From NCBI GenBank assembly GCA_964016885.1, contig OZ024740.1, positions 239,444,001 through 239,508,000 on the forward strand: a stretch of 64,000 bases of DNA, in the 5' to 3' direction. Made by a program: the position numbers and the translations under genes. Shown one piece after another: positions 1 to 64,000 of this stretch. This DNA is from Eledone cirrhosa (taxonomy: Eukaryota). Positions within the stretch are counted from its first letter, which is position 1. Every line of letters starts with the position of its first letter. Under the pieces are notes generated by a model. It was not told where the DNA came from, did no database searches, and saw only the letters and a list, made by a program, of their open reading frames with translations.

Positions 1-345
1 CCTTGTTGAAGGCACAATGTATACATTTCAATCAGGACAAAATTTTGTTGTAAAAAATCATTTCACATGTTCATCAAAAAATTTAATTTATCCCATTAAA
101 TGTAAAGGATGTAATGGAGATTATATAGGGCAAACTAAACTCACCATCAGAAACAGAATGACAATTCATCGCCAACAATTACGAGACCCTACCACAAGAC
201 AGATACCACTCAGTGGACATCTAGACATACGTGCAAACAATAAGAAACTCAAATTCTAAGTCTTCCCATTTTATCTTTGCCCTGAAAAATATAACTGACC
301 AAATACGAATAAATAAAGAATATATATTTATTCGAAAATATAGAA
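1..345 (+). pseudogene. Penelope-like element (PLE) GIY-YIG endonuclease 3' fragment
   Basis: ORF 17..259 reads FTCSSKNLIYPIKCKGCNGDYIGQTKLTIRNRMTIHRQQ...LSGH, matching the PLE pattern C-x-S-x-N-x-IY-x-I-x-C-x2-C-x3-YIG-x-T...R-x2-H. It is disrupted and followed by a SINE. Confidence 0.85.
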
Positions 346-360
346 TCAATTTGATTTCTG

Positions 361-543
361 TGGATTGGCAGTATCAGTAGAGAGTTGTACGCCATGCTTT
401 GACGCATAGAGTTACGGCCCTTGTTATTCTGAGTTCAAATCCCGCCGAAGTTAACTTTGCCTTTCATCCTTACGGGGTCGATAAGATAAAGTACCGGTAA
501 TACACTGGGATAATTGCTGGCCTTGTGCCAAAAGTAGAAACAA
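361..543 (+). mobile_element. tRNA-derived SINE, family 1
   Basis: A-box-like TGGCAGTATCAGTAG, B-box GAGTTCAAATCCC, conserved body CTTTGCCTTTCATCCTTACGGGGTCGATAA and 3' end CCTTGTGCCAAAAGTAGAAAC. More than 15 copies occur in the window. Confidence 0.9.
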
Positions 544-547
544 GAAC

Positions 548-812
548 TGGTCGCTCTCCGACAGGTTCGCGGCCGTGCCCTTGGCAGTGGAGACTTCTGG
601 TGTCCTTGGCCCTAGGGCTACCTCCCTATTCCCCACCATAAGCTCTGAGCTGGCCAGCCGCAGGTGTGAGCCTCGCGAGTTGGAATGGCTCTTCCAGCGC
701 ATCTCCCTTATCTTCCTCCTGTCCGCCGGGGCTGTGAGGAGGCCAGCACGTGAGACCCCATTTGCTCACCATACGGATTAATAGGCAAAGTTATAAACTA
801 TTGTAAATAAAA
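548..812 (+). pseudogene. 3' fragment of an RLE-type (CRE-like) non-LTR retrotransposon
   Basis: GC-rich island translating to VPLAVETSGVLGPRATSLF...RRCEPRELEWLFQRISL, resembling the P-x-AVET-x-G...RE...LFQRIS C-terminus of CRE-clade RLE domains. It ends near TGTAAATAAAA. Confidence 0.6.
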
Positions 813-1279
813 TACTGTACCGATTGAATTATTAAGACGATAAACCGCCTTCCTACACACACACGCGCGCGCACACAAATAAAAAGATATTTTTCTTTTC
901 TACCCTGCCACCACCATCGCCGCCGACATCACTATCGACACAAACATCCGATTTATTTCAGTAGGAAGCACGACACCAGCCATACTCACTGAACCAGAAC
1001 TAATTTCGCCTCCCATTTCTTGACCATTCTCTTTTGTTTAGCACAAAACGTTCTATGATTAACGGGCCATTTTTGGCGCCTATATTATCATGCCCAATCA
1101 CGTGACTGTCACCAACAGATAAAATGGCAAATACAATAAGAACGTCCGAACACGAACTGTGCGAAATTTAATGTACTTAATCACGTGACAGTCATCAACA
1201 AACCCTATTACATTTTAAAGAAATAGCAATCTGAGCCACTGCTTTCGTATAAAACTGATAGAACTTTCGAACACGAACT

Positions 1280-1390
1280 CTCCATCTCAATTTTATTTTT
1301 GAAAATCATAAGATCTGTGAAACCGGCAAAGTAAATAAATAAATAAATATTCTTAAAGACTCCAGTGGCATTTTCAGTTTCTTTCTTTTC

Positions 1391-1466
<76 letters not shown>

Positions 1467-1707
1467 AAATATACAAGAAGTAAACATTAAACAATCTTTT
1501 AAATAAATTAAAATATGATTTAAATATTCACCTGTTCTAATGCTGTAACATTCAGAGACCAACCAGATGTGAGAAAAACTACAAACCCTCCATCTCAACT
1601 CACTTTTTGAAAAGCAGAAGAATTACGAAACCGGTAAAGGAACCAAATAAATATATATATTTAAAAAAAAAATAAGACTCCAGTTGCATTTTCGATTTCA
1701 TCTCTTT

Positions 1708-1710
<3 letters not shown>
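1280..1710 (+). repeat. Two direct copies of a pLTR-like repeat (1280-1395, 1500-1710); a further inverted copy lies at 4290-4450
   Basis: Shared sequence CTCCATCTCAA..TTTTGAAAAGCAGAAGAA..CGAAACCGGTAAAGG..GACTCCAGTTGCATTTT. Confidence 0.75.
1603..1640 (+). ncRNA. Minimal type-I hammerhead ribozyme-like motif, U3-A8 core variant (stem II damaged)
   Basis: CTTT-TTGAAAA-GCAG aagaa TTAC-GAAA-CCGG-TA-AAGG: stem I, variant core, palindromic stem III (ACCGGT) and a GUA triplet. Confidence 0.55.
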
Positions 1711-1748
<38 letters not shown>

Positions 1749-1985
1749 ATTATACACGCCCGTGTATATTTATCTATCCCTGCAAGATAAGTCAACATGA
1801 ATGGATCTGTTATTTTTATCTAAAGACATTTTTTCCAATTCCAAATCTATCTATCGTCCGAAACGGCATAGCATATTGTTAATATGTTATCCCTGAAATA
1901 TATATAATGAAATAAATATGGTTTTATAAATATAGTTTCCATTTATTTAATATTATATATATATATGTATATATATATAGATATG

Positions 1986-2152
<167 letters not shown>

Positions 2153-2229
2153 GTGTTTGTGTGTGTGTGTGTGTATACATACATGCATACATCAACTGAT
2201 CTGTACAACTTAGCTAAATATGCCATAAA

Positions 2230-2720
2230 TCTAAAATTGACAAAGTAGTATTTACTGACGGCTTTCGTGGAAATGAAGTGATAGGAAAAGAGATTTATAA
2301 TAGCATTGTGTGCAAATAAAATATTTGGATTACTCAGCAACGAAAGTATTGACATTACTGAAAGTCAAACTGTTGCTTGATATTCTTTATCTCTGAAGAT
2401 TTGGATAACAATCCAAAGACTACCGTTATCATTGATCTTCTTGACCATTACCAATCGTGGCACTGTGGAAACATTCTGTTGTATACGTTCTGATTAACGA
2501 TCTAAATGCTACAATTACATCTTTAAATCTGTTTCTCAGCCTATAAGCCATGATATATTTTGTGTGTTGTTGAATATAGAAAGAGTGAGTGTGATTGTTT
2601 AGCTCCTTCAAAAGGTGAACGTCACAACTAATTCCCCATTGGTTAGTTGACTTTGGTATTAAGTGTGTGTGACCAGTACAATGAACGTGTGAATTAAAAG
2701 CATCGAATTTCATAACGACG
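2230..2720 (-). pseudogene. Highly degraded pogo/Tigger-like DDE transposase remnant
   Basis: ORF 2429..2713 (FDAFNSH..LIPKST..SCDVHLLKELNNH..IVAF..GNGQED) loosely matches the DDE_1 pattern D-x-F-x-x-H / IP-x-G-x-T / QP-x-DV / DG-x-ED. Confidence 0.4.
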
Positions 2721-2916
2721 CAAAGAAAATAAGATTTGAATAAATGAACTTTGAAGTAAACAACTAGAATAAAATCTGTTCAACGGAGAGAAAATATTTC
2801 TAAAAGTTAGAAAACAAAATTAAAACATGAAAACGTCAGCGTTGATGAATTGGTAACTTAATTAAGATACATGACTAATTGATAGATGAGTGGTTATCTT
2901 GTCATGCATTAGAGGG

Positions 2917-2960
<44 letters not shown>

Positions 2961-3574
2961 ATACATACGTACATATATTCTTATACATAAACACACACCC
3001 ACACACATATATATATATATGTGTATATATATATATACATATATATATATAATACCTCATTACCAGAGATTTCCCGAAAACGTCCTCATTCGTTCATCGG
3101 ACAAGGCAATTTAAAACATAGTGAAATATTTGAAAAATCTCCTCAAGAAAGGCAAGATTTTAACGGGCAAAAAAATAAAGCAAGAGATATATAAAAATAA
3201 GGAAATATAGTTAGGGTATGTGTATAAATGTGTATATATTCACTCACAAATGTACATATGTGCGTATGTACAAATGCATGTGTATAGTGAAAATGTGTAT
3301 GGGCGTAAGTACGTATATGAGGGCAAGCATAATAGTGTATGTGTGACCAATACGTATATAATATAAGTTGAAAAATAATGTACATCCAGATTTAGGTATT
3401 AAATATATACACATACAAGTATGAAAGCACGCGTATAAACACACACGCGCGATCATTTATATGCGGAAGATAAAAAGGGAAGGGAGTGTATTAGTCAAAA
3501 AGAGTGTCATATTCGATATATATATATAAAAATGAAACAATATATGAGAATATATATATATATATATATATATA

Positions 3575-4287
<713 letters not shown>

Positions 4288-4353
4288 AAAAAAGATGAAA
4301 TGGAAAAGGCAACTGGAGTCTTTTTTTTTTTTAAATATATATTTATCTGGTTC

Positions 4354-4389
4354 CTTTATCGGTTTCGCAGTTCTTCTGCTTTTCAAAAG
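4354..4389 (-). ncRNA. Minimal hammerhead ribozyme-like motif, U3-A8 core variant
   Basis: Minus strand reads CTT-TTGAAAA-GCAG aagaa CTGC-GAAA-CCGA-TA-AAG, with a perfect 4-bp stem II and a 3-bp stem I. Confidence 0.55.
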
Positions 4390-5001
4390 TAGAATTGAGA
4401 TGGAGGGTCTGTGGTTTTTCTAACATCTGGTTGCTTTTTGAATGTTACTTCTGTTTTATATGGAAAAATGTGGCTCGAAATGCCAGGTTTTTAGAGAAGT
4501 AATTTGGTTGGTTGCTGAATAAGTATAATAAATTTCGTTACAAAGTTCTTCAAACAAAGGGGGGGGGGGGGGCGGCGCTGAGGTTGTTTTTTCATATATG
4601 AGTGAAGTTTGGTTGGTTGATGCAGTCATGTGAATAAGCACATCAGCTTTCGCGCGAGTTTGTGTTTGAATTTCTTTTTACTTAAAAAAAAGGCGGCCCA
4701 CAAAGGCTTTTTTTTTTTTTATATAAATGTAATTTGATTGGTTATAAATGAAATTATGACTGTCACGTGCACAAGTACATTAAATTTCGCGCCCGTATTT
4801 TGGAATTTTTTATTTTTTATAGCCATTTAGAGAATGTTGTGCCAAACAAAAGATAATGGTTAAGAAAAGGGGATGGAGAGAGTTGTACTGAGTATGACTG
4901 ATGTGCTGAAATGTAATTTGATTGGTTATACATGAAATTATGACGGTCACGTGAACAAGTACATTAAATTTTGCGCCCGCATTTGGGAATTTATTTTGTA
5001 G

Positions 5002-5373
5002 CCCAAATTAAGCCGTACAGTGTTCGGCAACCATCGTTGCCCTTTTGTTCAACACTGACAAAGGAACGATGAACCACGGATGCATCGTCGACAAAGGAAC
5101 GATGAACTAGTTTCTAGCTTATTAATTGTCATCAGGGTTTCTTGGTCAGTCGATTGAACGTTTGAAAGTATATACTTTCCTTGTGTATATTAACGGCTGG
5201 GCAGCCTAATTTGCATATCGAGTGAGTTAGTCGGTCGGGCGTACTGAAAATGATAAAAGGAAAAAATGAAATTTCATTTCTCACTCTTAGTACGGCTGAT
5301 ACTTAAATATAAGTATGTATACGTACATACATATATGTATGCAGACGTACAGTAGTATGTATATACATACATG

Positions 5374-5437
<64 letters not shown>

Positions 5438-5890
5438 GGTTTACCGAATATTTATTATAATGTACGTACATACATATATGTATGCAGACGTACAGTAGTA
5501 TGTATAATGTTCGGTTTGTTTGTAAACAAACAGCCCGAATTAAGCCGTATACTGTTCGGCAATCATCGTTGCCCTTTTGTTCAACACTGACAAAGGAACG
5601 ATGAACTTTCAAACGTCCAATCGACTGACAGGAAGGTTTATGGTGCTGATGACAGCTAATAAGCTAGAAACTAGTTCATCGTTCCTTTGTCAGTGTTGAA
5701 CAAAAGGGCAACGATGGTTGCCGAACACTGTACGGCTTAATTCGGGCTGTTTGTTTATAAACAAACCGAACATTATAATAAATGTTCGGTAAACCCATAC
5801 GTACATATATGTGTGTGCATGTATGTATGTATATACATACTACTGTACGCCTGTATACATATATGTATGTACGTATACATACTTATATAT
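5002..5890. repeat. Hairpin-rich ~0.5-kb non-coding repeat family in tandem and inverted arrangement
   Basis: The unit (CCGAACATTTATTATAATGTTCGG...GCCGTACAGTGTTCGGCAACC...CTCACTCTTAGTACGGC) occurs head-to-tail and then inverted. It recurs at 11565-12350 and 20980-21250. Confidence 0.8.
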
Positions 5891-6109
5891 ATATATATAC
5901 TCCGTGCACAACATTCTCATACATCAGAATTATCAAGACTTATTGGTGGGGACATGATCATTTATCTCTCAATTAGGCATGTCTCTTAATTAAGTTACAA
6001 CTTATCAACTTTAATCTAGTTTGTATGCATACATACCTCCACCCATCCATCCATCTATCCATCCCTCCATACATACATACATGCATACATAAATACATAC
6101 ATACATACA

Positions 6110-6631
6110 TGGTGGCTGTAAACTCTGCTAAGAGTATTGCAATCGCTTGTCAGATTACAGAAAATTGTGCACCTTTAGGCTACGGCCAGCCACACGAACC
6201 TTTAACATAACCTGAGCAAGCAATGCCTTTACTTTCAAGGTTTTTTAAGTGGGGAAAGGCCTTGCACTCGACCAATCCTACTCTCTGAGCATGGAAAACA
6301 CTACCCGAATAGGAGAACTGGTCAACATCATCGGATGCTTCCGAAGCTGCAGGTTTTTTTCAGTTTTCCTTTCTTAGAAAGGTATTGTGGCAACAACTGA
6401 GGGCCTTTCACTCCCAGGTGAAAAAAAAAGGTACTATTTGAATGGCCGTTGACTCTGCTGAGTTCCTCCGCGCTTTTTTGGGTCCTGTATTTCATCCCAC
6501 AGGGTGGCTAAATATCACCCTTCTCAACAAGCAAGCTTGGTGGGGTTGCCGGCTTAGTGACCGTCGACCTGACCATGAGACAGGTAGTAGTGGGTTACAT
6601 GTTACCAGTAGCACTCGAGAACGACGTAACA
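6110..6631 (-). mobile_element. ~520-bp dispersed repeat, subfamily b of the microsatellite-embedded element
   Basis: Reverse-complement match to 63298-63818. Its 5' half is homologous to 3575-4184, and it is flanked by (CATA)n. Confidence 0.8.
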
Positions 6632-6689
6632 TACATACATAGTGGTAAATATGTGTTATTGATGCTGCTCTCGTTGATGCCGCCTTAGC

Positions 6690-7820
6690 CTGCGCATCAA
6701 ACCAGGAAGAGACTTACTTGTCTCACCATATAGTGTACGAGTTCACTTCTCGCCTGCTCGAGTTTCATTAGTGTGGCATGATTTGTGGTGCTGTGTTAGC
6801 CCACCTGCAGAGGGACACAAGTGTATGGGGTACTCAAATGTGTTATTTCCATGTGTGTAACAACTGCTATGATATAGTAGTCTTGTCTTTGACATTCATT
6901 CACATCCGTATCCCTCACACGTAAAAGTCTCTTTCGAATCTCGTTCTTGGAGAGGACTAACAACCCGAATATATTTCACTTCAGCATACGTTCTCATCTT
7001 CTTTTTAAATTCATCAACACCAGTAGCAATCAGATTTCGCCATTGGGCTCTGTTTTTGCAAGAATTTCCCGTTTTGGTGTTGATGTTGAACTTCTTCATG
7101 GTATCTTTAAGGCACTCTTTACAGTGCTGACATGGCGTACACTGCTGGCATTTGCTTTGCAATAGTTCTCCATGCACTACTTGTTTTAGGAGTCTGCTGT
7201 CCTCTAGGTGTACTATGTGGCATGACCACCGGAGACGTGGTTTTATGATCATGATCTCGATGCTTTTCAGACAGGTTTGCTGCAGCATATCAGTGTTAGG
7301 TGTATGAGGTCTTGAGTATAGAGCGCTGGATATGCAGGCAGTATGTTGTCCATGTCACACATCCATCTAGCACATGCGCGATCCACTTCAAATTTCGTAC
7401 GCACACTGATATCTGACTGTGACCACAGACGCTTCACCAGCTTGCCAAGAGAATCGAAAGCTTCAGACATCACTTACTTCTTCCTCAAATGTGCTAGTCC
7501 TGGAGAGAGTAGACGAACTGATCCATGTCCTTCAAGATTTTCCCTTTAACATATATAGATGGTAGAATTATGTCTTTCCATGTGCATGTTAGTACAGCAC
7601 CACTGTCTTTTCCAGGCTGATTGTCAGTCCAAATTCAGAAGCAAACCATTAGAAGCTGGAGGTCTTCTTTCTTGTGTCTAACAAGATCACAGTTGCCTGC
7701 ATAAGGAAAATCATGTATCAGTGCAATATATGTTTTTGATGCATCAAGATATCGTCGGATGTTAACGAACCTTTCTGTTGTTCGATAACGTGTATATATG
7801 CCAACATCAGCGTTGGTGAA
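6690..7820 (-). pseudogene. RTE-clade LINE, degraded RT C-terminal part
   Basis: Fragments IHDFPYAGNCDLVRHKKEDLQLLM (decayed YADD region), AFDSLGKLVKRLWSQSDISVRTK and RLRWSCHIVHLEDSRLLKQVVHGEL...NRAQWRNLI are typical RTE motifs, now frameshifted. Confidence 0.85.
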
Positions 7821-8003
7821 TACATACATACATCCATCCGTACATTCATACATACATCCATCAATCCACCCATCCATCCATCCATCCATCCATCCATACA
7901 TACATACATACATACATACATACATACATACATCCATACATACATACACATATTTATGAATAATCGAAAGAAAATTAAATCATATAAACTAAATAGTGAA
8001 ATA

Positions 8004-8302
8004 ATTGTTTCTACTTTAGGCACAAGGCCAGCAAATTACCAGTGTATTACTGGTACTTTATTTTATCGACCCCGTAAGGGTGAAAGGCAAAGTAAACCTC
8101 GGCGGGATTTGAACTCAGACCGTAAAGGGACGTAACTATGCTGGAAAGCATGGTGTCCGACTCTCTACCGATACTGCCAATCCACCTCTAAATAGTGAAA
8201 TAATTGTTTCTACTTTTGGCACAAGGCCAGCAATTATCCCAGTACATTACTGGTACTTTATTTTATCGACCCCGTAAGGATGAAAAGGCAAAGTTAACCT
8301 TC
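8004..8302 (-). mobile_element. Two tandem family-1 SINEs (one full, one 5'-truncated) at one target site
   Basis: CTAAATAGTGAAATAAT occurs three times (about 7989, 8187 and 8304), bracketing both copies. Confidence 0.9.
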
Positions 8303-8409
8303 ACTAAATAGTGAAATAATACAATCTATTCTCTGCTCTATAAATAATAAAAGTAGAAATAAAGGAAAGAGGGAATAATATTACAACAACAGTCGCTCGA
8401 AAAGTATGA

Positions 8410-8725
8410 TATGTAATTGCAGAAACCCTAATAATTACTCACTTTGTGGTTAATGTCTTAGAGCCAATATTGTATATAAATGTAAAGTGATAACTAATGA
8501 TAAGAACTTTAACTACATTGGGGCTACAGCTAATAAATGTTACGCCCATATATATTCGTTTAAAAATAGGAAACTGAGGAACATTAGCTGAATTAATTTG
8601 GACCCTAAAAAATGACAACATTAAATATCATACTAACTGGGCGATTATAAATACAGCTACACCGTATGGAGGTAATGAAACTGGTTGCAATCGTTGCTTA
8701 ACAGAGGCATATTAGATACTTAATT
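8410..8725 (+). pseudogene. Second PLE GIY-YIG endonuclease remnant, from a different lineage
   Basis: Manual translation gives CNCRNPNNYSLCG*CLRANIVYKCKVITNDKNFNYIGATA ... TNWAIINTATPYGGNETGCNRCLTEAY, fitting the CNCR..CPL.G.C..VY..YIG..W.I..C.LCL.E pattern. It is not in the ORF track because of stops. Confidence 0.75.
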
Positions 8726-11332
8726 CTAGCTTTGATCTGCTAAATGCAAAGGGGTGGCTGCTCCGGGGAGAAGGATTGACAAGACATTCCATGTGGCAAC
8801 AGGAAGTCTATGGCGCAAACCAATTTCTCGTTGGTGAGGGGCATGCAGGGGTCGGTTCCGATGTTTATGATCGCTGGCTTAGGATGGCGCTGGCCTCGTC
8901 GAGCAAGAACAAGAAGAGCTGAAGAAATGCAAACAGTAAGGTAATTCCGTCCTGTCGATATAGAATTTTTCGCTGGGTATTCCTTAGACACGTGTACACA
9001 ACATAATTCTGTGAAATTCAACGTGATACTGTATTACAAGGCTGACCCTTTGAATTACAGGCACAGTCCACCCGACGGGCTTCTGCCGAATCTAGATCCA
9101 CTCAATTTCACTAACAAGACATGAGGCAACTTGAAGTTATGGTAAATAACACTTGACCAAGAGGCCACGTAGTGAGATCAAACTCGGGACCTAATGATTA
9201 CGAAGCAATCTTTCTAACCATTCTGCAATTCTGCGTCCACACGTTGCCTCCACCATCACTACCACACCATGACTAGAAACATCATCCCTGCCTCCTCCAT
9301 CCATCCCCACCACTATTGTTTGCCATTGTCATCTCTTATTTGTATGTTCTCTGACTTTCTTTATTTTTTCTGTTTCTTGTTTTACTGATGTTTTTCTCCA
9401 CATCTCTCTTGTGTGATTGTTTATACATCATTGATACCACGATTTTCCGCACCTTTCTTTTTTTCTCTCTCACCCATGCACTCTAACTCTCTCTCTCTCA
9501 CTCGCTCCTCTCTCACTCTCTCCTCTCTCTCACCATCTCTCTCTTACCCCCCCCCCCTCTATCTGTCTTTTGTTCCCTATCCTCCTGTTTCTCTATTTTC
9601 TCTGTCCATTTACCATCATCATTGTCATCATCACTGACACCCCCACCACTAACCATATATTTCTTACTCTATGACTGATGCCGTACTTACAAAGACAGAA
9701 CGAGATTAATATTATGTTGGCAAATAAAATAGTTCTATTACTTAGCATCGAGTGCATTAGCATTATTAAAAGTCAAACCGCAGTCAGCAGAATTCACCGT
9801 GTTGCAAACATTTTCATCAAACCCCCAGTTCTACTCCCACGCACACTTTTCCTGCAGCCGTCGGCTTGGCATCGACCTCACCAATCTCACTACAAAGGAC
9901 ATTGAACTTTCCGTGCCTTACTAACACCCTCCCCACACACAAAAACAACAACAAAAACAAGAAAAGAACCGTAATTTAAAGTGAAGTGCAATAATTTTGA
10001 AAGTATTTTAGGTGACCCTTTGAAGACAACCAATATACTGTGACGTAGTAGGTATTTGTTTGGGGTGTATTCATAATTGTTGTTCGTTGTTTAGACAAAA
10101 GACGCCTATGATCGATCAGAGCCATGATGAAATGCGTTCTAGCAGTAAATATACAATGTTTACCTTAAATATCTAAGAGTATATTATACAATTTGTCAGT
10201 TTACTTTTTCGAGTCAGTTGTGTTTTGAAGGAGAGTCGATTGCTCATTTCAGCATGTCGAATACCCACGTAGAGAGTTCCCTTATTGTCACGTTGTAGAC
10301 GTGACATTTTACTCGTATTTATATTCCAATCATTGGGGAGTTTCAAATGGTATGAGATACGATAAAGCTAATGACACATTATTTGGGAGGCTGTGTACCT
10401 TTCTTGGCTTGATATGTGTAACTGATATTTTGATCACTACAAGAGCACAGTTAAGTTCACTTCGCAGCTACGTCATTTTAAATTCGATTTCAGCACGTAG
10501 CTTCTTGGACAAGTGTCTTCGACAATAGCCCTGGTTTGACTAATGTACTGTAAGTGAAACTACATGAAAGCTTGTCAGGGGATCAGTTCCTGTTTTTCAG
10601 TGATAGACTTAACCGCTGTCTGGTGGAACATGACCACCGGACCCTTCATTGCTACTAGAAAACCCAGACTTTTGCAAGCATTCAAAACAGGCCTCTGGCC
10701 CGATTATAACTTACTCCTTTCTTTCAACTAAGAAATTATATCTACATCATAAAGATATCTATTAGCGCAGTTTATGCATAATATATAAAGAAGGTCATTA
10801 TGTTGGGTTACAGCAGAAATATTTTGAGCCACATGAATGGCGGTTTACTGAAACATTTCATTAATATGAATGGTTCGGTGTCAAGTGGAATATACAAACC
10901 AGGGCTGTGTGTGTCTGGGTACATACTAATTTAGTTTCTAACTCTCTTATTGGAAATAAAGTTTTCTTTCACTAAAATAACTAAAATACTGAAATACGCC
11001 ACAAAAGTTATACTGTAGGACATTTGATGAATGGACAACTGTTATAACTTTCTGTCCATGATACTAAGTAAAATATTGTTCTTGGAAGTAGGTGCATGTA
11101 TTTATATCTACTGATGCATATGTGCAGAGAAATGTGTTCACAAGCATGCATACTCATACAGGCATAGATAGACTGATAGTATACATATACATACATATAT
11201 ATATATATATAACTTACAGTAACAAAAACACACACATACACTCACACACATACACACTCACACACACACGCACACACACGCACACACACACACACATATA
11301 TATAGGTATGTTTTGAAATAGCAAGCGATATT

Positions 11333-11534
11333 TAAATTAGAAATAGAAGCTTTCGCCGTATTTTTGACTAAAGAAATTTTAGGCTGACAGTAGGGTTTAG
11401 AATTCTCAAAGAAATGGATAAAGAGGAATACGTCAATACTCATCTTTTTCCATTTCTTTGAGGGTTCTAAACCCCACTATCAGGATAAAGTTTCTTTAGT
11501 AAAAAATTCGGCGATAGCTTCTATTTCTAATTTA
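11333..11534. repeat. Fold-back inverted repeat with ~86-bp imperfect arms and a ~30-bp spacer
   Basis: TAAATTAGAAATAGAAGCT..GAAATGGA (11333-11418) pairs with TCCATTTC..AGCTTCTATTTCTAATTTA (11449-11534). Confidence 0.85.
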
Positions 11535-11564
11535 GTATATATATATATATATATATATATGTAA

Positions 11565-12350
11565 GCATGTATGTATACGTACATACATATATGTATACAA
11601 ACGTACAGTAGTATGTATATATATACATACATACACACATATATATATGTGCACGTATCAGTTTACCGAACATTTATTATAATGTTCGGTTTGTTTGTAA
11701 ACAAACAAACAGCTCGAATTACGCCGTACAGTGTTTAGGCAACCACGTCACCTTTTTGTTCAACACTGACACAGGAACGATGTACTAGTTTCAAGCTTAT
11801 TAGCTATCGTCAGCATCGTATACCTTCCTGCCAGATGGTTGAACGTCTGAAAGTATATACTTTCCTTATGCATATTAACGGCTGAGCAGCCTATTTTGCC
11901 TATCGAGTGAGTTAAGTCGGCCGGGCACACCGAAAACGATAAATGGAATAGAATGAAACGAAATTTCATTTCTCACTCTTAGTACGGCACTTACTTAAAT
12001 GTATACATACATACATATATGTATACAGACGTACAGTAGTATGTATATATATACATACATGCACACATATATATATGTTGAATAAAAAGGTGATGTGGTT
12101 GCCTAAACACTGTACGGCGTAATTCGAGCTGTTTGTTTGTTTACAAACAAACACACCGAGCATTATAATAAATGTTCGGTAAACCGATACGTGCATATAT
12201 ATATATGTGTGTGCATGTATGTATATATATACATACTACTGTACGTCTGTATACATATATGTATGTACGTATACATACATACATGCTTACATTTAAGTAA
12301 GTGCCGTACTAAGAGTGAGAAATGAAATTTCGTTTCATTCTATTCCATTT
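11565..12350. repeat. Hairpin-rich repeat family (same as 5002-5890): a forward unit plus an inverted partial unit
   Basis: Direct sequence similarity to 5002-5890. Orientation switches near 12078. Confidence 0.8.
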
Positions 12351-13022
12351 ATATATATATATATAATATATATATATATAAAATAGCAAAAAAAAAATAT
12401 ATATATATAAATAATAGCAAAAAATTAATAAACATTTAGAAGAAACAAGGGGCTGTATGGTTGGGGAGGGCAACGTCGATTAAATCGACTCCAGTGGGTT
12501 ACTGGTACTTTATTTTATCGACACTAAGGATGAAAGACAAAGCTAACTTTGGCACGATTTGAACTCAGAACAAAGCATGTTGTCCGATGCTCTATCGATT
12601 AATTATAACTATAACATAAAAAATAAAAATAGGGGGAAGGTGATGCAGGCTCCACACATTTGTAAAAGCATACAAAATGGCGTAAGTATTGCCGCGGAGA
12701 ACATTATGAAGGAGGCGTTGCTGCTCGGGTCCAAGGAAAGTGTCTGCGGGGTTAGAACCACGCTACCGGTATATAGTAGATAACCACATAGAATGACTAT
12801 GCGAAGACGATTTGGCAGTATTTTAACATTAAATGTATCGTATATAAATGCATTACTGGATTAAACTATAATGTTGATCATATTGTCATACCACAAATAA
12901 AATGACAAATGATAATGGATTCTATAGATGTTTTACTGCAACTGGACATCTCGTTAAGGATCATCGGGGATAAAAAGAGAAAAGATATTTCTAACACACA
13001 CGCATACACATATATATATATA

Positions 13023-13125
13023 TAACAAAATGTTGAAGACCCCAACGGCAGAGTTCAAGCCGTTTTGACGGCTATTTCGTCGAAACGGCTTGAGCTCTGC
13101 CGTCGGGGTCTTGAACATTTTGCTA
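13023..13125. repeat. Near-perfect long hairpin with a ~48-bp stem and 7-nt loop
   Basis: CAAAATGTTGAAGACCCCAACGGCAGAGTTCAAGCCGTTTTGACG-gctattt-CGTCGAAACGGCTTGAGCTCTGCCGTCGGGGTCTTGAACATTTTG. Confidence 0.9.
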
Positions 13126-13166
13126 TTACCCACTCTACTACCCTAAAACAAAGAAAAGAATCCCCA

Positions 13167-13209
13167 GTCACTGAAGAGGTCACAGAATGTGTGACGAAAG
13201 GACTTTGAC
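13167..13209 (+). ncRNA. Degenerate minimal hammerhead ribozyme-like motif
   Basis: GTCA-CTGAAGA-g-GTCAC agaatgt GTGAC-GAAA-GGAC-TT-TGAC. There is one extra nucleotide before stem II and stem III is weak. Confidence 0.45.
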
Positions 13210-13417
13210 AATATATAAACAATCATCTGGTTGTGGAACCAACCAACCAACCGGAAATGTATAAATTCCTAAATTTATAAATTTATTATAATAAATTGAA
13301 GTGAAAGTAACTGGTGCGTGTGTTTCTTATTGGCAACATGACCCTCCCAAAGTATAACAATATCGGTTTCAACACACGTTTTCAGATAAAGAATCTTGCT
13401 AAACAAATTCAGAAACG

Positions 13418-13465
<48 letters not shown>

Positions 13466-13788
13466 CATAAAAGAGGGACATCTATTACATAAAAGGGACA
13501 TATATTACATAAAAGAGGGACATCCCCCCAACTATATAAACATCAATCTAGTTAGAAAAATATAAAGACAATTTCTTCTCAACATATATATGTATATTAA
13601 TAACCTCAAATTACCACACTAATAATGGAAAGATATGCTGATGAGAATAGGTGCAAATATGCTATAATGAATGTGTCTAAAAGCGACCATAAGTATGTAT
13701 ATATATGTGAAAATGTTTATAAATAAGTAAATATATATATATGTTTGATGTGCATAGTTAGATGTAAGTGTATTCATGTATTAAAGTG

Positions 13789-13822
<34 letters not shown>

Positions 13823-13862
13823 TTTTGCGAGGTTTTTTATATGAAATCGTGTGTCGAAACAG

Positions 13863-14360
<498 letters not shown>

Positions 14361-15065
14361 GATATATATGTATATGTATATATATACACATAGACTAGTG
14401 TATGTATGTATATATGTGTGTGTCTATACGTGTGTATATAAAGATAAGTTGAGTATGAAAATGTACACACATGAACGCGTATGTATGTACATGAATACAT
14501 GTGTGTATATATGTATGTATGCATGTGTATATGTATGTAAGTATGAACATGTTACTATGTGAATGTGAGTATATGTATTTTGTAGAGGGGTGCAAATATG
14601 TTTGTGTGTGAATGCGTGGGTGAAAGGATACGTACACTGGAAAGAAAAAATTTAAGTCTGAATGTTAATTAAGTGCAAACACAAAACCAACCACGCATAT
14701 CTTTACTATCTCTAATCCCTCTATAGATTTAGAAAAATAACCAATAATATATTCTATAAAAATGTCAAAGCAACAGATGGGAATCTAATTACTCACTGCC
14801 ACCAAAAATTCTCACTGCTATCAAAAAACCACTCCCTCAACTATTCTTCTAACAACTTCACCCCTCTCTCCTAATATTCTCTATAAAAACCAAACAGGTC
14901 CTCAGTAATATTATTCTGATGAAATGACAGTAAATAATAACATTGAAATATTGATTGTCTGCATAACTAATACTTTGTAGATAGCAGCTGTTTTCAGGTT
15001 ATGTAACTGTTATAGAAACACGTGTCAATAAATTCCTTTCAACTAAACTGTATCCATTCAAATCT

Positions 15066-15133
<68 letters not shown>

Positions 15134-15190
15134 TTCGGAATATCAGAAAACAAAAAACAAAATACAGACAAACGCAGGAGTAAATGTTAC

Positions 15191-15281
<91 letters not shown>

Positions 15282-15934
15282 TACTTCAAGAAACGTAGAT
15301 TTTAATTACATTATCAGAAACATATGCTGCTAATAAAGAACAAATATGCAAACAACAAAATATGGTATTTTAAAGATTATAACTTCCAGCGATAAAAATA
15401 TCCCAAATAACGTATTTGATTCTGTAATCTATATATATATATATGAGTGTATGTGTGTGTGTGTATAAGAGTCTATGTATGTGTGTGTGTGGGTGTGTGT
15501 GTGTGTGTGCGTGTGTGTGTGTGTTTATCATCCGTCTGCATCTATTATAAAATGATAATACACAAAGAGGCTTCTGGTTAATCAATAGAGCTTTTTATTA
15601 TACAGACATCAGAAAAATCTGAGGTTAAGTTCATACCGAAAAAACATGTTTGGTATATGTATGAATGAGATCAAAGATTAGATTATTACACAATAATCTA
15701 ATACATAGTGTATGGTGGCAGACAATTTGATGCAGGCTGTTTGCAGGTTATATACACAGACGTCTTGATATCACTTGAACAACTATCTATTTTCACAATA
15801 AATCAAAGGTCAGTTCTATCTACATAAATTATATTTGAATGCAGTTTTTATTTAGGAATTCACACAGCTAAATCACATAGAGTGGTTCTTGTATTAGTAA
15901 CTCGATAGTGGTGTGACAGTGTCTATTCAGACAT

Positions 15935-16757
15935 TGGCAGTATCGATAAAGCGTCGGACAATATGCTTTACAGCATAGAGCTTTACGTTATGCGTTCAAA
16001 TCCCGCCGCTGTTAGCCTTACCTTTCATCCTCACGAGATCGATATAATCGACTTTCCTATTCCCTCAAATTATTGGCTTTGTGCCTAAATCAGAAACCGG
16101 CAGTATTCGTAAAGCGTCGGACAACCTGCTTCGCGGCACAGAGTTAAGTCCCTTTGCGTTCTGAGTTCAAATCACGTCAACGTTACCCTTTGCCTTTCAT
16201 CCTTACGGGGTCGATAAAATAAAAGTACCAGTAATGCACTGGAGTAATTGCTAGCCTTGTACCAAAAGTAGAATCAATTATTAATTTCTAACAAGGTAAT
16301 GGATTGGCAGAATCGGTAGAGTGTCGGACAAGAGTGTTGTTCTGAGTTCAAATCCTGCCGAGGTCAAGTTTGCTTTTCCTCCTTCCAGGGTTGATACAAT
16401 AAGATACCAATTAAGTACTGGGGTTGATGAAATCGTCTTGCCTAAATTGGTTGTCTTGTGCCAGTGTTAGAAAGAATCATTTATTTCTAGCATTATGTTA
16501 CGAGTTCAAATCCCACCATAGTCAAGTTCACCTTTCATCCTTCTGGGATCAATAAATTAAAGTACCAATCAAATAGGCAGCAAATTGGCATATTCGATAG
16601 AACGTCGAATAGAATGCCTTGCGGTATTCGATTCCGCTCTCTGCTCTCTGAGTTCAAATCCTGCCGAGATCAACTTTGTCTTTCATCCATTCAAGGTCGA
16701 TAAAAAAACTACCAGTCTAGTACTGGGGTCGATTCTTCCTCAGTATCTCTTTCTCAT

Positions 16758-16800
<43 letters not shown>

Positions 16801-17105
16801 CTCCCCCCCCTCTCTCTCTTTCTCCCCCCCTCTCTCTCCCTCTCCCTCTCTCTCTCTCTCAATCTCTATCCTTCCCAGGAAGAAATCTGTGGTAATCAGA
16901 CCTGGAGAGGAGATGGGCTCCGCCAGGTTTAAATAATGCCATAGAAATGCTGTATGTCAATACGGCGCCCCTACGACTCCCTCAGGAGTTACGAGACCAT
17001 GCCGTGCCATACCACCAGTCAAATACTAGGGTCAATATAATCAACTGTCCCCCTCCCCAATAAGACTTATGACCTTATTCCAATGTGATAAAGTATTGCT
17101 TACTT
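15935..17105 (+). mobile_element. Cluster of at least 5 diverged family-1-like SINE copies, all in the same orientation
   Basis: Repeated TGGCAGTATCG / GAGTTCAAATCC / CCTTTCATCC / TTGTGCC..AGAAA motifs starting at about 15935, 16099, 16300, 16500 and 16586. Confidence 0.85.
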
Positions 17106-18199
17106 CTAACAACAGCATAAGGCCACAATATTTTAGGCTGGTCTGAGTAGAATAAATCTACTCGAGTACTTGATTGGTAATTATTTCATCGCTTCAGAAC
17201 AGCAATATCAACCTGAGCGGAATTTAAAGTTAAAACACAAAACATTTATTCCGATACTCTACAGATTCTTTATGCTACCAGGTTTTTACAAGATAACCAT
17301 ATAAAACAATATTTAACGTCTTAGACTGTTCCACACAATATCCTTAATAAAATGTACGACTTTAGGCGGTTAGACGATGACTCACTATATAGATTCTTCT
17401 TGCGTTATTTTAGATAACGTTATGGTACTCATTCTCGGCATCTCTGTTAATTGAAGCGTATGAAAGGAAATGACCTGCTCGCATTGACAGCAACATACCA
17501 AGTGAGAAAGGAGAAGCTCTAAATGGTCACTTGAACTAGTAGAAATCTCCCTCAAATTACACCCTGGCATCTTGAAAAAAAAAAAATGATAGAGTTGGGA
17601 CATATTGGATAATGTGCTTCTAGATAAGCAATTGTCGAAAAAATGACGGGGTGGTCATGGTTAAAAACACTTTTAATGACAAGTTTTGTCAGTCAAGGAT
17701 GACCATGGGCTAAACAACAGCAACAGCAATAGCAACAGCAGTGTAACACCTTCAATAGATTTGAACTAAAAACTCCATATCTACTCAGCCATTCGACATT
17801 GACCGGTATTCCTCTAATATTGTATATGTTTTTATTGATACACACAGTTGCCTATAAGTCTGCTTAGTCATGTCAATTCAGATAATCTCAATAATATATA
17901 GAAAGGAATCAATATTAGCTATATTGATCCTACAATAATAGTTCGAACTCAAATATTGATCTTTATTTTGTTAATATTTTATCAACACATATTCTTACTG
18001 AGAATTATTCTTACACACACACACACACATATATACATGCACACACATACACACGCCTCTGCTCGAATACACTTATTTTCATATATTCATATGCACATAG
18101 GAACAGATTTAGATACAGCCATATGTACACATGCATACATACCTACATACTTACATACAAACATACACACATACATGCATACGTACATACAAACATACA

Positions 18200-18797
18200 T
18201 GGTGGCTGCCAACTCGTTTTCGAGTACGGCCACTACTTTATATCCATGTAGGAGAACCCCTACTGATGCGCTGAACGAGTCCAGCCAGCGACTTAAAAAC
18301 TCTGGTACAAACACTACACTTGTGACAATTATTGACACACCGTGCTGGGCCCATGGTACCATGTGACGACAAGTGCAGAGAGATCTCCAGATATAAAGCA
18401 ATGCCTGTGCCGTGAAGCTTTTATAGTGAGCAAAGGCACTGCACAAAGCCAGTCCCACTCTCTTAACCAAGATGATATTTACCAAAAAGAAGAACAAGTC
18501 AACATCATTGGATACCATCAGGGTTGCAGGTGTTATATCAGAGTTTTCCTTCTCCTAGAATTCTGGCTTGACAAAGGCTAAGGGGTCATCTCTCCCAGTG
18601 ATTTTGGATGGCCATTGACTCTTAAGAGCTCCTTTGCACTTTGACAGGTTTTGGTTTTTAGTCCTGCAGGATGTCCAAAGTCACCTTCCTCACCAAGAAA
18701 CCTTGGTGGGGCTGCCAGTTTAGTCGCCAACGACCCGACCATGGGACAGCCTGTACTGGGATACATGTTACCAGTAGCACCAACTGGTGACCTGACA
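18200..18797 (-). mobile_element. ~600-bp dispersed repeat, subfamily a
   Basis: Reverse complement of 3575-4184, sitting inside a long (CATA)n tract. Confidence 0.85.
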
Positions 18798-20697
18798 TAC
18801 ATACATACATACATACATACATACCTACATACCTACATACTTACATACAAACACACACACATACACACATACATACATGCAAACATACATACATACCTAC
18901 ATACTTACATACAAACATACACACATACATGCATACATACATAGATACAAACATACACACATACATGCATACAAACATACATACATACATACATACATAC
19001 ATACATACATACACACATACACACATACATGCATACATGCATACAAACATACATACATACATGCACACACATCTTTTCTCGTAAATGCACACTCTACCTC
19101 TCTCTGTCTCTTTCTCTTTCAACGCATACATTCAAACACGCTTTCTCACAGACACACGTATCCACCGCTGGCCCCCACACATATAGACAAGGCCCGCCAT
19201 TACTGATAAATCTGCTAAAAGGGGATTGAATTCAAAAAATCAATATTTGCCCCCCCCCCCCCCCCCCCCCCCCCCGCCACACACACACCCACCCACCCCA
19301 TACACACACACACGCATATATATCAGAGAGTATTCATTTCCCTTCTAAAATATCTTAATTAATATCACGAAAGTCGAAGTTTTCTGTCTCGCCTTTATTT
19401 CTCACGTAATGTATTGTTTGATAGATTAACGACATTAACAAAAGCTCCTAATTATCTCTGTGTAGTTTTGTTTTTCTCTTTTAACGATTGTCTCTGAGGA
19501 AATATTGAAATAGTCAAACACGCGAGTATTTCAACAGATTAATCTCCAAACACTTAAAATACTGTTAATATATTTTTTAATTCTTTTCTTCTAATTTTAT
19601 TGCTTTCTTTACAGAACATGTTTTTGTATATTAAATGTCTTCCTAGAAAAACTAGCACAAAACACACCGTTAAATATAGTCCGATAAATATAGTCAAACA
19701 TAACTAGTAAGCTGCCGGAAATTGAAATTAATATTAAACAAGTGATTATAGAAGGATAAAAAAATAACACTTCACAAACTTTTGCTAAATCTTTTGCAAC
19801 TATTTCTAGGTTAATGAAGTTCGTAAATTGAGATAAATTTACTCTTGGACCCGGAGCATTGCTTAACACGTTATATTCTCATCTCTCAAAAGCATACAAA
19901 CATACCAAAATAGATTTATATCAGGAAATTACATTTGCCAACGTAAACCACCACTACTTTCATTGGCCTCGGGCATTTATTTGTTATAATTCTTATAATG
20001 AAATTCCCAAAATACCTGAGTAGTTATTGAAACAGGTTTTCAGTGTGTTTCTGTTTGTATTTTTCAATCTAAAGGTAAAGTATTTGAGAACTCGCGGGGA
20101 TGATTTGCACTATCTTCTCTCGTTCAATATTATAATCCCATCGACCACAACTCTGCGTTTCAATTCTTCTAGATAGATGAATATAGTTTGCATCAAGTAG
20201 TCGGTCGATTTCTCCCAACTCTGCGGAAATCGGCTATGTGAAGTGGCCAAGAAAAGAATATATATATATCAAGGAGCCTCCAATTCTTCCTCTAACGCTC
20301 TGTAGAGTGGACAAGAAAGAAAGATCTTAAGAAATTCTCTAGCAGCGAAATATAAAAATTATTTATGTTGTTATTGTTGCTTAGCTCCAGGCCAACCCTG
20401 TCGGGCAGCTTTATGATAACAGGAGTTCCCGCTATAAACATCCCTTTTTTTTCGAGAATAGCGCCTTTAGGACAAGGATGTCTGAGAGGAATTCTACCAG
20501 AAAGCACACAGATTCTTTCGAGGCACTTTCTTTCTCTTTTCGATGCACACAAAACATTTTCTGAGATCTCAGGAAATTCTTGAGGCCGGTTGTGATGTAT
20601 CCGTACAGCCCATTCCCAAATACCTTGCCAGTGACTGCATTATCCAATATGTCCTGTCTTTCATAGGAGAGAATGATGTTACTTTATATAGATATAT

Positions 20698-20915
20698 GAC
20701 AGTCGATTGACTTTCGTCAAATCGGACCGAGGAAACAATGTTTCCATTGGTCTTTCCAATTGCTAATACTTTTTATCGGTCGCGACTCCAGGTAGAAGGA
20801 GCAACGTGAAGTAAAGTGTCTTGCCCAAGGAAATAACGCATCGCCCGGTCCTGGAATCGAACTCACAACCTCACGATTGAAAGTTTAATTCTCTTACCAC
20901 TCAGCCACGCGCCTT

Positions 20916-20920
<5 letters not shown>
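20698..20920 (-). mobile_element. tRNA-derived SINE, family 2
   Basis: Minus strand reads GTGAAGGCGCGTGGCTGAGTGGTAAG (A box)...GAGTTCGATTCC (B box)...CCTTGGGCAAGACACTTTA. A homologous copy lies at 26474-26686. Confidence 0.85.
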
Positions 20921-20967
<47 letters not shown>

Positions 20968-20974
20968 CATATAT

Positions 20975-21200
20975 ATATAAGTATGTACACGTACATACAT
21001 ATATGTATACAGACGTACAGTAGTATGTATATACATACATGCACACATATATATATGTACGTATGGATTCACCGAGCATTATAATAAATGTTCGGTGAAT
21101 CCATACGTACATATATATGTGTGCATGTATGTATATATATATACATACTACTGTACGTCTGTATACATATATGTATGTACGTGTACATACTTATATTTAA
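20975..21200. repeat. ~220-bp palindrome of the hairpin-rich repeat family, centred on its internal hairpin
   Basis: GTACGTATGGATTCACCGA-gcattataataaatgt-TCGGTGAATCCATACGTAC, with arms extending about 100 bp each way. Confidence 0.85.
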
Positions 21201-21589
21201 GTAACAGCCGTACTAAGAGTGGGAAATGAAATTTCGTTTCATTTTTTCCGTTTACATATATATATATATACATATATATACATACACACACACACACGTA
21301 CACATACACACACATATATATATATACATATATATACATACACACACACACACGTACACATACACACATATATATATATAAATTTTGAGTATATGTTGGT
21401 TGTTTACCGACACCTCAGTATGCAGATTGGAGCACTCGACGAAGTACGCAGGTTGGTTTGTTTACTCCGGGGTAATGTAAAATAATTAAGTCAAATATGT
21501 GAACCTTGACTTCGTTTATTATAAACTAGCAGCAGTACCCAGCGTTGCCTCGGTAGGTAAAATAATATCTGCTTTGATGAAAAGGTGTT

Positions 21590-22340
21590 GATCTTAGCGA
21601 CTGCTTCTCGATGACTCATCTATGGCCACACACAGTTGCCCCTGAACTTTAAATGTAGGCATGAAACCGTCTTCCTTAACAATGATTGTTCCAAACGATG
21701 TCATCTGAAAGCGCAGTTGTATTTCCGGATATTTTCAAGGAAGTGCTTAGACTCCGCTGTTTCACCTGCCAGATACGCCTTGAATGGCTCAGGTGGATCA
21801 AGGAGGAAAGGTAAGCTGACCTTTCCATTCGCGCAGCACATCGCAGATAGTTCACCTGGCCACATCATGACATTGCAGTAGCTGCAAATGGTGGACATAT
21901 GGCCAATGATCACAGCAGCATGGGTGGCAAAATTGAAGGTTGGGCTATATTCAAACGCTTTAAGTAGCCATCGCGAACTGGAAGGCCTTGAAAGACAATT
22001 TCTGGAAAGGCTTCTTTGAAGATTACTCTGCAACCGATCACGCCTTTCGGATGATGTCTCCGTAGCCCGTGCAGTGGCCGTCGACATTGCGTTTCTTCTT
22101 TGTCTGCGAACACGCTGACCCTTATTTTCAGAAACTCGTGCACTGGCCTTCGACACAGCGTCTCTTGTCCTACTGTGGACGCGCCGATCCTCCGTTTCAG
22201 CAGCGCGTGCAGCGGCCGTGGACATTGCGTTTCTAGTTTGTTCTTATTGCGGCATTTTGTAGTGGCTCACTTGCTCGTCTATTTGTCATACTTCTGCCTC
22301 GCGCCGTTTTCCGACCAATTTTGTTACTCTTCTTCGGAGG
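21590..22340 (-). pseudogene. Helitron Rep/Hel N-terminal fragment
   Basis: ORF 21701..22225 contains IGHMSTICSYCNVMMWPGELSAMCCANGKVSLPFLLDPPEPFKAYL...SKHFLENIRKYNCAF, the characteristic Cys-rich region preceding the Rep domain. The Rep and helicase domains are absent. Confidence 0.88.
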
Positions 22341-22353
22341 CATTATCTAAAGA

Positions 22354-22541
22354 TGGGCGGTGGATTGGCAGTATCGGTAGAGGGTCGGACGCCATGCTTT
22401 CCAGCATAGTTACGTCCCTTTACGATCTGAGTTCAAATCCCGCCGAGGTTGACTTTGCCTTTCATCCTTACGGGGTCGATAAAATAAAGTACCAGTAATG
22501 CACTGGGTAATTCCTGGCCTTGTGCCTAAAGTAGAAACAAT
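22354..22541 (+). mobile_element. Family-1 SINE inserted into the Helitron
   Basis: Full-length copy with 12-bp TSD ATTATCTAAAGA (22342-22353 and 22540-22551). Confidence 0.93.
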
Positions 22542-22848
22542 TATCTAAAGAGTAGTTTAAGCACACCTGGAATAGCACCCGTGAAAGAGATTAATGCAGA
22601 GAAGAGTATAGCTGGATTGTACAAAGTAACCATTTATCGCAGACTTTAAAAGTTAAAGAATTATCGTTGACACCCGGTTGTAGTAGAGGTCAATAGTGAG
22701 ATGAACGGAGTCCAAGTAGGAATAAAACCTGGTTGGAAATTCATGAGCTGCGAGTTTCTTGAACATCGGTCGTAAGGTTGAGTGAAATGTTGAGTGAAAT
22801 CGTATATAATTTTATATATACACAGATATATATAAAATAGAAAGAAAG

Positions 22849-22982
<134 letters not shown>

Positions 22983-23563
22983 AGAGAAAGATTATATATA
23001 TATAATAGAGAGAGAGAATTAACATACAGATCGATGTAGGAGTGTAGATATTAAGTGATGTCGTCTGCTGAGTTAACGGTGAAAGTTTATATGGATTGAC
23101 GATTTCTCCTACATTCGTTCTTTTTCATTAGTAGTGTCTGATGATAGAATGGTGTTGATGTTTCTTAAGATGATTTTACTTAAATATTTTGTTCAATGTA
23201 TTTTTAGCTGGTAGAGCGACCAAGAAGTCATTTGTCATTGTGTGGCAATTGTTTTAACCGATTAGAGTAACTATCAACTGGAAATAATTCCTTCTGTCCT
23301 GCTCCTTAGGTATCAAGATTTACTTCCCTTTAATTTGTTTTAACTAAGATTTTGTGTATTTGGTTGACTTATTTTTGAATATTTAATGACCCTGGAATAA
23401 AAAAAACGATACGTTGATATATAGAAAACACTCCCCGATGACTAATCTATGAGCCTGTAAAGTTTCATGAAAATCGGTCGTAAGATGTAGGCCCCTATAA
23501 TACTACACAGACACACACACACACATACATACTTAATTTTATATATATACAGATTATAGATAT

Positions 23564-23618
23564 ACTGCTATATATATTTCGGTGACAGCCATCATTGGCT
23601 GTGACCTCTTCAGACAGT
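23564..23618 (-). ncRNA. Minimal type-I hammerhead ribozyme
   Basis: Minus strand reads ACTGT-CTGAAGA-GGTcACAGCCA atga TGGCTGTcACC-GAAA-T atat A-TA-GCAGT. It has the full core, a long stem II, a 2-bp stem III with a palindromic loop and an AUA cleavage triplet. Confidence 0.85.
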
Positions 23619-24494
23619 CCGAATTGGTGTGGGAGAGATAGGTACACATTTTGTTGAAGTGTGTTTTACTCCGTCAAAACACCGATATGTCCAGCTCCTG
23701 GTTGCGTTGTTATTTCTCTGAGGAACTGGAATCATATGAATTAGAACAAACGAATTTCGGCGTCATAGGACACTCTGAGTCTGTGTTTGTGCGTGTGTGC
23801 TTGCAACGATGTGCGTTGACACGCATATGTACTTTATGCCAAAATAGGAACTGTAGTCATTTGCATTTCCGGATTTTGACACTCAGGTTTTGGTGTTTTA
23901 CACTCCACTTTTGTCTCATTTGCTCTTAAAACGCACCACCCAATGATAGTGTAAGAATTGTAATTCTTTACACTTCTCAATTCTGACACACAGGTTTTCT
24001 ACTTCAGTTAATATTTTCCAAATCTTTCAAATTTTGATATTGGTTGTAACACATACGCATTTTATTTTTTTATTTGTTTGGCCCCCACCCCCCACCACGT
24101 GAAATGGTGGCAGGATAGATGCCAACCCCCCCCCCACACACACACACAAATTCTTATGAACATAGTAGCAGCAAACCAAAGGTGACCTGCCAACTGATCT
24201 CTTAACACCACTACCACTACCAACACAATGGAGGAGATCAGCTACACTTAAACAAAAAAAACTAAAACAGATTGTCTTGCCTCAGAAAAATTTCTGTAGA
24301 CCTTTGACTGAGGATTGTTCTCACAACTGACCAATGGGATGAGAGAGTGTCTGTCCTATGACGCCGAAATTCGTTTGTTCTAATTCATATGATTCCAATT
24401 CCTCAGAGAAATAACAACGCAACCAGGAGCTGGACATATCGGAGTAAAACACACTTCAACAACATGTGTACATGTCTCTCCCACACCAATTCGG

Positions 24495-24549
24495 ACTGCC
24501 TGAAGAGGTCACAGCCAATGATGGCTGTCACCGAAATATATATAACAGT
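24495..24549 (+). ncRNA. Minimal type-I hammerhead ribozyme, inverted sister copy
   Basis: ACTGC-CTGAAGA-GGTCACAGCCAATGATGGCTGTCACC-GAAA-TATATA-TA-ACAGT, with one C/A mismatch at the core-proximal pair of stem I. Confidence 0.8.
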
Positions 24550-25934
24550 ATATCTATAATTTATAATAAACGAAGCCAAAGTTTACATATTTGACTTAAT
24601 TATTTTATATATATAATAGCAGAGTAGCCAGTCCTTGCCGGGCAATGGCCATAGAATTCCTTTCTTTGATTTTTTAAAATTCCCTGTCAGACCATGTCTC
24701 CTCGTGCCTCAACCCTCATTACTTATTCAGACGGGCGCAGATTTCGAAAATCAAATCCGTTTTTCTCGTAGATGCACCGTTTCGGAGCCTTTCGATGACA
24801 TACATGCATACATACACACAGGGTAACAAAGTTACCCAGTAGTCAAAAGGAGCTCAGTAAATGTAGTGTGAATATCACATTTCTTTATTAGTATCCTTCC
24901 TTATGATCATTTGAATGTTGCGCTATATAGGCCTAGCACATTTATTTCAACATAACTTCAGTGGGAAAACAAACGTTCGACAGGCTTCCGCACAGTCTCC
25001 TGCTGTCAAATGTCATTCAAATAATATATGTGAACTCGATACTGTGATAGAGACACTTGTAGAACTTGCAACACTCGGAATCAGGGTAGACAAATTTGAC
25101 CTCCGAGTAATTTGAAGTCAGAACTCTAAACCGCAATCATTTTGCTCGAGGCTGTAGCAATTCTGCAATCCTGAGTTTTATATTTTGAACATTTCAGAAT
25201 TCAACTTCAATATCTCCATTATGATATACAATTAGACAATATCAGTTTTGCAGTCTCGAAAAATATAATAATACTTTTTATGGGTAATGTCTTTTTCTAT
25301 ATATATATTATATTACAAATATTGATTACGTATGAAATCAATCTCTTAGTTTTTTTACTCTTTTCCCCTTTTAAAATATTCCCCCACAATATTATCAACT
25401 TTATATAATTGATGGGTGAGGATATATAGTTTCCTTTCTTAAATTAAGAATTAGATATATCTTGGAGAACATATGTAGAAGTGTTCAAGGTTAGCAAGTA
25501 TCTTCATGGTTAACTAAAATGCTCTATGTAATATAAAACTAACAAAAAGTTCTTCAATGTAAAACATACAAAAATATTCAGTTTTTATCAAGAATGCTCA
25601 AGGTTAAAAGAATACTGAAGGTTAACAAACATTTTCAAGGTCAAAAAGAATGCCTATGGTTAAGAAAGGTTGTGTAAAAGTGTCATAATAATTTTGGTAG
25701 AGTGCGGTGTTACTAACTTTTGGGAGGGGCTTATGTCTAACTGAATAAGCAATTTGTCAATGTCATTACAGAAATGTTTGTGCAAGACTTCTTTTAGGTA
25801 AATTTCAACTGGAATGATGATTACATTCTCTAATTGTCATGGCACTTTTAGTTACGTTGATGTAATTTCTTTGCTTCGCAACTAGCTTCTGCATATTCAT
25901 GTGCTGTTGCTATGTTATTAATTATAATAACAAA

Positions 25935-26452
25935 GGGCGGTGAATTGGTAGTATCGGTAGAGGGTCGGACGCCATGCTTTGACGTATAAAGTTACGGTCC
26001 TTGCCATTCTGAGTTCAAATCCCGCCGAGGTTAACTTTGCCTTTCATCCTTACGGGGTCGATAAAATAAAGTACCAGTAATCTACTGGGTAACTGCTGGC
26101 CTTGTGCCAAAAGTAGAAACAATTAATTATAATAACATAAAGTAGAAACAATTAATTATAATAACATAACTATTTTTCATTTTTGTTTCAGAGGATGTCA
26201 AGTTTACTCTGTACTATCTGTTGACCTGTATCATTGTAATTGTCATTATTGTTATTGTTATTGTTAGAGCGGTGGATTGGCAGTATCGGTAGAGAGTCGG
26301 ACACCATGCTTTGCAGCATAGTTACGTCCCTCTACGGTCTGAGTTCAAATCCCGCCGAGATTCACTTTGCCTTTCATCCTTACGGGGTCGATAAAATAAA
26401 GTACCAGTAATGCACTGGGTAATTGCTGGCCTTGTGCCAAAAGTAGAAACAA
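25935..26452 (+). mobile_element. Two family-1 SINE copies (25935-26122, 26268-26452)
   Basis: Both are full length with A/B boxes. The first has TSD TTAATTATAATAACA and a duplicated 3' tail. The second is flanked by TTATTGTTATTGTTA. Confidence 0.9.
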
Positions 26453-26473
26453 TTATTGTTATTGTTATGGTTT

Positions 26474-26686
26474 GTGAAGGCGTGTGGCTGAGTGGTTAGA
26501 GAATTGGATACGCAATCTTCAGGTTGTGAGTTCGATTCTCGGACCAGGCGATGCGTTATGTCCTTGAGCAAGACACTTTATTTCATGTTGCTCCTTCTAC
26601 CTGGAGTTGCGACCGATAGATAGTATTAGCAATTGGAAAGACCGATGGAAACATTGTCCAATTTGACGAAAATCGATCGACTGTTG
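26474..26686 (+). mobile_element. tRNA-derived SINE, family 2
   Basis: Homologous to 20698-20920. Confidence 0.85.
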
Positions 26687-26710
26687 ATTTTTGATATTAT
26701 TATTATTATT

Positions 26711-26815
26711 TTCTTAGAGTCACTATTATTGATGTTATTTAACTGGAAAGTTTGTTCAAATGAACAATAAGCCGCTATATGCAAACTCAGATATTCAGGA
26801 TGTTTCGGAAGGTTT
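26711..26815 (-). mobile_element. ~105-bp extreme 5'-truncated, diverged Dong-like copy (3' UTR plus last codons)
   Basis: TTGATGTTATTTAACTGGAAAGTTTGTT..CTCAGATATTCAGGA aligns with the Dong 3' end at 46705-46812. (TTA)n lies on both sides. Confidence 0.8.
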
Positions 26816-27000
26816 ATTATTATTCAGTAGCGTTGTTAATATCGTGTGCCTTCATTGCATTAGCGAGTACAGCCTTGGTTATGTGAACTGTTTGGGTTTG
26901 GTGTTGTTTCTATTGTATTGAAAATACATTACATAATATGTGTGTAATGCCTAGTTATGTTAATATCTGTATTTTGTGCATATCATTAAGTCGTGTTATT

Positions 27001-27187
27001 TGGATGTATTGGCAGTATCGGTAGAGGGTCGGACGCCATGCTTTGAAGCATAGAGTTACGTCCCTTTATGATCTGAGTTCAAATCCCACCGAGGTTGACT
27101 TTGCCTTTCATCCTTACAGGGTCGACAAAATAAAGTACCAGTAATGCACTGGGTAATTGCTGGCCTTGAGCTTAAAGTAGAAACAGT
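27001..27187 (+). mobile_element. Family-1 SINE
   Basis: Full A/B box copy with TSD-like GTTATTTGGAT on both sides. Confidence 0.88.
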
Positions 27188-27259
27188 TATTTGGATAATG
27201 TATCTGAATATTTTCTGATCAGTCGGAAAACATTTATTATTATTGTTTTCAGACCACAA

Positions 27260-27700
27260 ATTCTCTTCATCCCTATATTTAGATGTCTTTATCTAGGTGA
27301 ACTTTTCAATGTTTTCTTATTTCCTGAAACCGATTCGTCAATTAGAAGGCATTTAGTTACCCGGTAGTCTTTGAATACAATATCTGGTCGATTAGACATG
27401 ATTTGCCTGATTGCATTGGCTATTCGCTGAATTGAATCACTTTTTCGCCAATTTCTCTAGTTTAAACCACACGTGCTTTTCTCTACTGCTATTTTATTAT
27501 CCTGGCATAATAACGAAAGGCCCAACTCTGTCATGCCTGCATATGTATTTTTTCTTGACTAACATTGGGCAGTCATTGCCATATATTCTAACTCGGGTGA
27601 TGATGGTTTCTGATGAGTGCAGCGATATTGTTCCTGTACTGCTACAATCAGCAATCCTTGATTAACAGCTTTGGGTCTAGCCTCGCATCCAGTGTTACAC
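27260..27700 (-). pseudogene. Ancient RLE-type non-LTR remnant
   Basis: Manual minus-strand translation gives NQGLLIVAVQEQ and SNRPDIVFKDYRVTKCLLIDESV, matching EGLIISAQDQ and NRPDIILKD..CLLIDMSV of the 31.7-32.8 kb element. Confidence 0.65.
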
Positions 27701-27763
27701 ATTTGCTTGTATACTTCCTTTCAGACTAGCGTTTCCAGGCATTGTCTCTCTCTCCCTCTCTCC

Positions 27764-27909
<146 letters not shown>

Positions 27910-27957
27910 GCGTGCATGTATGTATGTATGTGTATGTATGCATGTGTGTGCATACAT

Positions 27958-27988
<31 letters not shown>

Positions 27989-28341
27989 CATAATAGAATT
28001 GTGTAACTCCACTTTTCGTATAGCCTTATCTTGGTGTTTCTCATTTCTATTTTCATTTCAGCTTGTTCTGTATTGTTGACTTCTTTCGAAAGAGAAAGGT
28101 ATTTGTGTTTTTGTTTCTTAGTAATTTGTATAAGTTTTCCATCATTCATGACAATATATTTCAGTAGTTATAGATTAGCTATGTAGTTGGTTGCTAAAGG
28201 CACCTATTTCATTCTATTTGTGGTAAATATAATTGTTTCTACTTTTTGGCACAAGGCCAGCAATTATCCCAGTGCATTACTGGTACTTTATTTTATCGAC
28301 CCCATAAGGATGAAAGGCAAAGTTAACCTCGGCGGGATATA

Positions 28342-28399
<58 letters not shown>

Positions 28400-28408
<9 letters not shown>

Positions 28409-28660
28409 GTAGATAGAAAACATTCCTACACACGAAGATGTAGATGAGTATCTAGCCAAGATACCTATGTAATGGTAAACATTTGTGTGTGCGTGTATGT
28501 ATGTATGTATGTATGTATGTATATATATATATATATTCGTAGATAGAAAACATTCCTACACACGAAGATGTAGATGAGTATCTAGCCAAGATACCTATGT
28601 AATGGTAAACATTTGTGTGTGCGTGTATGTATGTATGTATGTATGTATGTATGTATGTAT
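28400..28660. repeat. Exact 130-bp-period direct duplication bounded by microsatellites
   Basis: TTCGTAGATAGAAAACATTCC...CATTTGTGTGTGCGTGTATG occurs at 28406 and again at 28536. Confidence 0.9.
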
Positions 28661-28717
28661 GTATGTATGTATGTATGTATGTATGTATGTACGTATGTAT
28701 GTATGTATCTATTTTAG

Positions 28718-28940
28718 GGCGGTGGGTTGGCAGTATCGATAGAGCATCGGACAACATGCTTTGTAGCATAGAGTTACGGCCCTTTGTGTAATGAGTTCAA
28801 ATCCCGCTGAGGTTAGCTTTGCCTTTCATCATTACAGGGTCGATGAACAAAAGAAACAGTAATACACTGAGGTCGATTTAATCGACTTTCCCCTCCCCTC
28901 AAAATGTCTGACCTTGTGCCTATAGTAGAAATCATTATTA
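28718..28940 (+). mobile_element. Family-1 SINE (longer variant) whose (TTA)n tail hosts Tx1 copy A
   Basis: A/B boxes are present and the copy ends CCTTGTGCCTATAGTAGAAATCATTATTATTT. Confidence 0.88.
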
Positions 28941-28953
28941 TTTTTATTATTAT

Positions 28954-31100
28954 TGGCGAGTTACTTGTGAAGACGTGATATTGTGAGATCCGAAAGGTTT
29001 TTGGTTTTAAGTTGTTTGAAATTGTTATTTGTAGAATATTTTTGTTGTCAAGTGTGACTAAGGCACTATATATTGCCTTCTGAAAAGAAGATCAAAAAGA
29101 TATTTGGACTTCGGCTCAGATATCGAAACTTTAAACAAAAATCTTTTCTTATAAACAAATAAACACCGGTTCAACATTCGGTCAAATGAACAGTCACTGT
29201 TCTACTACAGCAGTAACAGCAGCAAATGTGCTAAAGACAGTATTGCCAACAGAGCACGCTTATTTCGTGAATGTATATTTTCCGAAATTAACGCCTTCAC
29301 CACCATCAAAAGTACCACAAAATATCTTATCAAAGAAACCAAAAAGCAATACCACTCCTCCATCAGCGAGGCTATGTATGGTGTCATATTGTACAATTAG
29401 CGCAAAAATACGCCGGGTGGAGTGAGCATCGGAGTCCCAGATACAAACGGTTTTGGGACATGTATGGGTACAAAAAACTCACATCATGCGTGGAAGAAGA
29501 TATGGCACCGCGGGCGTTTTCTTTGCAACCCCATAGGAAGCTCACTCTGGTCACGAGCTACTGCAGACAAAGGCTCGTAAGAGTGCCAATACCCATGTTT
29601 CATCGAAGATGAGACCCAAATCTTGGAAATAATTAAAATAAAACAGGAAAACTGGTCCGGATCAGGAATGGAGCTCCTGATCCAAACGAACCAAAAGAAC
29701 ATCCAATAAATTTCAGAAGTAATAGACTTCGATGACGGCAACCACCTCATTATGACGTCGAGGGTAGAAGGCCAAGATGTCACGTGTGTGGGGACAAAAT
29801 AACCTAAAGGCCTTCTGCCCTCAGGAATTGTACGAGGTGGCGACGAGAGCAAAAATTAACCAGAAGTCAGTTAACCTGCAGCTCGGCACCTGGAGAGCAG
29901 GTTCATGCCGTCCAACAGCGTTGTCAGGTGCAGGACGGACGAACCGATTAAATTGCTAGAGGTCTACGTGGAGGCTAAACATACCATGGCTAATGATGCG
30001 GAAAATGCGCTAAGGCTATGGCTTCTCCAGCTCTCCCTTGAGGGTAAACAAGTGTGGTCACCATTTGCTAGACGCGCTTTTCTCCAGCTCGTTTCCTTGA
30101 CGGAGCTGCAGTCTTGGGTCAAGCGAAGACCGAGAGGAAGCGCTTGGAGACTGGAATGTCTTCAGGCGGTCACAGCCCTGTCAATCGGGCACTGTAATCG
30201 GTGGAAACTCCACCTTGGCGTTTTATAGAGGGTTAGTGGTGAGTAAGAGTGGCGACGTCCTAGGGGAGACTCTGGACGTCGACGAAAATCAACTAGCCCA
30301 GCTGTTCTAGAGAACTCTTGGGCCGGGGCCCATTGACAACTACCAGAAATCCTTGGCCTGGTAGTGCTACCGAGGAGCTTTGCCAGTTCGGGATAATCTC
30401 TACAGGCATGGAAGTGTCGTCAGCAGTACTTGTCCGAGATGCGCACAGAGCCACGAAAATGTCCTGCACGCACTCGTCCAGTGTCCGAGCATTGCTGACT
30501 TTTAGGTTTATGTCAAACACCTGATGTCGCATGTAGGACGGATCCAGTTATCAGCAGATTCCATCGTGAAGATTGCCCCGCCGGCTTCCTTTAGTCGGGA
30601 AGGACAGGCAGTGTTTATCCGCCTTGTGGCCATGGCAAAAGAGATTGTGTGATGGACACGTTTGAAAGGGCTGAAGACGAGCGCTTACCTCTTCGGTGAA
30701 GCCCTGATTAACTTTTTCAAATTTCATTTGAAAAGGAAAATCAGGGTGGAGAGAGAAGTGCTCCCTTCCAAGCAATTTGTTGAAAGATGGGTGAGAGAAG
30801 CAAACATAGCCCGAGTAAATGGTCCTGCTCTGAGTATGCGCCTGTAGATTGGAGGTGGAAAACAGGGGGAGGCACTTGCTCTCCTGGTGGTTATGGTCAC
30901 CATGGCATTTCTGTGGGCTTTCTCTACAAGTAATACTCGGAAGTCTCCCCACTATTGGGGAAGTTTCATTTTCTTTCCTTTGTTATTGCTTTTTTTTCTT
31001 TACACGCAGAAATGCCCATTTGTACCATCCTGTACTGTCCTGTCCTGTCCTCAATGTTATACTTTATGTCAACCCTTGTGGCTAATAAAGAAAGCATTAT
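28954..31100 (+). mobile_element. Tx1-type LINE copy A (old, with large internal deletions)
   Basis: ORF1 remnants lie at about 29400-29820 and ORF2 C-terminal remnants at 29830-30847 (KINQKSVNLQLGTW; LKTSAYLFGEALINFFKFHLKRKIRVE). The 3' UTR ends CCCTTGTGGCTAATAAAGAAAGCATTATT. Confidence 0.88.
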
Positions 31101-31529
31101 TCTTATTGAGTTTTGTAGCTTGCTTGAAGCATTGTTGAATAGGAAACACAAATTTAAATTTTGAAAACCAAAACAATGCGTTATGAAGAATGTTAAATTG
31201 CCAAGATAACAAAAGAATATTACCTTAGCAAATTTAATGATCCGAAATATTTTTGGGTTTAAAAACCCATTATGAAGGGAGTAACCCTATGAGAGACATA
31301 AAAATCGATCGGATAGACTTACTTGTTGGAGAGCAGATTTAAGTTAAATGAAATGAAAAGACGTTAAAATTTCAAACGCGCACGTTGTGAAATGTATGAT
31401 ATATGCATGATATATGCATGTGTGTGCATGAATGTTTGTATGCGTGTGATTGAATATAAGTTTATATAGTGAAAGATGTGTGCGAATATGTATATAATAA
31501 AATATGTTTGTGATATATGTATGTGTATG

Positions 31530-31712
31530 TATCGGTAGATCGTCGTACACCATGCTTCGTAGCATAGAGTTAAGGCTTTGCGTTCTGATTTCAAATCATT
31601 ATGGGTTCGATAAAATAAAGTACCAGTAATACAATGGTGTAGATTTAATCGACTTTCTCTTTCCTCCTAATTGTTAGCCTTGTGCCTAAATCAGAAACCA
31701 TTATTATTATTT
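31530..31712 (+). mobile_element. Diverged family-1 SINE with a (TTA)n tail at the left edge of the main array
   Basis: GATAAAATAAAGTACCAGTAAT...CCTTGTGCCTAAATCAGAAACCATTATTATTAT. Confidence 0.8.
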
Positions 31713-32808
31713 ACAATTATCTTAGTATATTGGCAGTTTCCATTAGTACTATCTTTTGTATTTCTCCTGGGATTTGCGATAAGTAATCATTAGACCCCTT
31801 AGGTATCATTCCCAGAGCGCCTACAACCACTGGTATTGTTTTAGTTCTCAATTTCCACATTTTTCCAATTTCTATCTCCAGGTCCTTATACTTGTCCAAT
31901 TTTTCAAATGTTTTTATAGATACATTCTTGTCTATTGGAACAGACATATCAATTAGCAGGCATACCCTCTTTTTAAAGTCCTTCAATATTATATCAGGTC
32001 TATTTGCATCTATTTTTCGGTCTGTTTGGATGCTAAAGTTCCACAAGATTGAGATGTGATCTTTTTCAAGTATGGGAGGTGGTTGATGCTCCCACTAATT
32101 CTTTTGATGGGGCAGGTCAAAATGCTTACACATTATCCAATATATGTATTGTGCAGCTCTGTCATGCCTGTTTAGGTATTCGGTTGGAGCTATAGGACTG
32201 CACATTGAAATTATATGGTCAATGGTCTCTGGTTGTTTTTTGCATACACGGCATAATGGGCTGCATCCATTTTTTATTATGTTGGCTTGGTAATTTTTTG
32301 TTGGCAGACACTGATCTTGGGCTGATATAATCAGTCCTTCAGTCTCCGATTTCAGTCCAGAGGATGCCAACCACTGATGGGTTAAAGTTTTGTCAACATC
32401 AGGGTTGTTAGCTCGCTCTGGGTATTTTCCATACAGAGGCTTTTCTTGCCATTTCTTAGCCAGTTTCTGTAGCAGTTCTTTCTTTGCAGTTACTTTTACC
32501 TGCTTTGTTTTTCTGTGTTTTCCATTTCAGCAGTAAATGGGACTTCTGAAATTTGTAGTCCATTACTGTATCTTTGTGCATCTTTTGTAATGGAGAATGA
32601 TCTTTTGATGCTTTCGTGTTTCAAAACGAGTTTGATCATCCAATCATGTGATTCCCTTAGATATGTAGATAATCCAATTGTTGCAGTTTTCAACGCAATG
32701 TCTAACTGGATTAACCCACGTCCTCCTTCTTTCCTAGGGAGATATATTCTATCTATATCTGCCTTAGGGTGATGCATTCCGTGCATGGTTAAGAATTTTC
32801 GAATTTTT

Positions 32809-32810
<2 letters not shown>
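31713..32810 (-). pseudogene. Second, diverged R4/Dong-like family; 5'-truncated and disrupted
   Basis: ORF pieces HPKADIDRIYLPRKEGGRGL, LKSETEGLIISAQDQ..CRVC..ETIDHIISMC..RHD and NRPDIILKD..K..KYKDL..PVVVGALG. TTA runs lie at both ends. Confidence 0.9.
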
Positions 32811-32873
<63 letters not shown>

Positions 32874-32881
32874 GTTGTTAT

Positions 32882-33973
32882 TCCTTGAATCTCAGTCATT
32901 GATGTTGGTTAACTGGAAAGTCCGTTGGATTGAATATCAAGCCACTACCTGCAGCCTCAGATATTCAGGACGTATCGGAGGGTTCTTGCTGTTCCAAGCA
33001 AGCATGCCTTTTGAAGCGTTCCAAAAAGCGTGAAGGGGCCGATTTTCTTTAACCATCCCTGGAAACTTTTGGAGATAGTCCCCAGTGCGCCTATGACAAT
33101 CGGGATCACTTTGACTTCATGGCAGTTCCAAATCCTTTTCACCTCCCACTTTAGGTCCTGGTATCGGTTAATTTTCTCCCTCTCCTTCTCTTGCACTCTC
33201 GTGTCGAACGGGCAGGCCACATCCACAATCAGACACGATCTTTTTTCTTTGTCCACAACCACCAGGTCAGGTCTATTGTGTTCCAGTTTTTTGTCCGTCT
33301 GTATCCTAAAATCCCACAGCACCTTCACCTGATTGTTCTCCATCACCGCCTCTGGCCTATGCTCATACCATTTCTCAGAATGTGGTAAATTGTTTACTTT
33401 GCACAGGTGCCAGTGGATCACCCTGCCCATCACATCGTGTCTCCAGCCCTTATAGTGGGTCTGGGCTAGGTGTTTACACTCGGACACAATGTGAGCCACA
33501 GTCTCCTCTCTCTCTCCACAGATCCTGCACAGTGGGCTAGCCTCCTCCTTGTAAATATGGTGCTTCAACCACTTCGTTTTGAGGGCCTGCTCCTGCGCAG
33601 CCATTAGCATTCCTTCTGTAGCCTTTTTGAGGTCTCCTCTTCTCAACCAGTTCCATGTCTGTGGATCTCTAAATTCAGTTTTCTCAAAGAAGGTACTATG
33701 AAGGGATTTTCCCTTAAGGCTGCTCTTCCTCCTTGATGTTATTTCCTCCTTGGACATCCCCTGGCCTACTGTCCCCTCCTTCAGTACAGCTCTGAGCATT
33801 GGCTCCTTACTATAGGTCACGTATTTGTATAGGTTGTTTTTCTCCATCTGAACACAGTCCTCTATGCTGATAAGACCTCTTCCACCCTCAGATCTCCTTA
33901 GGTAGAGTCTATCGACATCACTCCTCTTGTGGAACATGTTGTAGATAGTCAATAGCTTCCTAGTCTTCCTATC

Positions 33974-33977
<4 letters not shown>
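32882..33977 (-). mobile_element. Dong-like copy 1, 5'-truncated (~1.1 kb)
   Basis: Near-identical to the 3' 1.1 kb of the full copy. Bounded by (TTA)n at 32810-32882 and 33976-34037. Confidence 0.95.
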
Positions 33978-34022
<45 letters not shown>

Positions 34023-34036
34023 GTTGTTATTGTTAT

Positions 34037-35668
34037 TCCTTGAATCTCAGTCATTGATGTTGGTTAACTGGAAAGTCCGTTGGATTGAATATCAAGCCAC
34101 TACCTGCAGCCTCAGATATTCAGGACGTATCGGAGGGTTCTTGCCGTTCCAAGCAAGCATGCCTTTTGAAGCGTTCCAAAAAGCGTGAAGGGGCCGATTT
34201 TCTTTAACCATCCCTGGAAACCTTTGGAGATAGTCCCCAGTGCGCCTATGACAATCGGGATCACTTTGACTTCATGGCAGTTCCAAATCCTTTTCACCTC
34301 CCACTTTAGGTCCTGGTATCGGTTAATTTTCTCCCTCTCCTTCTCTTGCACTCTCGTGTCGAACGGGCAGGCCACATCCACAATCAGGCACGATCTTTTT
34401 TCTTTGTCCACAACCACTAGGTCAGGTCTATTGTGTTCCAGTTTTTTGTCCGTCTGTATCCTAAAATCCCACAGCACCTTCACCTGACTGTTCTCCATCA
34501 CCGCCTCTGGCCTATGCTCATACCATTTCTCAGAATGTGGTAGATTGTTTACTTTGCACAGGTGCCAGTGGATCACCCTGCCCATCACATCGTGTCTCCA
34601 ACCCTTATAGTGGGTCTGGGCTAGGTGTTTACACTCGGACACAATGTGGGCCACAGTCTCCTCTCTCTCTCCACAGATCCTGCACAGTGGGCTAGCCTCC
34701 TCCTTGTAGATATGGTGCTTCAACCACTTCGTTTTGAGGGCCTGCTCCTGCGCAGCCATTAGCATTCCTTCTGTAGCCTTTTTGAGGTCTCCTCTTCTCA
34801 ACCAGTTCCATGTCTGTGGATCTCTAAATTCAGTTTTCTCAAAGAAGGTACTATGAAGGGATTTTCCCTTCAGGCTGCTCTTCCTCCTTGATGTTATTTC
34901 CTCCTTGGATATCCCCTGGCCTACTGTCCCCTCCTTCAGTACAGCTCTGAGCATTGGCTCCTTACTATAGGTCACGTATTTGTATAGGTTGTTTTTCTCC
35001 ATCCGAACACAGTCCTCTATGCTGATACGACCTCTTCCACCCTCAGATCTCCTTAGGTAGAGTCTATCGACATCACTCCTCTTGTGGAACATGTTGTAGA
35101 TAGTCAATAGCTTCCTAGTCTTCCTATCCATTTCTTTTTGTTCAGCAACATTCCATCTTAGAATTCCCGCACTGTACCTAATAATAGACACAGCTCGGGA
35201 ATTTACTGCGCTTATGGCATTTCTGCTGTTCAGATGTGACTTCAATACGCTCCTTACTCTCCGAATGTATTCAGTTCTTAACAATTCCTTCATTTTTTTG
35301 TTCTTTATGCCATCAGCCTCCAGAACGCCCAAATACTTGTATCCTTCCTCAGAGTCAATTTATCCTTTATCATCTCACCTGTTGGTATCTGGATCCCGTT
35401 ACTTCTGCTCAACCTACCCCTCCTCATCACAATGACTCCACATTTACCAATACCAAACTGCATACATATATCACTGCTGAAAATACGGACAATCAGGCTG
35501 TATCTACAATCAGGCACGATCTTTTTTCCTTGTCCAAAACCACCAAGTCAGGCCTATTGTGTTCCAGTTATCCGTCTGTATCCTAAAATCCCATAGCAAC
35601 TTCACCTGATCGTTTTCTATCACCGAATCTGGCTTATGCTCATACCACTTCTCAAAATGTGGTAAATT
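34037..35668 (-). mobile_element. Dong-like copy 2, 5'-truncated, with a ~170-bp extra fragment of another subfamily at its 5' end
   Basis: ORF 34112..35332 matches the C-terminus of the full ORF. 35497-35668 is an out-of-place RLE-region fragment. Confidence 0.93.
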
Positions 35669-35776
35669 AATTATTATTATTATTATTATTGTTATTGTTA
35701 TTCCTTGAATCTCAGTCATTGATGTTGGTTAACTGGAAAGTCCGTTGGATTGAATATCAAGCCACTACCTGCAGCC

Positions 35777-38700
35777 TCAGATATTCAGGACGTATCGGAG
35801 GGTTCTTGCCGTTCCAAGCAAGCATGCCTTTTGAAGCGTTCCAAAAAGCGTGAAGGGGCCGATTTTCTTTAACCATCCCTGGAAACCTTTGGAGATAGTC
35901 CCCAGTGCGCCTATGACAATCGGGATCACTTTGACTTCATGGCAGTTCCAAATCCTTTTCACCTCCCACTTTAGGTCCTGGTATCGGTTAATTTTCTCCC
36001 TCTCCTTCTCTTGCACTCTCGTGTCGAACGGGCAGGCCACATCCACAATCAGGCACGATCTTTTTTCTTTGTCCACAACCACTAGGTCAGGTCTATTGTG
36101 TTCCAGTTTTTTGTCCGTCTGTATCCTAAAATCCCACAGCACCTTCACCTGACTGTTCTCCATCACCGCATCTGGCCTATGCTCATACCATTTCTCAGAA
36201 TGTGGTAGATTGTTTACTTTGCACAGGTGCCAGTGGATCACCCTGCCCATCACATCGTGTCTCCAGCCCTTATAGTGGGTCTGGGCTAGGTGTTTACACT
36301 CGGACACAATGTGAGCCACAGTCTCCTCTCTCTCTCCACAGATCCTGCACAGTGGGCTAGCCTCCTCCTTGTAGATATGGTGCTTCAACCACTTCGTTTT
36401 GAGGGCCTGCTCCTGCGCAGCCATTAGCATTCCTTCTGTAGCCTTTTTGAGGTCTCCTCTTCTCAACCAGTTCCATGTCTGTGGATCTCTAAATTCAGTT
36501 TTCTCAAAGAAGGTACTATGAAGGGATTTTCCCTTAAGGCTGCTCTTCCTCCTTGATGTTATTTCCTCCTTGGGTATCCCCTGGCCTACTGTCCCCTCCT
36601 TCAGTACAGCTCTGAGCATTGGCTCCTTACTATAGGTCACGTATTTGTATAGGTTGTTTTTCTCCATCTGAACACAGTCCTCTATGCTGATAAGACCTCT
36701 TCCACCCTCAGATCTCCTTAGGTAGAGTCTATCGACATCACTCCTCTTGTGGAACATGTTGTAGATAGTCAATAGCTTCCTAGTCTTCCTATCCATTTCT
36801 TTTTGTTCAGCAACATTCCATCTCAGAATTCCCGCACTGTACCTAATAATAGACACAGCTCGGGAATTTACTGCGCTTATGGCATTTCTGCTGTTCAGAT
36901 GTGACTTCAATACGCTCCTTACTCTCCGAATGTATTCAGTTCTTAACAATTCCTTCATTTTTTTGTTCTTTATGCCATCAGCCTCCAGAACGCCCAAATA
37001 CTTGTATCCTTCCTCAGAGTCAATTTCCTTTATCATCTCACCTGTTGGTATCTGGATCCCGTTACTTCTGCTCAACCTACCCCTCCTCATCACAATGACT
37101 CCACATTTACCAATACCAAACTGCATACATATATCACTGCTGAAAATACGGACAGTGTCAACAAGCACATCCAACTCCTTCTCACTTTTCCCGAAGAGCT
37201 TAAGATCGTCCATGAAGAGGAGGTGATTGATGGTAAGCTCTCCCCTTCCCAACTTGTATCCTGCTCTCACTTTTCGCAGCATAATGGTCAAGGGCATCAG
37301 GGCAAGGACAAACAACAGAGGGGACAGGCTATCTCCCTGGAAGATACCTCTCTTGATCTTCACGCTTCCCAAGGATACTCCAGTTGATGTCAACTCTGTC
37401 TCCCAGGACCCCATACTCCTGCCCAGCAACTGTCTGATGTTATCTGCCACCCTGAAGATCTCCAGGCTTTTGGTGATCCAGGAATGAGGCACCATGTCAA
37501 ATGCCTTTCTGTAGTCTATCCATCCCATGGCAAGATCAGTGTGTCTCCTCCCGCAATTCCCCATTACCATCTTATCAATAAGCAACTGGTCCTTTGTACC
37601 ACGTGACTTCTTTCGGCATCCTTTCTGTTCGTCCGGCAACAAGTTGTTTGTGTGGAGGTGATGGTAGATTTCCTCAGACACAATGCTCGTCAACAGTTTC
37701 CACATTACGGGCAGACATGTGATAGGTCTATAGTTGGTAACATCATTACCCTTGATTCGGTCTTTCATTATCAGAACTGTGGTACCTTTTGTCAACCACT
37801 CTGGCACCTCACCCGACACCAAGCAGTCATTGAACATGGCCGTCAGCTTCGGGTGGAGGGATGTTAAATGTTTAATCCAATACCCCTGCACACCATCTGG
37901 GCCTGGTGATTTCCAGTTGGTTAGTTTTTTGGCTTGCCCCTTAAGAGTTTCAACTGTGATACTCAAATCAGTCTGTTGCTGTGCCTGCTCACCGATCTCC
38001 CTCTGTACTGTCTCAATCCACCCTGCCTGGGCATTGTGTCTAACATCCTGCTCCCATATTCCTCTCCAGAATGTTTTAGCTTGTTCCGCCCCAGGGATCA
38101 AGTCGTTGCCTCTTTCTTTCCCCTCAAGCTGTCCAAACAGCATCTTCTGGTTGTTGTCGAACATGCGGTTCTGTTTATACTGACTGACTCTGTTCTCGTA
38201 TCGCCTGATTTTGGCACTCTTTGCTACAATGCGTTGCTTCAATTCCTCTATGATAATATTTAGCTTTTTACTCCTAGTTTTGTATTTTATTTCCAGTCTA
38301 TTTTTAGTGCCTATGTTTTTTAGTGTCCCATTCAGTAGTGACTCAAGCTTTCCTATGTCATTTCTCATTTCCTCGATTTGCCCACTCAGTCGCTTCTTCC
38401 ACCACGGCTCTGCTCTTTCTTGTCTGTTGTTTCCTCTCGCTTTTATACCAAGTAGTTTCCTCACCGTATTTGCTGTTGCTTTGAGGATATTGTTGCACTG
38501 GTGAAGACTCCTCGCCTCAAGGTATGGGATGACTTTGTTTACCTTAGCTGTTGTTTCTTTTAACTTTTTCCTGTCTACAAATCTTAGGTTCATAGGTCTC
38601 CCACTATCATTGTTCAACTCATCTACCACTAAATTTAGGATGTCAACCGAATCTTGTCCTAGCCCGTCAGCATTCATCTCCTCAGTGGCCGTATCTCTGT

Positions 38701-39169
38701 TCCAGGTATTATTTATCTCAGTATTCAGATCATTGTCTGCTTCGGGTGGTTCCTCCGTTCTCAGGACCTCCTCACCTTCATTTCCCGCCGGCTCGCTTGT
38801 CTGGCATACTACACCCGCCATCTCCAAGCCATTCTCTCTGCTCAGTTCCTCCAGTTCCAGCTCGCTTATCCACCCATTAGTTCTTATTACCCGAGCCTGC
38901 CCGGCCAATTTTTGTTCATCTAATTTAAATAAACCAATCTCGTTCCAGATGTTATGCATCCGTCTCCTGTAGCCCCTCTCCTTGGGGTTACTTTTCAGGT
39001 AGCATTGCATAACAGTTCTATTCAATTCTTTCGTCCAGTTGGTTCTGGCCCCTTTCCTTCTTCTTCTTCCTCCAACATCAGCAGTATTTGGTTGACAGTC
39101 AGGTTCCTGCTGCTGAGCCAGGGGGCACCTGTTGGGTGAGAGTCTGTCACATGACGTTCTAGTCTCCAT
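35777..39169 (-). CDS. Dong/R4-type polyprotein (1130 aa): N-terminal Myb-like region, RT, CCHC knuckle and restriction-like endonuclease
   Basis: N-terminal NWTKELN..CY..GYRRRMHNIW; RT motifs KSPGPDG, YRPITCL, WIDYRKAFD, GIFQGDSLSP and LFMDD; knuckle CRIC..ETVAHIVSEC; RLE motifs RHD..NRPDLVV..DVACP..EK..Y and PIVIGALG. Confidence 0.97.
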   Translation of the reverse strand: METRTSCDRLSPNRCPLAQQQEPDCQPNTADVGGRRRRKGARTNWTKELNRTVMQCYLKSNPKERGYRRRMHNIWNEIGLFKLDEQKLAGQARVIRTNGWISELELEELSRENGLEMAGVVCQTSEPAGNEGEEVLRTEEPPEADNDLNTEINNTWNRDTATEEMNADGLGQDSVDILNLVVDELNNDSGRPMNLRFVDRKKLKETTAKVNKVIPYLEARSLHQCNNILKATANTVRKLLGIKARGNNRQERAEPWWKKRLSGQIEEMRNDIGKLESLLNGTLKNIGTKNRLEIKYKTRSKKLNIIIEELKQRIVAKSAKIRRYENRVSQYKQNRMFDNNQKMLFGQLEGKERGNDLIPGAEQAKTFWRGIWEQDVRHNAQAGWIETVQREIGEQAQQQTDLSITVETLKGQAKKLTNWKSPGPDGVQGYWIKHLTSLHPKLTAMFNDCLVSGEVPEWLTKGTTVLIMKDRIKGNDVTNYRPITCLPVMWKLLTSIVSEEIYHHLHTNNLLPDEQKGCRKKSRGTKDQLLIDKMVMGNCGRRHTDLAMGWIDYRKAFDMVPHSWITKSLEIFRVADNIRQLLGRSMGSWETELTSTGVSLGSVKIKRGIFQGDSLSPLLFVLALMPLTIMLRKVRAGYKLGRGELTINHLLFMDDLKLFGKSEKELDVLVDTVRIFSSDICMQFGIGKCGVIVMRRGRLSRSNGIQIPTGEMIKEIDSEEGYKYLGVLEADGIKNKKMKELLRTEYIRRVRSVLKSHLNSRNAISAVNSRAVSIIRYSAGILRWNVAEQKEMDRKTRKLLTIYNMFHKRSDVDRLYLRRSEGGRGLISIEDCVQMEKNNLYKYVTYSKEPMLRAVLKEGTVGQGIPKEEITSRRKSSLKGKSLHSTFFEKTEFRDPQTWNWLRRGDLKKATEGMLMAAQEQALKTKWLKHHIYKEEASPLCRICGEREETVAHIVSECKHLAQTHYKGWRHDVMGRVIHWHLCKVNNLPHSEKWYEHRPDAVMENSQVKVLWDFRIQTDKKLEHNRPDLVVVDKEKRSCLIVDVACPFDTRVQEKEREKINRYQDLKWEVKRIWNCHEVKVIPIVIGALGTISKGFQGWLKKIGPFTLFGTLQKACLLGTARTLRYVLNI

Positions 39170-39742
39170 TTCACCGTTATTCGAACTGTTTATGTTCGAT
39201 ATTTAAACACTCTTATCGAGGATTGGCGAATGTATGTTTACATAGCCATCTGTGGATCCGCCATCCCACTTGGCCCTTGTGTGGCATTATCACCACGCTG
39301 TATACGGACACACATAAACAAACAAACACACGGGCAGAAAGGGCCCCAAAAATGAATAAGCATAAGTTTCATTGTAATGTAGTATTCGAATGTCTGACTT
39401 AGTTTTTGTTTTTTAAGTTTTACTTTTTCCCCCCTCTTCTCTGTCCGTCCGCCTGCTTCTCTCTTCATTCTTATTTTCTTTACGTTTTTGGGGTGTCTTT
39501 TTTTGTTTTTGTTTTTCTCTGTTTGTTTTTCTCGTTTTTTGCTGTTGTTGCTGTGCTGCTTTTGTTGTTTGTTTTTTCTTTTTTCTTTTGAGTCTATCTA
39601 TATATTTTGATGCCTTCCTCTTTGTTAGTAGTAGGAATTCTATAATGTGGAAGTGGCAGCCAGCAGAGACTGGCGGCGTTGGCGATACTGAGACAGTGGT
39701 GGTGGTGATGTCGATACCGAGGCAGTGGTGGCGGTGATGCGA

Positions 39743-40386
39743 CCGTATTACTGTAGTGATGGTGCTGTAGCGGTGGCAGCAGCAGTGAAGGAGTCAAGGG
39801 GTGGTGGCGGCGGTGATGGGATAGTGGTGGTAATGATGGCCGTAGTGAGCGGTGGCGGTGAAGGTGAAAATGCTGTTGTGTTTAGTGTACACAGATGATG
39901 GGGTGGGTGGTGTATCTAGTTTCTGGTGTTGGTGAGTTTCGCTGTCCTATATAGTGTAGCCAGAGGAGAGGAGGGGGGGGGGGGGTTCTTCTTCTTCCAT
40001 TTATAGCCATTTTATTTTTTTTGGATATACAGTGTACAATACAAAGTTGAATATTTGAATATTTGAGCCGTATTACTGTAGTGATGGTGCTGTAGCGGTG
40101 GCAGCAGCAGTGAAGGAGTCAAGGGGTGGTGGCGGCGGTGATGGGATAGTGGTGGTAATGATGGCCGTAGTGAGCGGTGGCGGTGAAGGTGAAAATGCTG
40201 TTGTGTTTAGTGTACACAGATGATGGGGTGGGTGGTGTATCTAGTTTCTGGTGTTGGTGAGTTTAGCTGTCCTATATAGTGTAGCCAGAGGAGAGGGGGG
40301 GGGGGGTTCTTCTTCTTCCATTTATAGCCATTTTTTTTTGGATATACAGTGTACAATACAAAGTTGAATATTTGAATATTTGAGCC
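39743..40386. repeat. Tandem duplication of two ~320-bp units
   Basis: CCGTATTACTGTAGTGATGG...GAATATTTGAGCC occurs at 39743 and 40068. The units differ mostly in homopolymer lengths. Confidence 0.92.
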
Positions 40387-40560
40387 TTATAACAATATAT
40401 TTTGGGTCCGAATTTTTTTGGGGCTCAAGCCGGGTGCTTTACGTAGCATTTGTACTAAGAGTTGTTATTTCACAAATGATTTAAATATGTTAAAAATTCA
40501 AAACTTACGGGAGCGATTTCATGACCTCCGTCACCTCGTGCGTCTTCTTCCCTTATTCCC

Positions 40561-40601
<41 letters not shown>

Positions 40602-40700
40602 GAATGCCATGGTTGACGGAGGCTCGGCTCTGTAAGGTATAGTAAATTTTAACCCTTAAAACAATTGTAAATTGTTTAAAACTTGAACCAAATTGTTGAT

Positions 40701-40766
40701 AAAGACACCCTCCTCCTCGTGAGAGGGGTCTTTCTGTCCGTTATTTGGCCCTTCGGGGTTAAATAA
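40701..40766 (+). promoter_or_regulatory. Two stem-loops in the Tx1 5' UTR
   Basis: AAAGACaCCCTcCTC-ctcgt-GAGAGGGGTCTTT and TTATTTGGCCC-TTCG-GGGTTAAATAA (C-UUCG-G tetraloop). Both are largely retained in copy D (55495-55558). Confidence 0.55.
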
Positions 40767-40814
40767 TCAGTTATTGGGGTTTTGTACCCAAAATTTCATT
40801 TTAAACAAAAAAAC

Positions 40815-42914
40815 ATGGCTACCAAAAAAAAAAAATTTCATACGTCACTCCCACTCATTCCGTCTTCTTCTTCCTCAATCATCACTACAGGAGAGAGAAG
40901 ATTGTCTCTCTCCCTCCCTTCTTTAAATGTGTCTCTCTCCCTACCTTCTCTTTCGCAAGCGACGAAAGAAAAGAAAAGTCTCGTGCAAAGCGTGCAAGGT
41001 TTCTCCACGACGACGACGACAGCGACGAAACAGGTGTGCGGGAAATACGAAAACCCAGTTCATTCGTCTGACGTCAGGAATAATAGCAGTAGCAGCCGTA
41101 ATAACAACAGCAACAGTGACAATGAAAACAACAGTAGCAGCCGCAACAGCATCACCAGCAGCATAAACAACAACAGCATTAGCAGCAGCAACACCAACAA
41201 CAACCACAGCAACAGCGGCGGAGGCAGTAGTCGTAGTACCTGCAGCAACAACAAAAGTACCAGCAGCTCTGACGACAACAACAACAGCAGAGAAAAACCA
41301 ATCTCATTTGCAGGTATTGCGAAAAACCTGGAAACAATCCTCATAACAAATGAGGAATTAGAGGAAGCGAAGAAGATGGTGACAAAGAACGGACACCGAG
41401 CAATCTGCAAGGCAGCGAAAAATTTTTTCGAAACCCAAGAGCACTGTACGGTCACGTACCGTACAGTAAGTACAAAATCCCGTAGGGTGGAAAGAGCCAC
41501 AGAGGCCCAAATACAAAAAGCCTTGGGGTCTGTGTGGCAGAGGAAAACGCACATCACCCGAGGCAAAAAATACGCCACCGTAGACGTACTTTTTGCCACA
41601 CCCCAGGAGGCAAAGGCCCAATCAGTAGTGACCCTAAGGAGCGAGGAAATGGTGTTGGTGCCCTCCTACTGCGGGCAAAAAATTGTGAGGGTCAAACTGA
41701 CCCACGTCCCCCCCGGAATGACCCCTTCTTGGCTGGCCGCGTCTGTCCTCGTCGGAATCGAGGACAAAACAACTGTACTGCAAGTACAGAAAAAAGTAAG
41801 AGAAGATTGGGTCGGCTCCTCCATTGAGATGCTAATCCAAACCAACCAGGAGTGCATCGAAGCTATCCCGGATGTGATAGACTTCGATAACGGCACTCAA
41901 CTGCCCATAAGTGTTGAGGGCAAACGCCCGAAATGCTTTCGCTGTGGATCGAAGACTCACCTCAGGGCCTTCTGCAACGAGAAGACCCTGAGAAAGGAGA
42001 AAACCCCCCTCCTCCCGAATCCGGTTCCACGGCTACCAGCAACAGGACAAGCGGCAACCAGGAACGATAGGTCCGTGGCACCCATACCCACTCCACGGAA
42101 ATCAAAGACAGCAGCAGCAGTGGAAATATTAACAACAACAACAGCAATACCAAATGCAGCTGCAACAGAGACTCCAGTGCAAACATCACCAACAACAACA
42201 AGTGAAAGAGTGGAGCTGGTACCCCTCCCCGACCTTACAGAATCAGACATGGAGTGTGAGGTGGGAGAGGGATGGCAAAAGGTCTCAAGAAGGCACAAAC
42301 GCAGAAGCAGCGCATCGTCGCCTTTGAAAAGGGAGGAAAGAAATGAGAAAAGGGTAAAGTCTACTGCAAAGAGACCCACAGCAGCAACACCACCAACACC
42401 ATCACCACCCACACCAGCACCACCATCACCACCGGCGACAACCCCACCGCCAACAACACCTTCAACACCACCACCACAAGCACCAACATCGCAAACACAA
42501 CAACAAAACACACACACCCAGCAACAACGACAAGAAAATAGCAGAACCACACCCCACCCCCAGAAAAACAAATGCACGGCAATAAACACACACAACAAGA
42601 AACTAATGACTTACATAATTGAACACACAGACATTTCACAACAGGACTACATAATACCAGCACCAATCAAAACGCCAACTAACATAAGACTGCTAAAAAT
42701 AGCACAGAAACAATACACAAACATTAAAACGAAATTTCCCAACGCAGTTGGTGATTTCAGGGACCTAGGAGGAACCATTAATCGAAGAGTATATTCAGAC
42801 ATTCTCTTAGAAGAGCCGACGACCAGCCGAAGGGACGATTCAACGGTCCCTTCACCAGACGATCAAGTGAAAAGGGATGTAAAAACCATCCCTCCTCTAC
42901 CAAAAATACGGTAA
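40815..42914 (+). CDS. Tx1 ORF1 protein (~699 aa from the ATG at 40815): gag-like RNA-binding protein with a zinc knuckle
   Basis: Ser/Asn low-complexity N-terminus, RRM-like segment (KYATVDVLF), CX2CX4HX4C knuckle CFRCGSKTHLRAFC, basic stretch and Pro/Thr-rich tract. The MATKK start is also present in copy D. Confidence 0.92.
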   Translation: MATKKKKFHTSLPLIPSSSSSIITTGERRLSLSLPSLNVSLSLPSLSQATKEKKSLVQSVQGFSTTTTTATKQVCGKYENPVHSSDVRNNSSSSRNNNSNSDNENNSSSRNSITSSINNNSISSSNTNNNHSNSGGGSSRSTCSNNKSTSSSDDNNNSREKPISFAGIAKNLETILITNEELEEAKKMVTKNGHRAICKAAKNFFETQEHCTVTYRTVSTKSRRVERATEAQIQKALGSVWQRKTHITRGKKYATVDVLFATPQEAKAQSVVTLRSEEMVLVPSYCGQKIVRVKLTHVPPGMTPSWLAASVLVGIEDKTTVLQVQKKVREDWVGSSIEMLIQTNQECIEAIPDVIDFDNGTQLPISVEGKRPKCFRCGSKTHLRAFCNEKTLRKEKTPLLPNPVPRLPATGQAATRNDRSVAPIPTPRKSKTAAAVEILTTTTAIPNAAATETPVQTSPTTTSERVELVPLPDLTESDMECEVGEGWQKVSRRHKRRSSASSPLKREERNEKRVKSTAKRPTAATPPTPSPPTPAPPSPPATTPPPTTPSTPPPQAPTSQTQQQNTHTQQQRQENSRTTPHPQKNKCTAINTHNKKLMTYIIEHTDISQQDYIIPAPIKTPTNIRLLKIAQKQYTNIKTKFPNAVGDFRDLGGTINRRVYSDILLEEPTTSRRDDSTVPSPDDQVKRDVKTIPPLPKIR

Positions 42915-42949
42915 GTGGTCTTTCCCATCTTTTCCACTCTATTTTAAAC

Positions 42950-45900
42950 ATGACCTCACTCAGAATAGGCAGCATAAATGCGCGTGGCTTGGGGTCGTCA
43001 TGGAAGCAGGGTCACCTGCTCAACGACCTCAGGTCACTAAACATAGATGTAGTGGCCATCAGCGAGACCAGAATCTCCGAAGCACGGGCCTTCGCACCGA
43101 TCTTCGGCGGCTACGATGTGTACGCATCTCCCAGCCGTCCTGGATCCGGTGGAGGAGTTGCTGTACTTTTTCGGAGAGGTTTGGATCTCGCCATACGGGC
43201 CATCTTCCTGGACCCAGAGGGTAAGCTGGTGGTGCTGGACGTGACCAGCGGAGACGGGCAAGCCTTCAGGCTAGTGGCCGTCTATGCCCCGACAGGAGCA
43301 GGGCGGCCTGATTTCTTCCGGCGTCTGGAGACCTTTCTTGGAACGTCCCGCTCTTTAGTGTTAGTGGGCGACTGGAACGGGATCTTAGATGCACGCTGGG
43401 ACTGTGTGGGATTAGCGGATAGGGGTGGAGGGTGCAAGAGCCTCACCAACCTGCTCAGGCGTTTTGAACTGTCTGACAGGTACCGATTGGATTTCCCGAA
43501 TGTGCCAATGTGGACTTGGACAAACCGCATAGGGTCATCCAGATCATATCTAGATAGAGTATTTTGTAGGGAAATAGATAGGTCTAGCATAGGCTGTCCA
43601 CAATTCAAGATAGTCAGCTACACGGACCACAAATTCGTGATCTGTGTGCTTGACTTAGATAGGCTTCATAGACGAGGACCCGGCTACTGGAAGCTAAACG
43701 CGTCCTTACCAGCGCGCAAGGCCTACAGAGACCGGATTAGCGAACTAGTTAAGCGGGCGTTGACGGGGGCCATCGTCAACAACAAGTGGTGGTTTGCTCT
43801 GAAAAGAGCGATTAGAATAGAATCGATTAGGTTTAGTAAGGCTTTAGCAATAGAGAAAAATAGAGCAGAGGGAGAACTAGTTAGAAAATTAGACGAGGCG
43901 CTTAGCAAAGGCATTGCGACCGACGTGCTTGCGGCGAAATTGGCCCTTGACCAATTCTTCAATGCAAAGCACGAAGGCTGCGTTGTCAGAGCTAGGGTGC
44001 GTGCTCTCAGACACGAGGGGACGAAAGCCGTTCAATGGGCCCGAGTGGCGGAGGCGCGTCGTGGCAACAAAGCCACGATCCGGTCTTTGGTGGACCACGA
44101 CGGGCGCATGCTACTCGATCCCGGGCAAATGTGTGAAGCTTTTCAGCGACACTTCGCTCAGCTGTTCGGGGGCAGCGGGGGGCCGGGTAGAGGGATGGAC
44201 TTTAGTGTCTACCTCGACGGACTGCCGCGGCTCTCGGCCACTGAGGCGAAGTGTTGCGAAAAGCCGATAACAGCCGCTGAAGTAAGGGAGGCAATGACTG
44301 GCTGCACAAGGGGTAAATCGCCTGGTTTGGATGGTCTGCCCTATGAACTTTACGTACAGATGCCAGACTTGTTCGGAGGCCTCTTGGCGGACGTCTACTG
44401 CAACTGGCAACAGAACGGGAGAATTCCCAGTTCTGTGAGCCGAGGAGCGGTGGCACTGCTGAGAAAGGATCCGAACAAGGGGGATAACATAGACAATTTC
44501 CGGCCCATAACTCTGCTAAACACAGAGTTTAAGATTTTGGCCAAGGTGCTAGCAAAGAGGTTGGCGCTTGTCGTTGGTGGTCTGGTGGGAGAGGCGCAGA
44601 CATGCGCCATTCCCGACAGATCCATCCACGACAACCTCCACCTCATGCGATACATCGTAGAGAGGGTAGCTAGGGAACCTGGCACGGGTGGGTCCTTGAT
44701 CAATTTAGATCAGTCGAAAGCTTTCGATAGGGTCGACCATCGTTACCTAGCGGCAGTCCTGAGGGCGGCTGGCTTTGGGCCCGTCTTCAGAGGCTGGATC
44801 GCTGCCATGCACAGCGACATCTGCTCTGTGGTGAGAGTGAACGGTCACCTGTCGGAACCGTTCAACATCATGCGCTCGGTCCGCCAAGGATGTCCCCTCT
44901 CGTCCCTCTTGTACGTATTGACTCTCGAGCCATTACTGCACAAACTGGAGACGTTGAGGGGAGTCCCGCGCGAACTAGGATGCGGAAGATCCGTGTCAGC
45001 ATATGCGGACGATGTCACCGTAGTGGTGTCGAACGCCAAACACATCGAGGCGATCGGCACTACACTAAGAGAATACGAAGCGGTGACAGGAGCAATGATC
45101 AACCAGGAAAAGTCAGTGGGCCTGCAGCTCGGCACCTGGAGAGGCAGGTCCATGCCGTCCAACAGCGTCGTCGGGCGCTGGACGGACGGACCGGTTAAAT
45201 TGCTAGGGGTCTGGTTCGGTCCGGACCTCCAGACGGACAAAAACTGGGACGAGGTGACGAGCAGGGTGGCTTCTCTCACCCAGAAATGGGCGGAGAGGAA
45301 GCTATCCCTGAAAGGTCGAGCGGAGGTGGCTAACGCGTACATCGCGTCTGTCATCTGCTACCGCCTAACCGTCGTACCTTGTCCTAAGCCTCGCCTGACT
45401 GCGCTGGAGCGTTTGCTCTTTCGCTTTTTGTGGAAGGGACGTGCTCCGATGGTCAGGCGGTCCATCTGTTGTCAACACCCGCTACGTGGAGGGCTGGGCA
45501 TGCCGTGGCTGATGATGCGCAGGCACGCGCTCAGGCTACGACATCTCCACCTCTTCCTCGACGGTGATCAGGTGTGGTCGCCGTTTGCTAGACGCGTTTT
45601 TCCCCAGCTCGTTTCCTTGACGGAGCTGCAGTCCTGGGTCAAGCGAAGACCGAGAGGGAGCGCCTGGAGACTGGAATGTCTTCAGGCGCTCACAGCCCTC
45701 GACCAATCGGGCAATGTGATCGGTGGAAACTCCACCTCGGCGTTCTATAGAGGATTAGTGGAGGGGAAGAGCGACGACGTACTTGGGGAAACTCTAGGCG
45801 TCGACGAAAATCAACTAGCCAATCTCTTCGGAAGAACCTTCGGGCCAGGGCCTATGGACAACTTCCAGAAATCTCTGGCCTGGCAGTGCTACCGAGGAGC

Positions 45901-46369
45901 CTTGCCAGTTCGGGATAAACTCTACAGGCATGGAGGTGCCGTCAGCCGGGCATGTCCGAGATGCGCGCAGGGCGACGAAACCGTCCTGCACGCACTCGTC
46001 CAGTGTCCGAAAATTGCTGACTTGTGGGTTTATGTCGAACACCTGCTGTCGCGTTTAGGACGGATCCAGCTATCATCTGAGTCTATCGTGAGGATTGCCC
46101 CGCCCTCCTCCTTTAGCCGGGAAGGGCAGGCAGTTTTTATCTGTCTGGTGGCCATGGCGAAAGAGATAGTATGGTGGACACGTTTGAAAGGGCTGAAGAC
46201 GAGCACTTACCTCTTCGGTGATGCTCTGATTGACTTTTTCAAATTTCATTTGAAAAGGAAAATCAGAGTAGAGAAGGAAGTGCTCTCTTCCCAGCATTTT
46301 GTTGAAAGATGGGTGAGAGAAGCAAGAATGGCCCGAGTGAATGGGCCGACTCTGAGTATATATCTGTAA
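42950..46369 (+). CDS. Tx1 ORF2 protein (1139 aa): APE endonuclease, RT and C-terminal zinc finger
   Basis: APE motifs SINARG, ISETR, GGVAVL, VYAP, VGDWN, SYLDRV and TDH; RT motifs GKSPGLDGLP, FRPITLLN, LDQSKAFDRV, RQGCPLS and YADD; C-terminal CPRC..ETVLHALVQC. Confidence 0.97.
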   Translation: MTSLRIGSINARGLGSSWKQGHLLNDLRSLNIDVVAISETRISEARAFAPIFGGYDVYASPSRPGSGGGVAVLFRRGLDLAIRAIFLDPEGKLVVLDVTSGDGQAFRLVAVYAPTGAGRPDFFRRLETFLGTSRSLVLVGDWNGILDARWDCVGLADRGGGCKSLTNLLRRFELSDRYRLDFPNVPMWTWTNRIGSSRSYLDRVFCREIDRSSIGCPQFKIVSYTDHKFVICVLDLDRLHRRGPGYWKLNASLPARKAYRDRISELVKRALTGAIVNNKWWFALKRAIRIESIRFSKALAIEKNRAEGELVRKLDEALSKGIATDVLAAKLALDQFFNAKHEGCVVRARVRALRHEGTKAVQWARVAEARRGNKATIRSLVDHDGRMLLDPGQMCEAFQRHFAQLFGGSGGPGRGMDFSVYLDGLPRLSATEAKCCEKPITAAEVREAMTGCTRGKSPGLDGLPYELYVQMPDLFGGLLADVYCNWQQNGRIPSSVSRGAVALLRKDPNKGDNIDNFRPITLLNTEFKILAKVLAKRLALVVGGLVGEAQTCAIPDRSIHDNLHLMRYIVERVAREPGTGGSLINLDQSKAFDRVDHRYLAAVLRAAGFGPVFRGWIAAMHSDICSVVRVNGHLSEPFNIMRSVRQGCPLSSLLYVLTLEPLLHKLETLRGVPRELGCGRSVSAYADDVTVVVSNAKHIEAIGTTLREYEAVTGAMINQEKSVGLQLGTWRGRSMPSNSVVGRWTDGPVKLLGVWFGPDLQTDKNWDEVTSRVASLTQKWAERKLSLKGRAEVANAYIASVICYRLTVVPCPKPRLTALERLLFRFLWKGRAPMVRRSICCQHPLRGGLGMPWLMMRRHALRLRHLHLFLDGDQVWSPFARRVFPQLVSLTELQSWVKRRPRGSAWRLECLQALTALDQSGNVIGGNSTSAFYRGLVEGKSDDVLGETLGVDENQLANLFGRTFGPGPMDNFQKSLAWQCYRGALPVRDKLYRHGGAVSRACPRCAQGDETVLHALVQCPKIADLWVYVEHLLSRLGRIQLSSESIVRIAPPSSFSREGQAVFICLVAMAKEIVWWTRLKGLKTSTYLFGDALIDFFKFHLKRKIRVEKEVLSSQHFVERWVREARMARVNGPTLSIYL

Positions 46370-46630
46370 ACTAAAGGTGGAAAACTGGGAGAGGGCACTT
46401 GCCTTGGTGGTCAGGGTCATTGTGGCTTTTTACTGGGCTTTCTCCACAAATGTCCCTCCGAAGTCTCCCCCCTATTGGGGAATTTTTCATTGTTATTTTC
46501 ATTGTTATTTTTGTTACATCCTCTATTTTTGTTTTTTTTACACGCAGAAATGCCCATTTGTACCGTCCTGCATTGTCCTGCACTGTCCTTAATGTCTACT
46601 TTATGTAAACCCTTGTGGTTAATAAAGAAA

Positions 46631-46704
<74 letters not shown>

Positions 46705-48863
46705 GTTCTTTGAGTCTCAGTCATTGATGCTATTTAACTGGAAAGTTTGTTGAAATGAATATCAAGCTGCTACCTGCAGCCTCAGATATTCTGGACGTAT
46801 CGGAGGGTTCTTGCTGTTCCCAGCAAGCATGCCTTTTGAAGTGTTCCAAAAAGCGGGGCGGGACTAACTTTCTTTAACCATCCTTGGAAACTCTTTGAGA
46901 TAGTACCTAGTGCGCCTATGACAATCGGGACTACTCTGACTTCATGGCAGTTCCAAATCCTTTTTACCTCCCACTTTAAGTCCTGGTATCGGTTAATTTT
47001 CTCCCTCTCCTTTTCTTGCACTCTCGTGTCAAATGGGGAGGCTATATCTACAATCAGGCACGATCTTTTTTCCTTGTCCAAAACCACCAGGTCAGGTCTA
47101 TTGTGTTCCAGTTATCCGTCTGTATCCTAAAATCCCACAGCACCTTCACCTGATTGTTCTCCATCACCGCCTCTGGCCTATGCTCATACCACTTCTCAGA
47201 ATGTGGTAAATTGTTTACTTTGCATAGGTGCCAGTGGTTCACCCTGCCCAACACATCATGTCTCCTGCCTTTATAGTAAGTCTGGGCTAGGTGTTTACAC
47301 TCGGATACAATGTGAGCCACAGTCTCCTCTCTCCACAGATCCTACACAGTGGGCTAGCCTCGTACTTGTAAATATGGTGTTTCACCCACTTCGTTTTGAG
47401 TGTCTGATCTTGCGCAGCCATTAGCATTCCTTCTGTAGCCTTTTTAAGGTCTCCTCTTTTTAACCAGTTCCATGTCTGTGGATCTCTAAATTCAGTTTTC
47501 TCAAAGAAGGTACTATGAAGGGATTTTTCATGAAGGTTGCTCTTCCTCCTTGCTGTTATTTCCTCCTTGGACATCCCTTGTCTATTGTTCTCTCCTTCAG
47601 TACAATTCTGAGCATTGGCTACCTACTGTCGGTCAGGTATTTGTGCCGGTTGTTTTCTCCATCTGAACACAGTCCTCTATGCTGATAAAATCTCTTCCAC
47701 CTTCAGATCTCTTTAAGTAGAGTCTATCGACATCACTCCACTTGTGGAACATGTTATAGATAGTCATAAGCTTCCTAGTCTTCCTATCCATTTCTTTTTG
47801 TTCAGCAACATTCCATCACAGAATTTCCGCACTGTACCTAATAATAGACACAGCTCGGGAATTCACTGCACTTATGACATTCCTACTATTTAAACGTGAT
47901 TTTAATACGCTCCTTACTCTCCTAATGTACTCAGATCTTATAAATTAATTCCTTCATTTTTTTGTTCTTGATATCATCTGCCTCCAGAACACCTAAATAT
48001 TTGTATCCTTCTTCAGTGTCAATTTCCTTTATCATCTCACCTGTTGGTACCTGAATTCCGTTGCTTCTGCTCAATTTACGCCTCTACCTCACAAGGACTC
48101 CACACTTATTAATACCAAATTGCATACATATATCACTGCTGAAAATACGGACAGTGTCAACAAGTACATCCAACTCCTTCTCACTCTTCCCAAAGAGTTT
48201 AAGATCATCATGAAGTGGAGGTGGTTGATGGTAAGCTCTCCTTTTCCCAACTTATATCCTGCCCTCACTTTTCGCAGTATAATGGTCAGGGGAATCAGGG
48301 CAAGGACAAACAACAGAGGGGACAGACTATCTCCCTGGAAGATACCTCTCTTGATCTTCACGCCTCCCAAGGATTCTCCACCCGATGTTAATTCTGTTTC
48401 CCATGACTTCATACTTTTGCTCAACAACTGTCTGATGTTATCAGCCACCTTGAAGATCTCTAGGTTTTTGGTTATCCAAGAATGAGGTACCATGTCGAAT
48501 GCCTTTTTGTAATCTATCCATCCCATGGCAAGACCAGTGTGTCTCCTCTTGCAATTCCTCATTACCATCTTATCAATAAGTAACTATTCTTTTGTACCAC
48601 GGGATTTCTTTCGGCATTCTTTCTGTTCGTCCGGTAACAAGTTGTTTGTGTGGAGGTGATGGTAGATTTCCTCAGACACAATGCTTGTCAACAGTTTCCA
48701 CATTACGGATAGACATGTGATAGGTCTATAGTTGGTAACATCATTACCCTTGATTCGGTCTTTCATTACCAGAACTGTGTACCTTTTGTCAACCACTCTG
48801 GTACCTCACCTGACATCAAGCAGTCATTGAACATGGTTGTCAGTTTCGGGTGGAGGGATGTTA
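46705..48863 (-). mobile_element. Dong-like copy 4: diverged subfamily, 5'-truncated and frameshifted (~2.15 kb)
   Basis: Broken ORFs at 46782-48796 are homologous to the RT-RLE ORF. It lies tail-to-tail with Tx1 copy B across one TTA tract. Confidence 0.93.
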
Positions 48864-48880
48864 TATTATTATTATTATTG

Positions 48881-49202
48881 TTCTTTGAGTCTCAGTCATT
48901 GATGTTAGTTAACTGGAAAGTTTGTTGAAATGAATATCAAGTCACTACCTGCAACCTCAGATATTCAGGACGTATCGGAGGGTTCTTGCTGTTCCCAGCA
49001 AGCATGCCTTTTGAAGTGTTCCAAAAAGCGGGGCTGGACTAATCTTCTTTAACCATCCCTGGAAACTCCTTGAGATAGTACCTAGTGCGCCTATGACAAT
49101 CGGGACCACTTTGACTTCATGGCAGTTCCAAATCCTTTTTACCTCCTACTTTAAGTCCTGGCATCGGTTAATTTTCTCCCTCTCCTTCTCTTGCACTCTC
49201 GT
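48881..49202 (-). mobile_element. Dong-like copy 5, a ~320-bp 3' fragment
   Basis: 3' UTR plus the last ~80 codons, with TTA runs on both sides. Confidence 0.92.
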
Positions 49203-49226
49203 ATTATTATTATTATTATTATTATT

Positions 49227-49594
49227 ATGGATAACACAAGAAAGAGAGAGAACGCTGTCAGACAACACAGAGAGAGGGAGACTTCATCAGCATGTCATCA
49301 AGACAGCGTTCCAGCGGAGGTAAATATAAACGAAAATATTACTAAGGAAAAGAAGATTGTTACAGATTTAAAATTAACAAATATTTCTAACACAAACAAC
49401 ACCAACAATTACACCAACAACAACACCATCGATAACAACAGCAACAACAAAAATAACAGCGGAAAGGTCGAGAACGACAATAACAATGACAATAACAACA
49501 GCCACAACAACAATAATAGTAGGAACAGTATAAACAAAAACAACAATAATAACAACAGCCACAATAACAGTAACAACAGCAACAGTCTCAACGA

Positions 49595-49641
<47 letters not shown>

Positions 49642-52600
49642 GTACCAACGAAAATATCAACAATGACATCAATACCTGTAATAGCGATCTCAGCACCACA
49701 AGTAAGACCAGTAGCGGCAGCAATAGTGGTGCTGCTGAAAAAGGGACCACTTCTTTTGCAGGTGTCGCCCAAAATATCGAGACAGTGTTAGTCGCAGAGG
49801 AGGAGATGGCAGTCGCAAGGGCCATGGTGACAAGAAGCGCCAATAGAGTCTCCCTGAAATTTCCACCCGATTTTTTCAAGGACCAGCAGCTACGGACGGT
49901 GACTTACCGCACCGTAAGCAAAATCTCACATCGGGTGGAGAGAGCCACGAGGGCTCAAATCCCAAAGGCCTTGGGGTGCGTCTGGGCACGCAAAACCCAC
50001 ATCACCCGAGGCAGAAAGTACGCCACAGTAGACGTACTTTTCGCCACCCCCCAGTCTCACTCTTTGGAAACCCTGAAGAGTGAGGAGATAGTCTTGGTGC
50101 CCTCCTACTGCGGGCAGAAAATTGTGAGGGTCAAAGTGACCCAGGTCCCACCCGACGTGCCTATACCTTGACTGGCCGCGTCTGTCCTTGCTGGAATCGA
50201 GAACAGGACGACCATGCTGCAAGTAGAAAAAATAGGGAGAGAGAACTGGTCAGGTATAGACATGCAAATGCTTATACAAACTGACCGGGAATGTATCGAC
50301 GCTATCCCCGATATCATAGACATCGAGGAAGGACTCCAACTCCCTATAAGTGTAGAAGGAAGACGGCCAAAATGTTTTCTGTGTGGGTCGAAGGGTCACC
50401 TCAGGGCCTTTTTCCCGCAGAAGGCAGCGAAGAAGAAGGCCCCTCTTCTTCCAATACCTGGTCCGCTGCTACCATGAACAGGGCAGGCAACAAACGCAGA
50501 AGCCCCTTCCACGGTGAGTAGGAGGGAAGCGTCCGTAGCACCCGTACAAAGGCCACGGACAACTAAAGCAGCATCATCAGTGGCGGCAACACCAATAGCT
50601 ACATTTGAAGTAGCTACACCAGCGACAAAATGGCCGAAGAGGGCTCCACTACCACCACCAACAGCCGTGGAGCACATACCCCTCCCAGACGCCACAGAAT
50701 CCGACATGGAGTTTGAGGCGGGAGTGAAGTAGCAAACGGTCTGCCACAAAAGACAAAAAAGAAAAAAACCCTTAGATTCACCTTCCAAAAGCAAAGGCAT
50801 ACAAAGAGGGGGTAAAGGCAGCAAGGAAACTTGCAGCAACACCACCACCATCACCACCACAAGCACCACTCACAACAACAACCACACCACCACCAGCATC
50901 ACCAAAAACACCAACAACGCAAACACACCAAACAGCAACAAGAAGAAAACAGCAACAAAATCACCCCTCCCCCCAAAAAAGTACACAGCCATAAACATGG
51001 CAAAAAAAGAACTCATACAATATATAAAGCAGCACACAGACATCACAGAAAAAAACTACTACACCCCACCAACACCAAGAACTCTCCCGACAAACATAAG
51101 CATCATTGAAATCTCAATAGAACAGTACAAACCTTTAAAACAAAAATTCCCCAACGCTGTTGGAAATTTCAGAGGGTCGGTTACCAAGAGGATATACACT
51201 GACATACTCTTGGTAATACCCATGACCAGCGAAAGGGACGGTTCTACTGTCCCTTCACCACACGATCAAGGTAAGTGACCCTTTCTCACTTGACCCGTTT
51301 CTCGTCCAACATGGCCGTACTTAGAATAGGCAGTATAAATGCACGTGGCCTGGGGTCATCTTGGAAGCAAGGTCACCTGCTCAACGACCTCAGGTCACTA
51401 AACATAGATGTGGTGGCCATCAGTGAGACCAGAATCTCCGAAGCACAAGCCTTCGCACCGATCTTCGCCGGCTACGATGTATACACATCTCCCAGCCGTC
51501 CAGGATAGGGGGGGGGGGTGCCGTCCTTTTTCGGGGAGGCTTGGATCTCGCCATACGGGCCATCTTCCTGGACCCAGAAGGTAAGTCGGTGGTGCTGGAT
51601 GTGACCAGCAGCGAAGGCAATGCTTTCAGGCTAGTAGCCGTCTACGCCCCAACAGGGGTAGGACGGCCAGATTTCTTCAGACGTCTAGAGACCTTTCTTG
51701 GAACGTCCCGCTCTTTAGTGTTAGTGGGCGACTGGAACGGTATCTTGGATGCACGCTGGGATTGTGTGGGGCTAGTGGATAGGAGAGGAGGGTGCAAGAG
51801 CCTCACCAACCTGCTCAGACGTTTTGAACTGTCTGACAGGTATCGACTGGATCACCCGAATGTGACAATGTGGACATGGACAAACCGCATCGGGTCATCC
51901 AGATCGTATCTTGATAGGGTATTCTGCAGAGAACTAAATCAGGCTAGTATAAGTTGTCCACAATTTAAAATAGTCGACTACACAGACCACAAATTTGTGA
52001 TCTGTGAGATCGAGATAGACAGACTTCATAGACAAGGGCCTGGTTACTGGAAGCTGAACGCGTCTTTCCCGGCGCGCAAAGCCTACAGAGACCGGATTAG
52101 CGTATTAGTTAAGCGGGCGTTGACGGGAGCGGTCGTCAACAACAGGTGGTGGTTCGCCCTGAAAAGGGCAATTAAAGTAGAGTCGATTAGGTTTAGCAAA
52201 GGAGCAGTGATAGAGGAAAATAGAGTAGAGGGAGAGCTAGTCAGAAAGCTAGAAGAGGCGTTTAGGACAGGCATCGCAACCGACGTGCTTGCGGCGAGAT
52301 TGGCACTCGACCAATTCTTCAACGCAAAACACGAAGGTTGCGTTGTCAGAGCTAGAGCGCGTGCTCTGAAACACGAAGGGACAAAAGCCGTCCAATGGCC
52401 CCATGTGGCAGAGGCGCGACGTGGCAACAAAGCCACAATTCGGTCTTTGTCTGACCAAAATGGGTGCGTGATGCTTGAACCCGAGCGAATGTGTGAGGCT
52501 TTTCAGCAGCACTTTGCTGAACTGTTCGGGAGCAGCGGTGGCCCGGATCGGGGCGTGGATTTCAGTGCAGGCCTCGACGGACTGCCTCGGCTCTCGACGA

Positions 52601-54964
52601 CCGCAGCACAGTGTTGCGAAAAGCCAATAACAGCCGGTGAAATACGGGTAGCGATGGCTAACTGCACAAGGGGTAAATCGCCAGGTTTGGATGGTCTGCC
52701 TTACGAGCTTTATGCATTTATGCCAGACTTGTTCGGTAACCTCTTGGCACACGTCTACTGCAACTGGCAGCAGAACGGGAGCATTCCCAGTTTTGTGAGC
52801 CGGGGAGCAGTAGCGCTGCTGAGAAAAGACCCGAACAAGGGGGACGTTATCGATAATTTCAGGCCCATAACCCTGCTAAACGCAGAGTTCAAGATTTTGG
52901 CCAAGGTGTTAGCAACGAGGTTGGCGCTTGTCGTTGGTGGTCTGGTGGGAGAGGCGCAGACATGCGCCATTCCGGACAGATCCATACACGACAACCTCCA
53001 CCTCATGCGATACATCATAGAGAGGGTGGTTAAGGAACCTGGCACGGGTGGGTCCCTGATCAACTTGGATCAATCCAAAGCATTCGATAGGGTCGACCAT
53101 CGTTACCTGGCGGCGGTCCTCGAGGCAGCCGGTTTCGGGCCCGTTTTGAGGGGTTGGATCGCAGTAATGTAAAGCGATATCTGCTCAGTTGTGAGGGTGA
53201 ACCGTCCTCTGTCGCAGCCGTTCAGCATCATGCGCTCAGTCTGCCAGGGTTGTCCGCTCTCGTCCCTCATGTGCGTATTGGCTCTCGAGCCGTTACTGCA
53301 CAAATTGTGGACGATGAGGGGCGTCCCACGCAAACTAGGATGCGGGAAATCCGAGTCGGCTTGCGCCGACGACTTCACCGTGGTGGTGTCAAGCACCAAA
53401 CACGTCCAGATGCTCGGCACCGCTCTCAAGGAATACGAAGCCGTGACAGGAGCAAAGATAAACCAGGAAAAGTCGGTGGGCTTGCAGCTCAGCACCTGGA
53501 GAGGCAAGTCCATGCCGTCCGACAGCGTCGTGGGGCGTTGGACGGACGGACCGGTTAAATTGCTCGGGGTCTGGTTCGGACCGGACCTCCAGATGGAGAA
53601 AAACTGGAACGAGGTGACGAGCAGGGTGGCCTCCCTAAACCCAGAAATGGGCCGAGAGGAAGATGTCCCTGAAAAGCCGGGCGGAGGTGGGGAATTCGTA
53701 CATCGCATCCGTCATCTGCTACCGCCTCACCGTCGTCCCTTGCTCCAGCCCAACTCTCACCAAATGGAGCGCCTCCTCTTCCGCTTCTTGTGGAAGTGAC
53801 GCCCTCCCATGGTCAGACGATCCATCTGCTGTCAACACCCGTTGCGTGGAGGACTGGGCATGCCATGGCTGATGATGCGCAAACATGCGCTGAGGCTGCG
53901 ACATCTCTGGTGCTTCCTTGATGGTGAACAGGTGTGGTTGCCGTTCGCCAGGCACGTTTTCCCACAGCTCGTCTCCTTGACGGAGCTGCAGTCCTGGGTC
54001 AGAAAAAGACCGAGGGATAGTGCTTGGAAACTGGAATGTCTCCAGGCGCTCACTGCCTTCTGCCAGCTGGGCCCCAGAATCGGTGGAACATTCACCTCGG
54101 CGTTCTATAGAGGTCTAGTGGAGGGGAAGAGCGACAACATTCTCGGAGAGATTCTGGGAGTCGAAGAAGATCAGCTGTTTGCTCTCTTCCGGAGAACTTT
54201 CAGCCCGGGGCCTATGGATAATTTCCAAAAATCCCTGGACTGGCAGTGCTACCGGGGAGCGCTGCGGGTTCGAGAAAAGCTCTACAGGCACGGAAGTGCC
54301 ATCAGCCGAGCCTGTCCGAGATGCGCGCAGAGCAACGAAACCGTCGTGCACGCACTCGTTCAGTGCCCAAGCATTGCTGACTTGTGGAGCTATGTCGAAC
54401 AGTTGCTGTCGCGTGTAGGACTGATCCGGTTGTCGACTGAGTCCATTGTGCAGATGGTCTCGCCGTCTTCCTTCGAGGTGGCCATGGCGAGAGAGATTGT
54501 GTGGTGGACAAGCTTAAAAAGGGTTAAAGACTGACACTTTCCTCTTCGGCGAATCCCTAATTAACTTTATTAGGTTTCACTTAAAGAGGAAAATCAGGGT
54601 GGAGATGCAAGTGCTGCCTTCTAGCAAGTTTGTTGTAGGTGGGTGAATGTAGGTACGTCTGTAGTTTGAGAGATGGAAAAATTGAGAGAGGGCGTTTGCC
54701 CTGGTGGTCAGGGTGGCCGTGGTCTTATGTGTGGTTTTCGCCACGAGTAACCCTCGTAGGTTTCCCCCTATTAGGGAACTTTTCATTGTTTCAATTTTCA
54801 TTTTTTTGTTTATATATATATATATGTTTCTATGTCCTTTTTTTTTCTTTTCTATAAATAATAAAAAATATTTACACGCACAAAACCCACATCGTACCGT
54901 CCTGTACCGTCCTGTGCCGTCTGTAATGTTTTTCTTGATGTCAGCCCTTGTGGCCAATAAAAAA
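49227..54964 (+). mobile_element. Tx1-type copy C: diverged subfamily lacking the 5' UTR, with multiple stops and frameshifts
   Basis: ORF1 pieces at 49227-51278 and ORF2 pieces at 51311-54660 are homologous to copy B. It ends CCCTTGTGGCCAATAAAAAA(TTA)n. Confidence 0.93.
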
Positions 54965-55003
54965 TTATTATTATTATTATTATTATTATTATTGTTGTTA
55001 TTA

Positions 55004-55366
55004 CTCTTTGAGTCTCAGTCATTGATGTTAGTTAACTGGAAAGTTTGTTGAAATGAATATCAAGCCACTACCTGCAGCCTCACATATTCAGGACGTATCG
55101 GAGGGTTCTTGCTGTTCCCAGCAAGCATGCATTTTGAAGCGTTCTAAAAAGCGTGAAGGGGCCAATTTTCTTTAACCATCCCTGGGAACTTTTTGAGATA
55201 GTCCCTAGTGCGCCTATGACAATCGGGATCACTTTGACTTCATGGCAATTCCAAATCCTTTTTACCTCCCACTTTAAGTCCTGGTATCGATTAATTTTCT
55301 CCCTCTCCTTCTCTTGCACTCTCGTGTCGAATGGGCAGGCCACATCCACAATAAGGCACGATCTTT
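55004..55366 (-). mobile_element. Dong-like copy 6, a ~360-bp 3' fragment
   Basis: ORF 55080..55349 corresponds to the RLE C-terminus, with TTA runs on both sides. Confidence 0.92.
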
Positions 55367-55393
55367 ATTATCATTATTATTATTATTATTATT

Positions 55394-58300
55394 GACTGCT
55401 ATGGTTGACGGAGGCTCGGCTCTGTAAGGTATTGTAAATTTTGACCGCTATAACAATTGTAAATTGTTTAAAACTTTAACCAACTTGTAGACAAAAATAC
55501 CCTCCTCCTCGTGAGAGGGGTCTTTCTGCCCGTTATTTGGCCCTTCGGGGTTAAATAACCGCTTATTGGAGTTTTGTGCCCAATATTTATTTTAAACCCA
55601 AAAAAACAACATGGCTACGAAAAAGAATTCTCATAGGTCACTTCCACTCATTCCGTCTATTTCTTCCTCAATCGTCACTACAGTAGAGAGAAGATTGTCT
55701 CCCCCCCCTTCTTTAAATGTGTCTCTCTCCCTCCCTTCTCTTTCGCAAGCGACGACAGAAAAGAAAAATCTCGTGCAAAGCGTGCAAGATTTCTCCACGA
55801 CGACGACGACAACGACGAAACAGGTGTGCGGGAAATACGAAAACCCATTTCATTCGTCTGACGTCAGGAATAATAGCTGTAGCAGCCGTAATAACAACAG
55901 CAACAGTGACAAGGAAAACAACAGTAGCAGCCGCAACAGCATCAGCAGCAGCATAAACAACAACAGCATTAGCAGCAGCAACAACAACAACAACCACAGC
56001 AACAGCGGTGGCGGCAGTAGTCGTAGTACCTGCAGCAACAACAAAAGTAACAGCAGCTCTGACGACAACAACAACAGCAGCAAAGAAAAACCAATCTCGT
56101 TTGCAGGTATCGCAAAGAACCTGGAAACCATCCTCATAACAAATGAGGAATTAGAGGAAGCGAAGAAGATGGTGACAAAAACTGGACACCGAGCAATCTG
56201 CAAGGCAGCGGAAAAGTTTTTCGAAACCCAACAGCACTGTACGGTCACGTACCGTACAGTAAGCACAAAACCCCGTAGGGTTGAAAGAGCCACAGAGGCT
56301 CAAATACAGAAAGCCTTGGGGTCTGTGTGGAAGCGGAAAACGCACATCACCCGAGGCAAGAAATATGCCACCGTGGACGTGCTTTTTGCCACACCCCAGG
56401 AGGCAAAGGCTCAATCCTTAGTGACCCTAAGGAGCGAGGAAATGGTGTTGGTGCCCTCCTACTGCGGGCAAAAAATTGTGAGGGTCAGACTGACCCACGT
56501 CCCCCCCGGGATGGCCCCTTCTTGGCTGGCCGCGTCTGTCCTCGTCGGAATCGAGGACAAAACAACTGTACTGCAAGTACAGAAAAAAGTAAGAGAAGAT
56601 TGGGTCGGCACCTCCATTGAGATGTTAATCCAAACCAACCAGGAGTGCATCGAAGCTATTCCGGATGTGATAGACTTCGATAACGGCACTCAACTGCCCA
56701 TAAGTGTTGAGGGCAAACGCCCGAAATGCTTTCGCTGTGGATCGAAGACTCAACACAGGGCTTCTGCAACGAAAAGACCCTGAGAAAGGAGAAACCCCCC
56801 TCCTTCCGAAACCGGCTCCACGGCTACCAGCAACAGGACAAGCGGCAACCAGGAACGATAGGTCCGTGGTACCCATACCCAGGCCACGGAAATCAAAAAC
56901 AGCAGCAGCAGTGGAAGTATTAACAACAACAACAGCAATACCAAATGCAGCTGCAACAGAGACTCCAGTGCAAACATCACCAACAACAACAAGAGTGGAG
57001 CTGGTACCCCTCCCCGACCTCACAGAATCAGACATGGAGTGTGAGGTGGGAGAGGGATGGCAAAAGGTCGTAAGAAGGCACAAACGCAGAAGCAGCGCAT
57101 CGTCGCCTTTGAAAAGGGAGGAAAGAAATGAAAAAACGGTAAAGGCTACTGCAAAGAGACTCACAGCAGCAACACCACCAACACCATCACCACCCACACT
57201 AGCACCACCATCACCACCGGCGACAACCCCACCGCCAACAACACCTTCAACACCACCACCACAAGCACCAACATCGCAAACACAACAACAAACACACACA
57301 CCCAGCAACAACGACAAGAAAATAGCAGAACCACACCCCACCCCCAGAAAAACAAATGCACGGCAATAAATACACACAACAAGAAACTAATGACTTACAT
57401 AATTGAACACACAGACATTTCACAACACGACTACATAATACCAGCACCAATCAAAACGCCAACTAACATAATACTGCTAAAAATAGCACAGAAACAATAC
57501 ACAAACATTAAAACGAAATTCCCCAATGCAGTTGGTGATTTCAGAGACCTAGGAGGGACACTCAACCGAAGGGTATATTCGGACATACTCATAGAAGAGC
57601 CGACGACCAGCCGAAGGGACGATTCAACGGTCCCTTCACCAGACGATCAAGTGAAAAGGGATGGAAAAACCATCCCTCCTCTACGAAAAGTACGGTAAGT
57701 GGTCTTTCCCATCTTTTCCACTCTATTTTAAACATAACCTCACACAGAATAGGCAGCATAAATGCGCGTGGCTTGGGGTCGTCATGGAAGCAGGGTCACC
57801 TGCTCAACGACCTCAGGTCACTAAACATAGATGTAGTGGCCATCAGCGAGACCAGAATCTCCGAAGCACGGGCCTTCGCACCGATCTTCGGCGGCTACGA
57901 TGTGTACGCATCTCCCAGCCGTCCTGGATCGGGGGGAGGAGTTGCTGTGCTTTTTCGGAGAGGTTTGGAACTCGCCATACGGGCCAACTTCCTGGACCCA
58001 GAGGGTAAGTTGGTGGTGCTGGACGTGACCAACGGAGACGGGCAAGCTTTCAGGCTAGTGGCCGTCTACCCCGACAGTAGCAGGGCGGCCTGATTTCTTC
58101 CGGCGTCTGGAGACCTTTCTTGGAACGTCCCGCTCTTTAGTGTTAGTGGGCGACTGGAACGGGATCTTAGATGCACGCTGGGACTGTGTGGGATTAGCGG
58201 ATAGGGGTGGAGGGTGCAAGAGCCTCACCAACCTGCTCAGGCGTTTTGAACTGTCTGACAGGTACCGATTGGATTTCCCGAATGTGCCAATGTGGACTTG

Positions 58301-60779
58301 GACAAATCGCATAGGTTCGTCCAGATCATATCTAGATAGAGTATTTTGTAGGGAAATAGATAGGTCTAGCATAGGCTGTCTACAATTCAAGATAGTCAGC
58401 TACACGGACCACAAATTCGTGATCTGTGTGCTTGACTTAGATAGGCTTCATAGACGAGGACCCGGCTACTGGAAGCTAAACGCGTCCTTACCAGCACGCA
58501 AGGCCTACAGAGACTGGATTAGCGAACTAGTTAAGCGGGCGTTGACGGGGGCCATCGTCAACAACAAATGGTGGTTTGCTCTGAAAAGAGCGATTAGAAT
58601 AGAATCCATTAGGTTTAGTAAGGCTTTAGCAATAGAGAAAAATAGAGCAGAGGGAGAACTAGTTAGAAAATTAGACGAGGCGCTTAGCAAAGGCATTGCG
58701 ACCGACGTGCTTGCGGCGAAATTGGCCCTTGACCAATTCTTCAATGCAAAGCACGAAGGCTGCGTTGTCAGAGCTAGGGTGCGTGCTCTCAGACACGAGG
58801 GGACGAAAGCCGTTCAATGGGCCCGAGTGGCGGAGGCGCGTCGTGGCAACAAAGCCACGATCCGGTCTTTGGTGGACCACTCGATCCCGGGCAAATGTGT
58901 GAAGCTTTTCAGCGACACTTCACTCAGCTGTTCGGGGGCAGCGGTGAGCCGGGTCGAGGGATGGACTTTAGCGTCTACCTCGACGGACTGCCGCGGCTCT
59001 CAGCCACTGAGGCCGAGTGTTGCGAAAAGCCGATAACAACCACTGAAGTAAGGGAGGTAATGACTGGGTGCACAAGGGGTAAATCGCCTGGTTTGGATGG
59101 TCTGCCCTATGAACTTTACGTACAGATGCCAGACTTGTTTGGAGGCCTCTTGGCGGACGTCTACTGCAACTGGCAACAGAACGGGAGAATTCCCAGTTCT
59201 GTGAGCCGAGGAGCGGTGCCACTGCTAAGAAAGGATCTGAACAACGGGGATAACATAGATAATTTCAGGCCTATAACTCTGCTAAACACAGAGTTCAAGA
59301 TTTTGGCCAAGGTGCTAGTAAAGAGGTTGGCGTTTGTCGTTGGTGGTCTGGTGGGAGAGGCGCAGACATGCGCCATTCCCGACAGATCCATCCACGACAA
59401 CCTCCACCTCATACGATACATCGTGGAGAGGGTAGCTAGGGAACCTGGCACGGGTGGGTCCTTGATCAATTTAGATCAGTCGAAAGCTTTCGATAGGGTC
59501 CACCATCGTTACCTAGCGTCAGTCCTGAGGGCGGCTGGCTTTGGGCCCGTCTTCAGAGGCTGGATCGCTGCCATGCACAGCGACATCTGGTCTGTGGTGA
59601 GAGTGAACGGTCACCTTTCGGAACCGTTCAACATCATGCGCTCGGTCCGCTAAGGATGTCCCCTCTAGTCCCTCTTGTACGTATTGACTCTCGAGCCATT
59701 ACTGCACAAACCGGAGACGTTGAGGGGCATCCCGCGCGAACTAGGATGCGGAAGATCTGTGTCAGCATATGCGGACGATGTCACCGTAGTGGTGTCGAAC
59801 GCCAAACACATCGAGGCGATCGGCACTACACTAAGAGAATACGAAGCGGTGACAGGAGCAATGATCAACCAGGAAAAGTCAGTGGGCCTGCAGCTCGGCA
59901 CCTGGAGAGGCAGGTCCATGCCGTCCAACAGCGTCGTCGGGCGCTGGACGGACGGACCGGTTAAATTGCTAGGAGTCTGGTTCGGTCCGGACCTCCAGAC
60001 GGACAAAAACTGGGACGAGGTGACGAGCAGGGTGGCTTCTCTCACCCAGAAATGGGTGGAGAGGAAGCTATCCCTGAAAGGACGAGCGGGGGTGGCTAAC
60101 GCGTACATCGCGGGCATGTCCGAGATGAGCGCAGGGCGACGAAACCGTACTGCACGCACTCGTCCAGTGTCCGAGCATCGCTGACTTGTTGGTTTATGTC
60201 GAACACCTGCTGTCATGTGTAGGACGGATCCAGCTATCAGCTGAGTCCATCGTGAGGATTGCCCCGCCCTCTTCCTTTAGCCGGGAAGGGCAGGCAGTTT
60301 TTATCTGTCTGGTGGCCATGGCGAAAGAGATAGTATGGTGGGCACGTTTGAAAGGGCTGAAGACGAGCACTTACCTCTTCGGTGATGCCCTGATTAACTT
60401 TTTCAAATTTCATTTGAAAAGGAAAATCAGGGTAGAGATGGAAGTGCTCTCTTCCCAGCATTTTGTTGAAAGATGGGTGAGAGAAGCAAGTATGGCCCGA
60501 GTGAATGGGCCTACTCTGAGTGTGTGTCTGTAAATTAAATATGGAAAACTGGGAGAGGGCACTTGCCCTGGTGGTCAGGGTCACTGTGGCCTTTTAATGG
60601 GCTTTCTCCACAAATGTCCCTCGGAAGTCTCCCCCCTATTGGGGAATATTTCATTGTTATTTTTTTTATTACATCCTCTGTTTTTTTTACACGCAGAAAT
60701 GCCCATTCGTACAGTCCTGCATTGTCCTGCACTGTCCTTAATGTCTACCTTATGTAAACCCTTGTGGTTAATAAAGAAA

Positions 60780-60781
<2 letters not shown>
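55394..60781 (+). mobile_element. Tx1-type copy D: same subfamily as B, 5'-complete but inactivated
   Basis: Same 5' UTR as B, with an ORF1 frameshift near 56750 and the ORF2 ATG mutated to ATA. ORF2 has frameshifts and a ~600-bp deletion at about 60110. A (TTA)n tail follows at 60782-60845. Confidence 0.95.
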
Positions 60782-60845
<64 letters not shown>

Positions 60846-60846
<1 letters not shown>

Positions 60847-60884
60847 TGGGTAATTGCTGGCCTTGTGCCAAAAGTAGAAACAAT
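60846..60884 (+). mobile_element. 3'-terminal ~40 bp of a family-1 SINE inside the (TTA)n tail of Tx1 copy D
   Basis: (TTA)n-CTGGGTAATTGCTGGCCTTGTGCCAAAAGTAGAAACA-(ATT)n. Confidence 0.9.
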
Positions 60885-62184
60885 TATTATTATTATTTTA
60901 ATGGTATTTACGTGTTTTATTCCATCCGGGCAGCAACTTCACAATCTCCTTTTTAATGTTTACGTTAGAAAGAAACGTTTACTTAGTTTGTTTGCCCATG
61001 CCCTCCCGCCAAGGTTGGATCCACATAGTTAGTTTCAATTTAACCACAAATACTCCATCTGCAAAGAAAGTTCTGGAGAAGTCGAGTATTCCCTCTGTAA
61101 ACACACCAACGGTGACATATGTAAACAGCTACAGGGATGAAAGCTCGATAAATTCACACGTTCCTCTACAATAAGTGTTGACATAAAATCCACTCAAACA
61201 GCATCTCATGTCATGTGTTACCTGGGCCGACGACTTTCATTGAATATCTCTTTAAAGATTATATAACTATTACATTCATATACAGCCAAACACCGATTCT
61301 CCCAACAGCAATTATCCTAATTTCAGATAATTGGAACAAGATCTCAAGGTAAATATTTAATCAGACATACAGTATATAACCTGAATAATGCTCGCACTAT
61401 CAATTCCTTTCTTGTTTCTCTTTTTGAGAGTGTGGGGGTGGGGGATGGTATGGGTATGAGGTGGGGTAGGGTGGAGGTAGGAATGGGTATGGGGGGGGGG
61501 GGGTCCCTTAAAATGATTAAAAGTCAGTTTGAATAACTGAAGAGCATAAACAAAATGTTACAAGAGAGAAGCGTTATACACACTGTTGCGACGATTCCGT
61601 ATTTTACTTAGGGTTATCAAAAGTACCACATGTCGGACAGTCCGCTCATTTGATCTTTGCCTGTCTCTTCATACAAGGAAAATATTTTAAACACATTAAC
61701 ATGGCTGACATGTAGAAGGGTTTAAATTTTAAAAGCATGACAAAATCAGATGTGCTCACTCTACGGTAGTTCTGGGCAGCAGTGGTATAGGAAGGCTTTT
61801 ACCATTCATGATATTGTTCTTGAATTTTCTGCCTTTCCTATCACTCTTCCTAACACAATACAGTACACATGAAAAGCGACGGAAAATGACCGAATGCGTC
61901 CAAAAGTGACTGCCAGCACGAAACGCTCCCTCACACCTCTCTAGCTACGTATGTGTTATAAGCAAGTTTATTCCTGTCTATGAAGAAAAGGGAAGACCAT
62001 TGACAGTCAAACATTGAAAAATATAAGCTTTTATAATGTCAGAATCATGATGAATAGGTATCCTAGCCTCCAAGTCAATACATTTTATCAATTGAATGGA
62101 TTAAATTATTTTGTAAATATGCTCCATAGAAAATAGAAAATTAATTTGAGGTTTACGATGGCTAAAATCTCAACAATATATTAA

Positions 62185-62367
62185 GGTGGATTGGCAGTAT
62201 TGGTAGAGGGTCGGACGCCATGCTTTCCAGCATAGTTACGTCCCTTTACGATTTGAGTTCAAATCCCGCCGAGGTTGACTTTGCTTTTCATCCTTACGGG
62301 GTCGATAAAATAAAGTAGCAGTAATGCACTGAGTGATTGCTGGCCTTGTACCTAAAGTAGAAACAAT
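62185..62367 (+). mobile_element. Family-1 SINE
   Basis: Full copy with TSD ACAATATATTAAG. Confidence 0.92.
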
Positions 62368-62842
62368 ATATTAAGCGCTGGATACTACAGTCCTGATTGT
62401 CACAACTGTTATAACAAATAATCTTCTTTAAAAAAAACTTAATGATCTAATTACAGTAAGCCAGTCTGCTAGAAGTAACAGCCAGATCTTACTAAAAAAA
62501 AAAAAAATACCCTTAAAGGAAGACACGTTAGAAAATGTTGACTTCGGTTCCATGAATACAGGGACGACGATATTGTCATGAGTGGAATGATAGGACTGAT
62601 CAGTCAAGGTAAAACAACAACAACAACAACAAACGTATTTTAAACTTAAGTATATTATCTATTAGGTGATAGCTAAACTTATCGTGTTTCATTACTATTG
62701 CATTGCAGACATTCGGAAAAGGTTTTTCTGTGTGAGTATAACACATTAAGTAGTCGCTATTTCCCCTCTGCCCTCCGCGAGTATAGACTGCCCTGTAAAA
62801 TATGTTACGGTTCCTACTCATTCTCGTCTATGTATGTATGTA

Positions 62843-63818
62843 TGTCGCATGATCGGCGACTAAACCGACAACCCCACCAAGTTTACTTGGTGAGGAGGGT
62901 GATTTTGGACACCCTGCAGGACAAAAAACAAAACCCGACAAAGGGTGGAAGAACTCATAAGAGTCAACGGCCATCCAAAAGTGTGTAAATATGTATATAC
63001 ACATGTACCGCGCATTGTCAGCGCATTCTTCTAGGAGAAAGCAACTCATGAAACTGGGATAACTCCGACATAAAACCTGCGGCTCAGTAGTTACCGATGA
63101 TGTTGATCTTTTCTTCTTTTCGGGTTATAGCTACTGTCGCTCAGAGAGTGGGATTGGCTCAGTGCACAGTCTTTCCTCATTTTAAAAAATATCTTCACGC
63201 ACAGACATTGCACGATAGAATTAATTAATAATTATTAATAATGGTATATCGTGCAATGGCCATACTCGATAACGAGGGGGCAGCTATCATGTATGTATGG
63301 ACGCTTTTGAGTGCTACTTGTAACATGTAACTCAGTACAACCTATCTCATGATTGGGTTGTCGGCAACTAAACCGGCAACCCCACCAAGCTTGCTTTGTG
63401 ACAAGGGTGATATTTGGACACCCTGCGGGATGAAATACAAGACCAGGCGAAGGGCGGAGGAACTCAACAGAGTCAAAGGCCATCCAAAGAGTATATATTT
63501 TTTTCACCTGGGAGTGAAAGGCCCCCAGTTGTTGTCACAACACCTTTCTCAGAGAGGGAAACTCTGGAAAAAAACCTGCGGCTTCAGAAGCATCCGATGA
63601 TGTTGACCAGTTCTCCTTTTCGGGTAGTGTTTTCGATGCTCAGAGAGTGGGATTGGTCGAGTGCAAGGCCTTTCCCCACTTAAAAAACCTTGAAAGCACA
63701 GGCATTGCTTGCTCAGGTTATGCTACAACTTCGTGCGGCTGGCCGTGGTCTAAAAGTGCACCATTTTCTGTAATCTGACAAGCGATTGCAATACTCTTAG
63801 CAGAGTTTACAACCATCA
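62843..63818 (+). mobile_element. Two copies of the microsatellite-embedded repeat (partial 62843-63215; subfamily b 63298-63818)
   Basis: Homologous to 6110-6631 and 3575-4184. Each is preceded by (TATG)n. Confidence 0.8.
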
Positions 63819-64000
63819 TGTATGCATGTGTGCATATATGTATGTGTGTGTGTATGCATGTCTGTATGCATGCATGCAAGCACACACACATACATACATA
63901 CACACACACACATGATCCTTCATTAAAGTTCGGTCGCTTTCAATTAAAAAGAATATGTTTTGATAATATTTTATGTGACTATGATCGATTCGTTTAGATA

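Follow-up and report, generated by a model that had tools for sequence, protein, structure and literature searches.

The window analysed here is a stretch of 64,000 nucleotides from Eledone cirrhosa (assembly GCA_964016885.1, contig OZ024740.1, forward-strand positions 239,444,001 to 239,508,000). In the assembly it holds a chain of LINEs spanning 31700-60897 (29.2 kb), which consists of 10 copies, seven of an RLE-RT element on the minus strand and three of an APE-RT element on the plus strand, together with an additional RLE fragment and the stub of a SINE (Table 1). The copies are serial neighbours placed side by side, none nested in another, and adjacent copies are unlike in family and age. 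All 12 tracts of at least 4 units within 31690-60900 read ATT on the plus strand and none reads AAT; no tract of this size occurs in 1-26600 or in 60900-64000. The junction at 35491 is the sole joint of the chain without a tract. If the 12 pieces are assumed to be oriented independently, the chance of the observed sorting is about 1 in 2,000. A fourth, older APE copy, also on the plus strand, lies outside the chain in the tail of another SINE about 600 bp away. A Pfam search of the ORFs left of the array gave no credible family.

Table 1. Elements and repeat tracts of the window (coordinates in the window; strand as in the assembly)
Feature	Coordinates	Strand	Remarks
RLE 3' stub (outlier)	26695..26824, stub 26711-26814	-	between two TTA runs; 76-84% to RLE1 3' ends
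Decayed RLE2-like C-terminal remnant (outlier)	27226..27408	-	adjoins TTA run 27234-27244; tblastn 40%, E 1e-6
SINE, impure ATT tail 28934-28954	28721..28954	+	landing site of old APE copy
Old APE-RT copy, subfamily C-type head, large internal deletions	28955..31095	+	degenerate ATT tail 31096-31107
SINE, ATT tail 31700-31711	31529..31711	+	tail is left end of chain
RLE-RT family 2, 5'-truncated, lacks last ~160 nt	31712..32809	-
(ATT)n tract	32810..32873	+
RLE-RT family 1, young, 5'-truncated	32874..33974	-
(ATT)n tract	33975..34022	+
RLE-RT family 1, young, 5'-truncated (to 35490), plus tractless 175-bp older-subfamily piece 35494-35668	34023..35669	-
(ATT)n tract	35670..35690	+
Full-length RLE-RT family 1	35691..40560	-	intact ORF 35777-39202; 325-bp tandem repeat in 5' UTR
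(ATT)n tract, head-to-head junction	40561..40601	+
Full-length APE-RT subfamily A	40602..46632	+	intact ORF1 40767-42914, ORF2 42782-46369
(ATT)n tract, tail-to-tail junction	46633..46704	+
RLE-RT family 1, older, 5'-truncated, frameshifted	46705..48863	-
(ATT)n tract	48864..48879	+
RLE-RT family 1, 322-bp 3' piece	48880..49201	-
(ATT)n tract	49202..49228	+
APE-RT subfamily B (77% to A), decayed, begins at ORF1	49229..54963	+
(ATT)n tract	54964..54993	+
RLE-RT family 1, 379-bp 3' piece	54994..55372	-
(ATT)n tract	55373..55393	+
APE-RT subfamily A, older (95.5%)	55394..60781	+	frameshifts, ~600-bp deletion at 60111
(ATT)n tract	60782..60845	+
37-bp SINE 3' stub and ATT tail (tract 60883-60897)	60846..60897	+	right end of chain

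A first-pass annotation had described the region as a nested array of about 30 kb (28930..60900) with four plus-strand APE-RT copies, seven minus-strand RLE-RT copies, a minus-strand outlier at 26711 and a (TTA)n tract at nearly every boundary. The array is real and all four APE copies are indeed on the plus strand, but the arrangement is serial, and the chain is confined to the interval given above and leaves out the old APE copy. Tracts were found at the noted positions and additionally at 60883-60897, the tractless junction being the exception. The seven RLE copies are tract-bounded, the 175-bp fragment being an addition to them, and the outlier proved to be an RLE 3' stub accompanied by a second minus-strand remnant that had been overlooked. 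The earlier rejection of a segmental duplication is borne out: the young RLE copies of the window are closer to copies elsewhere (99.3-99.5% identical) than to each other (98.6%), their 5' ends differ, and the best-matching loci outside the window are about 85% to 100% identical, depending on the copy.

The predicted ORF2 of the full-length APE-RT copy (40602-46632) matches the Pfam families for APE (PF03372, E 3e-14) and RT (PF00078, E 1e-28) as well as PF13966 (E 8e-8), with catalytic-type motifs present and a CCHC at the C-terminus. It aligns with human L1 ORF2p over residues 5-855 (E 2e-52), compared with R2 over the RT only (E 1e-21). Judged by this predicted protein, with its APE, RT and C-terminal CCHC and its greater closeness to L1 than to R2, the element is a member of the L1 group. 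The ORF1 of subfamilies A and C contains a zinc knuckle (C-X2-C-X4-H-X4-C), and a CCHC zinc knuckle in ORF1 is a feature of the Tx1 clade. The nearest relatives in homologue searches were 39-44% identical, plus one at 79%, with no named Tx1 sequence among the homologues returned. The 3' end of the full-length subfamily A copy consists of AATAAA followed by the ATT repeat, and subfamilies A and C are 96% identical over the 3' 3.8 kb, their 5' parts being unalignable. A metagenome scan gave only relatives of 22-34% identity, with an ATT/AAT run of at least 12 bp at 3 of 80 loci, and is uninformative on the range of the lineage.

Family 1 of the RLE-RT element has a single ORF with RT, CCHC and a PD-(D/E)xK-type nuclease motif and without APE, and the best solved relatives of its protein are R2 proteins (E 2e-29). 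A second family in the window (31712-32809) is about 41% identical to it in amino acids. Read on the sense strand, RLE-RT copies are bordered by (TAA)n at either end, and their 3' ends bear variable AAT/AAC units; neither the APE nor the RLE family shows poly(A). Searches of the 5' end with Rfam gave no ribozyme match, nor did our own HDV-like descriptor, which had no positive control. None of the 183 homologues found carries a clade name. The names Dong and Tx1 of the first-pass annotation fit architecture and target, and are changed here to Dong-like (R4 clade) and Tx1-like, putative labels that stand for this fit.

The first-pass annotation had passed over a third participant, a SINE with the polarity of the APE element, as well as the evidence that a short ATTAT site suffices for the APE machinery and the growth of arrays by copying from a neighbour. 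The label SINE is based on size, dispersal, target site duplications (TSDs) and tail; its head gave no tRNA gene with ARAGORN and no match to a tRNA family. The SINE provides many tracts. Among 22 copies with a located tail, 18 have a TSD of 14-20 bp and 21 have a 3' flank starting with ATTAT, which suggests that a short motif is recognised. Insertions in unique DNA have only ATTAT and the narrow TSD length in common. The SINE duplications of 14-20 bp from ATTAT compare with 15-16 bp in two APE LINE copies. When the SINEb 3' end was compared with APE 3' ends, the score was reached by 0 of 1,000 shuffles for subfamily F, 6 for B and 31 for A; for SINEa the corresponding counts were 16 for F and 234 for A, the commonest pair and a weak one. 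We infer that the APE element is the candidate mobilising partner of the SINE, although RTE or another element may serve instead. Depletion of ATTAT inside the elements was considered and rejected: subfamilies A and B hold 0 copies, a result equalled by 18 and 28 of 300 shuffles, and subfamily C and RLE1 are undepleted.

The polarity seen in the window holds throughout the genome, where the two LINE types neighbour each other in the ATT repeat at thousands of sites and which contains at least 7,481 exact 3' ends of the APE type and at least 4,108 of the RLE type, the latter located by exact pattern. Kojima's criterion of target preference asks for more than 20% of flanks (PMC4494074); 2,421 of the 2,536 subfamily A heads directly follow (ATT)3, and 1 follows (AAT)3. 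RLE1 heads follow a tract of ATT polarity at only 3 places genome-wide, the 1,329 head candidates of a first look being no whole count. In best-match samples, tracts of the expected polarity adjoin APE 3' ends, APE heads and RLE heads (30/30 each), and in position-ordered samples (AAT)n adjoins RLE 3' ends (30/30) and truncated RLE 5' junctions (13/14), while full-length APE heads lie on ATT in 41 of 41 cases. A junction table was built from 879 kb of loci, with 505 of 612 flanks assigned. Here the ATT polarity of the two LINE types is near-strict, since 255 of 257 APE ends are sense to ATT (one of the two antisense ends being a low-complexity false match) and 193 of 194 RLE ends are antisense; SINE ends are sense in 47 of 49. 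Mixed APE/RLE neighbour pairs face opposite ways in 84 cases and the same way in 2. This tally agrees with the earlier claim that two unrelated enzyme classes use one repeat in opposite polarity; the wording "strictly opposite" has to yield to rare exceptions, namely locus L146, the 3 RLE heads and 2 of the 49 SINE ends.

Two further claims, that insertions leave repeat on both sides and that neither element lands in the ORF of the other, held up as well: 201 of 307 tracts are flanked by elements on both sides, at loci picked by one element end, and within the APE (483 kb) and RLE (181 kb) sequence examined no LINE had inserted into another, as far as the locus length allowed. The 22 readable junctions of truncated APE copies, 4 others having been set aside, comprise (ATT)3 or more (10), short or impure ATT (6), (CTT)n (2), no repeat (3) and wrong polarity (1). 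Directly upstream of full-length APE heads the ATT is invariably pure and in a single register. At L157, L202 and L141 the APE 3' flank is as short as a single unit, and a long tail is therefore not obligatory. APE copies in impure sites carry TSDs of 16 bp (L187) and 15 bp (L205), and these, with the ATTAT flanks of the SINE, show that the target pre-exists insertion. Young full-length APE copies, however, often lack a 16-bp TSD despite a revealing impurity (L157, L161, L197, L199, L202), which means that the 5' joint forms in another way than in the SINE. In some arrays (L016-L018) identical impure tracts occur at successive joints, which points to duplication and not to fresh insertion.

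The chain was probably built by serial target-primed insertions that started on opposite strands, the APE element with (ATT)n and the RLE element with (AAT)n in sense. The two LINE types likely face opposite ways because each starts copying on a different DNA strand: under target-primed reverse transcription (TPRT), opposite polarity entails opposite priming strands, which would be the AAT-reading one for the APE element and the ATT-reading one for the RLE element. The SINE sites suggest that the APE machinery would recognise a short ATTAT site and cut the second strand some 14-20 bp further on; a machinery that needs only this site would find in a tract a run of such sites. In the likeliest scheme, the choice of strand would fall to the nuclease, and the register would be fixed as the RNA end pairs with the nicked strand. 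Each insertion would leave repeat on both sides and SINE tails would seed new targets, by which targets would multiply, and completion of a new cDNA on an adjacent copy would account for some same-direction neighbours. A wider picture, which we put forward tentatively, is a community of three members on one dispersed microsatellite, with an undescribed invertebrate lineage of Tx1-like elements whose nuclease is strand-specific for ATTAT, Dong-like elements on the opposite strand, and one of the genome's most abundant SINEs as passenger of the Tx1-like element and main maker of targets. Head-to-tail arrays would then be sites of exchange, where cDNAs finish on a neighbour and swap 5' UTR-ORF1 modules, in keeping with the unalignable 5' parts of subfamilies A and C.

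We infer that each nuclease nicks a different strand, yet RNA-target pairing could choose the strand instead. If both nucleases nicked either strand loosely, and only ends that pair as (AUU)n or (AAU)n were extended, polarity would follow from pairing alone. TpA steps are present on both strands, both families are without poly(A), RLE 3' ends vary in their AAT/AAC units, and SART1 RNA is described as able to anneal to its target (PMC7265360). Moreover, some 3'-truncated copies (window 31712, L072, L058) stop at AAT- or ATT-like sites within the element, which shows RNA-DNA pairing to be capable of positioning the start. Pairing as the sole cause is nevertheless unlikely, given the one-unit APE 3' flanks and the SINEs in unique DNA that have nothing but ATTAT and TSD length in common; exchange of the TRAS1 and SART1 nucleases is also described as altering the target (PMC7265360). 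Pairing and nuclease choice are non-exclusive mechanisms.

Targeting would not be needed at all if the elements wrote their own repeat at both ends and clusters arose because copies persist where insertions are tolerated and recombine unequally. Full-length heads on pure ATT in one register look as if the RNA carried the upstream repeat, and identical successive tracts or a neighbour-derived 5' end (L016-L018, L021, L169) fit recombination. Truncated RLE 5' ends cannot carry such a leader and still lie on tracts, however, and with the pre-existing ATTAT site revealed by TSDs, the many tracts between two elements (at loci picked by one end) and the different family and age of neighbours, this makes the explanation very improbable. 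An assembly error that linked unrelated copies by way of ATT tracts is scarcely credible as the source of the chain: a simple repeat does lie at all joints but one, but the tracts are only 12-72 bp, the copies differ from one another in sequence and in where they are truncated, and the same joints are seen on many contigs. Mis-joining through tracts would in any case keep the polarity rule, because polarity belongs to each element end.

Serial target-primed insertion into a shared repeat has precedents for each ingredient and is not the mark of a new element class; repeat-seeking elements are known. Dong is described as an RLE-type element on TAA repeats (PMC3812793), with TAA upstream of its 5' end on the sense strand and, in Bombyx, an HDV-like ribozyme at that end (PMC3774820); for Octopus vulgaris, recent activity of Dong-R4 families is listed (PMC13282606, Table 1). 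The RLE-RT element resembles the described R4-clade elements (Bombyx Dong, DongAg, snail DongBg) in having TAA upstream on the sense strand; a difference from Dong is that two or more families (about 41% identity) use one target here, jointly with an APE element. Microsatellite families of Tx1 are described for (TC)n (Kibi), (TTC)n (Koshi) and (TTCC)n/(TTTC)n (crocodilian), besides the telomeric Tx1-1_ACar (PMC4494074, PMC10088271). Like these, the APE-RT element belongs to the L1 group and targets a repeat, but it differs in its (ATT)n target, invertebrate host, at least 7,481 3' ends and a target common to an RLE lineage. An ATT-targeting Tx1-like family was not found in the literature searched, Repbase entries aside, and the ATT target appears to be new for this Tx1-like kind.

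TRAS1 and SART1 are both APE elements of one clade (R1). At Bombyx telomeres they are described as inserting in opposite directions into one tandem repeat and forming mixed arrays (PMC7265360, PMC10088271); unlike these telomere-confined elements, those in Eledone belong to different enzyme classes and occupy a dispersed target which their own insertions renew. Keno (Tx1, APE) and Utopia (RLE) are reported as a parallel evolution of the same U2 snRNA gene target (PMC4640811), and their orientation is the same because the 3' flanks are identical; in contrast to the present pair they share an orientation and a low-copy gene target, and the parts of that source consulted describe no mixed array. 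The crocodilian SINEU was assigned to its partner Tx1-Mar, in the account given, through a common target preference (PMC4494074). The SINE here differs in that its 3' end resembles the LINE over a short stretch and that its insertions in unique DNA bear an ATTAT signature; the partnership is deduced.

Self-renewing arrays of this kind would explain how part of the repeat load of a 3-Gb genome accumulates, and the abundant SINE gains a named candidate partner. The active-looking APE and RLE enzymes form a natural side-by-side pair that would use opposite strands of one three-base repeat, which makes it testable in one assay whether the nuclease or RNA-DNA pairing chooses the target strand. In the window, an intact young copy of APE-RT adjoins one of RLE-RT.

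The chain contains 12 tracts of at least four ATT units, every one on the plus strand, and scanning of the window (G000:C1:239,444,001-239,508,000 in a genome of 3.0 Gb) located none of this length in 1-26,600 and none past 60,900. Between the tracts lie seven RLE-RT copies, all on the minus strand and one of them from a second family (~41% identical), together with three plus-strand APE-RT copies and a SINE stub of 37 bp; a 175-bp RLE fragment has a junction without a tract. A SINE tail forms the left end of the chain and the SINE stub its right end. The strands are as the first-pass annotation gave them, RLE all minus and APE all plus. The fourth APE copy is older and lies outside the chain, inside the ATT tail of another SINE ~600 bp to its left. 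The description "nested array" had to be dropped, as the copies are serial and none of the chain elements lies inside another. Compared with other loci, the copies have closest matches of ~85% to 100%, and young RLE copies resemble distant copies more than one another; the chain is thus a product of serial insertion and, as proposed earlier, not of segmental duplication.

Coordinates of the chain and of other features in the window
Feature	Position	Strand	Remarks
SINE copy	25934-26455		outside chain
SINE copy	27005-27199		outside chain
SINE copy	28230-28338		outside chain
Tandem repeat	28366-28664		130-bp unit, 2.3 copies, amid (TA)n and (TGTA)n runs
Fourth APE copy	28,955-31,095	plus	
Chain	31,700-60,897		LINE copies joined by (ATT)n tracts
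RLE2 copy	31712-32809	minus	
RLE1, full-length	35691-40560	minus	
Repeat in RLE1 5' UTR	39743-40390		325-bp unit, two copies, 96% alike
RLE1 head with GTAAG motif	40500-40550	minus	
APE subfamily A, full-length	40602-46632	plus	
APE head with GTAAG motif	40602-40650		
Tract at subfamily-B copy	49202-49231		copy cut at ORF1 start, start codon across tract junction; tract in frame with ORF1, giving poly-Ile
SINE copy	62185-62373		outside chain

The full-length RLE element has a single 1,141-codon frame with RT (PF00078, E 2e-22), a CCHC finger and a PD-(D/E)xK-type motif, and its nearest solved relatives are R2 proteins. The full-length APE element encodes an ORF1 with a CCHC knuckle and an ORF2 with APE, RT and CCHC, the latter nearest among solved structures to human L1 ORF2p (E 2e-52); its 3' terminus consists of AATAAA, a few bases and then the ATT repeat, without poly(A). 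Both elements look young: the APE 3' end was 100% identical in 40/40 scored matches, and exact 3'-end patterns occur 7,481 times in the genome for APE subfamilies A and C and 4,108 times for young RLE1. Since none of the sequences returned by the homologue searches was named Tx1, Dong or R4, the names "Tx1-like" and "Dong-like" follow from architecture and target rather than from a tree.

The opposite-polarity use of the ATT repeat is real, genome-wide and near-strict. The tabulation of flanks and orientations set as a check covered 307 tracts in 879 kb of merged loci, picked by element ends and thus measuring polarity, not the share of all tracts occupied; 505 of 612 flanks were assigned, with APE copies sense to ATT in 255/257, RLE copies antisense in 193/194 and SINEs sense in 47/49. 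The 5' ends alone had the expected polarity in 126/128 (APE), 99/99 (RLE) and 19/19 (SINE), beyond what any tail can explain. Where an APE and an RLE element flanked the same tract, 84 pairs had opposite and two had parallel orientation, one of the two being a low-complexity false match. The earlier wording "strictly opposite" is softened to near-strict. In a whole-genome count of 2,536 subfamily-A heads, 2,421 directly followed (ATT)3 and one followed (AAT)3, and RLE1 heads after an ATT-polarity tract occurred in three places genome-wide (five overlapping matches); a first look, short of a whole count, listed 1,329 candidate RLE1 heads. Best-match samples gave the expected polarity for 30/30 APE 3' ends, 30/30 APE heads and 30/30 RLE heads. 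RLE 3' ends and APE copies were also sampled in chromosome order, blind to flanks: 30/30 RLE 3' ends ran into (AAT)n, and 13/14 truncated RLE 5' junctions inside sampled loci lay on (AAT)n. From the first 80 listed APE copies, 67 were read by eye (60 at 7.7 kb, 7 short ones from 3-kb loci), four being set aside as chimeric, interrupted or running off the stretch; full-length heads followed ATT in 41/41, and the 22 truncated copies began at three or more ATT units (10), short or impure ATT or a SINE tail (6), (CTT)n (2), no repeat (3) or the opposite polarity (1, locus L146). APE copies are often found at (CTT)n/(ATT)n compound repeats (L149, L175, L052, L015, L202), and at L141 one lies within an (ACT)n run. 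The polarity of the APE element and the SINE is also that of a further dispersed repeat, which ends in an ATT tail and is defined only by its last ~110 bp (L186, L008, L188, L222, L240).

TPRT is primed from a nick in the strand complementary to the sense of the element. The APE element would accordingly start on the AAT-reading strand, and the RLE element on the strand that reads ATT. This agrees with the opposite priming strands deduced in the first-pass annotation (Dong on TTA, Tx1 on TAA). For the choice of strand we favour nuclease specificity, by analogy with TRAS1 and SART1, in which exchanging the nuclease domain is reported to exchange the target (PMC7265360); RNA pairing contributes as well, since 3'-truncated copies, the RLE2 copy of the window included, end at internal repeat-like sites.

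Evidence that the target preceded the insertions comes from two impure sites (L187, L205), where the same 15-16 bp flank the APE copy on both sides, and most clearly from the SINE. The APE 3' repeat is down to one unit before other sequence at L157, L202 and L141, so the ATT repeat is not an obligatory tail. Among the first 30 SINE head matches, the tail was locatable in 22 (three of the other eight lay within a SINE-head satellite); the sequence went on with ATTAT in 21/22, and 18/22 had a duplication of 14-20 bp, most of these in unique DNA. The last 25-40 bases of the SINE are like APE 3' ends; the likeness is clear for one pair but falls short of significance for the commonest. Should APE ORF2 move the SINE, as we infer, the site recognised would be a short ATTAT, and a tract would amount to many such sites in a row. 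Several full-length APE copies have no duplication where impurity should reveal one, and full-length heads always stand against pure ATT in one register, which suggests that the 5' joint is closed with the help of the upstream repeat, by either the RNA or the cDNA as it finishes; both observations count against a single simple model of insertion. Three of the SINE copies outside the chain have duplications of 10-17 bp starting ATTA or ATAT (by eye). The 45-bp SINE head also forms long tandem arrays at G000:C1:10.316-10.355 Mb and L226-L229, which inflate its pattern count of 32,961.

Arrays also grow by a second route, in which a cDNA probably finishes on its neighbour or unequal exchange takes place. 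Either would yield the pattern at L021 (with L250). There the 3' end is identical to the youngest subfamily, but at every diagnostic position the first 342 bases agree with the older copy downstream, and an impure tract of 60 bp recurs unchanged on either side. L169 (34 bp) and L016-L018 with L247 and L248 (54 bp) are similar, an APE copy having exact repeats of an impure tract to its left and right. The data are consistent with a safe haven in which neither element lands in the other's ORF: examination of 483 kb of APE sequence and 181 kb of RLE sequence revealed no LINE within another, though these come from loci of 3-8 kb, which long inserts would escape.

Dong elements of silkworm, mosquito and a snail are reported to target TAA repeats (PMC3812793), the TAA lying upstream of the element on its sense strand (PMC3774820); this is the already known half of the system. 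Tx1 families are described at (TC)n, (TTC)n, (TTCC)n and (TTTC)n (PMC4494074) and at telomeric repeats (PMC10088271), a habit that the Tx1-like element extends to a new repeat. Its opposite-polarity sharing with a second enzyme class combines two precedents, TRAS1 and SART1 on one repeat in opposite directions (PMC7265360, PMC10088271) and the APE/RLE pair Keno and Utopia at one site (PMC4640811). Recently active LINEs of Octopus vulgaris include Dong-R4 and L1-Tx1 in a paper whose main text lacks the word 'target' (PMC13282606); the accessible text of PMC8967140 and PMC9115989 mentions such LINEs without a target, and that of PMC4758252 and PMC4824008 names no LINE partner for octopus SINEs. 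The open literature searched yielded neither an ATT-targeting Tx1 family, a target that Repbase Reports, subscription journals or the PMC4494074 supplement may note, nor an APE/RLE pair in opposite polarity on a microsatellite. What appears new is the repeat used by the Tx1-like half, together with its being shared at opposite polarity between two enzyme classes.

Subfamilies A and C have 3.8 kb in common at 96%, with unalignable 5' UTR-ORF1 parts, for which cDNA finishing on a neighbour or unequal exchange may be responsible. The full-length subfamily-A copy of the window and the subfamily-C copy L156 are 96% identical from position 2265 onward, their 5' UTR and ORF1 DNA being unalignable, and L139 has a third APE head type, which points to module swapping. 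The heads of RLE1 and the APE subfamilies, L139 included, have a common short motif ending GTAAG ~30-45 bases in, which may function as a splice donor or as part of an internal promoter; the likeness was reached in 0/1,000 shuffles for subfamily E vs RLE1 and 12/1,000 for A vs RLE1. The subfamily-C 5' UTR (L156, ~150-185 bases in) contains a stretch resembling the 3' end of the SINE, with a short run of ATT after it, and at L170 a SINE is joined at this SINE-like site.

Follow-up and report, generated by a model that had tools for sequence, protein, structure and literature searches.

The 64-kb window, i.e. the whole 64,000-nt stretch of Eledone cirrhosa DNA that was analysed, contains a full-length LINE of a family termed A, which lies between two (ATT)n runs and is accompanied by further repeats (Table 1). 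The first-pass annotation of an intact element was borne out: both ORFs are open, and ORF2 carries APE motifs (N10, E39, Y113, GDWN140, D202, DH226), RT motifs (QGCPLS646 and YADD685, the latter at position 45002) and a C-terminal CCHC at aa 1002, with Pfam matches to RVT_1, Exo_endo_phos and zf-RVT and matches to generic RT clusters only in the Atlas. Against solved structures, in which few clades are represented, ORF2 was the most similar to human L1 ORF2p (E 2.7e-52, aa 5–854), and R2 returned 1.3e-21. On these motifs, the element is a two-ORF APE-RT LINE of the L1/Tx1 type, as had been proposed. In a tree of 44 rows, built by a quick method, it fell into a five-row clade that otherwise comprised only Argonauta and unnamed proteins; the closest named relatives were from Argonauta, and no named Tx1 reference was among the homologue matches. 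ORF1 proteins of the Tx1 clade contain RNA-binding domains and a CCHC knuckle. The ORF1 identified here returned nothing above cutoff in Pfam, and its central region, which is part of the protein only, scored 0.90–0.93 in the Atlas to CCHC and ZCCHC3-RBD clusters; a resemblance to ZCCHC3-type RNA-binding domains may be taken as a lead only. The AATAAA motif ends 6 nt before the repeat in the 40602 element and ca. 2 nt before it in the copy ending at 54964, in agreement with the spacing of 2–6 nt noted earlier.

Table 1. Features identified in the 64-kb window (TSD, target-site duplication).
Feature	Position	Strand	Remarks
tRNA-like SINE	22355..22539	+	B-box at 22431; 12-bp TSD starting ATTAT; Tx1-like 3′ end; candidate non-autonomous partner
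Longer SINE variant	28717..28933	+	last 26 nt against element end: 16 identical positions
Family C copy	28955..31093	+	ORF1 ~58% aa; internally deleted; inserted behind SINE
Dong/R4-like element	35703..40552	-	intact; single ORF 35777-39169 (1130 aa); same microsatellite, opposite orientation
5′ junction repeat, (TTA)13	40561..40601	+	junction ...TTATT-GAATGC; common to 5′ end of minus-strand Dong-like element
Full-length family A element	40602..46632	+	6031 bp; 5′UTR 213, spacer 35, 3′UTR 263
ORF1	40815..42914	+	699 aa, open; low-complexity ends; single CCHC knuckle (CX2CX4HX4C), aa 374-387
ORF2	42950..46369	+	1139 aa, open; APE endonuclease, RT, C-terminal zinc knuckle
Predicted 3′ hairpin AACC-CTTGT-GGTT	46608..46620	+	loop common to sister families and SINE; stems possibly covarying
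3′ terminus	46621..46632	+	AATAAA, then GAAATC
3′ flank, (ATT)n / (TTA)23 from 46634	46633..46704	+	also 3′ flank of minus-strand Dong-like piece
Dong-like copy	46710..48866	-	5′-truncated; tail to tail with family A element
Family B copy	49227..54964	+	77% nt; 5′-truncated at own ORF1 ATG; ORFs broken
Older family A copy	55394..60781	+	95.5%; frameshifts; ~600 bp internal deletion

The four window copies that had been read as one family proved to represent three, A, B and C. Repeats are indeed present at the 5′ junctions of all four, as had been reported; however, the one near 28945 flanks a SINE on its 3′ side, and the other three (40561, 49204 and 55374), together with that at 46634, also adjoin minus-strand Dong-like pieces. 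The 3′ end of the family C copy, at 31093, runs into degenerate ATTATTCTTATT. The intact minus-strand neighbour was labelled Dong/R4-like on the basis of its architecture and target, not of a tree. Neither the Dong-like confound nor the SINE partner had been recorded in the first-pass annotation. Since most window junctions also border Dong-like pieces, the window alone is insufficient to prove targeting, and this confound was removed by genome-wide junction counts.

Genome-wide, 2369 5′ ends and 3568 3′ ends were identified, corresponding to a copy number in the thousands. The 5′ ends read (ATT)3-GAATGC in 2291 cases (96.7%), and 2961 of the 3′ ends (83%) ran into (ATT)3, with 0 matches to reversed-pattern controls, which upholds the claim that the repeat is the target; as background, the ATTATTATT continuation was present at 47/376 YATTAT sites in flanking DNA. 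Both proportions lie above the >20% of flanks at which, in the available text of Kojima 2015 (PMC4494074), a Tx1 family is regarded as target-specific. Among the first 40 3′ ends on C1, which were taken irrespective of flank, a 5′ repeat of at least 3 units was present in 17/17 full-length copies, and the 3′ flank began with ATTAT in 35/40. In a set of 59 full-length copies, the 3′ run had a median of 42 nt and the 5′ run a median of 29 nt, with (CTT)n only beyond the ATT run (6/59 5′ flanks). In 56 of the 59, the sequence beyond the 3′ repeat had no second copy ahead of the 5′ repeat, which argues that the repeat predated the insertion. Truncated copies with a 3′ repeat, in turn, had a 5′ repeat in 6/24 cases, and the remaining ones had no TSD, which calls for deletion of target DNA or a later rearrangement in these copies. 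Hence, of the earlier designation as (TTA)n-specific, the strong direction towards the repeat stands and the strictness does not: the targeting is a strong preference resting on the short Y^ATTAT motif. In the sampling of family B, 7/20 loci failed the filter and were left out.

Family A is an intact, recently multiplied LINE. Among copies picked for an identical 3′ end, both ORFs were kept in 30/35 sampled full-length copies, and 36 copies had a median of 14 differences per 6 kb. Two pairs, L049/L063 and L050/L062, were separated by 0 substitutions, with their members on different chromosomes.

As stated earlier, poly(A) was absent from all four window copies. Genome-wide, A8 within 25 nt of the 3′ end returned 14 matches at 10 loci, and a true poly(A) tail was found in 0/7 of the A-rich 3′ ends inspected. 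At readable junctions, the sequence following GAAATC was the duplicated target; a tail together with a TSD was seen in 0/24 truncated copies, and 44/49 SINE cases with TSD had no added ATT units. Judged from these junctions, the 3′ (ATT)n consists of target DNA and is not a copied tail, the run at 46633..46704 being target DNA including a hidden TSD, and the U-rich tail that had been suggested in place of poly(A) was not sustained. At most, only a few AUU nucleotides would pair with the primer. Inheritance of tail variants was considered as proof of RNA templating and rejected, as copies 0–1 substitutions apart (L049 in comparison to L063, L066 and L068) had no common variant tail.

At non-repeat sites, TSDs of at least 9 bp were present in 30/64 copies and absent from 34/64, in a set selected for an absent 3′ repeat; mismatched-pair controls gave 0.6 (max 4). 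Of the ATTATV loci, 80/83 were retrieved. These TSDs of the 64-site set begin with ATTAT and are 9–19 bp long. Copies in this set are older and, at a median of 305 bp, short, and may reflect sister families. The base preceding the TSD was C or T at 32/32 LINE and 51/54 SINE sites (background 271/474), when sites directly behind the end of another element and family D junctions were excluded, as they also were from the truncated-copy set. This preference is not explicable by RNA pairing, because the SINE carries A at that position. A pyrimidine before an ATTAT-initial TSD points to a nick at 5′-ATAAT^R, the same T-purine step as in L1, and the endonuclease therefore likely nicks the A-rich (bottom) strand at this motif; that the primer strand is A-rich, as asserted previously, follows from TPRT geometry and TSD position. 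At locus L196, a TSD is followed by ca. 40 nt of ATT and then by the element, as an (ATT)n leader would predict. Evidence for the leader consists of this one clear locus and the phase, and slippage is an alternative explanation. In the empty-allele comparison (X2/X3), no row joined both flanks; for the L275 insertion, one contig in X2/X3 (one sample) starts at the TSD without element sequence, which is a hint only.

The signature of Y^ATTAT with a TSD of 10–20 bp is common to the LINE and the SINE. The SINE 3′ flanks began with ATTAT in 107/138 cases, and 23/30 SINE loci had no repeat on either side. Around a CTTGT loop, the LINE families and the SINE have predicted stems AACC/GGTT, GCC/GGC, GGCC/GGCC and GGC/GCC, with double changes at 2/3 pairs; the stem has only 3–4 bp (consensus -1.5 kcal/mol), and some variants have a different minimum-energy fold. 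The SINE end resembled the family A (Tx1A) end above shuffles (1 to 19 of 5000), and the Dong-like end not above shuffles (2080 to 3564 of 5000), the match to family A being short (16/26 nt, common tail ~22 nt) with the terminal window ranking 2nd to 22nd of 6006. Taken together, the SINE is likely mobilised by this LINE lineage. Its label as tRNA-like refers to the B-box and appearance only; the head had no ARAGORN or Rfam match, and an A-box pattern search was empty. No match to a published SINE family was established for it.

We therefore hold with reasonable confidence that a young L1/Tx1-type LINE resides mostly in (ATT)n, generates ATTAT TSDs, likely through an ATAAT^R nick, and probably has its SINE-shared hairpin recognised by the RT. 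In such a mechanism, the ORF2 protein would bind the CUUGU hairpin, and the nick by its endonuclease, on the bottom strand at ATAAT^R, would retain the T-purine step known from L1. The transcript would extend a few AUU units beyond GAAAUC, since AAUAAA would put cleavage inside the repeat, and these units would pair with the primer, any poly(A) being skipped, as is reported for the I factor. The top strand would be cut 9–19 nt downstream. A full-length cDNA would likely end in (AAT)n, templated by the repeat RNA upstream, and would anneal in register and so give the fixed ATT-G phase. More extensive pairing at the two ends would account for full-length LINEs being in long repeats, and SINEs and short fragments often at a single ATTAT. 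The fresh ATTAT hot spot after each insertion would lead to tandem arrays and to clusters with Dong-like elements. The farther-reaching version, an active animal L1/Tx1 lineage in which a CUUGU hairpin replaces poly(A) recognition and AUU pairing at both RNA ends atop the ATAAT^R endonuclease yields single-base-precise 6-kb full-length insertions and drives an abundant octopod SINE, is tentative and somewhat doubtful.

Alternatively, the endonuclease and DNA structure alone could set the preference, with no RNA-DNA pairing or leader and with a sequence-specific second nick fixing the 5′ phase. The RNA-independent C/T preference agrees with this, as do the sequence specificity of the Tx1L endonuclease in vitro (described in the available text of PMC1950540) and the shortest common 5′ runs, which at 17–21 nt equal a plain TSD; against it, TSD length varies from 9 to 20, yet 96.7% of the 5′ ends are in one phase, L196 has extra ATT beyond its TSD, and repeat use differs between SINE and LINE, and we consider it unlikely. 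Less probable still is the first-pass version, in which most of the 3′ (ATT)n would be a tail templated by read-through (UUA)n RNA: a 3′ repeat without a 5′ repeat in 18/24 truncated copies and 3′ runs exceeding 5′ runs would suit it, but TSDs start right at the element end, no truncated copy combines a tail with a TSD, most SINE cases lack added units, and near-identical copies share no variant tail. Passive association, in which Dong-like neighbours supply the repeats or repeats grow after insertion of an untargeted LINE, could draw on the Dong-like or other elements that adjoin most junctions in the window and many 3′ flanks across the genome. It is largely refuted and hardly credible, given one phase in 96.7% of the 2369 5′ ends, a Y^ATTAT motif that is strictly kept where TSDs are present, and unclassified neighbours on a given side in about half of the 59 full-length copies (32 and 34).

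Several known systems come close to this LINE. Tx1-group insertions in microsatellites are described for Kibi in (TC)n, Koshi in (TTC)n and crocodilian Tx1 in (TTCC)n/(TTTC)n (available text of PMC4494074 and PMC3812793); compared by description, these are likewise APE-type with targets named by a pyrimidine-rich unit, whereas here the target is (ATT)n, the junctions reading ATT and not (TC)n or (TTC)n, the host is a mollusc and the copies are very young. As far as the pyrimidine-rich target names indicate, purine-rich-strand nicking is probably common to Kibi/Koshi-type elements. Dong, DongAg and DongBg target (TAA)n (PMC3812793, available text), the same microsatellite, and a Dong-like element occupies the same sites in this genome; unlike this oppositely oriented neighbour, with one ORF and no APE match in Pfam, family A has two ORFs and an APE and thus lacks the Dong/R4 architecture of a single ORF without APE. 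Human L1, with the endonuclease consensus 5′-TTTT/AA-3′ (PMC1950540, available text), is similar in ORF2 layout, TSD size range and the putative T-purine scissile step, but the poly(A) tail and T-tract primer of canonical L1 are not found in family A, which has an A-rich primer strand, a CCHC in ORF1 and likely hairpin recognition. For Tx1-Mar/SINEU, the available text of PMC4494074 argues a Tx1-SINE partnership from the common target, SINEU having a poly(A) tail and an snRNA head; the SINE here instead shares the 3′ hairpin, without poly(A). The stringent pairs UnaL2/UnaSINE, LINE1-1_ZM/ZmSINE2 and L1-1_CR/SINEX-3 have, in the available part of PMC3747384, a common 3′ end and a covarying hairpin; here, too, the 3′ end is common, with a tail of only ~22 nt, and the hairpin may covary. 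In the same part of PMC3747384, the 2013 table contains L1-clade partners only from plants and algae and includes neither an animal L1/Tx1 nor a pair from molluscs. The Drosophila I factor, with its TAA end (same source), has its priming site in a trinucleotide repeat at the 3′ end of its RNA, as proposed here, and differs in clade and in its sense-strand repeat, TAA. Microsatellite-specific Tx1 is thus already known (Kibi, Koshi). Among the published papers searched, there was no (ATT/TTA)n-specific Tx1, although Repbase, Dfam or the PMC4494074 supplements may list one, no mollusc host, and no shared tail of an animal Tx1 and a SINE.

Microsatellite choice by APE-type LINEs is described as poorly understood in the available text of PMC3812793. 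Family A provides junctions in the thousands, intact young copies and a nick motif that can be read, and its large share of full-length copies (2369 5′ ends against 3568 3′ ends) makes it interesting for gene insertion tools. The contrast between LINE and SINE is a natural comparison that separates the share of the endonuclease from that of RNA pairing. SINEs comprise 11.6% of the O. vulgaris genome (PMC13282606), and a candidate carrier is now named for the octopod SINE. If true, the proposed mechanism would mean that animal L1/Tx1 elements, too, use hairpin-type RNA recognition; its farther-reaching version would make target length tunable through the RNA flank.

The intact family A element of the window carries two open reading frames, ORF1 of 699 aa and ORF2 of 1139 aa, the latter with APE, RT and zf-RVT domains and the catalytic motifs present. 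The top match of ORF2 among solved structures was human L1 ORF2p, and the closest named homologues were Argonauta hians proteins (60–73% identity, partial stretches only), which points to an octopod as the probable host. The window copies, described in the first-pass annotation as four copies of one family, fell into three families by sequence comparison. Most of their junctions are adjoined by a minus-strand Dong-like element, whose own 5′ end carries the repeat in 30/30 loci, and the targeting evidence from the window alone is therefore confounded.

Dong-like and Tx1-type elements and the SINE identified in the window.
Feature	Position	Strand	Remarks
Family A element	40602-46632	+	flanked by (TTA)13 and (TTA)23
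Dong/R4-like element, intact	35703-40552	-	325-bp tandem duplication in long 5′ region
Pile of 5′-truncated Dong-like copies	32883-33977, 34038-35491		(TTA)n between them
SINE	22355-22539		186 nt, with B-box

The Dong-like element is very young (100% identity over 166 bp of the 5′ end, 40 scored of 1269 candidates), and the Tx1 families occupy its (TAA/TTA)n sites too, in the opposite orientation. TGACGGAGG lies within ~25 nt of the end in both 5′ ends (Dong-like, 40516-40545, minus strand; family A, 40602-40630, plus strand), possibly as a jointly held promoter motif or by chance.

Genome-wide, the 27-nt 3′ end of family A had 3568 matches, some of them copies of family D, which has ORF2 and the 3′ end in common with family A and a different ORF1 and 5′ end. 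In 2961 of the matches the end ran on into ATTATTATT, and in 83 the flank broke at the sixth base. The 26-nt 5′ end had 2369 matches, with ATTATTATT immediately before it in 2291; as background, 47/376 YATTAT sites in flanking DNA run on as repeat. An A8 run was present within 25 nt of the 3′ end at 10 loci, and none of the seven inspected was a poly(A) tail (five A-expansions with C-ATTATT still after them, two target sequences), in agreement with the absence of poly(A) noted earlier.

To estimate age, copies were picked for identity over the 3′ 302 bp (269 candidates, 40 of them scored); their median pairwise difference was 14 per 6 kb, and both ORFs were kept in 30 of the 35 full-length copies. 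Certain copies on chromosomes C1 and C2 differed by zero substitutions. On C1, the first 40 3′ ends, taken irrespective of flank, had a wider identity range (most 92–100%), and all 17 full-length copies among them had the 5′ repeat. That the (ATT)n association is real and the element young is well supported. Near-identical sequence was also present in contigs from runs that carry other organism codes.

Target-site duplications (TSDs) of 9–19 bp starting exactly at ATTAT were found in 30/64 copies without 5′ repeat, in which the flank breaks after ATTAT (mismatched-pair control, 0.6). Because this set rules out tails by its construction, its complement was analysed, and tail plus TSD was found in 0/24 truncated copies with 3′ repeat; the U-rich tail proposed in place of poly(A) is not supported. 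The sequence behind the 3′ repeat was absent before the 5′ repeat in 56/59 full-length copies, which therefore entered pre-existing repeats at least one TSD long. The proposed (TTA)n specificity is better described as a strong preference; against strict targeting, only 6/24 truncated copies with 3′ repeat had the 5′ repeat. Several truncated copies adjoin internal Dong-like sequence, suggesting a possible deletion. At L275:690-836, a contig of runs X2 and X3 (one sample) begins at the TSD without element sequence, and is a possible empty allele.

C or T directly precedes the TSD in 32/32 LINE and 51/54 SINE sites (background 57%), a bias that RNA pairing cannot cause, since the SINE examined has A as its own end base at this position. 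Together with TPRT geometry (as outlined in passages of PMC2881922), this points to a bottom-strand nick at 5′-ATAAT^R, which would have the T-purine step in common with the L1 endonuclease site 5′-TTTT/AA (passages of PMC1950540). The RNA would be bound via its 3′ hairpin and the target nicked at ATAAT^R. Priming would use a few AUU of read-through sequence and skip poly(A), for which the I factor is reportedly a precedent; the second nick would fall 9–19 nt downstream, and the 5′ end would anneal in register. An AUU leader at the 5′ end is favoured by two observations: the 5′ phase is constant although the TSDs vary, and at locus L196 the TSD is followed by ~40 nt of ATT. Slippage or a specific second nick in its place are possible alternatives.

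The SINE ends in GGCCTTGTGCC...AGAAAC and the LINEs in CCCTTGTGG...AGAAATC, a short match of moderate significance only. The stems closing the CTTGT loop vary between families, yet are predicted to be base-paired in each. ATTAT starts 107/138 SINE flanks, no ATT was added in 44/49 SINE TSD cases, and 23/30 SINE loci lie outside repeats. On the hairpin and the common insertion signature, the SINE is a candidate for mobilisation by the LINE lineage.

Microsatellite-specific Tx1 elements are described for (TC)n, (TTC)n, (TTCC)n and (TTTC)n in passages of PMC4494074 and PMC3812793, the latter also giving (TAA)n as a target of Dong. Judged from sequence, family A is of L1/Tx1 type and differs from these Tx1 elements in its (ATT)n target, for which no specific Tx1 was found in the literature searched, a scope short of Repbase, Dfam and Kojima and Fujiwara 2004. 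For O. vulgaris, recent activity is recorded for both L1-Tx1 and Dong-R4 (PMC13282606; also PMC8967140), and no target for them was found in the text passages or supplement. Table 1 of PMC3747384 contains no animal L1/Tx1 partner, and passages of PMC13295347 propose a comparable repeat-primer link for Bov-B; further related literature includes PMC4758252 and PMC5753468.

Full-length copies also form head-to-tail tandem arrays (L047-L049, G000:C2:188.05-188.08 Mb, and others), in which three equally spaced junctions have the variant ATTATTGTTGTT in common, through recombination or repeated TSD. A minus-strand 3′ end reading TGCATTTATC on the plus strand recurs behind (ATT)n in the 3′ flanks of L036, L077 and L251, and is probably a second (TAA)n-associated element. 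Eleven members of protein cluster P0137, at ~30% identity, come from the limpet Patella caerulea; their locus tags are almost consecutive, and they may represent a target-specific relative arranged in tandem. In family D, a different 5′UTR and ORF1 are fused to the ORF2 and 3′ end of family A (L237, L248, L254, L256, L058), the junction at element position 2265 marking an exchange of ORF1 close to where this frame ends. TTATT|G is followed by no fewer than five different 5′ ends, of which four are linked to Tx1 ORFs and one is unassigned (L045, L170, L174, window 28955), which suggests a radiation on one target.
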